Assembly: GCA_038087875.1 (NCBI GenBank)
Contig: CM075994.1
Location: forward strand, 1,490,001-1,554,000
Source: Malacoraja senta
Lineage: Eukaryota
Length of the DNA: 64,000 nucleotides
Reading direction: 5' to 3'
The position numbers and the translations under genes were made by a program. The first letter of the stretch is position 1; every line of letters starts with the position of its first letter. Positions 1 to 64,000 of the stretch are shown in pieces. The notes under the pieces were generated by a model, which was not told the DNA's origin, ran no database searches, and saw only the letters and a list, made by a program, of their open reading frames with translations.

Positions 1-940
1 TAGATCTGACTATATCATTTAATGAAGGATCACCATTAGAACAAGTATTGAACTTCAAATATCTTGGTGTTTGGCTTGACCCAACGCTTTCATTTACGCA
101 GCATAGTGAGACGATTACTAAAAAACTTAGCTGTAATCTAGCTATTCTTTACCGCCATATAAATTGTTTCACCTTTCAGATGAGAAAAATAATTGTCTCT
201 CAACTACTACTACCAACACTGAATTATGCTGATATTGTCTATCAGAATACATTTGATATACATCTTCAACCCCTTAATGTAGTTTATAATAGTCTTTGCA
301 GATTTATTTTAAGGTGTCCATATACAACTCACCACTGTTCTATGTACGAAACTTTAAACTGGTTATCCCCCCACGCTCGAAGATACTACCACTGGTTCCA
401 GTTCATCTTTAAATGCATCCATCTTAATTACCCCTCTTATTTAAAACAAGACCTATTACCATACACACCCTCATATTCACTAAGACATATTCAACAACCC
501 TTCTTTTTGATTCCAAGAACTAACAAAGAAATTGGGAGACGTGCATTTAAATATAAAGCTCCTTCTGACTGGAACACTCTGCCCAGTACCATAAGAACCA
601 TTAGTTCATTTTGTCTATTTAAAAATACACTTTTAACATTTCTCATAAAACCATGTACCTGTTTCTAGTATTAGAGTATTGTATAGCGACTAACATTATG
701 CTGTAATACATAACTTTTGTTATTATTGGATTTAAGTTAATTAACAATTGTTATAAACTATAACAAGTGGGGATGGAGGGGTTTTGGGTTTGGTGTGTGT
801 GTAGGTGGGTCAATGAGAGCCTTTATGTATGTTATGTCTTGTGCTGTATGTTCTATGTTGGACCCCCTCGAAAACGAGATGACTGTCCATCTCAAGGGGT
901 TATCCATAAATAAACTTGTTGAAACTTGTTGAAACTTGTT
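1..940 (+). mobile_element. 3' part of an L2/CR1-superclade non-LTR retrotransposon (ORF2 C-terminus, 3' UTR, tail)
   Basis: ORF 48-668 begins FKYLGVWLDPTLSF..H and contains LNYADIVY, typical post-RT sequence. 3' stem-loop ACCCCCTC..GAGATG/CATCTC..AAGGGGT at ~862-900, then an (AAACTTGTTG)-type tail repeated 3 times at ~912-940. Confidence 0.8.
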
Positions 941-991
941 TTACACACTGTATATTAAACACGATCTGAAGTTACTTGGCATTTTAGTATT

Positions 992-2163
<1,172 letters not shown>

Positions 2164-3239
2164 ATTTATTAGAATTGTATTGGGTAGTGTTCAGAATTAT
2201 CTTTATACCCGGCCCCCGTGCCACTCATGAGACCCCCTGGGCTAAAATCCCTTTCCTCATTTGAGGGGCGTCTCACCCCTCGCCGCGACTACTCCTCCCA
2301 CACAACCCCCTTCGCACTCCCTCTTCCGGCCACCACGCAATCCCCGCCTCCACTAACCTCCGCTAGCTCATTGACAGCAGCATGTGGACAGCTCTTCACC
2401 CACAGGTACCTCCCGTCGCCCCACCCGCTCCATTCAACATTTCTGCCGAAATAAAACTTAGGTAGCTGTTAACCCTTGGACTCTATTAACTTCACCACTA
2501 GCTTCCATCCATTCAGTAACAAAGTGGCTTGTCCAACCTTGGCCTCGGCCTTCATTTGCTCTCCTCCTACTCCGCCATCGCTCAAGTTTAACGAACCGTC
2601 GATCTCCACATTGACGGTGCACTGGCCCATCCACCGTTACCTGTAGCAGAGAAGTCCTGGAAAGCACGTCTTGGCGATTCACGGATTTTTCTGCATTGTT
2701 AGTTTAGTTTAGAGATACCGCCAGATAGTCAAGATACTCCATTGATAGACACAAAATGATGGAGTAATTCAGCGGGACGCAGCATTTCCGGATAAAAGGA
2801 TTGGGTGACGTTTCGTGTCGAGACCCTTCTTCACCAATGTTTCTCTCCAGAGATGTTGCTTGTCGCGCTGCCTGCTGCATGTTCGCATTACATCATCTCC
2901 CTCTCTCACACTTTAAACTAATATCCGCTGCTGTTTGAATCCCAGACCCTGAAAAAGACTGCGTGCATTCACCTATCACAGCCCCTCGTGGACTTGTATA
3001 CGTCCATAACATCTACACTCCGATTCCCATAGCTTTTGTCCACTATCTTGAACCGCTGTTGATACCAAGGGTTGGATACATTCACGACGCAGATAGGATT
3101 ACAGGATTCCTGGTATGAACAAAATAGTACTTTGAATCTGTATTCACCCTGGAGAAGGGTGTGGAATCTGGAGAGGGGGCGGTGAAACGTGGAACATATC
3201 ATCCATAATGGACAGGATATTGGCTATTTTAGCAGAGTA

Positions 3240-3545
3240 AATTTAGTTTAGAGATACGGCGTGGCAATAGGCCCTGCGGACCACCAAATGCATGCCGGTC
3301 ATCGAACACCCGTCCATTAGCTCTATATTATCCAACTTTCACATCCATTCTTGCACATTTGCGGCAAGTATACAGAGGCAATTTTCCATTAATCCGCGTC
3401 ATCTTTGGCATGTGGGAGGAACACGGAGCACCCGTTGGAAAACCACACGGTCACTGGGAGAACATGCAAACTCAACACAGGCAATACCTGAGGTCAAAAG
3501 CGAACCCGGGTCGAGGCAGCTCTACCAGCTACGCCACTGTCTCGC
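3240..3545 (-). mobile_element. tRNA-derived V-SINE (HE1-like)
   Basis: Reverse complement of the SINE consensus found throughout the window (tRNA-like head, V-domain, ..GTATCTCTAAACTAAA tail). Confidence 0.75.
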
Positions 3546-3671
3546 CCTTAAATGTGGATAAATCCGCAGGCACGCCTGAGATGTATCCCCAAGTTGCTAA
3601 TGGAGGGGGCATAGATGGATATTATTCGGGGCCTAATAAATATCTTTGTTGTTCACGATTGACAGGGCACA

Positions 3672-3965
3672 GGGCGGCACGGTGGTGCAGCTGGTAGGGT
3701 TGCTTACAGCGGCGAAAATCCGAGTTCGATTCTGACCACGGCTGCTGTCTGTTCGGAGTTGGTGCCGCATGGGTTTTCTCAGGGCGCTCCGATTTCCTCC
3801 CACACTCCAAATACGTGCAGGATTGTAGGTTAATTGGCTTCGGTAATGTTGTAAATTGTCACTAGTGCGTCTAGACTAATGTTAATGTGCTGGGACCGCT
3901 GGGCGGCGCGGACTCTGTGGGTCGAAGGACCTGTTTCCGCTGTGTATCTCTAAACTAATCTAAAC
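3672..3965 (+). mobile_element. tRNA-derived V-SINE (HE1-like)
   Basis: GGCGGCACGGTGGTGCAGCTGGTAG head, B-box GAGTTCGATTC, V-domain-like core, tail CTGTGTATCTCTAAACTAA. Confidence 0.85.
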
Positions 3966-4829
3966 ACTGTTAAAATACCGCACGACGGACAGAGTAAATG
4001 AAGTAACTTTATTCAAGAAGAACAGCAGACAACAGGCAGGTCATTACAGAGCAGTGAATCTAACATCAGTGGCACGGGCGTTCTTAGTAAAGCTTCTGAG
4101 AGAAACAATTAATTCACACTTGGAAAACCAATGAATAGCTGAGCATTGCGTCGTTGGGGTGGAAGATCCTGCTTTGCAGGCTCTTCGGTTCAACTTGCCC
4201 ACACCGGCAAACATGTCCCAGGCAAGTTGAGCCGGAGGGCCTGTTACCACGCTGAACGAGTCTGTGATATACTTGCCAACACCAGCTGCGGCATAGAACA
4301 TGAAATCAGTGATGGTATGGTGCAATATCATAAACCACTGAGTTCGAAGAAGGGTCTCGACTCGAAATGTTACCTTTTCCTTCTACCCAGAGACGCTGCC
4401 TGTTCCAGTGAGTTTCCCAGCATTTTGTGTCCATCTTCGGTGTAAATCAGCATCCGCAGTTCCTTCCCCAACATTCATAAAATATTGCTTAGCTCACAGT
4501 TGCTGAGTGTACAGTTCTGGTCAATATAACCGTAAAAAGTACATGTTTGCAAATTAAAGAATGTCTAGATGATTCAACCGTTTATGTGATGGAACAACTA
4601 GATCAGAAGGAGAGACTCAATAGGATTGGATACCTGTAGATGCTGAGGCGGAATCTGGTCGATCTTCGCAACATTTTGGTGGGTGTTGGTGGTGTTTAAC
4701 TGGAAAATGAGGATAATAATGTTACAGTCCCGATATTCATTAACGACCCAAACCAAGTCCTTTGTCGTGTTTCATGGTGACTTGTGTCAAGGTCGCGCTT
4801 TATTTTGAGATATGTTGTCACCTACCCCA

Positions 4830-5330
4830 TTCCTGTTCAGAAAGGCCACACATCTTTACTCAGTCCGCCTTGGTCTAATCAATCTCCCGGTTGCCAAATA
4901 CATTAATCCCCCTCCCATTCCCATACTGACCATTCTATCCTGGGTCTCCTCCACTGTCAGAGTGAGGGCAAATGCAAATAGGAGGAACAGCACCTCATAT
5001 TTCACTCGGGTAGCTTATAACCTAGCGATATGAATATTCAATTCTCTAACTTCAAGTAACCCCTGCTTCCCCTCTCTCTGTGCCCCCATCCCACACGTTA
5101 TCACCTTCTCCACAGTCAACAATGAACCAACGTGGGCTCCACCGTTCCATGATCACCGTTGCTGGCTTTGATTTGTCCTTTTCAATACCTGTTATTCATA
5201 TTTTCTCTGTTCCTTTTCCTATCTATCGTTTCCCTATCGCCTGACTTCTAGTCTGAAGAAGGGTCTCGACCTGAAACGTCGGCGAGCTGCCGGACTCGCT
5301 GAGTTACTCCAAATTTTTGTGTCTATCAGA
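4830..5330 (+). mobile_element. Penelope-like element 3' fragment (GIY-YIG end plus hammerhead-like motif)
   Basis: GAGGAACAGCACCTCATATTTCACTCGGGTAGCTTA (EEQHLIF..GSL) matches the end of the 19519-20976 ORF. CTGAAGAAGGGTCTCGACCTGAAACGTC at 5253-5280. Confidence 0.75.
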
Positions 5331-5469
5331 GAGAGAATGTCAAAAGATTAGACCTGCCCTTTGATAATTATGACGACAATCCCCATACATAGAACAATTG
5401 CATTATTGAAGAGCCCTCTGCAATCATCTCTTCTATGGAGACAGTGGCCAAACCTTGGAGAATAATTTC

Positions 5470-5775
5470 AAGCGGCGCAATGGTAGAGTTGCTGTCTTAG
5501 AGCACTTACATCGCTTGGGACCCGGGATCGATGCCGACTACGAGCGCTCTTTGTATGGAGTTTTACGGTCTCCCCGTGACCGCATGGGTATTCTCCGAGA
5601 TTTTCGGTTTCCTGTCACATTCCAACGACATACAGGTTTGTAGGTTAATTGGCATGGTATAAGTGTAAATTGTCCCTAGTGTGTAGGACTAGTGTTAGTT
5701 AGCGACGATCGCTGCTCGGTGCGGACTTGCTGGGCCGAAGGGCCTATTTCTCCGTTGTATCTCTAAACTAAACGA
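5470..5775 (+). mobile_element. V-SINE (HE1-like)
   Basis: Matches the SINE consensus including the CTCTAAACTAAAC tail. Confidence 0.8.
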
Positions 5776-6002
5776 AAACATTGTGTTTGTCTCAATTTAC
5801 ACGCAGGGATGCAGAGAAAGTCCATTCCTCGCACTGGTTCAATCCTACATTCCTAAAAGCATTGCGCACTCTGTAGAAGGTAATCCCTACGGAAATGTAA
5901 CCTCCTACTTGCATAAGCCACATCATGAGTCCCAGCACAACGACCAATAAATCTGACATCTGGTTATAAAACAGTATTAAATAAAGAGCGAAAACTGGAA
6001 CT

Positions 6003-6475
6003 ATAGAATGGAAGAAAGGCCCTACGGCCCAACATACCTATACCCGCCAACATATCCCAACTACATTAGCAACACCTGCCTGCGCTTGGTCCATATCCCT
6101 CCTAACTTGTCCTATTCATGTACCTGTAACTGTTTTTTAAACGGTGGGATAATCACAATCTCAACTACTCCTCTAGCAGCTTGTTACATTCATCCACCAC
6201 CCTTTGATTGAAAAAGTTACACCTCAGATTCCTAGTAAATCTTTTCTCCTTCTCATTGAACCTATGTCCTCTAGTCCTCGATTCCCCTACTCTGGGCATG
6301 AGATTATGTGCAGCTGCCAGATCTATTCCTCTCGTGATTTTATACTCCTCTATAAGATCACTCCTCATCCACCTGCGCTCCAAGGAATAGAGATCCCGCC
6401 TACTCATCCTCTCCCTATAGCTTACACGCTATAGTACTGGCAATATCCTAGTAAATCTTCTCTGAACCCTTTCAA
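6003..6475 (-). mobile_element. Degraded CR1 3' fragment (subfamily whose tail resembles the SINE tail)
   Basis: Minus-strand peptide LYSLERRWMRSDLIEEYKI..SRTRGHRF..FFNQRVV. Confidence 0.8.
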
Positions 6476-6630
6476 GCCACTTTTCCAGAGTTTGTTTTTG
6501 CTGTGCAGTTCAACGAGAGTCTTAGAGTCATACAGCCTGGGAACAGTCCCTTTGGTCCAACTCATCGGCGCTGACCAAGATGCTCCATTTAGAGTTGACC
6601 ACAGCTGTTCAGCTGCGGGGATCTGTTGGA

Positions 6631-8770
6631 ACATAGAAACATAGAAACATAGAAAATAGGTGCAGGACTAGGCCACTCAGCCCTTCGAGCCTGCACCGCC
6701 ATTCAATATGATCATGGCTGATCATCCAACTTAGTCCCCGTACCTGCCTTCTCTCCAAACCCCCTGATCCCCTTAGCCACAAGGGCCACATCTAACTCCC
6801 TCTTAAATATAGCCAATTAACTGGCCTCAACTACCTTCTGTGGCAGAGAATTCCAGAGATTCACCACTCTCTGTGTGAAAAATGTTTTTCTCATCTCAGT
6901 CTTAAAAGACTTCCCCCTTATCCTTAAACTGTGACCTCTTGTTCTGGACTTCCCGAACATGGGGAACAATCTTCCTGCATCTAGCCTGTCCAATCCTTTA
7001 AGAATTTTGTAAGTTTCAAAAAGACCCCCCCTCAATCTTCTAAATTCCAGAGAGTACAAGCCGAGTCTATCCAGTCTTGCTTCATATGAAATTCCAGACA
7101 TCCCAGGAATCAGTCTGTTGAACCTTCTCTGGCAACTCCCTCTATGGCAAGAATGTCTTTCCTCAGATTAGGAGACCAAAACTGTACGCAATACTCCAGG
7201 TGTGGTCTCACCAAGACACTGTACAACTGCAGTAGAACCTTCCGGCTCCTATACTCAAATACTTTTGCTATGAATGCTAACATACCATTCGCTTTCTTCC
7301 CTGCCTGCTGCGCCTGCATGCCTACTTTCAATGACTGGTGTACCATGACACCCAGGTCTCGTTGCATCTCCCCTTTTCCTAATCGGCCACCATTCAGATA
7401 ATAGTCTAGTTTCCTGTTTTTGCCACCAAAGTGGATAACCTCACATTTATCCACATTATACTGCATCTGCCATGCATTTCCACACTCACCCAGCCTATCC
7501 AAGTCACCTTGCAGCCTCCTAGCATCCTCCTCACAGCTAACACTGCCTCCCAGCTCCATGTAACCGCAAACTTGGAGATGTTGCATTCAATTCCCTCGTC
7601 CAAATCATTAATATATATTGTAAATAGCTGGGGTCCCAGCACTGAGGCTTGCGGTACCCCACTAGTCACTGCCTGCCATTCTGAAAAGAACCCGTTTACT
7701 TCCTGTCTGCCAGCCAGTTCTCTATCCTCATCAATACTGAACCCCCAATACCGTGTGCTTTAAGTTTGTATACTAATCTCTTATGTGGGACCTTGTCGAA
7801 AGCCTTCTGAAGGTCCAGATATAACACATCCACTGGTTCTCCCTTATCCACTCTACTAGTTACATCCTCGAAAAATTCTATAAGATTCGTCAGACATGAT
7901 TTACCTTTCATAAATCCATGCTGTCTTTGTCCAATGATCTCACCACTTTCCAAATGTGCTGCTATCCCATCTTTAATAACTGACTCTAGCAGTTTCCCCA
8001 CTACCGATGTTAGACTAACTGGTCTGTGATTCCCCGTTTTCTCTCTCCCTCCCTTTTTAAAAAGTGGGGTTACATTAGCTACCCTCCAATCTTCAGGAAC
8101 TACTCCAGAATCCAAACAGTTTTGAAAAATTTTCACTAATGCATCCATTATTTCTGGGGCTACTTCCTTATGTACTCTGGGATGCAGCCTATCTGGCCCT
8201 GGGGATTTATCCGCCTTTAATCCATTCAATTTACCTAACACCACTTCCCGGCTAACCTGGATTTCACTCAGTTCCTCCATCTCATTTGACCACCGGTCCC
8301 CTGCTATTTCCGGCAGATTATTTATGTCTTCCTTAGTGAAGACAGAACCAAAGTAGTTATTCAATTGGTCTGCCATGTCCTTGTTCCCTATGATCAATCT
8401 CCCGTTTCTAACTGCAAGGGACCTACATTTGTTTTAACTAATCTTTTTTTCTTCACATATCTATAAAAACTTTTGCAGTCAGTTTTTATGTTCCCTGCCA
8501 ATTTTCTTTCATAATCTATTTTCCCTTTCCTAATTAAGCCCTTTGTCCTCCTCTGCTGGAGTCTGAATTTCTCCCAGTCCTCTGGTAGGCTGCTTTTTCT
8601 GGCTAATTTGTATGCTTCGTCTTTTGTTTTGATACTATCCCTGATTTCCCTTGTTATCCACGGACGCACTACCTTCCCTGATTTATTCTTTTGCCAAACT
8701 GGGATGAACAATTGTTGTAGTTCATCCATGCAGTCTTTAACTGCCTTCCATTGCATATCCACCGTCAGAA
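6631..8770 (-). mobile_element. CR1 LINE, 5'-truncated, frameshifted ORF2
   Basis: Consecutive ORFs 8394-8813, 7696-8397, 7406-7669, 7110-7586 and 6817-7101 carry RT motifs (KSPGPD, RPVSLT, DLQKAFDKV, GVPQ, SKFA). (CATAGAAA)n tail at 6632-6655. Confidence 0.95.
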
Positions 8771-9253
8771 AGGTTGCTAACATCCCTGATTCTGCGAATC
8801 TATTGCGATACAATACGTTAGAACTTTATTCGTCCCCTGAGGGAAATTGGTGTGCCAACAATCATAACACCCAACAAGGAACACGAAAACTTGAAATTAA
8901 AATTGAATTAAGAAGTGAAAAATAAAAAATAAAAAGACAATATACATGTCCATAGGTTTCTGCACGGCCCTCGCATGTGTCTGCAAAAATAGATCCGCAA
9001 ATCCAGGAATATTTTTTCCATAACAACTGGAGAATGCTGGCATATTATGAAATGTGTGTTTCTAATTAAAATGTTATGGTTTGCTTCATTTCGGCGGAAA
9101 ATATTGCGCACTAATTTAATTAGTCCTAATTGGCATCTGGCCAATTTTGCCTGTTTAAAAGACTGCCACTTGTCCCAATCATTTTACCCTGCTAATGAGT
9201 GACTAGATTTCTCCCGAGTATAAACTGTGACAGCATTGACTGGAAAGGCTAGT

Positions 9254-9323
9254 ATGAAACAACCGGTAATAATTCAGCTAGAAAACATTTACTATCCGAT
9301 CCTTGCTATCATCGGCGTTCCTG
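9254..9323 (+). CDS. GPR139/GPR142-like GPCR, coding exon 1
   Basis: ATG at 9254 reads MKQPVIIQLENIYYPILAIIGVP+g, followed by a GTAAG donor at 9324. The phase-1 join to the acceptor at 16259 completes TM1 (GVP-ANMVAILIL). Confidence 0.9.
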
Positions 9324-9469
9324 GTAAGCCGTTTATTATCATCTGTTAATCTTTTCGTTGTGTAGTACTGTGTTGTTAAGTGCAAGTGTATTCTTAATTG
9401 TCTGTTGGATTTAGTATTGGCAGCCAAATACTAATCGACATGTAACGAGCGAAAATAGCGTCCATCGTG

Positions 9470-9750
9470 TTTCTTTTAGAGGTACAACGTGGAAACAGGC
9501 CCTCGGGCCCACCGAGTACGCGCCGACAAACCATCATCCGTACGCGCGTTCTGTCCTACATATCAGGGATAATTTACAGAAGCCAATTTACCTCCCAACC
9601 CGCAGGTCTTTGGAATGTGGGAAGAAACCGGAGAACCGGAAGGAAACCCACAGTCACAGGGAGAAGTAATAACCTCCAGACTGAGAGCACTCGAGTTCAT
9701 GGTCGAACCCGCGTATCTGGAGCCGCGAGACGGCATCTCTGCCAGCTCAC
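9470..9750 (-). mobile_element. V-SINE (HE1-like)
   Basis: Reverse-orientation match to the SINE consensus. Confidence 0.7.
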
Positions 9751-9984
9751 TACTTTAATCTAGAAACCAGTGCGACTAACAATTTAAACCCCTCATTACA
9801 ACGTGATCCCCAAATGTGTTCATTGCTTCTCGCTCTGAAGTCTGTGTCTGTATCTGGAGCAGATTTTTTTTTTACACAAAGGGCGGTGTGTACCTGGATT
9901 GCACTGGAAGTTGTGGTGACGGAGGCAGATGCAGCAGTGGCATTGATAAGTCTTTTAGTCTGAAGAAGGGTCTGGACCAGAAAT

Positions 9985-11305
9985 TCTTTCTGGAATTTTT
10001 TGACGATGTAACTAGGAAAATGGACAAGGGGGAGCCAGTGGATGCATTGTATCTGGACTTTCAGAAAGTATTTGATAAAGTCCCACATAGGAGATTAGTG
10101 GGCAAAATTAGGGCACATGGTATTGGGGGTAGAGTGCTGACATGGATACAAAATTGGTTGGCGGACAGGAAACAAAGAGTAGGGTTTAACGTTTCCCTTT
10201 CAGAATGGCAGGCAATGACTCTTGGGGTACCGCAAGGTGCTGGGACCGCAGCTATTTCAGATTCAGATTCAGATTCAGAAAACTTTATTGTCTGTCGTAA
10301 CAGAAAATCTTCTTTGGCGATATATGTTAATGATTTAGATGAAGGGATTACAAGTAACATTAACAAATTTGCAGATGACACAAAGCTGGGTGGCAGTGTG
10401 AACTGTGAGGAGGATGTTATGCGAATGCAGGGTTACTTGGACAGATTGGGTGAGTGGGCAGACGCATGGCAGATGCAGTTTAATGTGGATAAATGTGTGG
10501 TTCTCCACTTTGGTAGCAAAAACAGGGAGGAAGATTATTATCTAAATGGTGTCAAGTTGGGAAAAGGGAAAGTACAACGGGATCTGGGGCTCCTTGTTCT
10601 TCAGTCTATGAAAGAAAGCATGCAGGTACAGCAGGCAGTGATGAAAGCGAACGGCATGTTGGCCTTCATAACAAGTGGAGTTGAGTATAGGAGCAAAGAG
10701 GTCCTTCTTTGTACATGCAGCTGTACAGGGCCCTAGTGCGACCACACCTGGAGTATTGTGTGCAGTTTAGTCTCCAAATTTGGGGAAGGACATTCTTGCT
10801 ATTGAGGGAATGCAGCGTAGGTTCACAAGCTTAATTCCCGGGATGGCGGGACTGTCATGTGCTAAGAGAATTGAGCGGTTCGGCTTGTATACTCTGGGAT
10901 TTAGAAAGATGAGAGGGGATCTTACTGAAATATATAAGACTATTAAGGGTTTGGACACGCTAGACGCAGGAAACATGTTCCCGATGTTGGCCGAGTCCAG
11001 AACCAGGGGTCACAGTTTAAGAATAAGGGGCAAGCCATTTAGAACGGAGATGACGAAACACTTTTTCACACAGACAGTTGTGAGTCTGTGGAATTCTCTG
11101 CCTCAGAGGGCGGTGGAGGCCGGTTCTCTGGAAACTTTCAACAGAGAGCTAGATAGGGCTTACAAATAACGGATTCAGGGGATATGGGGAGAAGGCAGGA
11201 ACATAATACTGATTGTGGATGATCAACCATGATCACATTGAATGGCGGTGCTGGCTTGAAGGGCCGTATGGCCTACTCCTTTACATATTTTCTATTATCT
11301 ATTGT
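9985..11305 (+). mobile_element. CR1 LINE fragment in the GPCR intron
   Basis: ORFs 9816-10736 and 10780-11169 contain YLDFQKVFDKVPH, YVNDL, NKFADDTK and SRTRGH. A small (TTCAGA)n-containing insert sits at ~10256-10320. Confidence 0.92.
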
Positions 11306-11522
11306 CACCAATTCGTTTTCTCCAGAGATGCTGCCTGACCCGGTGAGTTTCTCCAGCTTTGTATGTCTATTTTGTGTCTGTTTTAGATATGCACACGGAT
11401 ATGGTGAGAATGAAGAGAAATGGTCACTTGCAGGCAGAGAGGAATAATTTAGCTTGGAATAATTTATCATGTTCGGCATGGACATCGTGGGCCAAATGGT
11501 CTATTCATGTCCTGTACCGTTC

Positions 11523-12335
11523 CATAGAAACATAGAAACATAGAAAATAGGTGCAGGAGTAGGCCATTCGGCCCTTCGAGCCTGCACCGCCATTCAATAT
11601 GATCATCGCTGATCATCCAACTCAGTATCCTGTACCTGCTTTCTCTCCATACCCCCTGATCCCTTTAGCCGCAAGGGCCACATCTAACTCCCTCTTAAAT
11701 ATAGCCAATGAACTGGCCTCAACTACCTTCTGTGGCAGAGAATTCCAGAGATTCACCACTCTCTGTGTGAAAAATGTTTTCCTCTTCTCGGTCCTAAAAG
11801 ATTTCCCCCTTATCCTTAAACTGTGACCCCTTGTTCTGGACTTCCCCAACATCGGGAACAATCTTCCTGCATCTAGCCTGTCCAACCCCTTAAGAATTTT
11901 GTACGTTTCTCTATGAACCCGCCTCAATCTTCTAAATTCTAGCGAGTACAAATCGAGTCTATCCAGTCTTTCTTCATATGAAAGTCCTGACATCCCAAAA
12001 ATCAGTCTGGTGAACCTTCTCTGTACTCCCTCTATGGCAAGAATGTCTTTCCTCAGTTTGGAGACCAAATCTCTACGCAATACTCCAGGTGTGGTCTCAC
12101 CAAGACCCTGTACAACTGCACTAGAACCTCCCTGCTCCTATACTCAAATCCTTTTGCTATGAATGCTAACATACCATTCGCCTTCTTCACTGCCTGCTGC
12201 ACCTGCATGCCTACTTTTAATGACTGGTGTACCATGACACCCAGGTCTCGTTGCATCTCCCCTTTTCCTAATCGGCCACCATTCAGATAATATTCTACTT
12301 TCCTGTTTTTGCCACCAAAGTGGATAACCTCACAT
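11523..12335 (-). mobile_element. CR1 LINE 3' fragment
   Basis: ORFs 11622-12080 and 12053-12256 closely resemble the 6631-8770 and 60705-62520 copies. (CATAGAAA)n tail. Confidence 0.93.
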
Positions 12336-13049
12336 ATACCATCAGTGTGTCCATATACCTGGCTGCTGTCTGTACGGAGTTTGTACGTTCACACCGTGAC
12401 CTGCGTGTTTTTTTCCGGTCATTCAGGTTGCCACCCACACCCCAAAGACGTACAGGTTTGTAGGTTGATTGGTTTTAGTGAAATTGGACGTTGTTCTTAG
12501 TGTGTAGGATTGTTCTAGTGTACGCTGTGATTGTGAAAAGTGCGGATTTCATGAACCGAAAGCCCCATTTCCGTGCTGAATAGCTAAAGTCTACAGTCTA
12601 AACGGGTGATCAGCTGTAAGCCGATATGTTTTCCCATCGAACATGAATTATAATGCGAGCGATATTTAGAACAGGGAAATGCATATCAGGGGAACTGCGG
12701 CTGGACTGCTGGAGGGTGTCTGGGTCAATATCGACCTCTGCACCTGTTTGTGTGGAGTTCATCAATTCTCCACGTAACCGCGCGGATTTCCTCTCTGCGC
12801 TGCGGTTTCCTCTCAAATGCCTAATCTGAGGTGTCGGTTGGTTAACACCCACTATAAATTGCTCATTGCATGCAGGAGACTGGGAGGATCAGGAAGAAGT
12901 GAAGGAAATCGGGAGGAAAATATCATGTGGCAAATTCGTGAGTAAACGCGCTTTGAGACGGCATAAATTAGACGGACTGAAATGGCCATTAAATCTCCAG
13001 GGGACATTTCATCCCATTCCTCATCAGCCAATTTCGGTTTTACGATAAA

Positions 13050-13360
13050 GGTGGCACGGAGGCGCAGCGGTTATTTACTGCCTTACCCTGCCACAGACCC
13101 AGGTTCGATCCTCAGCAGGGCTGCTGCGTTCACGAGTTTAGACGTTCCTTCCGTGACCTGCGTGGGTTTTCCCAGGGAGCTCCGGCTTCATTTCACATTC
13201 CAAAGACGTACAGGTTTGTTGGTTCATTCCCTTGGTAAAATTATAAATCGTCCCCAGTGTGTGTGTTGAGTAGTGTCGGTGTGCGGGGATCGCTGGACGG
13301 CGGCGACTCGGTGGGCCGAAAGGCCTGTTTCCGCGCTCTAGCTCCAAACAAAACTAAACA
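13050..13360 (+). mobile_element. V-SINE (HE1-like)
   Basis: GGTGGCACGGAGGCGCAGCGG head, GGTTCGATCC B-box, consensus body and tail. Confidence 0.8.
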
Positions 13361-14107
13361 AAGCTGATAAAACATCATTAGTTTGAAGAAGTGTCCAGAC
13401 CCGAAACATCGTCTCTCCATTTCCCTCCACAAAAGCTGCCTGCCTGTTGAGTCCATCCAACACTTTGTACTTCGCTCAACGTCCCGTTCTGCAGTCCCGT
13501 AATTGGATCTGCAGTCTCTCGTGTCTCGTAGAATATTTAGAGTCCACGGTTTGCACAAGAAGGAACTGCAGACGCCGGCTTACACCGGATAAAGAGACAA
13601 CATTCTGGATCAACAGGTGCAGAGGCAGCAACCCTGGATAGAAGGAAAGGATGACACTCCGGATCGATCCCCCTGCATCTTGCACAGTCTGAGGATGGGT
13701 CTTGTCCCGAGGCATGATCGATTCCTTCTATCCAGGGATGCTGCCTGCCCCGCTGAGTTACTCCAACATTTTGTGTCTTTCCCGGGTTTGTTCACGTAGC
13801 TCTTGGAATAAGTGATCTGGCGGTACACTCGGTAAGTCAGGGCATCTAAGGACAGAACCAATTCAGTGGGCGAGCGACAATCCCCATGAATTAGCTTTAT
13901 TAGCCGGATATTTTTTTAGGGTTTCGGCGGGAGAACTTTGGCAGTAAGAAAATAGAATGACATTATCCTTCCACGTTCCACCACCGCCCTCAAGAACCCC
14001 TTGGATGTCCAATTTCGCCAATCTATTCCCATTGACTCTTGCGATAGACGCATGACTAGAGACCCCCTCCATTTCATTCTAAAACTCGCCCTCTCATTTA
14101 TCGAGGC

Positions 14108-14400
14108 TTAGTTTAGTGTAGTTTAGACATACAGCACGGATACCGGCCGTTCGGCCCACCGAACCCGCGCCGATCATTGATCACACCGTACACTAGCGCT
14201 ATCCTACGCACTAGGGACACATTGCAATCTTTACCGAAGCCAAATTAAGTTGCAAACCGCAAGTCTTTGGAGTGTGGGAGGAGACCGGAGGTCCCGGAGA
14301 AAACTCACGCAGGTCAGGGGGAGAAGGTACAAACGCCATACGACAGGATATAACCCGGTTCCCTGGCGCTGTAAGGCAGCAACTCTAAAGCTCTGCCGCC
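14108..14400 (-). mobile_element. V-SINE (HE1-like)
   Basis: Reverse-orientation match to the SINE consensus. Confidence 0.8.
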
Positions 14401-15908
14401 CGTAATTAGATTTGGGGCATCTTGAAATACACCAGTGACAAGGTTAGGATTATTCATGGATGGAAAAGCATATTTCGGCAGACACTCATTACGGACGGAT
14501 TCTCGTCACATGTAACGGAATTTATAGGATGAATATGCAGTTTATTTTCCCACGGTATGGGAATAAAAAAACCAGAAGACTTCGCTTTAAGGTGAGAGGT
14601 GAATGAGTTAAAAAGACCCTAAGGGGATTTTTTTCACTCAGAGGATCGAACGAGCTGCCAGAGGAAGTTGTTGAGGGAGGTACAATAAGAACATGTAAAA
14701 TACATTTGGACAGGTACATGCATAGGTAATTAATAGATGAACATAGGCCAAACGCAGGCGTGGGACTAGCTCATATGGAGTATCTTGGTTGGCATAGACG
14801 AGTGAGGCCGATGGGCTTGTTTCGTTGTCGTGTGACACCATAACTCCCTGACATTTGACCCGGAGCACATTTTGACTGCATTTTATCTAAAAAGCGTATT
14901 TGCTTGTGAAGTGACAGAAGTGTTATACCGCAAGGCGCGGTTCTGGAGAGTGGTTACAAAAGGTCCCCTTTCTTGGTGCTCCACATTCCACTCTGGTCAA
15001 TGACATAAGAATCACAATGCACAATATGCTACAGACCTGATTAGGTTATAACACAAAGTGAGATACGAGGACCGACACAAAATTTTGGAGTAATTCAGCA
15101 GGTCAGGCAGCATCTCTGGAGAAAAAGAATACGTGACGTTTTGGTCGAGACCCTTCTTCTGAGAGTCAGCGGTAGGGGAAGGGAGATGTATGGACGTTTG
15201 CAGAAAACAACGATAATCAAGGCCACAGGCTCCGAAAAACAGGACGTGCCTTTAGAAGCAAGGAGCGGAGGAATTCCTTTAGTCTGGGGGTGGTGAATCT
15301 GTGGAATTCATTGCCACCGTCGGCTGTGTAGGCCAAGACAATTACTATCGTTTTAAGGCGGAATTCGGGATGACGGGCCGAAAGCAGGAGAATTGGGTTG
15401 AATGGGATCGAGCTCTAAACAAGGGATATGGGGAGAAGGCAGAAATTGAATACTAATTGTGGATGATCAGCCAGGATCACATTGAATGGCGGTGCTGGCT
15501 AGAATGGCCGAAAGGCCTACTCCTGCATATAGTTTATATGTTTCTATGAGAGGGAAAGATAGATCCGCCATGATTCAATGGCGCAGTAGATTGAATGGAT
15601 AGAATGACCGGATACGGGTCCAAGAAAGTATGAACAGCATAGCGGACTATAGGTGAAGTGTAAAGCCAGTGAGAGGGATATAGGTGGGGTGAGAGAGGAG
15701 CGTAGTTGGTAAGAGGGGCGGGATAGTGGGCGAATTGAATGATAAATGGGTGGGCACGTGGTTGTAGCGGAGTACAAGAGAGAGGGGGGAAGGGGGGTAT
15801 TAGTTAAAAGTACAGTGATCAATGTTCATACGTTATCTGTTGGATCGTATGGCAAAGCGATATTTGGTCCAAAACTTATCCTTTTCGCAAAATCTGTCAG
15901 ATTAACTT

Positions 15909-16205
15909 CGGCGGCACGGTGGCGTAGCGGTAGGATTGCTGCTTTACAGTGCAAGAGACCCGGGTTCCATCGTGACTGCTCCGTCTGTACGGAGTTTGTA
16001 CTTTTCCTCTGTGATCGCATGGATTTTCTCCGGGTGTTCTGGTTTCCTCTCGGAACCCCAAAACGTGCAGGTCTGTAGATTAATTGGCTTCTGTAAATTG
16101 GCTCTAGTGTGTCGGATAGAACTACCGTGAACCGGTGATCGTTGGTCGGCGAGGACTCGGTGGGCCCAAGGTCCCGTTTCCAAGCTGTATCTCGAAACTA
16201 AACTT
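15909..16205 (+). mobile_element. V-SINE (HE1-like), ending ~55 nt upstream of the GPCR exon 2 acceptor
   Basis: GGCGGCACGGTGGCGTAGCGGTAG head, consensus body, AAACTAAAC tail. Confidence 0.85.
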
Positions 16206-16259
16206 CCTGCAAGACCAAAGACCGATAGCAAAGTAATTTTAATTTCGTCTTTTCTACAG

Positions 16260-17152
16260 CTAACATGGTGGCAATCCTCATTCTCTCCCGAGGAAAGTGC
16301 GGTCTCTCCAAATGTATCACCCGCTACCTGGTATCCATGGCCGTGGGTGACTTAATGGTTCTGATTTTCGAGGTAATTCTGTACGAGATTAAAGATGGCT
16401 ATTTCCCCAATTCATTTCTGAACTTAACTCCCGTTTGTAGCGTCAACTTGACCCTGCTTTTTATGTCCATTGATTGCTCTGTCTGGCTAACGGTAACTTT
16501 CACCTTCGATCGATTTGTTGCTATTTGTTGTCCAAAGTTACGAGGAAGATATTGCACTGAGAAAACGGCGACTTTGGTGATAGCAATTGTGTGTTCCCTG
16601 AGTGTTATTGAAAATATACCAATGTATTTTATCTACGCACCACGAGAAATCATTGACAACGTGGCTTGGTCCTGTGGCGTAACCCCAGACTTCTACACCT
16701 CGCCGTTATGGGTAGCATTTTCGTCGTTCAAAACTATTTTAACCCCATTTACACCATTTTTACTGATCATGCTCCTCAACGCCCTGACAATCAGACACAT
16801 TATAGGCGCCAACAGAGTGAGGAGCGGTCTCCGAGCGAACAAGAAGGACGAGAGCGGCGCAGATCAAGAGGTGGAGAATAGAAGAAAATCCATCATTCTA
16901 TTGCTGGCCGTATCCGGCAGTTTCGTCCTACTGTGGATGGTATTATCCGTGTGCTTCATTATCGTACACTTCCTAGACGTTCAGTTTTTAGCAACAGATT
17001 ACGACGACCCTTTTACCGTTGCAGAACAGTCCGGATACATGCTGAGGTGTCTGAGTGCTTGCACCAACACGTTTATTTACGCCGTGTCACAGACGAAATT
17101 CAGGGAAGAATTAAAAATCCTGGTTATGGGGTCCATGCGGGTTCTAGTCTAA
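16260..17152 (+). CDS. GPR139/GPR142-like GPCR, coding exon 2 (TM1-TM7; 320 aa with exon 1)
   Basis: Polypyrimidine tract plus CAG acceptor ending at 16259. Open frame with RYLVSMAVGDL (TM2), SVWLTVTFTFDRFVAICCP (TM3), RRKSIILL (TM6) and NTFIY (TM7), ending at TAA 17150-17152. These are hallmarks of the GPR139/142 group. Confidence 0.92.
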
Positions 17153-17377
17153 TTCAGTAAAGCACTTTCAAAGTCTCAGTGAAACCACAATTCATTTCAA
17201 AGTGATGTTGTATTCGGGTTATTTTATTACATCCTGTTTTCTCATCCTCCTCCCTTTTCACCAGCTCGTCAAGGTCTTACTGTAATTTCTGATCCCATCT
17301 GTAATGTGTGGGACAACACATCGTTTAACTTCATTGTGTTTAGGCATAAGGAGCTGATAGTTCAATCTTGTACAAGT

Positions 17378-17730
17378 TCAAGATCAAGTTCAAGTGAGTT
17401 TATTGTCATGTGTCCCTGGTAGGACAATGAAATTCTTGCTTTGCTTCAGCACAACAGAACATAGTAGGCATTGACTACAAAACAGATCAGTGTGTCCATA
17501 TACCATTATATAAATATATACACACAGGAATAAATAAACTGATCAAGTGCAAATAATAGATAATGGGTTATTAATGATCAGAGTTTTGTCCGAGCCAGGT
17601 TTAATGGCCTGATGGCTGTGGGGAAGTAGCTATTCCTGAACCTGGTCGTTGCAGTCTTCATGCTCCTTCTACCTGAAGGTAGCAGGGAGATGAGTGTGTG
17701 GCCAGGATGGTGTGGGTATTTGATGATACT
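17378..17730 (-). mobile_element. Rex1/Babar LINE 3' fragment
   Basis: Minus-strand HHPGHTLISLLPSGR..TTRFRNSYFPTAIR and (ACTTGA)n tail; same family as 33818-35253. Confidence 0.85.
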
Positions 17731-17976
17731 GCATTGATATTCAGCATTGTTGCCAATAATGTGTCCTCCTGACCTCTTCGACACTTAAAGCCGATTTTCT
17801 GGAAATTCGCTGTGTACTACCTTGTACAGGTAAGAGCCCTTCCCTCCAAAAATCTACGTCCCTCTTTTAGCCCATCTACACTAATCTCAGTTTCCCACTT
17901 TGGTAGTTCACACTATGAACCGGTGATTGGGTCGTGAAGTCATACAGCGGGAAACATGCCCTTCTTCCAACTGGTC

Positions 17977-18945
17977 TGTATATGATTACGTTACACAGCC
18001 TGGAGTTTAAAGTCATCTTTAATTGTAACACATAGTATAGCGATACAGCAGGTTGTTAGTTGCTAGTTCATCATCGCCGCTTCCAGGACCACCTAGTGTA
18101 GGAAGTGGGAGTTAATATACAGCATACATTCGGGTGGGGTTAGTGATGCTACTCTACAATGATTGGTTCACATGACACTTGAGGCGACCGGGAGAGGTAG
18201 TGTTGTTGTTAGACAGAGGCGCGGGTCGCGGCGGTGAACGGGACATGCTGGGACTAGTGATGGCAGCAGCAGCAGACGGCTTGAACATCAGAGGTGGAGC
18301 AAAGGGATCGGCTGGTGGGGACGGGGTTCCTTTACAAACAGCAAGTGTTGGCGGCTCCCTCTGTACAGGGCACCATCGACGTCGACAAGGTAGGAGCGGG
18401 GTTCCTTAGACGGGCCAACAACGAAACCTAGACGGGAATGTCCCACAGTAGTTTGCAAGCGGACGACTTGGCCCCGCAGTAGCGGTTTCAGCGGTTTGCT
18501 GGACTTGTCATATGATCGTTTCTGGGTGTTGTGTTTCTCCTGGATGCGCTTCTGGACCGCGGCTGGCTTCAGCACCTGTGGCACCAGCTTCTGCTGGGCA
18601 ATTCGTATCGGAGGTCGCGTTGTTCTAGACATCAGGCGTTAGGCTGGTGAGCCCAGGACTCCGTCTCTGGAGATGTTTCTGAGGTTTTGAAGGTCTAGAT
18701 AAACATCTGACTTGGTCAGGTGGGAGCGTTCCATCAGCTGTTTTGCGCTTCTGACGGCCCGTTCAGCGAGCCCGGTACTTTGAGGGTACTCGGGGCTGCT
18801 CGTGACATGGTGGAAGTTCCTTCGGTTGGCAAATTCTTTGAATGCGTGGCTGGTAAATTGTCTTCCGTTGTCAGTTTGCAGACGGACTGGGGCGCCGAAT
18901 GTGGAAAAGTGTCTCTGCAGCTTTTGAATGACCATTTCTGATGTG
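17977..18945 (-). mobile_element. Gypsy/Ty3 LTR retrotransposon remnant (integrase core/C-terminus plus probable 3' LTR at 17977-18177)
   Basis: FGAPVRLQTDNGRQFTS..HHVTSSPEYPQSTGLAERAV is an rve integrase core, followed by QKRSYDK..PRSYLV. A ~200-bp TG..CA-bounded segment has TATA-like and AATTAAA signals on the minus strand. Confidence 0.8.
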
Positions 18946-19308
18946 ATGTGAACGGGTTCTACGGCAGCTTTGAAAGATAGAAACACAACCCCGTTACCCC
19001 CGCCCCCCCCCCCCGCACCCCCCTCCACCACCAGTCCTCCTCATTCATACCTACTCACAGACTGACTCAAATCTGCAAAGACTGGACCCTTCCCCACCCA
19101 CTCCTCCCCATACACCACTTTACACCTACTTACAGCCTGACTCCAGTTTGCAAAGACAGGGCCCTCCTCCACTACGCACACCCTCATTGCTGCCCAACAT
19201 CAGTCTGGTAACTTCCCCATCGCTAACAATAGAAATTGAGGAGGTGGAAAAGCTTTTCAGGTGACAGAAAAGCCGGAAATCTCCTGGACCGGACAATGTT
19301 TCTCCCTC

Positions 19309-21267
19309 GGTACACAAAAATGCTGGAGAAACTCAGCGGGTGCAGCAGCATCTATGGAGCGAAGGAAATAGGTAACGTTTCGGGCCGAAACCCTTCTTCA
19401 GACTGATAGGGGGTGGGGAGAAGAAAGGAAAAAAGGAAAAAGGCGGAGGAGGAGCCCGAGGGCTGGGGGAGGGGAGGAGACAACCAGATGGCTGATGAAG
19501 GGGAGGGGACAGCAAGGGCTAGCAGAATTGGGAGAATTCAATGTTCAGGCCACCAGGATGTAGACTGCCCAAGCGGAATATGAGGTGCATTTCCTCCAAT
19601 TTACGATGTTGCTCGCTGTGGCCATGGAGGAGACCCAGGACAGAGAGGTCAGATACGGAATGGGAGGGGGAGTTGAAGTGCTGAGCCACCGGGAGTTCAG
19701 GTTGGTTATTGCGGACCGACCAGAGGTGTTCGGCGAAACGATCGCCAAGCCTCCGCTTGATCTCACCGATGTAGATCCGCTGGCATCTAGAGCAGCGAAT
19801 GCAATAGATGAGGTTGGAGGAGATGCAGGTGAACCTCTGTCGCACCTGGAACGACTGCTTGGGTCCTTGAATGGAGTGGAGGGGGGAGGTGAAGGGACAA
19901 GTGTTGCATCTCTTGCGGTTGCAAGGGAAAGTACCAGGGGAGGGGGTGGTATGGGAGGGAAGGGAAGAATTGACAAGGGAGTTACGGAGGGAGCGGTCTT
20001 TGCGGAAGGCAGACATGGGGGGAGATGGGAAGATGTGGCGAGTGGTGGGGTCACGTTGGAGGTGGCGAAACTGACGGAGGATCACTTGTTGTATGTGACG
20101 GCTGGTGGGGTGAAAGGTGAGGACTAGGGGGACTCTGCCTTTGTTGTGAGTGGGGGGATGGGGAGAGAGAGCAGTGTTGCGGGGTATGGCAGAGACCCTG
20201 GTGCGAGCCTCATCTATGGTGGAGGAGGGAAACCCCCGTTCCCTGAAGAATGAGGACATTTCAGATGCCCTGGTGTGGAACGCCTCATCCTGGGAGCAGA
20301 TGCGGCGTAGACGGAGGAATTGGGAGTGGGGGATGGAGTCCTTACAGGAAGCAGGGTGGGAAGAAGTGTAGTCCAGATAGCCATGGGAGTCGGTAGGTTT
20401 GTAGTGGATGTCGGTAAGGAGTCTATCACCTGCGATGGAGATAGTGAGGTCAAGGAATGGTAGGGAAGTGTCGGAAATGGTCCAGGTGTATTTGAGTGCC
20501 GGATGGAAGTTGGTGGTGAAGCGGATGAAGTCAGTCAGTTGTGTGTGGGTGCAGGATGTGCCACCAAAACAATCATCGATGTAGCGGAGGTAGAGGTCGG
20601 GGATGGGGCCCTGGTACGCATTGGACAAGGATTGTTCTACGTACCCGACAAAGAGGCAGGCGTAGCTGGGGCCCATGCGGGTGCCCATAGCTACGCATTG
20701 TATTTGGAGGAAATGGGAGGAGTCAAATGAAAAGTTATTAAGTGTAAGTACCAGCTCCGCTAGGCGGAGGAGGGTGTCAGTGGCCGGGTATAGATTGCTT
20801 CTCCGGTCGAGGAAAAAACGGAGGGCTTCGAGACCATCCTGGTGGGGGATGGAGGTGTACAGTGACTGGACGTCCATGGTGAAGATGAGGGGGTGAGGGC
20901 CTAGAGAGTGGAATGCGCGGAGATGACGGAGAGTGTCTGAGGTGTCTTGAACATAGGTAGGGAGGGATTTAACCAAGGGGGATAGGATGGAGTCGACGTA
21001 GGTGGAGATGAGTTCGGTGGGGCAAGAACAGGCAGAGACAATGGGTCTACCGGGACAGTCAGGTTTGTGGATTTTGGGGAGAAGGTAAAAGCGGGCTGTG
21101 CGGGGCTGGGGAACAATGAGGTTGGAGGCTCGTTCGGGCAGGGCGTGGGAGTGGATGAAGTCGGTGATGGTGCTGGAGATGGTGGCCTGGTGCTCGTCAG
21201 TGGGGTCATGGTCCAGGGGTAAGTAGGAGGAGGTGTCCGAGAGTTGGCGCGTGGCCTCAGCTTTGTA
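19309..21267 (-). mobile_element. Penelope-like retroelement, 5'-truncated (RT plus GIY-YIG endonuclease)
   Basis: The 485-aa ORF 19519-20976 has MDVQSLYTSIP, AMGTRMGP, RYIDDCF, PFLDL and SNLIYCIRC..YIGE..RFAEH (GIY-YIG). The 3' region carries a hammerhead-like motif at 19374-19401. Confidence 0.95.
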
Positions 21268-21871
21268 TCCTCAATCCTCAAGTTCTGTGCCGAACAATTG
21301 GCACCAGGCTTCACAAACATTTCCAATCAGTCCATGCAAACCTGTACTGTCCCTGCCTGCTTCAATGTTTCCACTATTGTTCCTGTACTCCAAAAGTCAA
21401 GGATTAATACCCTTAATGACTCCAGACCGGTTGCACTTACCTCTGTAGTCATGAAAACCCTCTAAAGACGTGCTGCCCCACCTGAAAAGTATCACAAACC
21501 ACCTGCTGGCCCCCCCAGCAGTTTGCATACAGGGCCAATCGATCAGTGGATGACGCAGTCCATCTGGGCCTGCACTTCATCCTCCAGCACCTAGACCGCC
21601 AGGGGACATATGCAAAGATTCCGCTTGTGGAGTTTAGGTTTGCATTCGCCACCATTTTGCCAGAGCTACTGCACTCAAACGTCTCCCAGCTGGCTGTGCC
21701 CGAACCCCTCTGTCAGTGGATCGCCAACTTCATGATATACAGGAACCAGCATGTGAGGCTGGGAAAGTACATCTCGGATCCGCTGACCTTCACCATAGGA
21801 GCACCTACCCTCTCCTTTAGTCTCTGTACACTAATGACTGGTACCATCGGGTGGCACTAATGACTGGTACC

Positions 21872-22565
21872 ATCCGGCAGCCTCGCCAGCAGCTGTCCGC
21901 CCTCTAGAGTTGTTTTTGTTTTTGGTATGTCTAAAAGTATGTTTTAGTGTGGTGGTGGTGAGGGGAATAGGGGGAAACTGTTTTTTTGCCACTTACCTTG
22001 ACGGAGATGTGACTTTTCTCCATGTCGCATCTTCGCCTCCCTCGCGGCCTAACAACTTGGACTGGTGCTGCCTGTACCGGAGTCGGGCCCAGAGCTTCAT
22101 CAGCGGACGTAGTGCGGACTTTCCATCGCGGAACGGGGAGATCCCTTGCCGGGGATCGCCGGAGAAGAGCTCTGACCGCCGGCCTGCGGCCTGAAACATT
22201 GTGTAGCTGCGGACTCCGGTAGAAAGCGGCCGATTCGGAACCTGCAAGCCGCGGTGTGTTCGTCCGTCCCGACGTCGGAGTTTCGAGCATTCCGACGAGA
22301 GGGCCTATACATCGGGCCGTCCGTAGCGGCGACTTCGGAGGGTTCATGGACCCGACCACGGGTGAACCAAGGAGGACTGGCTGAACGTTATTGCCTTCCA
22401 TCAAAGTGAAGAATGTTGATTCCACTGTGGTGGATGTTCATGTTATATTTTATTGTGTACTGTGTTCTTTTTTATTGTATGGCTGCATGGTAAACCAATT
22501 CCCACTGTACATTATTTCATGCATGCGGCACTAAATGTGGACTTGAACTTGAACTGGAACTTGAC
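21872..22565 (+). mobile_element. GC-rich non-coding interspersed element with LINE-like (ACTTGA)n tail
   Basis: Shares GGCAGCCTCGCCA, TACCT..GGAGATG, GCGGCCTAACA and TTGCCTTCCATCA..GTGA blocks with 42525-43258, and interrupts a Rex1 copy. Confidence 0.6.
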
Positions 22566-22699
22566 TGCACCTCCACAAACTCTTCTGTCAAGTTTCTCAA
22601 GTTTGTGGCCGACACAACGCTAATTGGACTGATCCAGGATGGGGAGAAATCTGCCTACGGACAGGAAGTGGCACAGCTGGCGGCACAGGAGTTCCGCCC

Positions 22700-23172
22700 T
22701 TTCTGTCCGACGTCCACACAGACCTTTCTGTCCTTGGGCTCCTCCGTTGTCAGAGTGAGGCTAATTGCAAATTGGAGGAACAGCATCTCATATTCCGCTT
22801 GGACAGCTTACAGCCCAGTGGTATGAATATTGATTTCTCTAACTTCAGGTAGCCCCGGCATTCCCTCTCCCTCCATCCCTGCCCCACCCAAGTCGCATCA
22901 GCTTCTCGTTTTCACCCAACAAACAGCCACCAGTGGCCAGTTTCCTTAATCATCGTTACTTTTTTGCATATCTTTCATTCATTGTTTTTCATCTCTCCAC
23001 ATCACCGTCTATATCTCTCTTTTCCCATATCCCTAACCAGTCTGAAGAAGGGTCTCGCCTCGAAATGTCACTGATTCCTTCTCTCCAGAGATGCTGCCTG
23101 TCCCGCTGAGTTACTCCAGCATTTTGTGTCTATCGTTGGTTTAAACCAGCATCTGCAGTTCCCTCTTACACA
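22700..23172 (+). mobile_element. Penelope-like 3' fragment
   Basis: KLEEQHLIFRL..LQPSGMNIDFS peptide, then a hammerhead-like motif at 23042-23069 and the conserved GATGCTGCC..GCTGAGTTACTCCAGC block. Confidence 0.8.
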
Positions 23173-23184
23173 AATATTCTGCTT

Positions 23185-25385
23185 CCAGTTCAGATTCAAC
23201 TTTATTGTCATTGTGCAGTGTACAGTACAGAGACAACGAAATGCAGTTAGCATCTCCCTAGAAGAGCGACATAAATATGAGCAGTAAATAAATAAATCTA
23301 ATCTAATAAATCCTGGTGGGAGGAGTGTTCGGGGGGGGGGTGTGATTGGCAGTCACCGAGGTACAGTGTTGAGTAGTGTAACCGCCGCAGGGAAGAAGCT
23401 GTTCCTGGACCTGCTGGTCCGGCAACGGAGAGACCTGTAGCGCCTCCCGGATGATAGGAGGGTAAACAGTCTGTGGTTGGGGTGAGAGCAGTCCTTGGCG
23501 ATGCTGAGCGCCCTTCGCAGACAACGCTTGCTTTGGACAGACTCAATGGTGGGGAGTGAGGAACCGGTGATGCGTTGGGCAATTTTCACCACCCTCTGCA
23601 GTGCTTTCCGGTCGGAGACAGAGCAGTTGCCATACCATACTGTGATGCAGTTGGTAAGGATGCTCTCGATGGTGCAGCGGTAGGAGTTCACCAGAATCCG
23701 AGGAGACAGATGGACCTTCTTTAGTCTCCTCAGGAAGAAGAGACGCTGGTGAGCCTTCTTGACCAGAGTTGAGGTATTGTTGGTCCAAGAGAGGTCATCG
23801 GAGATGTTGACCCCCAGGAACCTGAAGCTGGAAACACGTTCCACCTCCCTCCCGTTAATGTGGATGGGGGTGTGCATGCCGCCCCTAGACTTCCTGAATT
23901 CTACAATGAGCTCCTTGGTCTTCTTGGAGTTAAGGGCCAGGTTGTTGTCAGCGCACCATGCTGCTAGGAGCTGGACCTCCTCCCTATAGGACGACTCATC
24001 GTTGTTGCTGATGAGGCCAATCACCGTTGTATCATCTGCATACTTGATGATGGTGTTAGTACCATGTACAGGTGTGCAGTCGTAGGTGAAGAGGGAGTAG
24101 AGGAGGGGGCTCAGCACACAGCCCTGTGGAACGCCGGTGTTCAGGGTGAGGGTTGAAGAGGTGTGCTTGTCTAACCTAACAGACTGGGGTCTGTTGGTTA
24201 GAAAGTCCAGTATCCAGTTGCAGAGGGAGGGGTCGATGCCCAGGTCACCGAGTTTGGTGATCAGTTTAGAGGGTATGATGGTGTTGAATGCTGAGCTGTA
24301 ATCGATGAACAGCATTCTTACGTAAGTGTCTCTGTTGTCGAGGTGGGAGAGGGCGGAGTGAAGTGCCGTTGAGATGGCATCCTCCGTACTCCTGTTCTTG
24401 CGGTAGGCAAACTGATAGGGATCCAACGTGGGGGGTAGGCAGCCTTTGAGGTGTGCCAGGACCAGCCTCTCGAAGCACTTGGCGATGATGGGAGTAAGTG
24501 CAACTGGGCGGAAGTCGTTGAGGCTTGCCGCAGTGGAGTGTTTTGGCACCGGCACGATGGAGGTGGATTTAAGGCACGTGGGCACAACTGCTTGGGCAAG
24601 TGACAGGTTGAAGATGTCAGTCCAGACGTCTGCCAGCTGCGCAGCACAGGCCCTGAGGACGCGCCCGGGGATGCCGTCGGGGCCAGCAGCCTTACGTGCA
24701 TTAGTCCTACTCAGTGCCACGTACACGTCGAAGGGGGTGAGTGAGAGGGGCTGGTGATCGGCAGGGAGCACCGCCTTGATGGCCAACTGCCGATTGTCCC
24801 TATCGAAACGGCCATAGAAGTGGTTGAGCTCCTCAAGGAAGGAGGCGTTACTGGATGTGGGGGTGGTGTTGGTGGGTCTAAAGTCCGTGATGGCCTGGAT
24901 GCCTTGCCACATGCGTCGGGGGTCGGAGTTGTTGTTGAAGTGCTCCTCAATCCTGAGTTTATGGCAGTGCTTGGCCTTCTTTATGCCCTTCTTCAGGTTA
25001 GCCCTGGATGAACTATAGGCTCGGGCATCGCCTGACCTGAAAGCGGTGTCCCGTGCTTTCAGCAGTAGCCTGACCTCGCTGTTCATCCATGGCTTCTGAT
25101 TCGGGAATATGGTCGCCTGTTTGAGGGAGGTGACGCTGTTGATGGTGGAGTTTATAAAGTCCAGAACAGATGATGTATAGGAGTCAATGTCCGTGTGGGA
25201 GTCAAGGGTGGCCTGGGCTGCAAACGCCTTCCAGTCAGTGTTTCCAAAACACTGCTGAAGTGTGGAGTCCGCGTCCTCTGACCAGACTTTAACTGTCCTC
25301 ACAGTGGGTTTAACCCGTCTGATGAGTGGGGAGTACTTTGGGAGCAGGAACAATGAGAGGTGATCAGACTGTCCAAGGTGGGCAT
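23185..25385 (-). mobile_element. Rex1/Babar LINE, young, 5'-truncated, open ORF2
   Basis: Uninterrupted 682-aa ORF: SDH (end of the APE domain), [51 protein letters not shown]. Confidence 0.95.
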
Positions 25386-25821
25386 TCCAGTTCCAGGCCA
25401 AAAGAGATTAGAGAGAAACAAAAGTCTTCAGAAGAAAACAGTGCAGTATTTACAGAGTGCTCTGGTCCACTGAATGCAGAATAATGACCAAGGCTAATGT
25501 GTCTGGGCCTATTTGAGATGCATTTATCAACATTGAGAGTGTGTTATTTATCATACCTGGGCAACTGGTTCTTCCCTGCTTGTAGTACTGCTATCTAACC
25601 AAGTGATGGCGGTGTCGTGCAGTTTCAGAGTGTGGATCTGCAGTTGATCCTGACTGTGGGGACTGCAGATGCTGGAATCCCGAGCAAAGGTTAAACTGCT
25701 GGAAGAATTCTGTGGGTCAGGCAGCATCGGTGGAAGCAGAAGAATGGCCGATGTTTCGAGTTGAGACGCTGCGTTTCAATGCCACTCCTGGGTGCACCAG
25801 AACACGATCGGAACACTTGTT

Positions 25822-26505
25822 TAAGAAGGAACTGCAGATGCTGGAAAAATCGAAGGTAGACAAAAATACTGGAGAATCAGCAGGTGAGGCAGCATCTGTG
25901 GAGCGAAGGAAATAGGCGAGGTTTCGGGTCGAGACCCTTCTTCAGACTGATGTGGGGTGGGGGGTCGGGAAGAAGAAAGGAAGAGGCGGAGACATTGGGC
26001 TGTGGGAGAGCTGGGAAGGGGAGGGGGAAGAGGGAGAAAACAAGGACTACCTGAAATTGGAGAAGTCAATGTTCATACTGCTGGGGTGTAAACTACGTGG
26101 TTTACACCCCAGGGTCGAGACCCTTCTTCAGGGGAGAGGGAGATACATAGTTAAGGAAGTGTAAAGTGTGAAAACAGGACAAAGGAAATGGAGATGAAGA
26201 AAAATGTAGAATAGATCATTGTTTGCTGGGAGAAGGCAACAACAAAGCAAACAGAGATACAATATAGTCGGAGACAGTAAGACTGGTCAGAGAACTGCGA
26301 AGGGGGATGGATGGAGACTGAGGGCAAGTAAGGGTTCCTGTAAGTTTGAGAAGTCAATGTTCATGCCGCTGGGGTGTAAGGTGCCCAAGTGAAATATGAG
26401 GTGCTGATCCACCAATTAGCGCTGGGCCTCACTCTGACAGTGGAGGAGGCCCAGGACAGAAAGGTCAGCGTGGGAATGGAAAGGGGAGTTAAAGTCTTTT
26501 GCCAC
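25822..26505 (-). mobile_element. Tandem Penelope-like 3' fragments
   Basis: Two successive copies of the PLE 3' region, with hammerhead-like motifs at 25918-25945 and ~26111-26131 (partial). Confidence 0.75.
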
Positions 26506-26859
26506 CCTATGGAGTTCTTTTCCTCCATTAATATACTAAAGAATTTCTTCCATATTTAGTTAACTTATCTTTAAAAGGCTTGCGAAAACGTAACAATGTC
26601 CACATCCCATGGGAACTCCACCATTTTCATCTCACTGTTTGCAGTAAGTTTCCCAATCCCACCCAGCACCTCTCAAAGGCCTGGATTGGGAAAAAGGGAG
26701 GAGAATGGTATTAGGATGGTGAGATAGATCAGCCATGATTAAATGGTGGAGTTGACTTGATGGGCTGAATGGCCTAATTCTGCTCCCAGCATTTCTGACC
26801 TGATGACCACCCATTGCACCTGTACCTCTCACACAGGCCTCTCCCAATACAACAATAGT

Positions 26860-27400
26860 CCGTCACGATTCACGCTCTCCCACCGGAAGGTTGCTTCCCG
26901 ATGGTCTGTACCTGAGAACAGGCCTGGCTCACTGTCGCGGCAACGAGAACCATCCGGAGAGGTTCCCGCTGAGCGCGGCCTCCGAGGTAGTTCAACAGAG
27001 CGCGGCGGGAAGCAGTGCAGGGCCTCGACGGTGGAGAGGGCCACTGGAGGCCCCACAGCAGCCTGGGGCCTCGGCTGTATCCCAGCTGCAGGCCCGGCTC
27101 GCCGGGAGAGAGGAGGCCGGCAAGCCCGGCCCCTGCTCGCCCCGTGGATCGGGAACCGGAGAGGGGATGGAGGGAGATGGCGACGGCGGTGGACGCTGGA
27201 CAAAGGGCCCAGTGAGAGGAACCGCGGCGGGGGGGGGGTCTTTCTTGCTGTACACGCGATATGAGCTGCGGGAAGTGCACCCCCCCCCCCACACACTCCC
27301 GGGGAACGAGGGGTGAAGAGGGCCGGGCGGGGAGAGGGGTTCAGGCGGCGGTTGCAACGGGCTCTTTGTGGCCAGCTGCAGTTGGAACTGGGAAATGACG
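26860..27400. promoter_or_regulatory. CpG-island-like segment (possible promoter)
   Basis: Visibly GC- and CpG-rich, matches no repeat family I recognise, and contains a GGGCGGGG GC-box near 27325. Confidence 0.4.
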
Positions 27401-29018
27401 CCAAAATTGGCACCTGTTGCATATGGACTCAGTGGGCTGTTCTGTGCATACTGTACTGACCGGGGTAATTGTGCTCATAGTCTTGCTGAAGATAGACACA
27501 AAATACTGGGGGTAACTCAGCGGGACAGGCAGCATCTGTGGAGAGAAGGAATGGGTGACGTTTGGGGTCGAGATCCTTCTTCGAACTGAAAGTCAGGGGA
27601 GAGGGTTTCCCTTCCAATGAGGACCTTGTTAAAATGTGAAGTGTGTGTTAACAAGCAGAGGTGAGTTTGCCTGTTGAATAGCGTAATACCTCAGTGATGT
27701 CAGTGAAACGATGAACAGTGGGCTATTTTTTTTGAAAGCACACATTTAAGGAACAAATTGATGGTTGTTTAATGAACAGGGATTTTTGTGACATTCATTT
27801 CACTCTCAGTCCGAGTCGATCCAAAATATCACCTATTGCTTTTCTAAAAAAATGCTGCCTGACCCGCCGAGTTACTCCAGCATTTTGTGTCTACCTTTTC
27901 CTAGTTTCTTTGTTTTGTTATGATATGATCAGTTTTCAGAGCTCTGCAGATATTTTAATGTTTTACTCTGATGCCGTATAATCTTTGTGCCTGAATTTGT
28001 TTTTAAAGACGACTACTGGGCTCCGCAAGTCATTAAGAATTTAGTGATCTGAGAGGGGACGTTGGCAGGGAGTCACTTCAATCCCACCAGGGCCTTGCCA
28101 GAGACAACCATATTCCATGATCTCCATCTCCATGATCTCCATACCAGGCACAGCTCTCGAAGGACATGAGGTTCATAGGTTTATGTTCATAAGTTATAGA
28201 AGCAGAATTAGGTTAATCGGCCCATCAAGTCTACTCTGCCATTAAATCATGGCTGATTTATCTTTCCCTCACAATGCTCATGCCCTTCACCCCATAACCC
28301 TTGACCCCCGTATTAATCACGAATCTACGTATCAATGTCTCCCTTAAAAATGTCCACTGACGTGCCCTCCACAGGCGTCTGTGACAATGGATTCCACAGA
28401 TTCAACACCCTCTGACTAAAGAAATTCCTCTTCATCTTCCTGAAGGAACGTTCTTTAACGACTAGTCCTAGACTCTCCCACCAGTGGATATCTCCACATC
28501 CACTCTATCCTGGCCTTTCACTGTTTGATGTATATCGTCTAACCACAGACCCAACCAACAACCTGGTCAGAAACAAGATTGAAAACCCGGACTAAACTCT
28601 AATCAGAAACCTGGGCAGAATCCAGGCAGCAACCTGCTCACAACAGTAGATTTTTAAAATAAGACACCAAGTGGTGAAGTAACACAGAGGGTCCTTGGGT
28701 ATTTTTAAGGTGGAGATTGAGAGGTTCTCGATTAGTAAAATGTGTCAAAGGTTACGGGGAGAAGGCAGGACAATGGGGTTGAGAGCGAAAAATAGATCAG
28801 CCATTTGTGATTGGCAGAGTAAACTCGATGGTCCGAGTGACCTAATTCTGCTCCTCGGTTTCATGGTTTTATGATTTGACTGGGTTGCTGTTTAAGGTTT
28901 TGACCATGTTTCTAGATCGACTGTAGAAACAAGGAACAGCAGATGCTTGTTTAAATAATAGACGCAAAGTGCTGGAGTAAATCAGCGGGTCAGACATCAT
29001 CCCTGGAGGACATGGACA

Positions 29019-31820
29019 TGGTAAAAGTGCCAAGGAGGAGGATTTCCTGGAATGTATACGGGATGGATTCTTAAACCCATATGTAGAGGAACCAACTAGT
29101 GGGCAGGCCATCCTAGACTGTGTGATGAGGAAGGATTATTTAGCGATCTTGTTGTGCAAGGCTCCTTGGGCACCAGTGACCATAATATGGTGGAATTCTG
29201 CATTAGGATGGAGAGTGACACGGTTAATTCAGAGACTGGTGTCCTGAACTTCAAAAAAGGAAACGTTGAAGGTATGAGACAGGAATTGGCTTGGATTGAC
29301 TGGCAACTTATACTTAAAGGGTTGACAGTGGAGGTACAATGGCAAAGATTTAAAGACCCGCGTGTATGAATTCCAGAAATTGTTCATCCCTGTCTGGCAA
29401 AAGAATAAAACTGGGAAGGCGGCTCAACCGTGCCTGACGAGGGAAGTCAAGGATAGTGTTAAAGCCGTGGAAGATGCATATAAATTGTCCAGAAGACGCT
29501 GCAAACCAGAGGACGGAGAAATGTAGAACTCAACAGTGGAGGATAAAGGGGTTAATTAAGTGGGGGGGGGGAGAAAGAGCATGAAGGAAAGCTTGTGGGA
29601 AATATAAGAACATTCTGTACTTGTTTCTATGGGTATGTAAAAAGGAAAAGATTAGTGAAGACAAATGTAGGTTCCTTACAGTCAGAGACAGGTGAATTTA
29701 TAATGGGAAACAAGGAAATGGCAGAACAGTTGAACAAGTACATTGGTTCTGTCTTCACTAAGGAAGACACAAGCAATCTCCCGGAAATACTAGCGGACCG
29801 AAGATCTAGTGGGAGGGATGAACTGAAGGGAATCCACATTAGTCAGGAAATGGTGTTTGGTAAACTTTTTTTTTTTTTTAATTTGTATTTTATTAGAAGT
29901 ACATTACAACCACATATATTAGTACTTGTCATTTATATCTTCTTACAATTAATGTACTCCATTTATTTTTTACACTAGAAAAGGAAAAGATTGAAAGAAA
30001 GAAGAAAGTGAAGGAAAAAGTGAAAGTGTAGGAAATGTGACAACAAAAAAGGACGAAGACCCTATAAGAGCAAAATTAAAAACAAAAGAAAAAGAGTTAA
30101 GAAATAGACCCTAGGAAAGAAAGAAAGAGAGAAAGAGGAAAAGGAAAGAAACAAATATTTTTATGAGCATTACGTAAATGGGACATACCAGCTCTTCAAC
30201 TATCATCCCCCCTTACCTGACCTCAATTTTTTTTTTAAAGTACTTTTCACCCTCTGAAGGCAAATATATCCCCAGGGCCAGATGGTCTGCATCCCAGAGT
30301 ACTCCCAGAGTACTCAAGGAGTTGACCCTAGAAATCGTGGATAGTGATCATTTTCCAATGTTCTCTCAACTCGGGGTCAGTTCCTGTGGACTGGAGGGTT
30401 GCCAATGTAACTCAACTTTTTAAGAAAGGAGGGAGAGAGGAAATGGGGAATTATAGACAAGAGCCTTACATTGATATGGGAGAAGAGGCTGGAGTTGATT
30501 ATTAAAGAAGTTACATCAGCACATTTGGGCAGCAGTGGGCAAAGTCACCATGGATTTTTGAAGGGGAAATCATGCTTGACTAATCCTTTGGATTTTTTTT
30601 TGAGAATGTAACAAGTAGAATGGATTATGGAGAGACCGTGGATGTAGTGTATCTGGACTTTCAAAAAGCCTTTGACAAGGTCCCACACAAGAGATTAGTG
30701 TGCAGAATTAGTGCAAGTGTTATTGAGGATAGGGTATTGACATGGATAGAGAATTGGTTGGCAGGCAGGAAACAAAGAGTAGGAATTAATGGGTCCTTTT
30801 CAGAATGGCAGGCATTGACTAGTCGGGTGTCGCAAGGCGTTGTGTTAGGGCCCCAGTTGCTCACAAAATATATTAACGATTTAGACGAGGGAATTAAACG
30901 TAACATCTCCGAGTTTGAGGATGACACAAAGCTGGGTGGCAGTGTGAGCTGCGAGGAGGATGATATGAGGCTGCAGGGTGACTTGGATAGGTTGAGTGAA
31001 TGGGCAGAAGCATGACAAATGCAGTATAATGTGGATAAATGTGAGGTTATGCACTTTGGTTGCAAGAACAGGAAGGAAGATTACTATCTGAATGGCGCCA
31101 GGTTAGGGGAAGGGGAGCTGCAACAAGACCAGGGTGTGCTTGTACATCAATCACTGAAAGTAAGCATGCGGGTACAGCAGGCAGTGACGAAAGCCAATGG
31201 CATGATGGCCTTCATTGTGAGAGGATTTGAGTTTAGGAGCAAGGAGGTCCGATTGCAGTTGTACCGGGCCCCGGTGAGACCTCATCTGGGGTATAGTGTA
31301 CAATTTTGGTCTCCTAATTTGAGGAAGGACATTATTGCTTTTGAGGGAGTGCAGCGTAGATTCACCAGGTTAATTCCCGGGATGGCAGGACTGACGTGCG
31401 GCGACTGGGCTTGTATTCGCTGGAATTTAGAAGGATGAGAGGAGATCTTATATAAACATATACAATTCTTAGAGGATTGGACAGGGTCGATGCAGGAAAA
31501 ATGTTCCCGATGTTGGGGGAGTCCTGAACCAGGGTCACAGTTTAAGAATAAGGGGTAGGCCATTTTGGACTGAGATGAGGAAAAACCTTTTCACCCAGAG
31601 AATTGTGAATCTGTGGAATTCTCTGCCGCAGAAGGCAGTGGAGGCCAACTCACAGGATGTTTTCAAGAGAGAGTTAGATTTAGCTCTTTGGGCTAAGGGA
31701 TTAAAGGGATACAGGGAAAAAGCCAGAACTGGGTACTGATTTGGATGATCAGCCATGATCACATTGAATGGTGGTGCTGGCTCGAAGGGCCAAATGGCCT
31801 ACTCCTGCACCTATTTTCTG
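29019..31820 (+). mobile_element. Older CR1 LINE (end of APE domain through 3' end), interrupted by an L1-like 3' fragment
   Basis: LGTSDHNMV, YVKRKRLVKTNVG, YLDFQKAFDKVPH, YINDL and FEDDTK, with multiple frameshifts and stops. Confidence 0.92.
29868..30245 (-). mobile_element. L1-like 3' UTR/poly(A) fragment
   Basis: Poly(T) followed by TTTATTAGAAGTACATTACAACCACAT, the reverse complement of the 3' end of the 49096-49613 element. Confidence 0.7.
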
Positions 31821-32209
31821 TGGGTAGGTGTGAAGTCAGATCGGGCCAATCTTTAGGCTTTTACTTTCAACTGATAGCAACCATCTTGACTTCTCTACTC
31901 CCCCTACCCACTCCAATCTCACCCCCTCTGAACGCACAGCCCTCGGCTCACTCAGTAACAATCCCAACATTGTTATTAATAGGGCCAACAAGGGAGGTGC
32001 GGTTGTTGTCTGGCAACTGACCCCACTATGCAGAGACCATAACCCCACAGAAAAACATATCTCAATCTAAGATATCTGAAGAAGAGTCCCAACCCCAAAC
32101 CTTCACCTAACCATGTTCTCCAGATATGCTGCGTGACCCATTGCTTTACTCCAGCACTTTGTGCCTTCTTTTTTAAAACAAGCATCTGCAGTTCCTTGTT
32201 TCTACAGTA

Positions 32210-32945
32210 GATCTAGAAACCACGCCAAAACCTTGAACAGAAAACTGGTCAGAACCTTAGTCAGAGAGCCAGCTGCAACCACAATTAGCAACATAGTCAA
32301 AGTCTTAACCAAAAACCTGCTCAGCGCATTGAATGGAAACTCTTTCCGAACTCGAATGAACAACCTGTTCAAAATCTTAACCAGATACCTGATCAGAGAC
32401 ATAGTCATAACTCTGGTCGCGGACGGCACAGTGGAGCAGTGATAGAGTTGCTGCCTCATAGCGCCAGAGAACCGGATTTAATCCTGACTGTAGGGGATGT
32501 ATGTACGCAGTTTGTACATTCACCCTGTTTACACTTGGATTTTCTCCGGGTGCTCTGGTTTCCTCCCACACTCCAAAGACGTGCAGGTTTGTGGGTCAAT
32601 TGGCTTCTGTAAAAAATTATCCTCACGTGTGTAGGATATAACTGGTGTAGAAGCGATTGCTGATCGGTGCGAACTCAGTGGGCTGAAGGGTCTGTTTCCG
32701 TTCTGTATTTCCAAACTAATCAAAACAAAATTATGATCAGAAACTTGGTCAGAGCTTTAACCAGGACCTCAGTTTGAAACTTCTCGGCACCGGACCAGAA
32801 TATTAACCAGTATCCAGTAAGAATCTGAATCAACACCCGTGTTGGTTTGTTAACCAGGAATCTGTCCATTCTCAGTAACATTGTCAGGTTCTCGGCTTGA
32901 ACCGTAACCAGCGGCCTCATCAGAGCCTTAACTAGGAATCCCAAG
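32210..32945. repeat. Degenerate 12-bp-period tandem array interrupted by a SINE (32420-32716)
   Basis: Units such as AGAAAACTGGTC, AGAACCTTAGTC, AAAGTCTTAACC, AAAAACCTGCTC, AAAATCTTAACC, AGATACCTGATC, AGAAACTTGGTC and AGAGCTTTAACC. Confidence 0.7.
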
Positions 32946-33039
32946 TGATAACACAGTGAAGAGAATTAACAACATCGCACACAAGAGTCAGGAGACAAGA
33001 TTTTTTTCATTCAGAGCGTGTTTGAAATCTCTGCTTTGT

Positions 33040-33617
33040 TCATCAGTCAATGAAAGTAAGCATCCAGGCTCAGCAGGCAGTGAAGAAAGCGAATGGTATG
33101 TTGGCCTTCGTAACAAAAGGAGTTGAGTTTAGGAGCAGTTGTACAGGGCCCTAGTGCGACCTGCAGAATTGTGTGCAGTTTTGGGCTCCAAATTTGAAGA
33201 AGGACATTCTTGCTATTGAGGGAGTGCAGCGTCGGTTCACAAGGTTAATTCCCGAGATGGCAGGACTGTCAAATGCTGAGAAAATGGAGCGATTGGGATT
33301 GTATACTCTGGAATTTAGAAGGATGAAGACGGATATTATTGAATCATATAAGATTACTAAGGATTTGGACACGCTAGAGGCAGGTAACATGTTCCCGATG
33401 TTGGGGAGTCCAGAACCAGGAGCCACAGTTTTAGAATAAGGGGTAGACCATTTAGAACGGAGATGAGGAACCACTTTTTCACACAGAGAATTGTGAGTCT
33501 GTGGAATACACTGCCGAGGGCGGTGGCGGCCGGTTCTCTGTATACTTTCAAGAGAGAGCTAGATAGGGTTCTTAAAGATCGCGGAGTCAGGGGATATGGG
33601 GAGTAGGCAGGAACGGG
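33040..33617 (+). mobile_element. CR1 3' fragment running into the gap
   Basis: QFWAPNLKKDILAIEGVQRRFTRLIP.. Confidence 0.9.
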
Positions 33618-33817
33618 NNNNNNNNNNNNNNNNNNNNNNNNNNNNNNNNNNNNNNNNNNNNNNNNNNNNNNNNNNNNNNNNNNNNNNNNNNNNNNNNNNN
33701 NNNNNNNNNNNNNNNNNNNNNNNNNNNNNNNNNNNNNNNNNNNNNNNNNNNNNNNNNNNNNNNNNNNNNNNNNNNNNNNNNNNNNNNNNNNNNNNNNNNN
33801 NNNNNNNNNNNNNNNNN
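33618..33817. other. Assembly gap (200 N)
   Basis: A run of 200 N; the round number suggests a placeholder of unknown true size. Confidence 0.98.
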
Positions 33818-35253
33818 GACATTTTCAACCTCTCACTTCTGAGGTTCCCACCTGCTTCAAAAGGGCATCAATTATACCAGTGCCCAAGAAGAGTAAGGTG
33901 ACGTGCCTCAATGACTATCGACCTGTGGCACTAACGCCTGTGGTGACGAAGTGCTTTGAGAGGTTGATCATGACGCAGATCAACTCGTACCTCGACAAAA
34001 ACCTGGACCACTGCAGTTCGCTTACCGCCACAACAGATCAACGGTGGATGCGATCTCGCTGGCCCTCCACTCCGCTCTGGACCACTTGGACAACAAAAAC
34101 TCATATGTCAGGCTGTTATTCATCGATTACAGCTCGGCATTTAATACAATCATCCCCTCCAAGCTGGTTACCAAACTCGCAGAACTGGGTCTCTGCGCAT
34201 CCCTCTGCAATTGGATCCTCGACTTCCTCACTCACAGACCACAGTCTGTTCATATTGGTGGAAATGTGTCAGACTCGATAATAATCAGCACGGGAGCACC
34301 TCAAGGCTGCGTGCTCAGCCCCCTGCTGTACTCACTCTATACTCATGACTGCGTAGCCGGACATAGTGCGAACTCCATCTTCAAGTTCGCTGACAACACC
34401 ACTGTTGTGGGACGTATCACTGATGGGGATGAGTCAGAGTATAGAAGAGAGATCGAGCAACTGTCCATATGGTGCCAGCACAATAACCTGGCCCTCAACA
34501 CCAGCAAATCCAAGGAACTGATTGTGGACTTTGGAAGGAGTAGGATGGGGACCCACAGTCCCGTTTATATCAACGGGTCGATGGTGAAAGGGTCAAGAGC
34601 TTCAAATTCCTGGGCGTGCACATCTCTGAAGATCTTCTTGGTCCGAGAACACTGATGCCATTATTAAGAAAGCACATCAGCGCCTCTACTTCCTGAGAAG
34701 ATTACGGAGAGTCGGTTTGTCAAGGAGGACTCTCTCTAACTTCTACAGGTGCACAGTAGAGAGCATGCTGACCGGTTGCATCGTGGCTTGGTTCGGCAAC
34801 TTGAGCGCCCTGGAGAGGAAAGACTAAAAAGTAGTAAACACTGCCCAGTCCATCATCGGCTCTGACCTCCCTTCCATCGAGGGGATCTATCACAGTCGCC
34901 TGCCTCAAAAAAGGCTGGCAGTATCATCAAGGACCCACACCATCCTGGCCACACACTCATCTCCCTACTACCTTCAGGTAGAAGGTACAGGAGCCTGAAG
35001 ACTGCAACGACCAGGTTCAGGAATAGCTACTTCCCCACAGCCATCAGGCTATTAAACCTGGCTCGGACATAACACTGAACTTTATTAGCCAATACTGTTA
35101 TTTGCACTTTATCAGTATATTGATTCATGTGTGTATATATTTATAGAATGCCTTGTAGTCAATGTCTACTATGTTCTGTTGTGCTGAAGCAAAGCAAGAA
35201 TTTCATTGTCCTATCAGGGACACATGACAATAAACTCACTTGACTTGACTTGA
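33818..35253 (+). mobile_element. Rex1/Babar LINE, frameshifted
   Basis: [27 protein letters not shown] and KFADN; ends AATAAACTCAC(TTGAC)n. Confidence 0.92.
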
Positions 35254-36542
35254 GGACCAAAGTTGTGCCAATGAAAGTCAAAGAAGCCATTATGAGACTG
35301 TGAAAAAAGAATAAAACTATTAGAGACATCAGCCAAACCTTAGGCTTACCAAAATCAACTGTTTTGGAACATCATTAAGAAGAAAGAGAGCACTCGTGAG
35401 CTTACTAATTGCAAAGGGACTGGCAGGCCAAGGAAGACCTCCACAGCTGATGACAGAAGAATTCTCTCTGTAATAAAGAAAAAAAACCAAACACCTGTCC
35501 GACAGATCAGAAACACTCTTCAGGAGTCAGGTGTGGATTTGTCAAAGACCACTGTCCACAGAAGACTTCATGAACTGAAATACAGAGGCTGCACTGCAAG
35601 ATGCAAACCACTGGTTAGCTGCAAAAATAGGATGGCCAGGTTACAGTTTGCCAAGAAGTACATAAAAGAGCAACCACAGTTCTGGAAAATGGTCTTGTGG
35701 ACAGATGAGATGAAGATTATCGTATATCAGAGTGATGGCAAGAGCAAAGTATTGAGGAGAGAAGGAACTGCTCAAGATCTAAAGCATACCACCTCATCTG
35801 TGAAACACAGTGGTGGGGGTGTTATGGCCTGGGCATGTACGGCTGCTGGAGGTACTGGCTCACATATTTTTCATTGATGATACAACTGCTGATGGTAGTA
35901 GCATAATGAATTCTGAAGTGTATAGACACATCCTATTTGCTCAAGTTCAAACAAATGCCTCGAAACTCATTGGCCGGTGGTTCATTCTACAGCAAAACAA
36001 TGATCCCAAACATACTGCTAAAGCAACCAAGGAGTTTTTCAAAGCTAAAAAATTGTCAATTTTGAGTGGCCAAGAAATCATCCGATCTGAACCCAATTGA
36101 GCATACCTTTTATATGCTGAAGAGAAAACTGAAGGGGACTAGTCCCCAAAACAAGCATAAGCTAAAGATGGCTGCAATACAGGCCTGGCAGAGCATCACC
36201 AGAGAAGACACCCAGCAACTGGTGATGTCCATGAATCGCAGACTTCAAGCAGTCATTGCAAGCAAAGGATATGAAACAAAATACTAAACATGACTACTTT
36301 CATTTCCATGACATTGCTGTGTCGCAAACATTATGGTGCCCTGAAATGGGGGGACTATGTATAAACACTGCTGTAATTTATACAAAGTGAAACCAAAATG
36401 TATAAAAATAGCCTTTATTGAAATGTGACAATGTGCACTTTAACCACATGTGATTTTTTTCTATTAGAAATCTCAAATTGTGGAGTACAGAGGCAAATAA
36501 ATAAATGATGGGTCTTTGTCCCAAACATTATGGAGGGCACTG
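35254..36542 (+). mobile_element. Tc1/mariner transposon (IR/DR type), left end lost, frameshifted transposase
   Basis: VLWTDE, GGGVMAWAC, QQNNDPKH and DLNPIEH. The right TIR has two DRs (CAAACATTATGG at ~36325 and ~36522) and ends ..GGGCACTG followed by TA. Confidence 0.92.
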
Positions 36543-37179
36543 TAGCTGGCCTGAGACCACTCTCATTAATGAATGCAAGTGCTGACGCTAACATGTATCT
36601 GTTTCTTTCCTACTGATTAATGCTGCCTGTTGGATTCTATATTTAAAAAATTGTGGGTTAGCCCCGAACAGGAATTTAAGCAGTGCACTGAGTATGCATC
36701 TCTAGGGCAAGCTGCCTCCATAAATCAAGGGCCTTCATCTGCATCTGTTTTCCCTCATGTCCAGTCAATTCTAACACTTCCATCTGGCATTTTACCTTCT
36801 CTCCCTGCTGCTATAATGTAAGTCAGGGTCCATTCATCCCACCTGCATTTGTCGAGAATGTCTCACGCCAAACATTAAAATGTTATATCTTGAGGGTTAT
36901 ATCTTGAGGGTTTCATTGTGTGTGGTAAATGGCTTGGTTAAAGCTGAAGGTTTAGTTTATAATATGTACTTGTCTTTATTATTAAAGTCTAAGAAAGCAA
37001 AATGATTGGAATTGCGGTTGAGGGTTCCACTGGGTCATTTTGTAGAATGATAATTGATGGCTACTTTCTCATTTGGGAGATGGTCTTGAGATTCAGGGTC
37101 TTATCTGGGCCCGAGCAACATTAACCAGCCCTGTGGAGCTCTCACAGCAAACAAAAAATTCTCAGAATTATTTAGCACA

Positions 37180-37810
37180 AGAAATAAGGAAATGCAGATG
37201 CTGGTTTACAAAAAAAAGACAGAAAATGCTCGAGAAACTCAGCAGGACAGGCAGCATCACTGGGTTGCCCCTCCTCCCCCCCCCCCCCCTCCTGTAACCC
37301 CCTTCTCACCTGAATCCACCTATTACTTGTCAGGCTTTGTCCTGCCCCTCCTCTCTTCCAGCTTTCTTTTCACACAACGTGCTGGAGTAACTCTGCAGGT
37401 CAGGCAGCATCTGTGGAGAAATAGGATGGGTGACGTTTCTTCAGACTGAAAGTAGTGGTGAGTGGAACTAGAGGTAGGAAAAGGCCTGAACAAAGCAGGG
37501 CCGACAACAGATGACCAAGGACGGATGGAGTCCTTAATGGCCCATTGTTGACTGGGGAAGAGGTAATAACGAAGGGATACAGGGATGCGAACAGTGGAAC
37601 TGGTAGGATGTCTAACGTGGGAGGGGGTGAAAAAAGGGAATGCAGGGGTTACTTGAAATTAGAGAAATCTACGTTCAATCCACTGGGTTGTAAGCTGCCC
37701 AAGTGAAATATGAGGTGCTGTTTGTTTGTGGCCACATTCTGACAGTGGAGGAGGCCCAGGACACAAAGGTTAGAATGGGAAGGGGAGTTAAAATGTTTGG
37801 CAACTAGGAG
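37180..37810 (-). mobile_element. Penelope-like 3' fragments
   Basis: TGTAAGCTGCCCAAGTGAAATATGAGGTGCTG block plus the conserved GCTGGAGTAACTC..GGCAGCATC block. Confidence 0.7.
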
Positions 37811-38233
37811 ATTGCGTCTATTTGTATATTTAAAAAACTAGTCAATAAGTGAAGCAGACTCGATGGACCAAGCAGCCTAATTCTGCTCCTATGTCTTATG
37901 GTCTTTTGAGCTGTAGCTTATTGCTGGAAATTCTTCTGCTTGCTTGTTGAGGTGGTTTCTAATGGATACCAACCAGCAGATAATAAATCGTTGCCTGTGT
38001 GCCAAGAATTAGAAAAGTTGTCTATACTTTTAATTCAGCATTAAAGTGTGACATGTGAATGAAGACATCAGCTGAATTCTTTGAAGATAGTTATGCTTCA
38101 AGGATTGGAATAGTGCCTCTCCTGACTACCGGCTCAAGATATGGGGGTGCAAATAGACACAAACTGAAGATAGACACAAAATGCCGGGGTAACTCAGCAG
38201 GTCAGGCAGCATCTCTGGAGAACATGGATAAGG

Positions 38234-38261
38234 GACGTTTCGGGTCGAGACCCTTCTTCAG
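38234..38261 (-). ncRNA. Minimal type I hammerhead-ribozyme motif (Penelope-associated), best-preserved copy
   Basis: The minus strand reads CTGAAGA-A-GGGT-CTCG-ACCC-GAAA-CGTC: core CUGANGA, 4-bp stem II, GAAA, palindromic ACGU stem III and a GUC triplet. Confidence 0.6.
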
Positions 38262-38323
38262 ACATTTATTCTTCAGACATTTATAAGGTTTAACTGTTTG
38301 TGCAGCCAAGTAAATACATTGCT

Positions 38324-39395
38324 TGGCTGCACAATTTTGGATTCATAGTAGGCCGTATAACACTTTTCCTCAGACAATTGACCTCGAGGTGGGAGCTGCA
38401 TAGCAACTCCGTCATCTCTTGGCTTTTATCTGCTATTCTGGCAAAAGCAGTAATTCCAGAACCCAGCAGTTTTAATATTCTCTGCAATTTCAATTCTTGA
38501 GTTCTCATAGTCATACTCAATTGATTCCAGATGATTTGATTCACTGCTGGTGCTTTCAGCAACACACAGTTGCTCGGGGTCTCGTGCTTTTTTGCAGTAT
38601 CATCCATCTCCTGCTGTTCCAGCTGATGGGAAACCAAATAATTTATTAAGGAGGCCAGCTCATCTCCTAGTGGCTCTCCTGACCCTGACGGGGCAGCGAA
38701 TCGTACTGCCAGTGGTGGAATATCTGGTATCTGCAGTTCTTCACCTTGTATAGCCTCACCGTCAGTCGGGGTCTGAACTCTCATGACCCATATCACTCTC
38801 CTCATCTCTGAGGGTGCATTCCATCAGCCCTGTGCCAGGTGCTGTTAGGCTGCTTCCAGCAGCTGGTATTTCAGTACACTCCCTGAGTGTACTTTGCTCC
38901 AACAGCCTATGCAGAAGACTTTTCATCTGGCTAATACGCACAAAGGCAGTATCTAGCCCTGGAGCTTCCATTGCCTGGGACTCCTCCTCCGTGGGCCGTC
39001 TGGATTTAAACTTGGCCTTTCGCCCGACAGGCGCTGACTGAGTTTTCATCAGCCCCAGGTCCACAGTCGCTATGCTCACCGCTGGCGACTGTACCGGGGT
39101 TAGAGGTGGCTGGCTTGTACCTGGAGATTCCCGACTTTCTGCCGGCTGAATCGCACGCCTCTTCCCCCTGCCCGTTTTTTCCATGGCGTTCTGTGGAAAA
39201 ATCCCATAGACCCACAGAAAACGGACCTGGAAATACTTTAAAAAGTTTCTACTTACCTTGTAGTTGTAAAAACTACAAACCACTGGAGGAGCTCTGCTCC
39301 TCACGTCCGTTTGCGTCAAGGCGTCTGACGTAATGACGCGCAGGCGCACTGGCGGGGTTCTTCACGTAGTCACGCACGTGACTCCGAAGTAAAAC
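38324..39395 (-). mobile_element. DIRS-like (tyrosine-recombinase retrotransposon) 5' fragment with gag-like ORF
   Basis: The minus strand starts GTTTTACTTCGGAGTCACGTGCGTGACTACGTGAAG. ORF 38290-38805 contains ETPSNCVLLKAPAVNQIIWNQL..RTQELKLQ, a pattern I recognise from DIRS gag proteins. Confidence 0.7.
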
Positions 39396-39596
39396 TGTTT
39401 GTGCAGCCAAGTAAATACATTGCTGTACAAATTGAGCAAATAAAGAACGACTGAAATTGAATATTAGTTCTTGAATTACCCTTGGACAATGGCCAAGAAT
39501 AAAACTTTTTTTAGTTTAGTTTATTGTTATGTGTACCATTACAGTGAAAAGCTTTTGTTGTGTGCTATCCAGTCAGCGGAAAGACAATACATGACA

Positions 39597-40638
39597 ATGT
39601 TACAAAATTTTGAGATTTAAAAAATAAAGTCTGCAATTTATCCCATCAGATAAAGCATAAAAAGAAGTTTAATTTGACACCTAATTCACTTTCATATCTT
39701 CAGTATTAAAAAAGTTATGGCTATTTTCATACTCGGAAATTAGCATCTTGTTCCCTATTGCTTTTCCATTGACTTAACACAAAAGCTGTGATCGAGGACA
39801 GTCAAAAGCCCATAACTTTCTTAAAAATTAAGAGAACTGAAAGAAATTTTCAGTTATTATAGATTGAAGCATTCTGAAACAAATATGAAACAATCTTACT
39901 TAAGAAGACATGAAATTAAAGCATATAATTAGTTAGTTACCTAATTGTAGCTAATTACAAAATTCAATTACTAGATCTAAACATCTATCAATTTCTTAAG
40001 AATAGATTAACATTTTTAAATAGCCTAAGTGTCCAAATAACATTCACACAAGAATTCACAATATAACGTCATTTTTAAATCTCATTGTCATGGATTTACA
40101 GGCCAAATGGAAGGAATTGAATGTTTAATACCTGTAAATTAATGGCCATTTAAATCATTTTGCGAGTGAGGATTTCTGGAACACAATCATTTGGAACGTT
40201 CATTTGCGGTGAATTTAACCCCGTATCGGCATGAAAAATTTTGCCGTTAATTCGGGGAATAAAATCACCGTTTCGCGTGAAAAAATGTGAATTAAAGGCT
40301 TCTTAAGAAGCACTTTTATACATTAAAATAAACCACTTTCGTTTACCTGTCCCGTACGTGAAATCCGTCCCCGTTGTCGGCGTTGACGGCTTCAGAAGCT
40401 GATTTTAAAATGACTCCAGCGCTGACATTGTCGATTTAATAAAAATAAAAAATACACAAAACGCCCCTAGGAACGATTTTTCAGCAAACGCTTGTACTCC
40501 AACGAAATATAATTCAGGACAAGGTAGGAGAAACCCGCGTTTTAACCCCGCCCCCCCCCCCCTTAAAGGCGCCAAAATCGCGCGCACGGCCAGTGGCAGA
40601 ATTACAGCGCCGCTGAGGGTAAGTATTGTAACATACCT
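39597..40638. mobile_element. Non-autonomous DNA-transposon-like insertion
   Basis: Terminal inverted match ATGTTACAA (39597) / TTGTAACAT (40626-40634). It splits a short repeat (..AAGACAATACATGA | ATGATTACAATC..) whose junction is contiguous at ~60673-60695. Confidence 0.55.
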
Positions 40639-41624
40639 AATGATTACAATCAAGCCTTCCACAGTGTACAGATACAGGATAAAGGGAATAACGTTTAGTG
40701 CAAAATAAAGTCCAGTAAAGTCCAATTAAAGATAGTCCATGTGTCTCCAATGAGGTAGATGAGAGGTCAGGGCCAATCTCTAGTTGGTAATAGGATGTTT
40801 CAGTTGCCTGATAACAGTTGGGAAGAAACTGTCCCTGAGTCTGGTGATGTGCGTTTTCACACTTCCATACCTCTTGCCTGATGGGAGCTGGGATAAGAGG
40901 GGGTGAAGCAGGGTGAATTGCATGAACCTGGTTTCCAATAGATGTGTTTTGGCAAAATACCTAAAAGGAAATAATAAGTATGAAGTAAAAAAAAAAAAGA
41001 CAAAGTGCTGGAGTAACTCAGCAGTCAGGTAGCATCTCTGGAGAACAGGTGACATTTTGGGTCAGGACACTTCTTCAAATGTCACCTATCTGCTGCCTGA
41101 CCTGCTGAGTTACTCCAGGACTTTGTGTCCTTTTGTGTAAACCAGCAACTGCAGTTCCTTATTTCTACATAAATGTGAAGTAATTTAGTTTCAAATCCCA
41201 CTTGAGAAAAGTTTACGGAAATACGTTCTGTATATTAACGCAATCCACTATTTATCTTGAAGTAAATATTGTGGCTCTGGATGGTTTAGAAAATATTCTT
41301 GTCCATTTGATAACTTGTTAAATTGTGATGTTCTTTAAAACAAATTATTCTGGAGATACTGAGTAAAAAATGTATTTAGAAGTGGTTTATCAGATGCATG
41401 CAGTTGCAGCAACTGCAAAACGTGTACTCGAATGACCTAGTTGGTAAATTAATTTGTGTGTTTAAACAGCTGTTGATAATGTGTGTATGCAGATGGATGG
41501 AAACCTCAGACACCAGCACGGGCACGGGCTGAAGTTCATTGCATTACATGTTCCACAGTGACCCATGACTGTACTATCTTCGGCTAAAGAACTTACTGAT
41601 CGATATTTATCTGCTGTCACCCAG

Positions 41625-41757
41625 GGGTTCCAATAAGCGAGGCGAGACTTTTGGAATAAGTCGAATCGGTAGCAAGATTAAAGGAGTATTTAAAAGCACG
41701 ACGATGGAAGGAGCCATGTTGCCTAATTACGGAGTGCGGGAAGACGATGATGATTCT
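41625..41757 (+). CDS. SNX14: Sorting nexin 14 exon (RGS-PX linker)
   Basis: AG/GT-bounded; GSNKRGETFGISRIGSKIKGVFKSTTMEGAMLPNYGVREDDDDS matches vertebrate SNX14 as I recall it. Confidence 0.9.
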
Positions 41758-42524
41758 GTGAGTAATGCTGGGTCGTTGGCATCTGATGCTGAAACTGTTT
41801 CGGAGATACAGCGTGGAAACCAGCCCTTCGACCCACCGAGTCCGCGCCATCCAGCAATCACCCGTTCACTAGTTCTATCCATGAGGGACAATTTGCAAAA
41901 GACAATTGGAATGTGGGATGAACCCACATAGTCACGGAGAAAAACCCACATAGTCACGGGGAGAACGTACAAACTATGTACAGGCAGCACCCATAGTCAA
42001 GATCGATCCTGGGTCTTTGGCGTTGTAAAGCAGCAACTCTACCGCTGCGCCATTGTGCTGCTCATTTTTCAGGTTTTATTTGTGCATTTTGGTATTTCTA
42101 AACTAAACAAAGAGAAGAAATACTTTATAGTAAATACACACATGCTTTATAGTAAATACCCACATGATATTGTCAAATAGAAACGTACTGTGGCTTCCCA
42201 CGTTCAAAAGATAATGATATCATATGCTATTAAAATGGATTTGATTCCCGAATGGATCTGACGCCATGTGCAAATGTATAATCATTGATACTGTAATTTG
42301 TATTGAAGTTGTAGTGTTAGTGTTCAACTGTTATTGGAAATCCAAATATTCTCCGATCTAAAAAGTAGAAGTTGTCAAACCTCTCTCCTCTAGAGGGCTC
42401 TCCCGCACAAGTGTTCCTCCTTGGTGTTCCTCTGCCATGATAAGCTTTCTTTAACATTGCTTGTGTGATAATATTGTTTTCTTTATCGCAGCAAAGGGTT
42501 TATACCTCTTACTGACGCCATCAG

Positions 42525-43258
42525 GGGCCGCCGCACAATGGCAGCCTCGCCAACGGTCTGTCTGTCTTTTCGTCTTTTTATTGTTATTTGTAGTGTGTTT
42601 TAAAAGTTTGTGTTATTGTTCTTAGGTTTGTTTTATGAGGGCGTTGGGAGAAACATTTTTTCAATCTCTTACCTTGCTGGAGATGCGATTGTTTTCCGGA
42701 TCGTATCTCCGCTCGCTCTGCGGCCTAACATCATGGAGCTGGAGGCCTTGCTCTGGACTGACTTTGAGCCCCACCGTGGGGTCGTGGACTTGCCATCGGA
42801 GCCGATCCCTTGACTGGGATAGACACTCCAACCGCGGCCTGCGGATTTCACCATCGAGGAACTCGCAGTCTCGGGTAGAGACCGATGTCGGGAAGCTCCA
42901 AACGACGCAGAAGGTTTCGACCAGCCCCGACCCAGGGGAGATTATCTTCCCCCCAATGCAGGAGCTTGATCGCCCCGAGGCAAAGGCTCAAATGCCACCG
43001 GCTACGGGAGCCAAGATCGGCCCATCAACGGAAGGCTCAAGGCCCCTGACCGCGGGAGACCAAAGAAAGGAAGAGATTTAGCTTTTTTTTGCCTTCCATC
43101 ACAGTGAGGAATGTGGAGGAGTCACTGTGGTGGGTGTTTATGTTAAAATGTATTTTGTGTGTTCTGTTGCTTTTTATTGGTATGACTGTCTCGCAAATCA
43201 AATTCCTCGTATGTTGCAAAACATACTTAGCTAATTAAGTATGATTATGATGATGATT
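42525..43258 (+). mobile_element. GC-rich non-coding interspersed element related to 21872-22565
   Basis: Shares 5' and 3' blocks with 21872-22565 and ends in a (TGA/TGATTA)n tail. Confidence 0.6.
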
Positions 43259-44458
43259 TGCTTCTCTAATTTCCTTCTAAAGGTCTGGACTCCAGGGATA
43301 AGATTGCACTGACCTGTAGATCCCTCCCTGGTTCCATGCATGTGCTAAAACAGGGATGGATGGCTGTATATTCCACAGGAGTGAGGGTAACACAGAGCCT
43401 GGCCTGAAACCTACTGGTCACTTCCCAGAAATGCCATGAATAGCCATATTGAGCATGAACTTGTGCTGACCTTTCTTTCATTTCAAGATCCGGTACCTTT
43501 GATGTCACCTGTATAACTCATTCATACTTGCTTGGAAAATTCTCTTGAACAGCATATCATAACCTGTTGAACCAGTGGGAAGCCGCAGTACATTTCTATT
43601 CAGCAATATTATGTATATTTGAATGTGGTTATTTGCCATGAATCATTTCATCTTTGTTTATTTTTAGTTTTGGTGATGCAATGTGGAAACAGGCCCTTCA
43701 GCCCACGGAGTCCGTGGCGACCAACGATCACCCACACGCCAGTTCTATCCTACACACTGGGGGCAATTTACCCACAAACCTGTGCGTATTTGGAATATGG
43801 GAGGAAACGGGGGCACCCAGAGAAAACCCATGTGGTCACAGGGCAAACGTACAAACTCTGTACAGACAGCACCCGAGGTCGGGATCGAACCTGTGTCTGG
43901 CACTGTAAGGCAGCAACTTTACTGCTGTAACACCATGCCGTTTAGTTTAGAGATACAATTTGGAAACAGGCCCTTTGTCTCACCAAGTCCACGCTGACCA
44001 TCAATCACCCATTCACACTAGTTCTATGTTATCCCACTTTCTCATCCACTCACTGCACATTATGGGGCATTTTTTACTGAAACCAATTAACCATCTTTTG
44101 GATGTGGGAGGAAATGGGAGCACCCAGAGAAAATCCAGGGGAAATCCAAAATTACAGGGAGAACATGCAAACTCCACACAGACGGCACCCAGTGTAGGGA
44201 TCAAACCTACGTCTCTGGTGGCAGCTGTGCCACACTTTTATAATTTCCTAACTTCTGCCATGATATCACAATGTTCGTATTTTCTAGGAGCTAAATTGAC
44301 CATTTGTCCCATCAAGTCAATCATGACTGCTCTATCTTTCCCTGTCAACCCCGTTCTCCGGATATTTACCCGGCATGTTTTTGATGTGGACGTTGATATT
44401 TGGTGGTGATTGTGCCCCAGTGAATGATTGACACTTCCTTCATCCCTCTCGGTTGCAG

Positions 44459-44642
44459 GTGGAAGAGGCAACAGTGGTGTCAGAGGACGATTTACTGGAA
44501 GAACTGGCAATAACTCCCAACGCTCACCGCAACCTCTCTGAATGGAAAATAACCATTCCATATGTAGACTTTTTCTTTGACAACAAAAAAGAGAAAGTTC
44601 CAGTCTTCTGTATCGATGTTGAACGGAATGATGAAGGGTCAG
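44459..44642 (+). CDS. SNX14: Sorting nexin 14 exon (start of PX domain)
   Basis: [56 protein letters not shown]; phase 0 to 1. Confidence 0.92.
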
Positions 44643-45639
44643 GTAAGTTTAGACTTTTTAAACTTTAGAGATACTGCGGAGATACTTCAGCCCACCAAGT
44701 CGGCGCTGACCAGCGATTATCCCGTACACCAGCACTACGCTACACAGGGGTGGTGGGTCTGTACTGGCAAATTGGCAATGATCAGAACAGCCTCACCACC
44801 TTACAATGTGAAACCAGTGAGAACAAATCTCTCGGAGTAACTCAGCGGGTCAGCCAGCATCTCCAGAGAACATGGATAGGTGATGTTTTGGGTCTTTCCA
44901 TGTTCTCCACAGATGGTGTCTGACCCGCTGAGTTACTCTGGCACTTGGAGTCTTTTTTTGTAAACCAGCATTTGCAGTTCCTTGCATCTACAACAAATTT
45001 TCTGGTTGGTTCACAGTGACAGACTTTCAATTGTACATAATAAAACCTTTTGACAGAAACTTAATTTAATAGGATAGAGGATTTGGAATGGAGTGAATTT
45101 GCTGACTGCACTGTTGCAATTATTATAATCGAACTGCGGCCCTGATCATAAATTAGTCTTGGGGGAGCAACCAGAATTGGAATAGAGCTGAAGAGGAATA
45201 TAGACCAGTGAAGCACAGGAACAGGCCCTTCGTCCACAATATCTGTGCCACACATGATGCCAAGACTTTAGACGTGAGAGACACAGCATGGAAACAGTTC
45301 CCCTAGCCCAACAAGTCTGCACCAACCAGCGATCACCCCGTACACTAGATCTATCCTACACACTAGGGACAATTTTACGGAAGCCAATTAACCTATAAAC
45401 CTGTATTAGGAGTGTGGAAGAAAACCCTCGCGGTCACAGGGAGAACATACAAACTCCATACAGACAGCACCCATAGTCAGGATCGAACCTGGGTCTCTGG
45501 CGCAGTAAGGCAGCAACTCTTCTGCGGCGCCACCATGGCTGAAGACCAATTCTTCAGGAAGTAGAACAAAATGCTGGCTTACACAAAAGAACAAAATGCT
45601 AGGGTAACTCAGTGTGTCAGGCAGCACCTGTAGAGACAA

Positions 45640-46390
45640 TAGGCATAGGAGTAGGGCATTCGGCCATTCGAGCCAGCTCAGCGCTCATGGCTGATCATCC
45701 ACAATCAGTACCTCGTTCCTGCCTTCTCCCCATATCCCTTGACTCCGCTATCTTTAAGAACTCCATCTAACTCTCTTGAAAGTATCCAGAGAATCGGCCT
45801 CCACTGCCTTCTGAGGCAGAGAATTCCACAGATTCACAACTCTCTGGGTGAAAATGTTTTTCCTCATCTCCATTCTAAATAGCTTGCCCCTTATTCTTAA
45901 ACTGTAGCCCCTGGTTCTGCACTCCTCCAACATCGGGAACATGTTTCCCGCCTCTAGCGAGTCCAATCCCTTAATAATCTTATAGGTTTCAATAAGATTC
46001 CCTCTCATCCTTCTAGATTCCAGTGTATACAAGCCCAGTCGCTCCATTCTTTCAACATATGACAGTTCAGCCATCCCGGGAATTAACCTCGTGAACCTAC
46101 GCTGTACTCCCTCAATAGCAAGAATATCCTTCCTCAAATTTGGAGACCAAAACTGCACACAATACTCCAGGTGTGGTCTCACCAGGGCCCTGTACAACTG
46201 CGGAAGGACCTCTTTGCTCCTATACTCAACTCCTCTTTTTACAAAGGCCAATATGCCATTAGCTTTCTTCACTGCCTGCTGTACCTGTATGCTTACTTTC
46301 AGTGACTGATGTACAAGGACACCCAGGTCCCGTTGTACTTCCCCTTTTCCTAACTTGACACCATTCAGATAATCTGCCTTCCTGTTCATG
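45640..46390 (-). mobile_element. CR1 3' fragment in an snx14 intron
   Basis: ORF 45754-46464 contains LYRALVRPHLEYCVQFWSP.. Confidence 0.92.
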
Positions 46391-46572
46391 CCGTAGATTA
46401 ACGTAGATAGGTGACGTATTGGGTCGAGACCCTTCTTCAGACAGGAAGTGATGAAGCTGTACATCCGTGACCTTTTTGCTCGATCTCCGGTGTCAATGAA
46501 GCAGCTTTAATTATATCCACAAGAATTTGAATGAACTTATTGGTGGACACTGCCTTTCTTTTTTATTTTCAG

Positions 46573-46656
46573 AGGGACGTGAAAGTGAACGTTGCTCTGT
46601 TTACCGGAGATATTTTGAATTCTACGTCCTGGAGTCCAAGCTGACAGAGTTTCATG
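46573..46656 (+). CDS. SNX14: Sorting nexin 14 exon (PX domain)
   Basis: AG/GT; (E)[27 protein letters not shown]; phase 1 to 1; PX RRY motif. Confidence 0.93.
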
Positions 46657-47398
46657 GTAAAGTGTGGTAGAGCATTTAATGAGTCCAATCAGTAACTTCA
46701 CTCGCGAGTTCAAAAGAGTACAGTATGAATGTCTTGCTAATATCAGTGTAAATATGTAATCTGCTTCATAATTGCATCCAGTTTCTGAGGTAGCGATTCC
46801 CATGTTTGGTTAAATCTGCGCATGCTGCTATCTCACCTTAAAATCTGCGATGATGGTCGCCTGTTCCTCAAGAAAGTATGTTGGGAAACTTGCTATATTT
46901 GCAGGTTCACGAATCGGAGGAAAAGGCACCACAGGAATTTAACACCGAGAATGTTAGCAAGGCTGCAATTTATTTCCCCCGGATTTAAAAATGTGGTGGA
47001 GTTACGTTAAGTGTGTTTAATTGTCATAGGTACCAGCACAATGAAAATCTTACTTGCAGCAGCTTAAAGGGCCTGAGAATGCAATACGCACAGACAAATA
47101 AAATTAGTTTAGTTTGCAGATACAGCATGGAAAAAGGGCCTTCAGCCCACCAAAATTTAATTTGTAGCAGCTTAGCAACTGACTCTGAATCAGATGTTGA
47201 CTGAAAATGTAGACTGAAAATGCTCAGTATATTTTATTTCACATGTGCACTTAGTTGATGTGCTTAAAGATTTGTCTCTGATGGGTTCATTTCTAATGGG
47301 CAACGCACAAATTCTTCCATTTCGCTAACGTTTCAGGTCGAAAGCTATAAAGATGCACAAGTGTGTGTGCCTCATTTATTTTGTTTGTGTGTTATTAG

Positions 47399-47499
47399 GA
47401 TCTTTCCCAGATGCACAGCTTCCTTCAAAGAGACTCATTGGACCCAAGAACTGTGAATTTTTGAAATCCAAGCGAGAGGAGTTTCAAGAATATCTGCAG
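47399..47499 (+). CDS. SNX14: Sorting nexin 14 exon (PX domain)
   Basis: AG/GT; (G)[33 protein letters not shown]; phase 1 to 0. Confidence 0.93.
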
Positions 47500-49095
47500 G
47501 TATGTCCAGAATAACTTGCACTTACCTTACAAAGTGCTAACAGGTGCTCCAGTTTCCTCCCACACCCCCAAAGACATGCAAGTTTGTAGGTTAGTTGACC
47601 TCTGTAAATTTCCCCCTAATGTGTAGGGAGTGGATAACATAGAACTAATGTGAATCAATGGTTAGTGTGGATCTCTAAGCCGAAGAGTCATTTGATCATG
47701 GTTAATCTATTTTTCCCTCTCAACTCCATTGTACTGCCTTCTCCCCATAACCTTTGACATCCTTACTGATCAAGAACCTTTCAATCTCTGCTTTAAAAAT
47801 ATCCATTTACTCAGCCTCCACCACAGTGGCAATGAATTCCACCGATTCACCATCCTCTGGCTAAAAAAAATCCTCCCCTTCTCCACTGTGAATGCGCGTC
47901 CTTTTATTCTGAGGCTGTGCCCTCTGGTCCTAGACTCTCCCACTACTGGAAACATCCTCTCCACGTCTACTTTATCTCGGCCTTGTGGTGGGACATCCCT
48001 CTCTGAAGTTGTTGAATAATCTGCCCCCGGAGATGAATTTGCACCTCAGTGGACACTGAAGAGTGTGACCCCATTACAGGAAAGATGTGTAGACTTTGGA
48101 GAGGGTGCAGAGGAGGTTTACCAGCTACCAGGAGCCCACCCCAGCTCCACTGCTGTGCCACCCATACACTTGGAATATTCAACACTCTGCCTCGGGCATC
48201 ATCTGTTCGCCCTGCTTATGCTTTCAGAAATTCTGTTATTCCCTCAACCCTTCTTGCCTTGTCATCTCTCTCTTCCAAAAAGGCATTCCCTTGAATACAT
48301 ATACATTGTTTAATGGACTTGTCACTTATCTTTAAGTCCTCCCTTGGCTCCATATCTGATGTCTGATAATGTTCTTGGGAACCACCCTAGGGTGTTTTTC
48401 AGCACTAAGGATGTCATATAAATTAAGTGTTTTATTAATTACCACAAAACAAGCTGGTTGCTTATTTTTATTTGGGCTTTGGACATTGCTCCCTATCTCA
48501 AGAGTGCAGCAAGATAACCAACGGCCAATTCCCCTTCCTAGAGCTCCCTGATAGTGCAATGAATAGCTCTATGTGTAACTATTCTGGGCCATTCTTTCTA
48601 TCTATCATGCACATGGAACTATGCGGTGGGCTCCAAGTACTGTTTGATGGCTAGACATGCATCAGTATTATTCTAAACCCAGCGCAAACCATGGGAGCAT
48701 TGGAAACAAAGCAGGACTCTGGGGTGTGGTGTAGGGCAGAGGATCTACCCCACACCGCAAAAGGATCTGCAAATGCTGGTTTATATCAAAGATAGAGACG
48801 AAGCGCTGGAGTAACTCAGCGAGTTAGGCAGCATCCCTGGTGAAAATGGATAGGTGACGTTTCAGTCGAGATCCTTCGGAGGATATTGTAAGCTGGAAAG
48901 AGTGCAGAGAAATTTCACGAGGGGAAATAGGATAGGATGAATGCACAGTCTTTTATCCAGAGTAGGAGAATCACAAACCAAAGGACGTAGGTTTAAGGTG
49001 AGGGGAGAAAGATTTAATAGGAACCTATGGGGTAACTTTTTCCATGCAGAGCTGCCGCAGAGAGGTAGTTGAGGCAGGTATTATAACAGCATTTA

Positions 49096-49613
49096 CCAAC
49101 TATAAACATGTGGATTTCAAATATGTTCGAAACATTACACCTAGAAGAGATAAGACTCCTCCTGGCAGGTAAACCAGATCACTTCCATCTGACGTGGTCT
49201 GCATTTATAGAATTATTACAAATATAGGGTGCAAAGGTACATTAAAAAAAAAAACTGAGGTCAGGTAAAGGGTGATGATAGTTGGAAAGTTGGTATGTCC
49301 CATTTGCGTAATGCTCATAAAAACTATTTGTTTTTCTCTTTCTCTTTCTCCTTCTTTTCTAGGGTCTATTTCTTAACTGTTTTTCTTTTGTTTTTAATTT
49401 TGTTCTTATAGGGTCTTCGTTCTGTCTTGTTGTTACACTTTCACTTTTTCCTTCACTTTCCTCTTTCTTTCAATCTTATCCTTTCCTTTTACTAGTGTAA
49501 AAAACAAACGGAGTACATTAATTGTAAGAAGATATAAGTGACGAGTACTAATGTATGTGGTTGTAATGTAATGTACTTCTAATAAATAAAAAATTAAAAA
49601 ATTAAATTAAAAA
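49096..49613 (+). mobile_element. L1-like 3' fragment with a 13-bp TSD
   Basis: ORF2-like end (WISNMFETLHLEEIR..WSAF), T-rich 3' UTR, AATAAA and an A-rich tail. TSD ATAACAGCATTTA at 49083-49095 and 49614-49626. Confidence 0.8.
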
Positions 49614-50390
49614 ATAACAGCATTTAAAAGACATTTGGACACGTAGGTGGATAAGAAAGGTTTACAGGGATCTGGACCGAATACAGGCAGGTGGGACTCG
49701 TGTAAATGGGGCAGATTGGTCGGCATGGGTAAGTTGGGCCGAAGGGCTTGTTTCTGTGCTGTATGACTCAGTGGGCCATGCAACCTCTTGGACCTTTGTG
49801 TAGACTTTGAAGATTAGCCAGGGTTTAACTCTCAGCGCAATGCAGAGTAACTGCATCTACCAAACCTTAGTCTACAATCCTTGATGCCTATCTGAAATTC
49901 AGACATTTGGCTGACATGGCGAAGGGAGTTTGACATTTCCAGCAGACATGTGACGAATGCTACTTGACAACATTTTAACGTTGTTAATCTTGTTAATCAC
50001 GGTGGTGCAGCTGGTAGAACTGATGCCTCACAGCACTAGAGACCCGAGCACGGTCCTGCCCTCGGGCGCTGTCTGTGTGGAGATTGCACGTTCTCCCTGT
50101 GACTACGTGGGTTTTCTCTGGGTACTCTGGTTTCCTACCACATCCCAAAGATGTGCAGGTTCGCAGGTTAATTGGCTTCAGTAAAAATGGTAAATTGTGC
50201 CTAGTGTGTGTAGGATAGTGCTAATGTATGGGTGATCTCCGGTTGGCGTGGACTCGGTGGGCCGAAGAGCCTATTTTTGTGCTGTATTTCTAAAGTCAAG
50301 TGAGAAGTGAGACATAGAACTAGTGGGTATAGGTAATCAATGGTTAGTCCGGACTCGGTGTGCCGAAAGGCCTGTGTTCGCGTTGTATCT

Positions 50391-51175
50391 TTTTTTTTTT
50401 TTTTTTAAATAAAAAAATTTTTAACTACCAAATAGTGCAGTCCAGGAGTGAATAAGTAAAAGCCTAAAAAAGAATAAAAAGACAAAAACGAAGAATAATA
50501 AAGAAGAGGAAAAAAAAGGGACCATTACGTGTTGATATACCTGCTTCGTTTCTCACCACACCCATCACCCTGTCTGTGAATCGGTTTACTTCCAGAGTTG
50601 TGTTGCACCATACTATACTTGTAATGAATCAATAAAAGGAGACCATATCTTTAAAAATTGCTCTGATTTTCCTGCTAAGACGAGTCTCATATCTTCAAGA
50701 TGTAGCGTCTCAGACATGCTTGTAATCCACATTTTGAGAGTTGGGTAGAAGCATTTTTCCAAAATTTAAGTATGGTTTTTTGCCATTATCATGCCATAAA
50801 TAAGGAAACGTCTTTGAAATATTGATAGCTCAGCGCAGACTCCGGTTATTCCAAAAATAATCAATTCTGTGTGGGGGTCCAGTTTTGTTTTTAATAATTT
50901 TGAGAAGGTTTCAAAGATTCCTTTTCAAAATTTATGAAGTTTTATACAAGAGGCAAATGAGTGTGTTATAGTTGCTTCTTGAGATAAGCATTTGTCGCAG
51001 ATGGGAGATACATTTGGAAAAATGTTGTTCCGTTTAGTTTTTGAGTAATATAGTCTGTGTAGTATTTTAAATTGGATTAGAATATGTCTTACATTAATCG
51101 AACAATTATGTACATATAAAATATATTTTTCGCATCTAACTTTGGGAATTTTTAAGCTTAATTCCTGTTCCCACT
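50391..51175 (-). mobile_element. L1-like 3' fragment with a 19-bp TSD
   Basis: Minus-strand QFKILHRLYY..PNVSPICDKC..ITHSFASC zinc knuckle and poly(A). TSD CTGTGTTCGCGTTGTATCT at 50372-50390 and 51176-51194. Confidence 0.85.
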
Positions 51176-51372
51176 CTGTGTTCGCGTTGTATCTCTAAAG
51201 TAAAGTGTGGGATGCGAGAGTGAGATAACGTAGAACTAGTGTACAGGTGATCAATGGTCGGCCTGGACTCGGTGGGCTGTTGTCAAGCTGTATCTCTAAA
51301 AAAAAACTTAAACAAACCTGAATGCTGAATTGAATCTGTAATGATGATTTTCTTTTGAATATCTATTACTAG

Positions 51373-51484
51373 AATCTGCTGAAGCACCCAGAGTTAAGCA
51401 ATAGCCAACTCCTAGCAGATTTCCTCTCTCCAGACGGCTGCCAGTCCCAGTTTCTGGAGAAAATCCTGCCGGACGTAAATCTAG
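51373..51484 (+). CDS. SNX14: Sorting nexin 14 exon (end of PX domain)
   Basis: [41 protein letters not shown]; phase 0 to 1. Confidence 0.93.
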
Positions 51485-52916
51485 GTGTGTAAAACGTTGA
51501 ATGTTTTGTGACTGTAACCTGTGATATATGTCGGAAGGAACTACAGACGCTGGATTATACCCATGGTAAACAACACAAAATGCTGGAGTAACTCAGCAGG
51601 TCAGGCAGCATTTCTGGAGAAAAGGAACAGGTAACGTTTCGGGTGAAGAGTTCCGAGCCGAACGCCTATCCATGTTCTCCAGAGATGCTGCCTGACCCAC
51701 TGACTTACTCCAGCACTTTGTGGCTATTTCCAGTATCTCCTCCATTATAACCAATAGTTTATCCCCAAATGCTCCAGCCATAGGTTTCATTGTTCCTCTT
51801 TGCCTTCCTAAACATTTGACCTTTCTAATCAATATTCTTATTATGCACTCCTCACTCTCTTTGCCCTCACTTTATTCATCCATGAGCCCAAGTATTAGTC
51901 TGCTTTAAAGTTTCCTGTATTTCTACAACTAGTTTTTACAAAAGATAGACAAGATGCGGGGGTAACTCAGAAAGTCAAGCAGCATCTCTGGAGAAAATGA
52001 ATAGGTGATGTTTTGGGTTGGGACTGAGTCCGAGAATAGTCCCATCCCAAAACGTCACTTATCCATGTTCTCCAGATATGCTGCCTGACCCGTTGAGTTA
52101 CTCCAGCATTTAATGTCCCAATCTCCTGTAACCGGTGGTATTTGTGATACGGATGCCTTGGGCCAATATCAGACCAGCAGGGTTGCTTGAACTTGACACG
52201 CCAGCTTGCACAGCGGCAAACTCCTCAAGCTGCCATGTGGCCATTTATTTTAATCCTTATCTTGGTTATCTTCACATTACCTAGAAAGTTTATGTTCACT
52301 CACCATTCAATCATTGCTGATCTATCTTTCCCTCTCAACCCCATTGTCTTGCCTTCTCCCCATAACCCCTTACTAATCAAGAATCCATCAATCTCCACCT
52401 TAAAAATATCCAATCACGGCCTCCACAGCCTTCTGTGGCAACGAATTCCACAGATTCACCACCCTCAGACTAAAGTATCTGGTTACACTATGGTCAATTC
52501 AATTGTAATCATGTATAGTCTTTCCGTTGACTGGAAAGCATGCAACAAATAAACTTCAGTACATGACAATAAACTAAACTAAACCTAATTTATAGAGATA
52601 TCAAGTACCTTACAAGTAAAGTTGTTAGGGAGTTGGAATACAGTTCACTTTGATGGATTGAATTGAAAGATACAGCATGGAAACCGGCCCTTCGGCCCAC
52701 CGAGTCCACCCAGAGGAATCCCATGCAGACCCAGGGGTAATGTGCAGACTCCACACAGACGGCACCTGAGGTCAGGATCATACCCGGGTCTCTGGCGCTG
52801 TAAGACAGCAGCCTTTCATAACAGGTTGTCGCCATTTGTACACTAAACATAGTGTTTGTTATTAGTCAAGTAAATTAGCACCCTTCAAATGTAGTTATGT
52901 TCTCTTTCTATCATAG

Positions 52917-52957
52917 GGAAAATTATCAAGTCTGTCCCTGGAAAGTTGATAAAGGAG
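52917..52957 (+). CDS. SNX14: Sorting nexin 14 short exon
   Basis: AG/GTAAGT; (G)KIIKSVPGKLIKE; phase 1 to 0. Confidence 0.92.
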
Positions 52958-54261
52958 GTAAGTTCCAACCATTTTTCATACACCGTGCTGCCAAGCTTGA
53001 GTAGATACTTATTGGGCTTTCCTTCTGATGGGCTGCAAGGGAAATCTAGAAAGGAATTTATCCCATTGATCCCCTAGAATTATTTATTCCCACCACTCAG
53101 TTCATCCTGTTTCTCCCACTGGATATGATCGGAATGCAATTGAAATCCCCATTGGAATCTAATTGGAGACAATAATACTTTCTTCCTAAAAATTGGAAAG
53201 GAAGTCTCGAGCTGGTCACTTTGTCCACTTTTGGACTTTAGACTTTAAAGATACAGCGTGGAAACAGGCCCTTTGGCCCTCCAAATATGCACCAACCAAT
53301 GATCACCCACACACTAGCACTATCCTACACATTAGGGACAATTTACAATTTTATCGAAGCCAATTAACCTACAAACCTGAACGACTTTGGAGTGTGGGAG
53401 GAAACCGGAGCACCCGGAGAAAACCCATGCAGTCACACGGAGAACGTACAAACTATGTACAAACAACACCCTTAGTCAGGATCGAACCCAGGTCTCTGGT
53501 GCTGTAAGGCAGAACTCTACCGCTGCACCACTGTAAGATCACCCCTCATCCTCCATGCAACATCCTCGTAAACCACCCTGTACAAAGTGCTGGAGTAACT
53601 CAGCGGGTCCAGCAGCAAATCTGGAGAACACGTATAGGTGATCTTCTCCAGATAGTTATAAATGGGGTTGGTGCCAGTGTAAGTTTGGAACAAGGACTGT
53701 TCGACATAATCAACAAAAAAGGCAGGCATGTAGAAACAAGAAACTGCAGTACTGGTTTACAAAAAAAAAGACAAAATGCTGGAGTAACTCAGCGGGTCAG
53801 ATAGCATTATTGTTGGACATTTTGAATTGGGACCCATAGCTGGGCCCATGGTTACACCCTTGCCTTGAACGTAATGGGAGAAGTCAAAAGGGAAGTTGTT
53901 GAGGGTGAGGACGTTCCGCCAGGTGGAGGAGAGTGTCGGTAGAGGCGGACTGATTCAGTCTCTGTTCAAGGAAGAACCGGAGGGCCTGAGACCTTCATGG
54001 CGGGGAATGGGAGTGTAAAGGGACTCAGACGCCCAGATGAGGGCTCTGAGTGGGGGAGGATTGTGTCTATTTGGAATCATTGCGGTATCAAGAGAGAAAT
54101 CTTATCTAGAAAAGCAAACAATAAGTTTCTTCAAAAATTGTAAGAATCTCAATAAATTCCAGTTTGGGTTTTTCTGTTCTGCTGCCGTCTTCATTAAACA
54201 CCTTCCACAGCTCGCATTCACTGTGTGACCTATGTATTGTTCTCCTGTTATTGTCGTGTAG

Positions 54262-54381
54262 AAGGGTCAGCACTTGGAATCGTTCCTGACGGCATTCATC
54301 ATCTCCTGTGAAGCTCCCAAACCCAAACCGAGCCGCCCAGAGCTCACTATCGTCAGCCCCACCTCCGAAAACAAGAAGAAG
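54262..54381 (+). CDS. SNX14: Sorting nexin 14 exon
   Basis: [48 protein letters not shown]; phase 0 to 0. Confidence 0.93.
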
Positions 54382-55077
54382 GTGAGTCAAGGTGTAGTGA
54401 ATCCTGACAGGAGTCTGTCGAGGGAATTGGGCAATGATGTACTGCAGGGTGTCGCTACACTGATACACTAAAATGATTCACACACTACTATAATAAGTGT
54501 GACAGCGTACACCTCCAGATTCAGGGACTGTTTCTCTTCCCAGCTGGTATCAGGCAACTCAACCATTCTATCACCAACTAGAGAGCGCCCCTGACTTACC
54601 ATCTTCCCCATTGGAGACCCTCGGACAATCTTTAATCTTTAAACTTTATCTTGCACTAAACGTTATTCCCTTTATCCTGTATCTGTATACTGTGGACAGC
54701 TTGATTGTAAACATGTATTGTCTTTCTGTTGACTGATTAGCATCCAACAAAAAGCATTTTGCTGTACCTGCTGTGACAATAATCTAAACTAAATAATAGT
54801 TTGGAATAATTTCTAATTTTAATTAGACGAATTTAGGATTTTATATTCCTAAATATAATTTTGAAGGGAAAAAGGATAATTTTAATGAGTCTTAATTCCT
54901 TTATTCGCACCAGCACTGCCGTGGCAAACCGGTTCACTGATCCCTGAACAGGCGGCATGGTGGCTGGTAGAGCTGCTGCCTTGCACAGCCAGAGAGCCGG
55001 GTTCCATCCGGACCTCGGGTGCTGTCTGTGTGGAGGTTGCACGTTCTCCCTGTCTTTCCTCCGGGGTGCTCCGGTTT

Positions 55078-55673
55078 CATAGAAACATAGAAAATAGGTG
55101 CAGGAGGAGGCCATTCGGCCCTTCGAGCCAGCACCGCCATTCATTGTGATCATGGCTGATCGTCCCCTATCAATAACCCGTGCCTACCTTCTCCCCATAT
55201 CCCTTGAATTCCACTAGCCCCTACAGCTCTATCTAACTCTCTCATAAATCCATCTAGTGATTTGGCCTCCACTGCCCTCTGTGGCAGGGAATTCCATAAA
55301 TTCACAACTCTCTGGGTGAAAAAGTTTTTTCTCACCTCAGTCTTAAATGACCTCCCCTTTATTCTAAGACTGGCCCCTGGTTCTGGACTCGCCCAACATT
55401 GGGAACATTTTTCCTGCATCTAGCTTGTCCAGTCCTTTTATAATTTTATATGTTTCTATAAGAACACCCCTCATCCTTCTAAACTCCAGTGAATACAAGC
55501 CTAGTCTTTTCAATCTTTCCTCATATGACAGTCCCGCCATCCCAGGGATCAATCTCGTGAACCTACGCTGCACTGCCTCAATCACAATGATGTCCTTCCT
55601 CAAATTAGGAGACCAAAACTGTACACAATACTCCAGATGTGGTCTCACCAGAGCCCTATACAACTGCAGAAGA
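55078..55673 (-). mobile_element. CR1 3' fragment nested inside a V-SINE
   Basis: ORF 55364-55687 and a CATAGAAA tail. The SINE halves at ~54950-55077 and ~55674-55855 rejoin across it. Confidence 0.9.
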
Positions 55674-56927
55674 AACCCACATCCCAAAGACGTGCAGGTT
55701 TGTAGGTTAATGGTCCTCTGTAAATTGCCCCTAGTGTGTAGGGAATGGATGAGAAAGTCAGATAACTTAGAACTAGTATGAAAGGGTAATTGATAGTCGG
55801 ATGGACTCAGTGGGCCAAATGGCCTGTTTCCATGCTGTATCTCTAAACTAAACTAAGAACCAGACAACGGGGGCTGCCTGTGTGGACATTACCCCAATGA
55901 CCACGTGGGTTTCCTCTGGGTGCTCTGGTTTCCTCCCACATGCCAAAGACGTGTGGGTTTGTAGGTTAATTGGCTTCTGCAAATTATCCCTCGTGTGTAG
56001 GAAGGAACTAGTGTACGGGTGATCGTTGGTCAGCATGGGTCGAAGGCCCTGTTTCCATTCTGTACCTTTAAACTAAACTAAACTGAGAACCAAGGTCTGA
56101 GAGGTACACCGGTTTAAACGGTTCATGTTAGAACTAGCTGATTTTTGGAGAGTTAATACCAACAGAAATTTAATACATTTCTGGATGTAAAATGGTGTTT
56201 ATATTACGGGTAAATTCCAGTAAGTTCAGGATGTGCATGTAGATTTCTAAATGGTGGATATTTTTGGAAACGGGAGTGTCCCAACTGGTGAACCTGAGGT
56301 TTGGCATGATGGGAGTTGGTTACACACAGGGATGTCTGAGGTGGGTGGTGGAGGAGGATTGTTGAACTTTGGGATGTAAGAAAGAGAAGAGAGAGGAGGC
56401 TGTTTAGTGTCTTGCTCCTGCTCTGCCATCCATTATGATCACGGCTGATCCTTTACCTCAGCACCCCTTCCCTACACTAACCCCTTGATCTAAATCTTTC
56501 ACTCCCTGTCATAGATTCATATGGCAAGGAAACAGGCCCTTCAGCCCAATTGGCCCTTAGTGAACAAGATGTACAATCTACACTGGTCCCACCTGCCCGC
56601 ATTTGGCCCATAGCCCTCTAAACCTTTCCTAAGCGTATACCTGTCCAAGTGTCTTTTAAACATGCACTGGAACTGAGCACCTCATTTCCAGAGTTTCACA
56701 TATATGTCTACAGTTCCAGGCAATCCAGTTGGGAACAGCATCAACCCTGAGTCTGTCATCGAGCCCCATAAGAATTTAATTTATCTTATTTGGACCATTT
56801 TTCCCATTGTGTTTAATTTATTGTGACCTGAGGTATAAGGTATATTGAAAAGCATTTTTGTTGCGTGCTAACCAGTCAGCAGAAAGAATATACATGATTA
56901 CATTTGAGTCATCCACAGTGTACAGCT

Positions 56928-58459
56928 CGGGCACGTGCACGTACCCTGACTAAAATTATAAAATGATATTTATTAAAGATAAATAGTAAAGGCACGGGAG
57001 AATTATGCCTACCTAAGAGATCGATCTCTTAATTAGGCATAATTCTCCGTGCCTATCATGCGCAGTACTTGAAACACGCGAAAGTCTGTGCAGCTCACGT
57101 GCCGTCGATGCTGCTTCAAGACGTCAACGACAAAGGGAGCTGAAGGCACCTGAAATTCTGCCTTTGCACCATGGACTGCGTACTGCGCATGAGCAGCACA
57201 AGTTTTTTGGCGGGTTTTTCAAACATGGATTGTCATTATCGTAAGAGTATCTTAAGAAACAAAGAGAGAAGAACGGAGTTTGTGTACAAATAATGTGGTA
57301 AGTAAATTTCTTTGAGCTATGTTTTTAAATACTGTATTTCCCAGCAATGAAGACGCTATTTTTAATCCAAAAATAAGGCTTGAAAGTTTACATACATAGC
57401 CAAGTCTATCCCTCATTGGTAGCAGCTGATGGGAAGCGGCTGTAAAAGGACAGCGTCGCTAGGGGGGGGGGGTGATTGGAGAGTTCCTTTCACAGCGTGT
57501 GGGGAGTCTGGCCAGGGGTAAAGTTGCGGGAGGGCAGGAACGTTGAGAAGGAGGTGGTCGGGGTTCATGCCAGCAACCAGCTCAAGAGCGGGTCAGCGGG
57601 TGATGGATAACAGGACAGCGGGCGGTTGAGCTTACTCGTGTGTCAGCGCGAGTAACCTCAATTGGTCCCTTGTTCGCGCTGACACAGGAGTCAGCTCCAC
57701 TGCCCGCTGTACTGTTATCCATCGCCGGCTGACCCGCTCTGCTTTATGATCTTTGCTCTTGAGCTGGTCCCCTCACTATTCAGACGGAGAGCACTGCCAG
57801 AGGTAAGCGGGCCAGCAGAAGGCGCCGAGGTCCCGGCAGCCACTCGCAGCCACCCGTGCTACTTGCCTCAATGCAGTGGCTCCGCGCCTGGAGCTCCGCG
57901 GCAGCGGTGAGTGAGTGGGTTACTGGCATGATCCTCGACCACCTCCTTCTCAACGCTCCTGTCCTCCCCGCAACTTTACCTCTGGCCAGACTCCCCACAC
58001 GCTGTGAAAGGAACTCTCCCCTCAATTGGTCCCTTGAACTAGTATTATCATTCAATAAGATCACAACTGATTCAACTTGTCCCGGTGTGCTCCCGTTCTT
58101 CCCGCCATCTCTCCACCTGCTGTCACCCTCCACCCCCCACCCATTCAGCAATTCAGAATGAAGGAGATTTGGAAGCCTTGGGCAAATTGAATTGTTGCTT
58201 TCTTTATTTTTATTTTTATTTTTTTGAGTGTGAGAAATTCTATGTCCCGCCAGCCTTCTTTCAAAATTTAGCAACTCAAAATGGGGGTGCGTCTTCATTG
58301 CCGGGAAATACGGTACTTTATTAAGAGATATGGCTTTTGAAGACTTTATAAAAGTTGACTGACAGTTTACGGAGAGGAGAACAATCTGCGCAAGCGCGGT
58401 TTAAGATTTTTTTTAAAGAAGACTGACTGCCTACCCTGAGTAATTACGGCATGTGCCTG
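56928..58459. mobile_element. Non-autonomous hAT-type DNA transposon
   Basis: Termini CGGGCACGTGC / GCATGTGCCTG (imperfect TIR), flanked by an exact 8-bp TSD GTACAGCT (56920-56927 and 58460-58467). Confidence 0.8.
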
Positions 58460-59278
58460 GTACAGCTGATAAATGTACACCTGATAAAGATAATAACATT
58501 TAGTGCAAGATAAAGTCTATACACTGCTGTATGCAATGTGTTAATTCCTTAAATGTTCTCAATCAGTTGTCTTATTTCTTAATATCGTTTCCCAATGAAC
58601 TGTTGCTTAGTTTAGATGCAAGATCCTGTGTTAAGGGCAGTGGACAGGCGGTGTGCTCTAGTGCAGTCTTTCATTGCCAGAGTTTTGCCTGATATTGCAC
58701 CTGACTCGCTGTCTTAAGAGTCATAATTATACCGCACAGAAACAGGCCCTTTGGCTCAACTCACCCATGCCGATCAAGATGCCCCGTCTAAGCTAATGCC
58801 ATTTGCCCGCACTTGGCCCATATCCCTTTAAACCTTTCCTATCCATGTACCTGTCCCAATGTCTGTTAAATGTTCTTATTTTTCCATGCCTCAACTACCT
58901 CCTCTGGTAGCATTCTATATACCCACTACCCTCTGAGTGGAAAAGGTCGCCCCTCAGGTCCATATTAAATCTTGCCTTCTCGCCTTAAACCTATGTTCTC
59001 TGGATCTTGATTCCCCTACTCTGGGTAAAAGATTGTGTATTCACCCTTTCAATTCCCCTCGATTTTATACATCTCTATAAGCACGCACCTCTGCAAGATC
59101 AAAGCAGCTGTATAAGATCGATGTACCTCGATACGTCTTATTGAAAGAATCATAAGAAATATGTCACTGGTTTCTGTTGTACAAGGGATCATATACCTGT
59201 GAAAGTAAAAGGCACGGTGTCTATGTGTGTGTGAATTAACTTGATGGTTGGTATTTTTGATGGACTCCTATCTTTCAG

Positions 59279-59402
59279 CTCTTTACCGACTTGTACAAAA
59301 ACAATGCAAATCGCTCCGAAAGCACAGAGAAAAAGTACAATCAGAACTACTTCATGGAAATGATGACGTTGGATGGCATTTACGATTACATGATGTACGT
59401 GG
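59279..59402 (+). CDS. SNX14: Sorting nexin 14 exon
   Basis: [49 protein letters not shown]; phase 0 to 1. Confidence 0.93.
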
Positions 59403-60337
59403 GTAAGTAGGTATTCGGACTTGGCTAAAGAATTGTGACGAGCAAAGTGTACAAAACATGAGAGGAATAGATCGGGTAAATGCACAGAGTCTCTTGCCCA
59501 GCATAAGGGAATCGAGATCCAGAGGACCCAGGTTTAAGGTGAGGGGCGATAAATCTAATAGGAACCTGGGGGTAAGTTTTTTACATAAAGGGTGGTGGGT
59601 TTATGGAACGAGCTGCCGGAGGAGATAGTTGAGGCAGGGACTATCGTAACGTTTAAGAAACATTTAAACAGGTGCATGGATAGGATAGATTTAGAGGGAT
59701 ATTGGCCAAACACAGGCAGATGGGACTTGTGTAGAAGGGCGATGTTAGTCAACGTGGGCAAGTTGGGACGAAGGGCCTGTTTCCATGCTGTATGATTCTA
59801 TATTTCCATCAAACCGCCCCAAGTTCCCCAGTCTTCGTGTTTTTCTCCGCGGTAAAAACACAGGAGAATTACTCGTTGAGGACCTTGCCCATCTCCTGCA
59901 GCTCCACACATTAGATGACCGCTTTGGTTTCTGAGGGGGCTTATTCCCTGTCCAGTTACCCAGTGGATGACATCAGATTTGAGCTTGTGGCTGCCAATTC
60001 TCAAAGAGGAGAACCAGCCATTGCTAAATTATACTATGAATGGCATCTGGTTGAGCCTGTGGCTACGACTTCTTCCAGAAAGAGAGAATTTTCTTTCTAC
60101 CTAGAAAGGCTGTGGAGGACAAGTTCTGCTCCAACAACTTATCAACTTATGAGGGCATGAATGCAGCTCCCTAGGACTTTGGTTTGGCCACATTTGGAAT
60201 ATTGTGTGCAGTTCTGCTTGCCCCATTACAGGAAAGATGTGGAGGGAGCAACAACCAAGGAAAGAACTGGGGTGAGTGAGCTGTGGGTGACAACTATGAT
60301 TACCATGCTGACGGTGGGACTTTGCTCTGATTCACAG

Positions 60338-60502
60338 CCCGGGTTGTTTTCCACATCCCCGACTGGCTGCATCATTTGCTGATGGGTGGCCGGATTCTGC
60401 TGAAGAACACGCTGGAGGCATACGCTGACAACTACCTCCAGCGTAAGCTGGATCACCTTCTCCAGGAGCATCGAGTGGTCTCCCTCATAACTCTGCTGAG
60501 AG
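60338..60502 (+). CDS. SNX14: Sorting nexin 14 exon (Nexin_C/PXC region)
   Basis: AG/GTGAGT; (A)[54 protein letters not shown]; phase 1 to 1. Confidence 0.93.
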
Positions 60503-60704
60503 GTGAGTTAAGGCCATGTGTGCAGGGCATACGTTGGACCACAGAGCCCACCTCAGAGATCACTCCTGCCTGGTTAACTCCACCTCAGCCACTGCACTTC
60601 TATCCAGTTACAGTTTAGTTTATTGTTACGTGTACCGTGAAAAGCTTTTGTTGCGTGCTAACCAGTCAGCAGAAAGACAATATATGATTACAATCGAGCT
60701 ATAT

Positions 60705-62520
60705 AGATACATAGATACATAGAAAATAGGTGCAGGAGTAGGCCATTCGGCCCTTCGAGCCTGCACCGCCATTCAATATGATCATGGCTGATCATCCAAC
60801 TCAGTATCCCGTACCTGCCTTCTCTCCATACCCCCTGATCCCTTTAGCCACAAGGGCCACATCTAACTCCCTCTTAAATATAGCCAATGAACTGGCGTCA
60901 ACTACCCTCTGTGGCAGAGAGTTCCAGAGATTCACCACTCTCTGTGTGAAAAAGTTTTTCCTCATCTCGGTCTTAAAGGATTTCCCCCTTATCCTTAAGC
61001 TGTGACCCCTTGTCCTGGACTTCCCCAACATCGGGAACAATCTTCCTGCATCTAGCCTGTCCAACCCCATAAGAATTTTGTACGTTTCTATAAGATCCCC
61101 TCTCAATCTCCTAAATTCTAGCGAGTATAAGCCAAGTCTATCCAGTCTTTCTTCATATGAAAGTCCTGACATCCCAGGAATCAGTCTGGTGAACCTTCTC
61201 TGCACTCCCTCTATGGCTATAATGTCCTTCCTCAGATTTGGAGACCAAAACTGTACGCAATACTCCAGGTGTGGTCTCACCAAGACCCTGTACAACTGCA
61301 GTAGAACCTCCCTGCTCCTATACTCAAATCCTCTTGCTATGAAGGCCAACATACCATTCGCTTTCTTCACTGGCTGCTGCACCTGCATGCCTACTTTCAA
61401 TGACTGGTGTACCATGACACCCAGGTCTCGCTGCACCTCCCCATTTCCTAATCGGCCACCATTTAGATAATAGTCTGCCTTCCCGTTTTTGCCACCAAAG
61501 TGGATAACCTCACATTTATCCACATTATACTGCATCTGCCAAACATTTGCCCACTCCCCCAGCCTATCCAAGTCACCTTGCAGTCTCCTAGCATCCTCCT
61601 CACAGCTAACACTGCCCCCCAGCTTAGTGTCATCCGCAAACTTGGAGATGTTGCTTTCAATTCCCTCGTCCAGATCATTAATATAAATTGTAAATAGCTG
61701 GGGTCCCAGCACTGAGCCTTGCGGTACCCCACTAGTCACTGCCTGCCATTGTGAAAAGGACCCGTTTACTCCTACTCTTTGCTTCCTGTTTGCCAGCCAG
61801 TTCTCTATCCACATCAATACTGAACCCCCAATACCGTGTGATTTAAGCTTGTATCCTAATCTCTTATGTGGTACCTTGTCGAAAGCCTTCTGAAAGTCCA
61901 GATACAACACATCCACTGGTTCTCCCCTATCCACTCTACTAGTTACATCCTCGAAAAATTCTATAAGATTCGTCAGACACGATTTACCTTTCGTAAATCC
62001 ATGCTGACTTTGTCCAATGATTTCACCACTTTCCAAATGTGCTGCTATCCCATCTTTAATAACTGACTCTCGCAGTTTCCCCACTACCGATGTTAGACTA
62101 ACTGGTCTGTAATTCCCCGTTTTCTCTCTCCCTCCCTTCTTAAAAAGTGGGGTTACGTTTGCTACCCTCCAATCCTCAGGAACTACTCCAGAATCTAAAG
62201 AATTTTGAAAAATTATCACTAATGCATCCACTATTTCTGGAGCTACTTCCTTAAGTACTCTGGGATGCAGCCTATCTGGCCCTGGTGATTTATCGGCCTT
62301 TAATCCATTCAATTTACCCAACACCACTTCCCGACTAACCTGGATTTCACTCAGTTCCTCCATCTCCTTTGACCCGCGGCCCCCTGCTATTTCCGGCAGA
62401 TTATTTATGTCTTCCTTAGTGAAGACGGAACCAAAGTAGTTATTCAATTGGTCCGCCATATCCTTGTTCCCCATGATCAATTCACCTGTTTCTGACTGCA
62501 AGGGACCTACATTTGTTTTA
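60705..62520 (-). mobile_element. CR1 LINE, young, 5'-truncated, open RT ORF
   Basis: Uninterrupted 574-aa ORF with the full set of RT motifs (NYRPVSLT, QHGF, DFQKAFD, GVPQGS, SKFADD, RDLGV) and a (TATCTATG/TTTCTATG)n tail. Confidence 0.96.
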
Positions 62521-62544
62521 TGCATGATTACAATGTGTTTACAT

Positions 62545-62920
62545 CAAAGATAGACAGGTGACGGGGGGCTGATTGGTAGATGGTTGAACAAAGGCCAGAG
62601 ATGGAGAGCCAAGAAGTATGAGGTAAGGAGAGAAGAAGTGCAAAATGTGAAGCCAGAGGAGGGAAGGAAGAGGAGAAATGGGTTCAAACCCAGGGGGGGG
62701 GGGAAGAAGAAAAGAGGAGGGGGAGTTCTTAGTAAGTTGAAATCAGAGAATTTGTTGTTCGTACCACTGGGTTGTAAGCTGCCCAAGCGGAATATGAGGT
62801 GCTGTTCCTCCAATTTACGTGTGGCCTCATCATGGCAATGCAGTCCTTCCAGGACTGAATCTTCAGTGTGGGAATGGGAAGGGGAGTTAAAATATTTAGA
62901 AACCGGGAGATCCAGCAGGT
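62545..62920 (-). mobile_element. Penelope-like 3' fragment
   Basis: EEQHLIFRLGSLQPSG peptide. Confidence 0.8.
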
Positions 62921-63797
62921 CTGCAAATCATACCCCATGGTTTACTGATCTGCTGATCCCTCTATCTTAGATGTGGTTTCATGCTTTGCACGTGTATCAT
63001 GCTCCATCGTTTCATTGAATTCATTGTTTGTATTACAGTGTAGAGTTTGTTGTGTTCACGGTGATCAGGTGAAGATTGGAGGCTGGTGTTTGATGCTGTT
63101 TATAGATTCCTCCTGCAGTAAATTATAGCTGTGAACTACATCAATGCTTGAACTGCATCTTAGCAAGATCAACTTACCACAGTGGTGAAGCTGGTAGAGC
63201 TGCTGTCTCACAGCGACCCGGGGTCGATCCTGACCTTGGATGCTGTCTGTGTGAAGTTTGCACGTTCCCCCTGTGACGGCGTAGGTTTCCTCCGGGTGCC
63301 CCAGTTTTCTCCTACATACCAACGACATGCGGGTTTGTAAGTTAATTGGCCTCTGTAAATTGCTCCTAGTTTAGAGATACAGCGTGGTAATAGGCCCGTT
63401 GTCCTACCGACCAGCGATCCCTGCACACTAGCACAATCCTACACACATTAGCCTACAAAACTGTACGTCTTTGGAGTGTGGGAGACACTGGAGCATCCTT
63501 GTGAAAACCCACGCGGTCACGGGGAGAACGTACAAACTCTGTACAGACAGCACCCGTAGTCAGTATTGAACCCAGGTCTCTGGAGCTGTAAGGCTGCAAC
63601 TTTACCGCTGAGCCACGGTGCCACCCCAAGTCTGTAGGGAGTGGATGTGACAGTGAGATAACAGAACTAACGTTTAGGTAGTGGATTCAGTGGCCCCTTT
63701 CTGAACCATCTTATTTCCTCCTGATTGTGAAACTTCCTGACCACCAACCTCAGCCGGGTTTCTGCGGAAGACTGAAACATGATTTATTGTATTACAG

Positions 63798-63893
63798 ATG
63801 CAGTCTTCTGTGAGAATACTGATGCTCGCTCCACTGAAGACAGACAGAAGAGAGCAAAGCAAACGTTTGATGAAATGATGAATTACATTCCAG
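63798..63893 (+). CDS. SNX14: Sorting nexin 14 exon (PXC region); the gene continues beyond the window
   Basis: AG/GT; (D)[31 protein letters not shown]; phase 1 to 1. Confidence 0.92.
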
Positions 63894-64000
63894 GTAGGAA
63901 GTTAGAGTGGTTCAGGGCTGGCAAGCCAACAGTGACAAACGCTGCTACTTCAGGAGCAAAGGGAACTGCTGTCATGAAGTTGGCCATGGTTTGCAATAAA

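Follow-up and report, generated by a model that had tools for sequence, protein, structure and literature searches.

A minimal hammerhead ribozyme motif recurs throughout a 64,000 nt stretch of the genome of the cartilaginous fish Malacoraja senta (assembly GCA_038087875.1, contig CM075994.1, positions 1,490,001-1,554,000, forward strand; hereafter the window), and it probably belongs to the terminal repeat of a Neptune-type Penelope family whose dispersed copies are 3′-anchored ends, likely written by the family's own reverse transcriptase (RT) and endonuclease and likely decayed without selection since. Most of the scattered copies are broken; they are likely inert insertion leftovers and not functional ribozymes or a new kind of element. 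This explanation rests on the position of the motif behind an open reading frame (ORF), on 3′ ends common to the copies, with a tail in some, on 5′ ends that vary, on head-to-head pairs and on core nucleotides lost from 32 of 35 pieces (Table 1).

The initial annotation had named six copies of the motif, whose letters, coordinates and strands were all verified, down to the U-G pair of helix II at 19374-19401, and seven decayed sites, at each of which (15135 and 26111 included) the motif is present whole or in part. It was right about the recurrence but counted too few copies: a terminus profile found 35 pieces in the window at E<0.01 and 38 at E<=1, compared with a single match (E 0.18) in the reversed control, and a longer terminus profile found 36 at E<=0.05. 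These 35-36 pieces represent about 28 insertions in 64 kb, which bears out the very high copy density claimed, and the terminal sequence makes up about 5% of the window. A hammerhead descriptor gave five matches compared with a mean of 0.29 (maximum 2) in 100 Markov-simulated windows, and the exact pattern gave three compared with none in 100 shuffles; the motif is thus commoner than chance predicts. Some individual calls needed correction. The copy at 38234-38261, described as complete, has an intact core but not a single helix I pair, and the positions and strands of three variants are right, but 46413-46440 has lost GAAA, the helix III palindrome of 25918-25945 is broken and helix II of 23042-23069 forms only three of four pairs. 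Many copies are indeed short ends without coding sequence, but 5253, 23042, 25918 and 26111, besides 19374, have Penelope endonuclease-coding sequence upstream.

Table 1 Features in the window (positions in nt from its first letter)
Position	Strand	Feature	Basis or remark
9254..17152	+	Host gene 1: rhodopsin-family GPCR with two exons, 320 aa in frame	exons 9254-9323, 16260-17152
41623..63898	+	Host gene 2: sorting nexin 14 (SNX14), ten exons	residues about 487-875
19519..21270	-	5′-truncated Neptune-type Penelope ORF, 583 aa: RT (YIDD), CX4CX2C linker, GIY-YIG-type endonuclease	motifs, homologues
19403..19522	-	Pyrimidine-rich spacer from stop codon to ribozyme, ending in YAG; candidate intron, GT donor missing in this copy	splicing inferred
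19374..19401	-	Minimal hammerhead with intact core, helix II of 4 bp (one U-G), palindromic strand of helix III, GUU triplet and helix I of 2 bp	
19309..19373	-	Conserved block at 3′ end of Penelope element, predicted to form 6-8 bp hairpin	short end without tail
4839..5328	+	Endonuclease stub, 196-nt GT-AG spacer, intact core (5253-5280), terminal block deleted	
22718..23173	+	Endonuclease stub, 192-nt GT-AG spacer, ribozyme 23042-23069 (3/4 pairs in helix II), terminus with tail	
25817..26095	-	Endonuclease end, 104-nt GT-AG spacer, ribozyme 25918-25945 with broken palindrome, tail	directly adjoins cut end of 26112 copy
26112..26529	-	Endonuclease stub, spacer, ribozyme 5′ half	
37372..37822	-	Endonuclease stub, GT-AG spacer of about 207 nt, ribozyme lacking helix II	
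38148..38268	-	Short terminal copy from ribozyme 5′ edge; core 38234-38261 intact, no helix I pair	5′ junction carries 15-nt duplication
4338..4468	+	Short terminal copy with tail, from ribozyme 5′ edge, core mutated	
13377..13468	+	Short terminal copy from ribozyme 5′ edge, core mutated	
15066..15205	-	Terminal copy including about 45 nt of spacer; mutated core	
27486..27604	-	Terminal copy including about 20 nt of spacer; mutated core	
2735..2870	.	Head-to-head pair of termini	
13551..13794	.	Head-to-head pair, one arm tailed	GPCR intron
40990..41168	.	Head-to-head pair, one arm tailed	8-nt direct repeat on both sides (40981, 41176)
44823..44992	.	Head-to-head pair, one arm tailed	SNX14 intron
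51530..51735	.	Head-to-head pair, one arm tailed	SNX14 intron
51929..52130	.	Head-to-head pair	SNX14 intron
9956..11396	+	Terminus divided by CR1 LINE piece	halves 9956-9984, 11303-11396
45569..46445	-	Terminus divided by CR1 LINE piece	halves 46406-46445 (has 46413 motif), 45569-45639
31873..32206	+	RT N-terminal region fragment joined to tailed terminus	
53582..54035	-	RT fragment	one terminus nested (53730-53837), another joined to end (53582-53652)

The motif follows the stop codon of a Neptune-type ORF at a distance of about 120 nt; this ORF encodes RT and, at its C-terminal end, a GIY-YIG endonuclease. Homologues of 890-930 aa align to this ORF from their residue about 310-340 onward, and several homologues carry PF01541; the window ORF itself matched RVT_1 alone in Pfam, below the cut-off. 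Judged by its CX2-5CxxC linker (residues 450-458) and endonuclease motifs, of which the linker is also common to Nematis, the element appears to be a Neptune-type Penelope. Its order of RT, linker and C-terminal GIY-YIG is that described for endonuclease-bearing (EN+) Penelope-like elements (PLEs) of the Neptune clade (Craig et al. 2021, PMC8557442), for which heavy 5′ truncation, inverted 5′ copies and a 30-40 bp tail on one end are likewise described; unlike in that clade, a full-length or tandem copy is absent from the 64-kb window.

All dispersed copies have common 3′ ends, with or without a tail of 35-40 nt, and vary in 5′ extent. Six of the 28 insertions are collinear with endonuclease coding sequence, two termini are interrupted by CR1, and six head-to-head pairs of termini occur, with the tail on one arm in four of them, an arrangement known from PLEs (PMC8557442, PMC3846280). 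Along the ORF the summed contig depth, which does not equal copy number, drops from 3′ to 5′ in both DNA contig sets (rho -0.85 and -0.83; 4.4- and 6.1-fold). By analogy with PLE biochemistry (PMC11167929), the element protein would nick DNA and prime reverse transcription at either of two positions a little downstream of the ribozyme, so that every insertion would begin with the terminal block and then the ribozyme, and most reverse transcription would stop early and leave short ends. In the Anolis Poseidon element PAc (Frangieh et al. 2024, PMC11167929), which belongs to a different clade, two 3′ ends likewise follow shortly after the ribozyme.

Core, helix II, palindrome and location behind the ORF agree with the original identification of a minimal type I hammerhead of a Penelope-like element. 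The CUGANGA and GAAA boxes with NUH are present in the majority of the family, the extra nucleotide after A9 is A in 19/22 copies, the closing pair G10.1-C11.1 of helix II keeps G in 21/22 and C in 22/25, and the palindromic 15-16 strand without loop 3 reads ACGU in the majority and is CpG-decayed in many copies. The PLE minimal hammerheads described by Cervera and De la Pena 2014 (PMC4209133) share the type I core, the extra nucleotide between 9 and 10.1, G10.1-C11.1, the palindromic 15.2-16.2 without loop 3 and the site in a terminal repeat (pseudo-LTR), and they too occur mostly as single dispersed motifs, attributed there to truncated elements, and in close opposite-strand pairs. They differ in helix II, which has 4 bp here and 7-8 in Schistosoma, and in helix I, which has 2 bp here (as in D. 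virilis) instead of the usual 4-5; cartilaginous fish are not among the hosts named in that survey's main account.

Core, helix II and palindrome are all kept in three of the 35 pieces only. Helix I does not exceed 2 bp in any of the 35 (2 bp in the majority, 0-2 bp in intact copies; 71% of cells paired), and its pair probability was <=0.002 in all six folded sequences. G12 decays like other CpG sites (kept in 15/25 copies compared with 120/167 at the other CpG columns). An excess of core conservation, the check proposed at the outset, appeared relative to the whole 60-nt flank at the level of cells (p=0.022; p=0.105 per column), which counts against the preferred explanation, but not relative to the downstream block (205/227 core compared with 817/923 block non-CpG cells, p=0.48). 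Within the window, no double-sided change was found in 17 pairs over 18 copies, and a search of Rfam returned no hammerhead among seven matches at E<=5. Together with the marginal helix I and a 5′ edge whose letters read both as a YAG acceptor and as a presumably initiator-like TCAGT, these results speak for a hammerhead look-alike kept for another reason, for example as promoter, splice acceptor or protein-binding site. We regard such a look-alike as very improbable in view of the related elements. Among 127 related motifs from metagenome contigs, 33 share the core and follow a related endonuclease; at position 17, 123/125 have a letter other than G. In the proposed stem II covariation test, which counted only positions left free by the search pattern, helix II was paired in 18 of 22 sequence clusters compared with 10.2 in shuffles, and the helix I positions were paired in 18, 19 and 16 of the 22 (shuffles 11.9, 10.3 and 8.4; slid controls 1, 8 and 10). 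The Anolis PLE ribozyme, moreover, cleaves and shows C3/G8 rescue (PMC11167929). Covariation across related elements shows that the fold is under selection in master lineages. Under the preferred explanation this selection would act in master lineages only, where a tandem precursor would cleave as a dimer via the ACGU palindrome, probably only with the help of the element protein because helix I has 2 bp; lone copies would not be expected to cleave host transcripts to any useful degree.

The spacer between stop codon and ribozyme contains a pyrimidine tract and forms a candidate GT-AG intron whose 3′ end falls exactly at helix I, with a GT donor in 4/7 endonuclease-linked copies and YAG directly before helix I in 5/6 of those in which the ribozyme start is preserved. 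A gene model from a ray (P0027) departs from the element frame at the predicted donor; no joint matching the candidate intron was present among the 15 listed of 469 joints in RNA, the acceptor-peptide search gave no match, and the intron-like stretch is missing from all 127 related motifs examined. The 5′-UTR intron described for Drosophila virilis Penelope (PMC2377424; PMC4209133) is likewise an intron-like stretch of terminal repeat that abuts helix I with its 3′ end and is retained in genomic copies, but it measures 75 nt, whereas the candidate here has 104-207 nt, is unalignable between subfamilies and has a putative donor that overlaps the stop codon.

Ten of the 28 short arms start within 6 nt of the ribozyme 5′ edge, at -4 to +1 of C3 (assigned by hand), and 18 elsewhere, a pile-up that simple random truncation does not explain (p=1e-6; p=0.003 if 15 nt of unrecognisable spacer are allowed) and that counts against the preferred explanation. 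The same applies to a sequence subfamily in which upstream element sequence occurs in 0/10 pieces, compared with 7/15 in the other (p=0.02), and to the terminal 70 nt, whose contig depth is 5.6- and 10-fold higher than that of the ORF 3′ end in the two DNA contig sets. The upstream-less label clusters on a weakly supported tree without a starred branch (3 changes compared with 7.0 in shuffles), and the pyrimidine tract upstream is missing in 8/19 arms that include the ribozyme 5′ part. Given the pile-up and the subfamily, a fixed-start short class may therefore exist, and the short non-autonomous derivative envisaged initially is answered in part: most features fit truncated autonomous ends, whereas these two speak for it. 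Such a derivative (about 100-140 nt, ribozyme to tail), split off and trans-mobilised in SINE-like fashion, would explain the subfamily without upstream sequence, and terminal repeats in cis are described as enough for mobilisation (PMC3846280). It seems rather unlikely to us, however, as copies starting at the ribozyme are found in both subfamilies, members of the short one also start further downstream (two adjoin RT fragments), the basis is 64 kb, and run-off of the 5′ repeat of the autonomous mRNA would give the same pile-up without a separate element. More tentatively than for the preferred explanation, we propose that the short copies may be run-off ('strong-stop'-like) cDNAs, for which the Penelope protein would prime internally in the 5′ terminal repeat and copy to the RNA 5′ end at the ribozyme edge, the presumably initiator-like TCAGT doubling as splice acceptor; that one subfamily may be an independent, roughly 140-nt ribozyme-bearing SINE with perhaps 10^5-10^6 copies; and that an intron ending at helix I might let splicing set the ribozyme fold in a vertebrate element.

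The terminal sequence is abundant in RNA, at equal depth on both strands, and no RNA ends pile up at the cut site in either of two runs (poly(A)-selected libraries ill suited to circles, from a related species, about 5-6% of each sampled), as is also the case for Anolis PAc (PMC11167929); this absence says little about self-cleavage. As had been noted, copies lie in introns of both host genes, with six pieces in the GPCR intron and 11 in SNX14 introns; of these 17 of 36 pieces, seven are on the sense strand and none is intact. The co-option of some of them as host ribozymes on GPCR or SNX14 pre-mRNA, which the intronic positions and the abundant RNA might suggest, is hardly credible with 0/17 intact, and the equal depth of both strands fits read-through of dispersed copies. 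The retrozyme-like character first ascribed to the family was not borne out, because tandem arrays, an RNA-end pile-up and intact copies in established introns are all lacking. A retrozyme would consist of ribozyme units in tandem whose transcripts are cut into monomers, made circular and reinserted; the 13 tandem-repeat rows for the window include no array of the terminal unit, same-strand copies with both core halves lie 4.7-13 kb apart, and the ribozyme is minimal, not canonical, without a full helix I. Animal non-LTR retrozymes (PMC7229834; bioRxiv 10.64898/2026.07.22.740005) are similarly short and non-coding, with a type I hammerhead and kinship to PLE terminal repeats, from which they are described as derived, and they occur in the one chondrichthyan sampled in the latter account; they are, however, arranged in tandem, with units of about 150-450 nt that have canonical ribozymes and are expressed as circles, and no such feature is seen here. 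A rare DNA joint from 19372 to 19313, present in both contig sets, might be the junction of a 60-nt tandem that begins close to the cut site, and we nevertheless consider a retrozyme improbable.

In the likeliest case the finding is of little consequence, reports of dispersed minimal hammerheads that stem from truncated Penelope elements going back to 2014, and the family is a rich natural record of PLE integration. If the 5′ pile-up were true genome-wide, it would mark the in vivo ends of template RNAs and identify the template as uncut RNA, not a cleavage product, a result that would bear on the role of the ribozyme in PLEs and on why these elements keep introns.

All six motifs named by the initial annotation, and its decayed sites, are present in the sequence as described. 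A hammerhead descriptor gave 5 matches in the window against 0.29 expected, a profile of the surrounding repeat recovered 35 pieces at E<0.01 (reversed control: 1 weak match) and a longer profile of the terminus, i.e. the ribozyme with its conserved 3′ block, recovered 36. The copies are 70-88% identical (mean 82%) to their own majority sequence. This sequence carries both core boxes together with NUH, a 4-bp helix II with G10.1-C11.1, one additional nucleotide following A9 and, for helix III, a palindromic strand, and fits the minimal motif described by Cervera and De la Pena (PMC4209133), whose supplements may already list the present family. No hammerhead family was among 7 weak Rfam matches in the window, and minimal motifs presumably lie outside the Rfam models.

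The motif belongs to a Penelope-like element (PLE). In the ORF of the long copy, a CX4CX2C linker stands between a reverse transcriptase (RT) and a GIY-YIG-type endonuclease, an arrangement that passages of PMC8557442 give for Neptune and Nematis; compared with full-length relatives the ORF lacks the N-terminal ~310-340 residues, and its named relatives of highest identity come from Mobula (74%), Chiloscyllium, Rhincodon and Hypanus. The ribozyme of this copy lies ~120 nt 3′ of the stop codon and ~65 nt before the element end. All remaining pieces map to this same terminus and have one of two ends, a short one or one extended by a tail of 35-40 nt. Many had been described as free of coding sequence; six pieces are collinear with endonuclease sequence, four of them originally listed without mention of it. 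By hand assignment, 34 arms (single copies of the terminus) represent 28 insertions once head-to-head pairs and two CR1-split termini are merged, the 27486/27898 pair, ~200 nt apart, being kept separate. Six pairs are inverted head to head, and in four of these a single arm carries the tail; such pairs, and shared 3′ ends with an optional tail, are marks of PLE insertions in passages of PMC8557442 and PMC3846280. Target-site duplications were found in 1 of 7 pairs (8 nt) and 1 of 11 single insertions (7 nt); two further candidates of 6-7 nt are weaker and not trusted. In the contig sets of two species, summed contig depth, which does not equal copy number, declines steadily from 3′ to 5′ along the ORF (rho -0.85 and -0.83) and is again 5.6- and 10-fold higher over the last 70 nt, where other subfamilies also feed the terminal bins.

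Features of the window and their coordinates.
Feature	Position	Strand	Remarks
(GT)500 run	994-1994		perfect; possibly an assembly artefact
GPCR gene	9254-17152	+	intact, two exons, rhodopsin-family, 320 aa
CR1 piece	9985-11300		splits a Penelope terminus
Integrase-core Pfam match	18642-19040	-	beside long Penelope copy
Ribozyme of long Penelope copy	19374-19401	-
ORF of long Penelope copy	19519-21270	-	5′-truncated
Weak RT Pfam match	21486-21857	+	beside long Penelope copy, other side
LINE RT	23353-25407
Assembly gap	33618-33817		200 N
Tc1-like transposase fragments	35344-36284	+
SNX14 (sorting nexin 14)	41623-63898	+	ten exons
CR1 piece	45640-46405		splits a Penelope terminus
CR1	60801-62543
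Endonuclease stub	62540-62912	-	full spacer, ribozyme itself deleted

The flanking Pfam matches place the long copy among older retroelement remains. Over its ORF, first-mate minus-strand reads of the sequencing run X21 exceed the others ~1.5- to 6-fold in most bins, which in a library of the usual stranded kind would mean that the element is transcribed in antisense. For the CR1 pieces that split a terminus, a sample of just two, the insertion point lies no more than ~10 nt away from the cleavage triplet. The window also holds a second abundant short interspersed family (repeat families D4, D5, D9-D11 and D14), which we take to be V-SINE/HE1-like. As for the host genes, the GPCR is presumably akin to GPR139-like receptors, which have expanded in cartilaginous fish, and an SNX14 exon has its best named matches in batoids (91%). 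Judged from its proteins, including the relatives of the Penelope ORF, the DNA would come from a cartilaginous fish, most probably a ray or skate. No SNX14 exons for residues before ~487 were found upstream in positions 1-41622; either an intron of >41 kb holds the same-strand GPCR gene, or the assembly gap joins separate regions.

The copies had been called retrozyme-like. Retrozymes, in passages of PMC7229834 and bioRxiv 10.64898/2026.07.22.740005, are tandem units with canonical ribozymes that are expressed as circles, whereas the window contains no tandem array, its same-strand copies with both core halves lie 4.7-13 kb apart, and its ribozymes are of the minimal kind. The copies thus depart from retrozymes in two defining features, and we consider this assignment highly improbable. 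Separately, both contig sets contain a rare DNA joint leading from 19372 back to 19313, which could be a 60-nt tandem junction starting beside the cut site via GTC microhomology, or a strand change.

Within the window, RNAalifold on 18 copies returned no consensus structure, and compensatory changes affected 0 of 17 pairs. Metagenome contigs (10 of 64 parts scanned) yielded at least 127 related motif matches in 121 loci, 33 of the matches with a related endonuclease upstream. Across 22 clusters, which are not phylogenetically independent and one of which comprises 85 matches, the pattern-free positions of helix I pair in 18, 19, 16 and 13 clusters (shuffled means 11.9, 10.3, 8.4 and 8.1) and helix II pairs in 18 (10.2 shuffled), while slid controls were flat. 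Position 17 is non-G in 123 of 125 matches, two having been left out for short flanks. Stem II covariation, put forward initially as a test, is lacking among the window's copies and present between lineages, and pairing at positions not fixed by the pattern shows that the hammerhead fold is under selection in master lineages. In folding predictions the terminal block is no more stable than its shuffled versions (z -0.9 to -1.5), helix I hardly forms, and dimers make contact through helix I or the palindrome of helix II and not in the catalytic fold; folding is thus no guide to activity, for or against. Five related metagenome elements (loci L038, L045, L095, L099 and L120) also have close opposite-strand ribozyme pairs. 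In P0113, a zebra shark gene model, the C-terminus runs through the spacer into residues matching the ribozyme in frame; from the protein alone, sharks would share this layout, with CUGAUGA as the core.

The dispersed copies are decayed. Core, helix II, palindrome and NUH are all kept in only 3 of 35 pieces (at 5253, 19374 and 38234, with 1, 2 and 0 helix I pairs, respectively), none of them among the 17 intronic pieces. G12, which lies in a CpG, is retained in 15 of 25 copies, and the remaining CpG columns do no worse (120/167). Excess conservation of the core over its flanks, proposed initially as a test, depended on the reference: conservation of non-CpG cells is 90.3% for the core, 88.5% for the block downstream of it (p=0.48) and 84.6% for the whole flank, the latter difference holding per cell (p=0.022) and not per column (p=0.105). 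Nor were RNA ends seen to gather at the cut site: in two poly(A) RNA runs of related species, with ~5-6% of each read, which is weak evidence, the terminus was covered equally on both strands and ends piled up nowhere along it. This agrees with the Anolis PLE ribozyme of PMC11167929, which works only with protein, can be done without when insertion is assayed in vitro, and shows no reads ending at its cut.

The stop codon and the ribozyme are separated by a pyrimidine-rich stretch of 104-207 nt that cannot be aligned between subfamilies. It opens with a GT that overlaps the stop codon in 4 of 7 copies and closes, in 5 of 6, with a YAG that abuts helix I, resembling the D. virilis Penelope intron that ends at helix I (passages of PMC4209133 and PMC2377424). 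One ray gene model, P0027, departs from the element frame where the donor is predicted. Of the 15 joints listed among 469, none was a splice joint, an AG precedes helix I in 0 of the 127 related metagenome motifs, and a weak test for use of the predicted acceptor in host gene models gave one candidate and none that scored. Judged from these sequence features, the spacer may be spliced.

Ten of 28 short arms, with 5′ starts assigned by hand and two assignments doubtful, begin at -4 to +1 of core position C3 (p=1e-6; p=0.003 allowing 15 nt of unrecognised spacer), and, of 19 arms that include the 5′ part of the ribozyme, 8 have no pyrimidine tract upstream. There is no comparable excess at the cut site, where, by eye, ~3 of 13 downstream-starting arms begin near +28 to +31, as many as expected or fewer. 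Upstream element sequence accompanies 0 of 10 pieces of one subfamily versus 7 of 15 in the other, the subfamily label clustering on a tree without strongly supported branches. The 5′ pile-up and this subfamily are what survives of the proposed short non-autonomous derivative, and in the window a distinct short element explains them as well as does run-off cDNA primed inside the 5′ repeat of the family's autonomous mRNA. An independent dispersed derivative seems to us unlikely. Our literature search returned no paper that brings non-autonomous Penelope and SINE elements together with sharks and cartilaginous fish; the term 'solo pLTR' does occur, in one paper.

The dispersed copies are probably dead ends of a Neptune-type family. 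The element's protein would prime just downstream of the ribozyme, copying would often terminate early, and cleavage may be dimer- or protein-dependent, taking place in tandem masters only.
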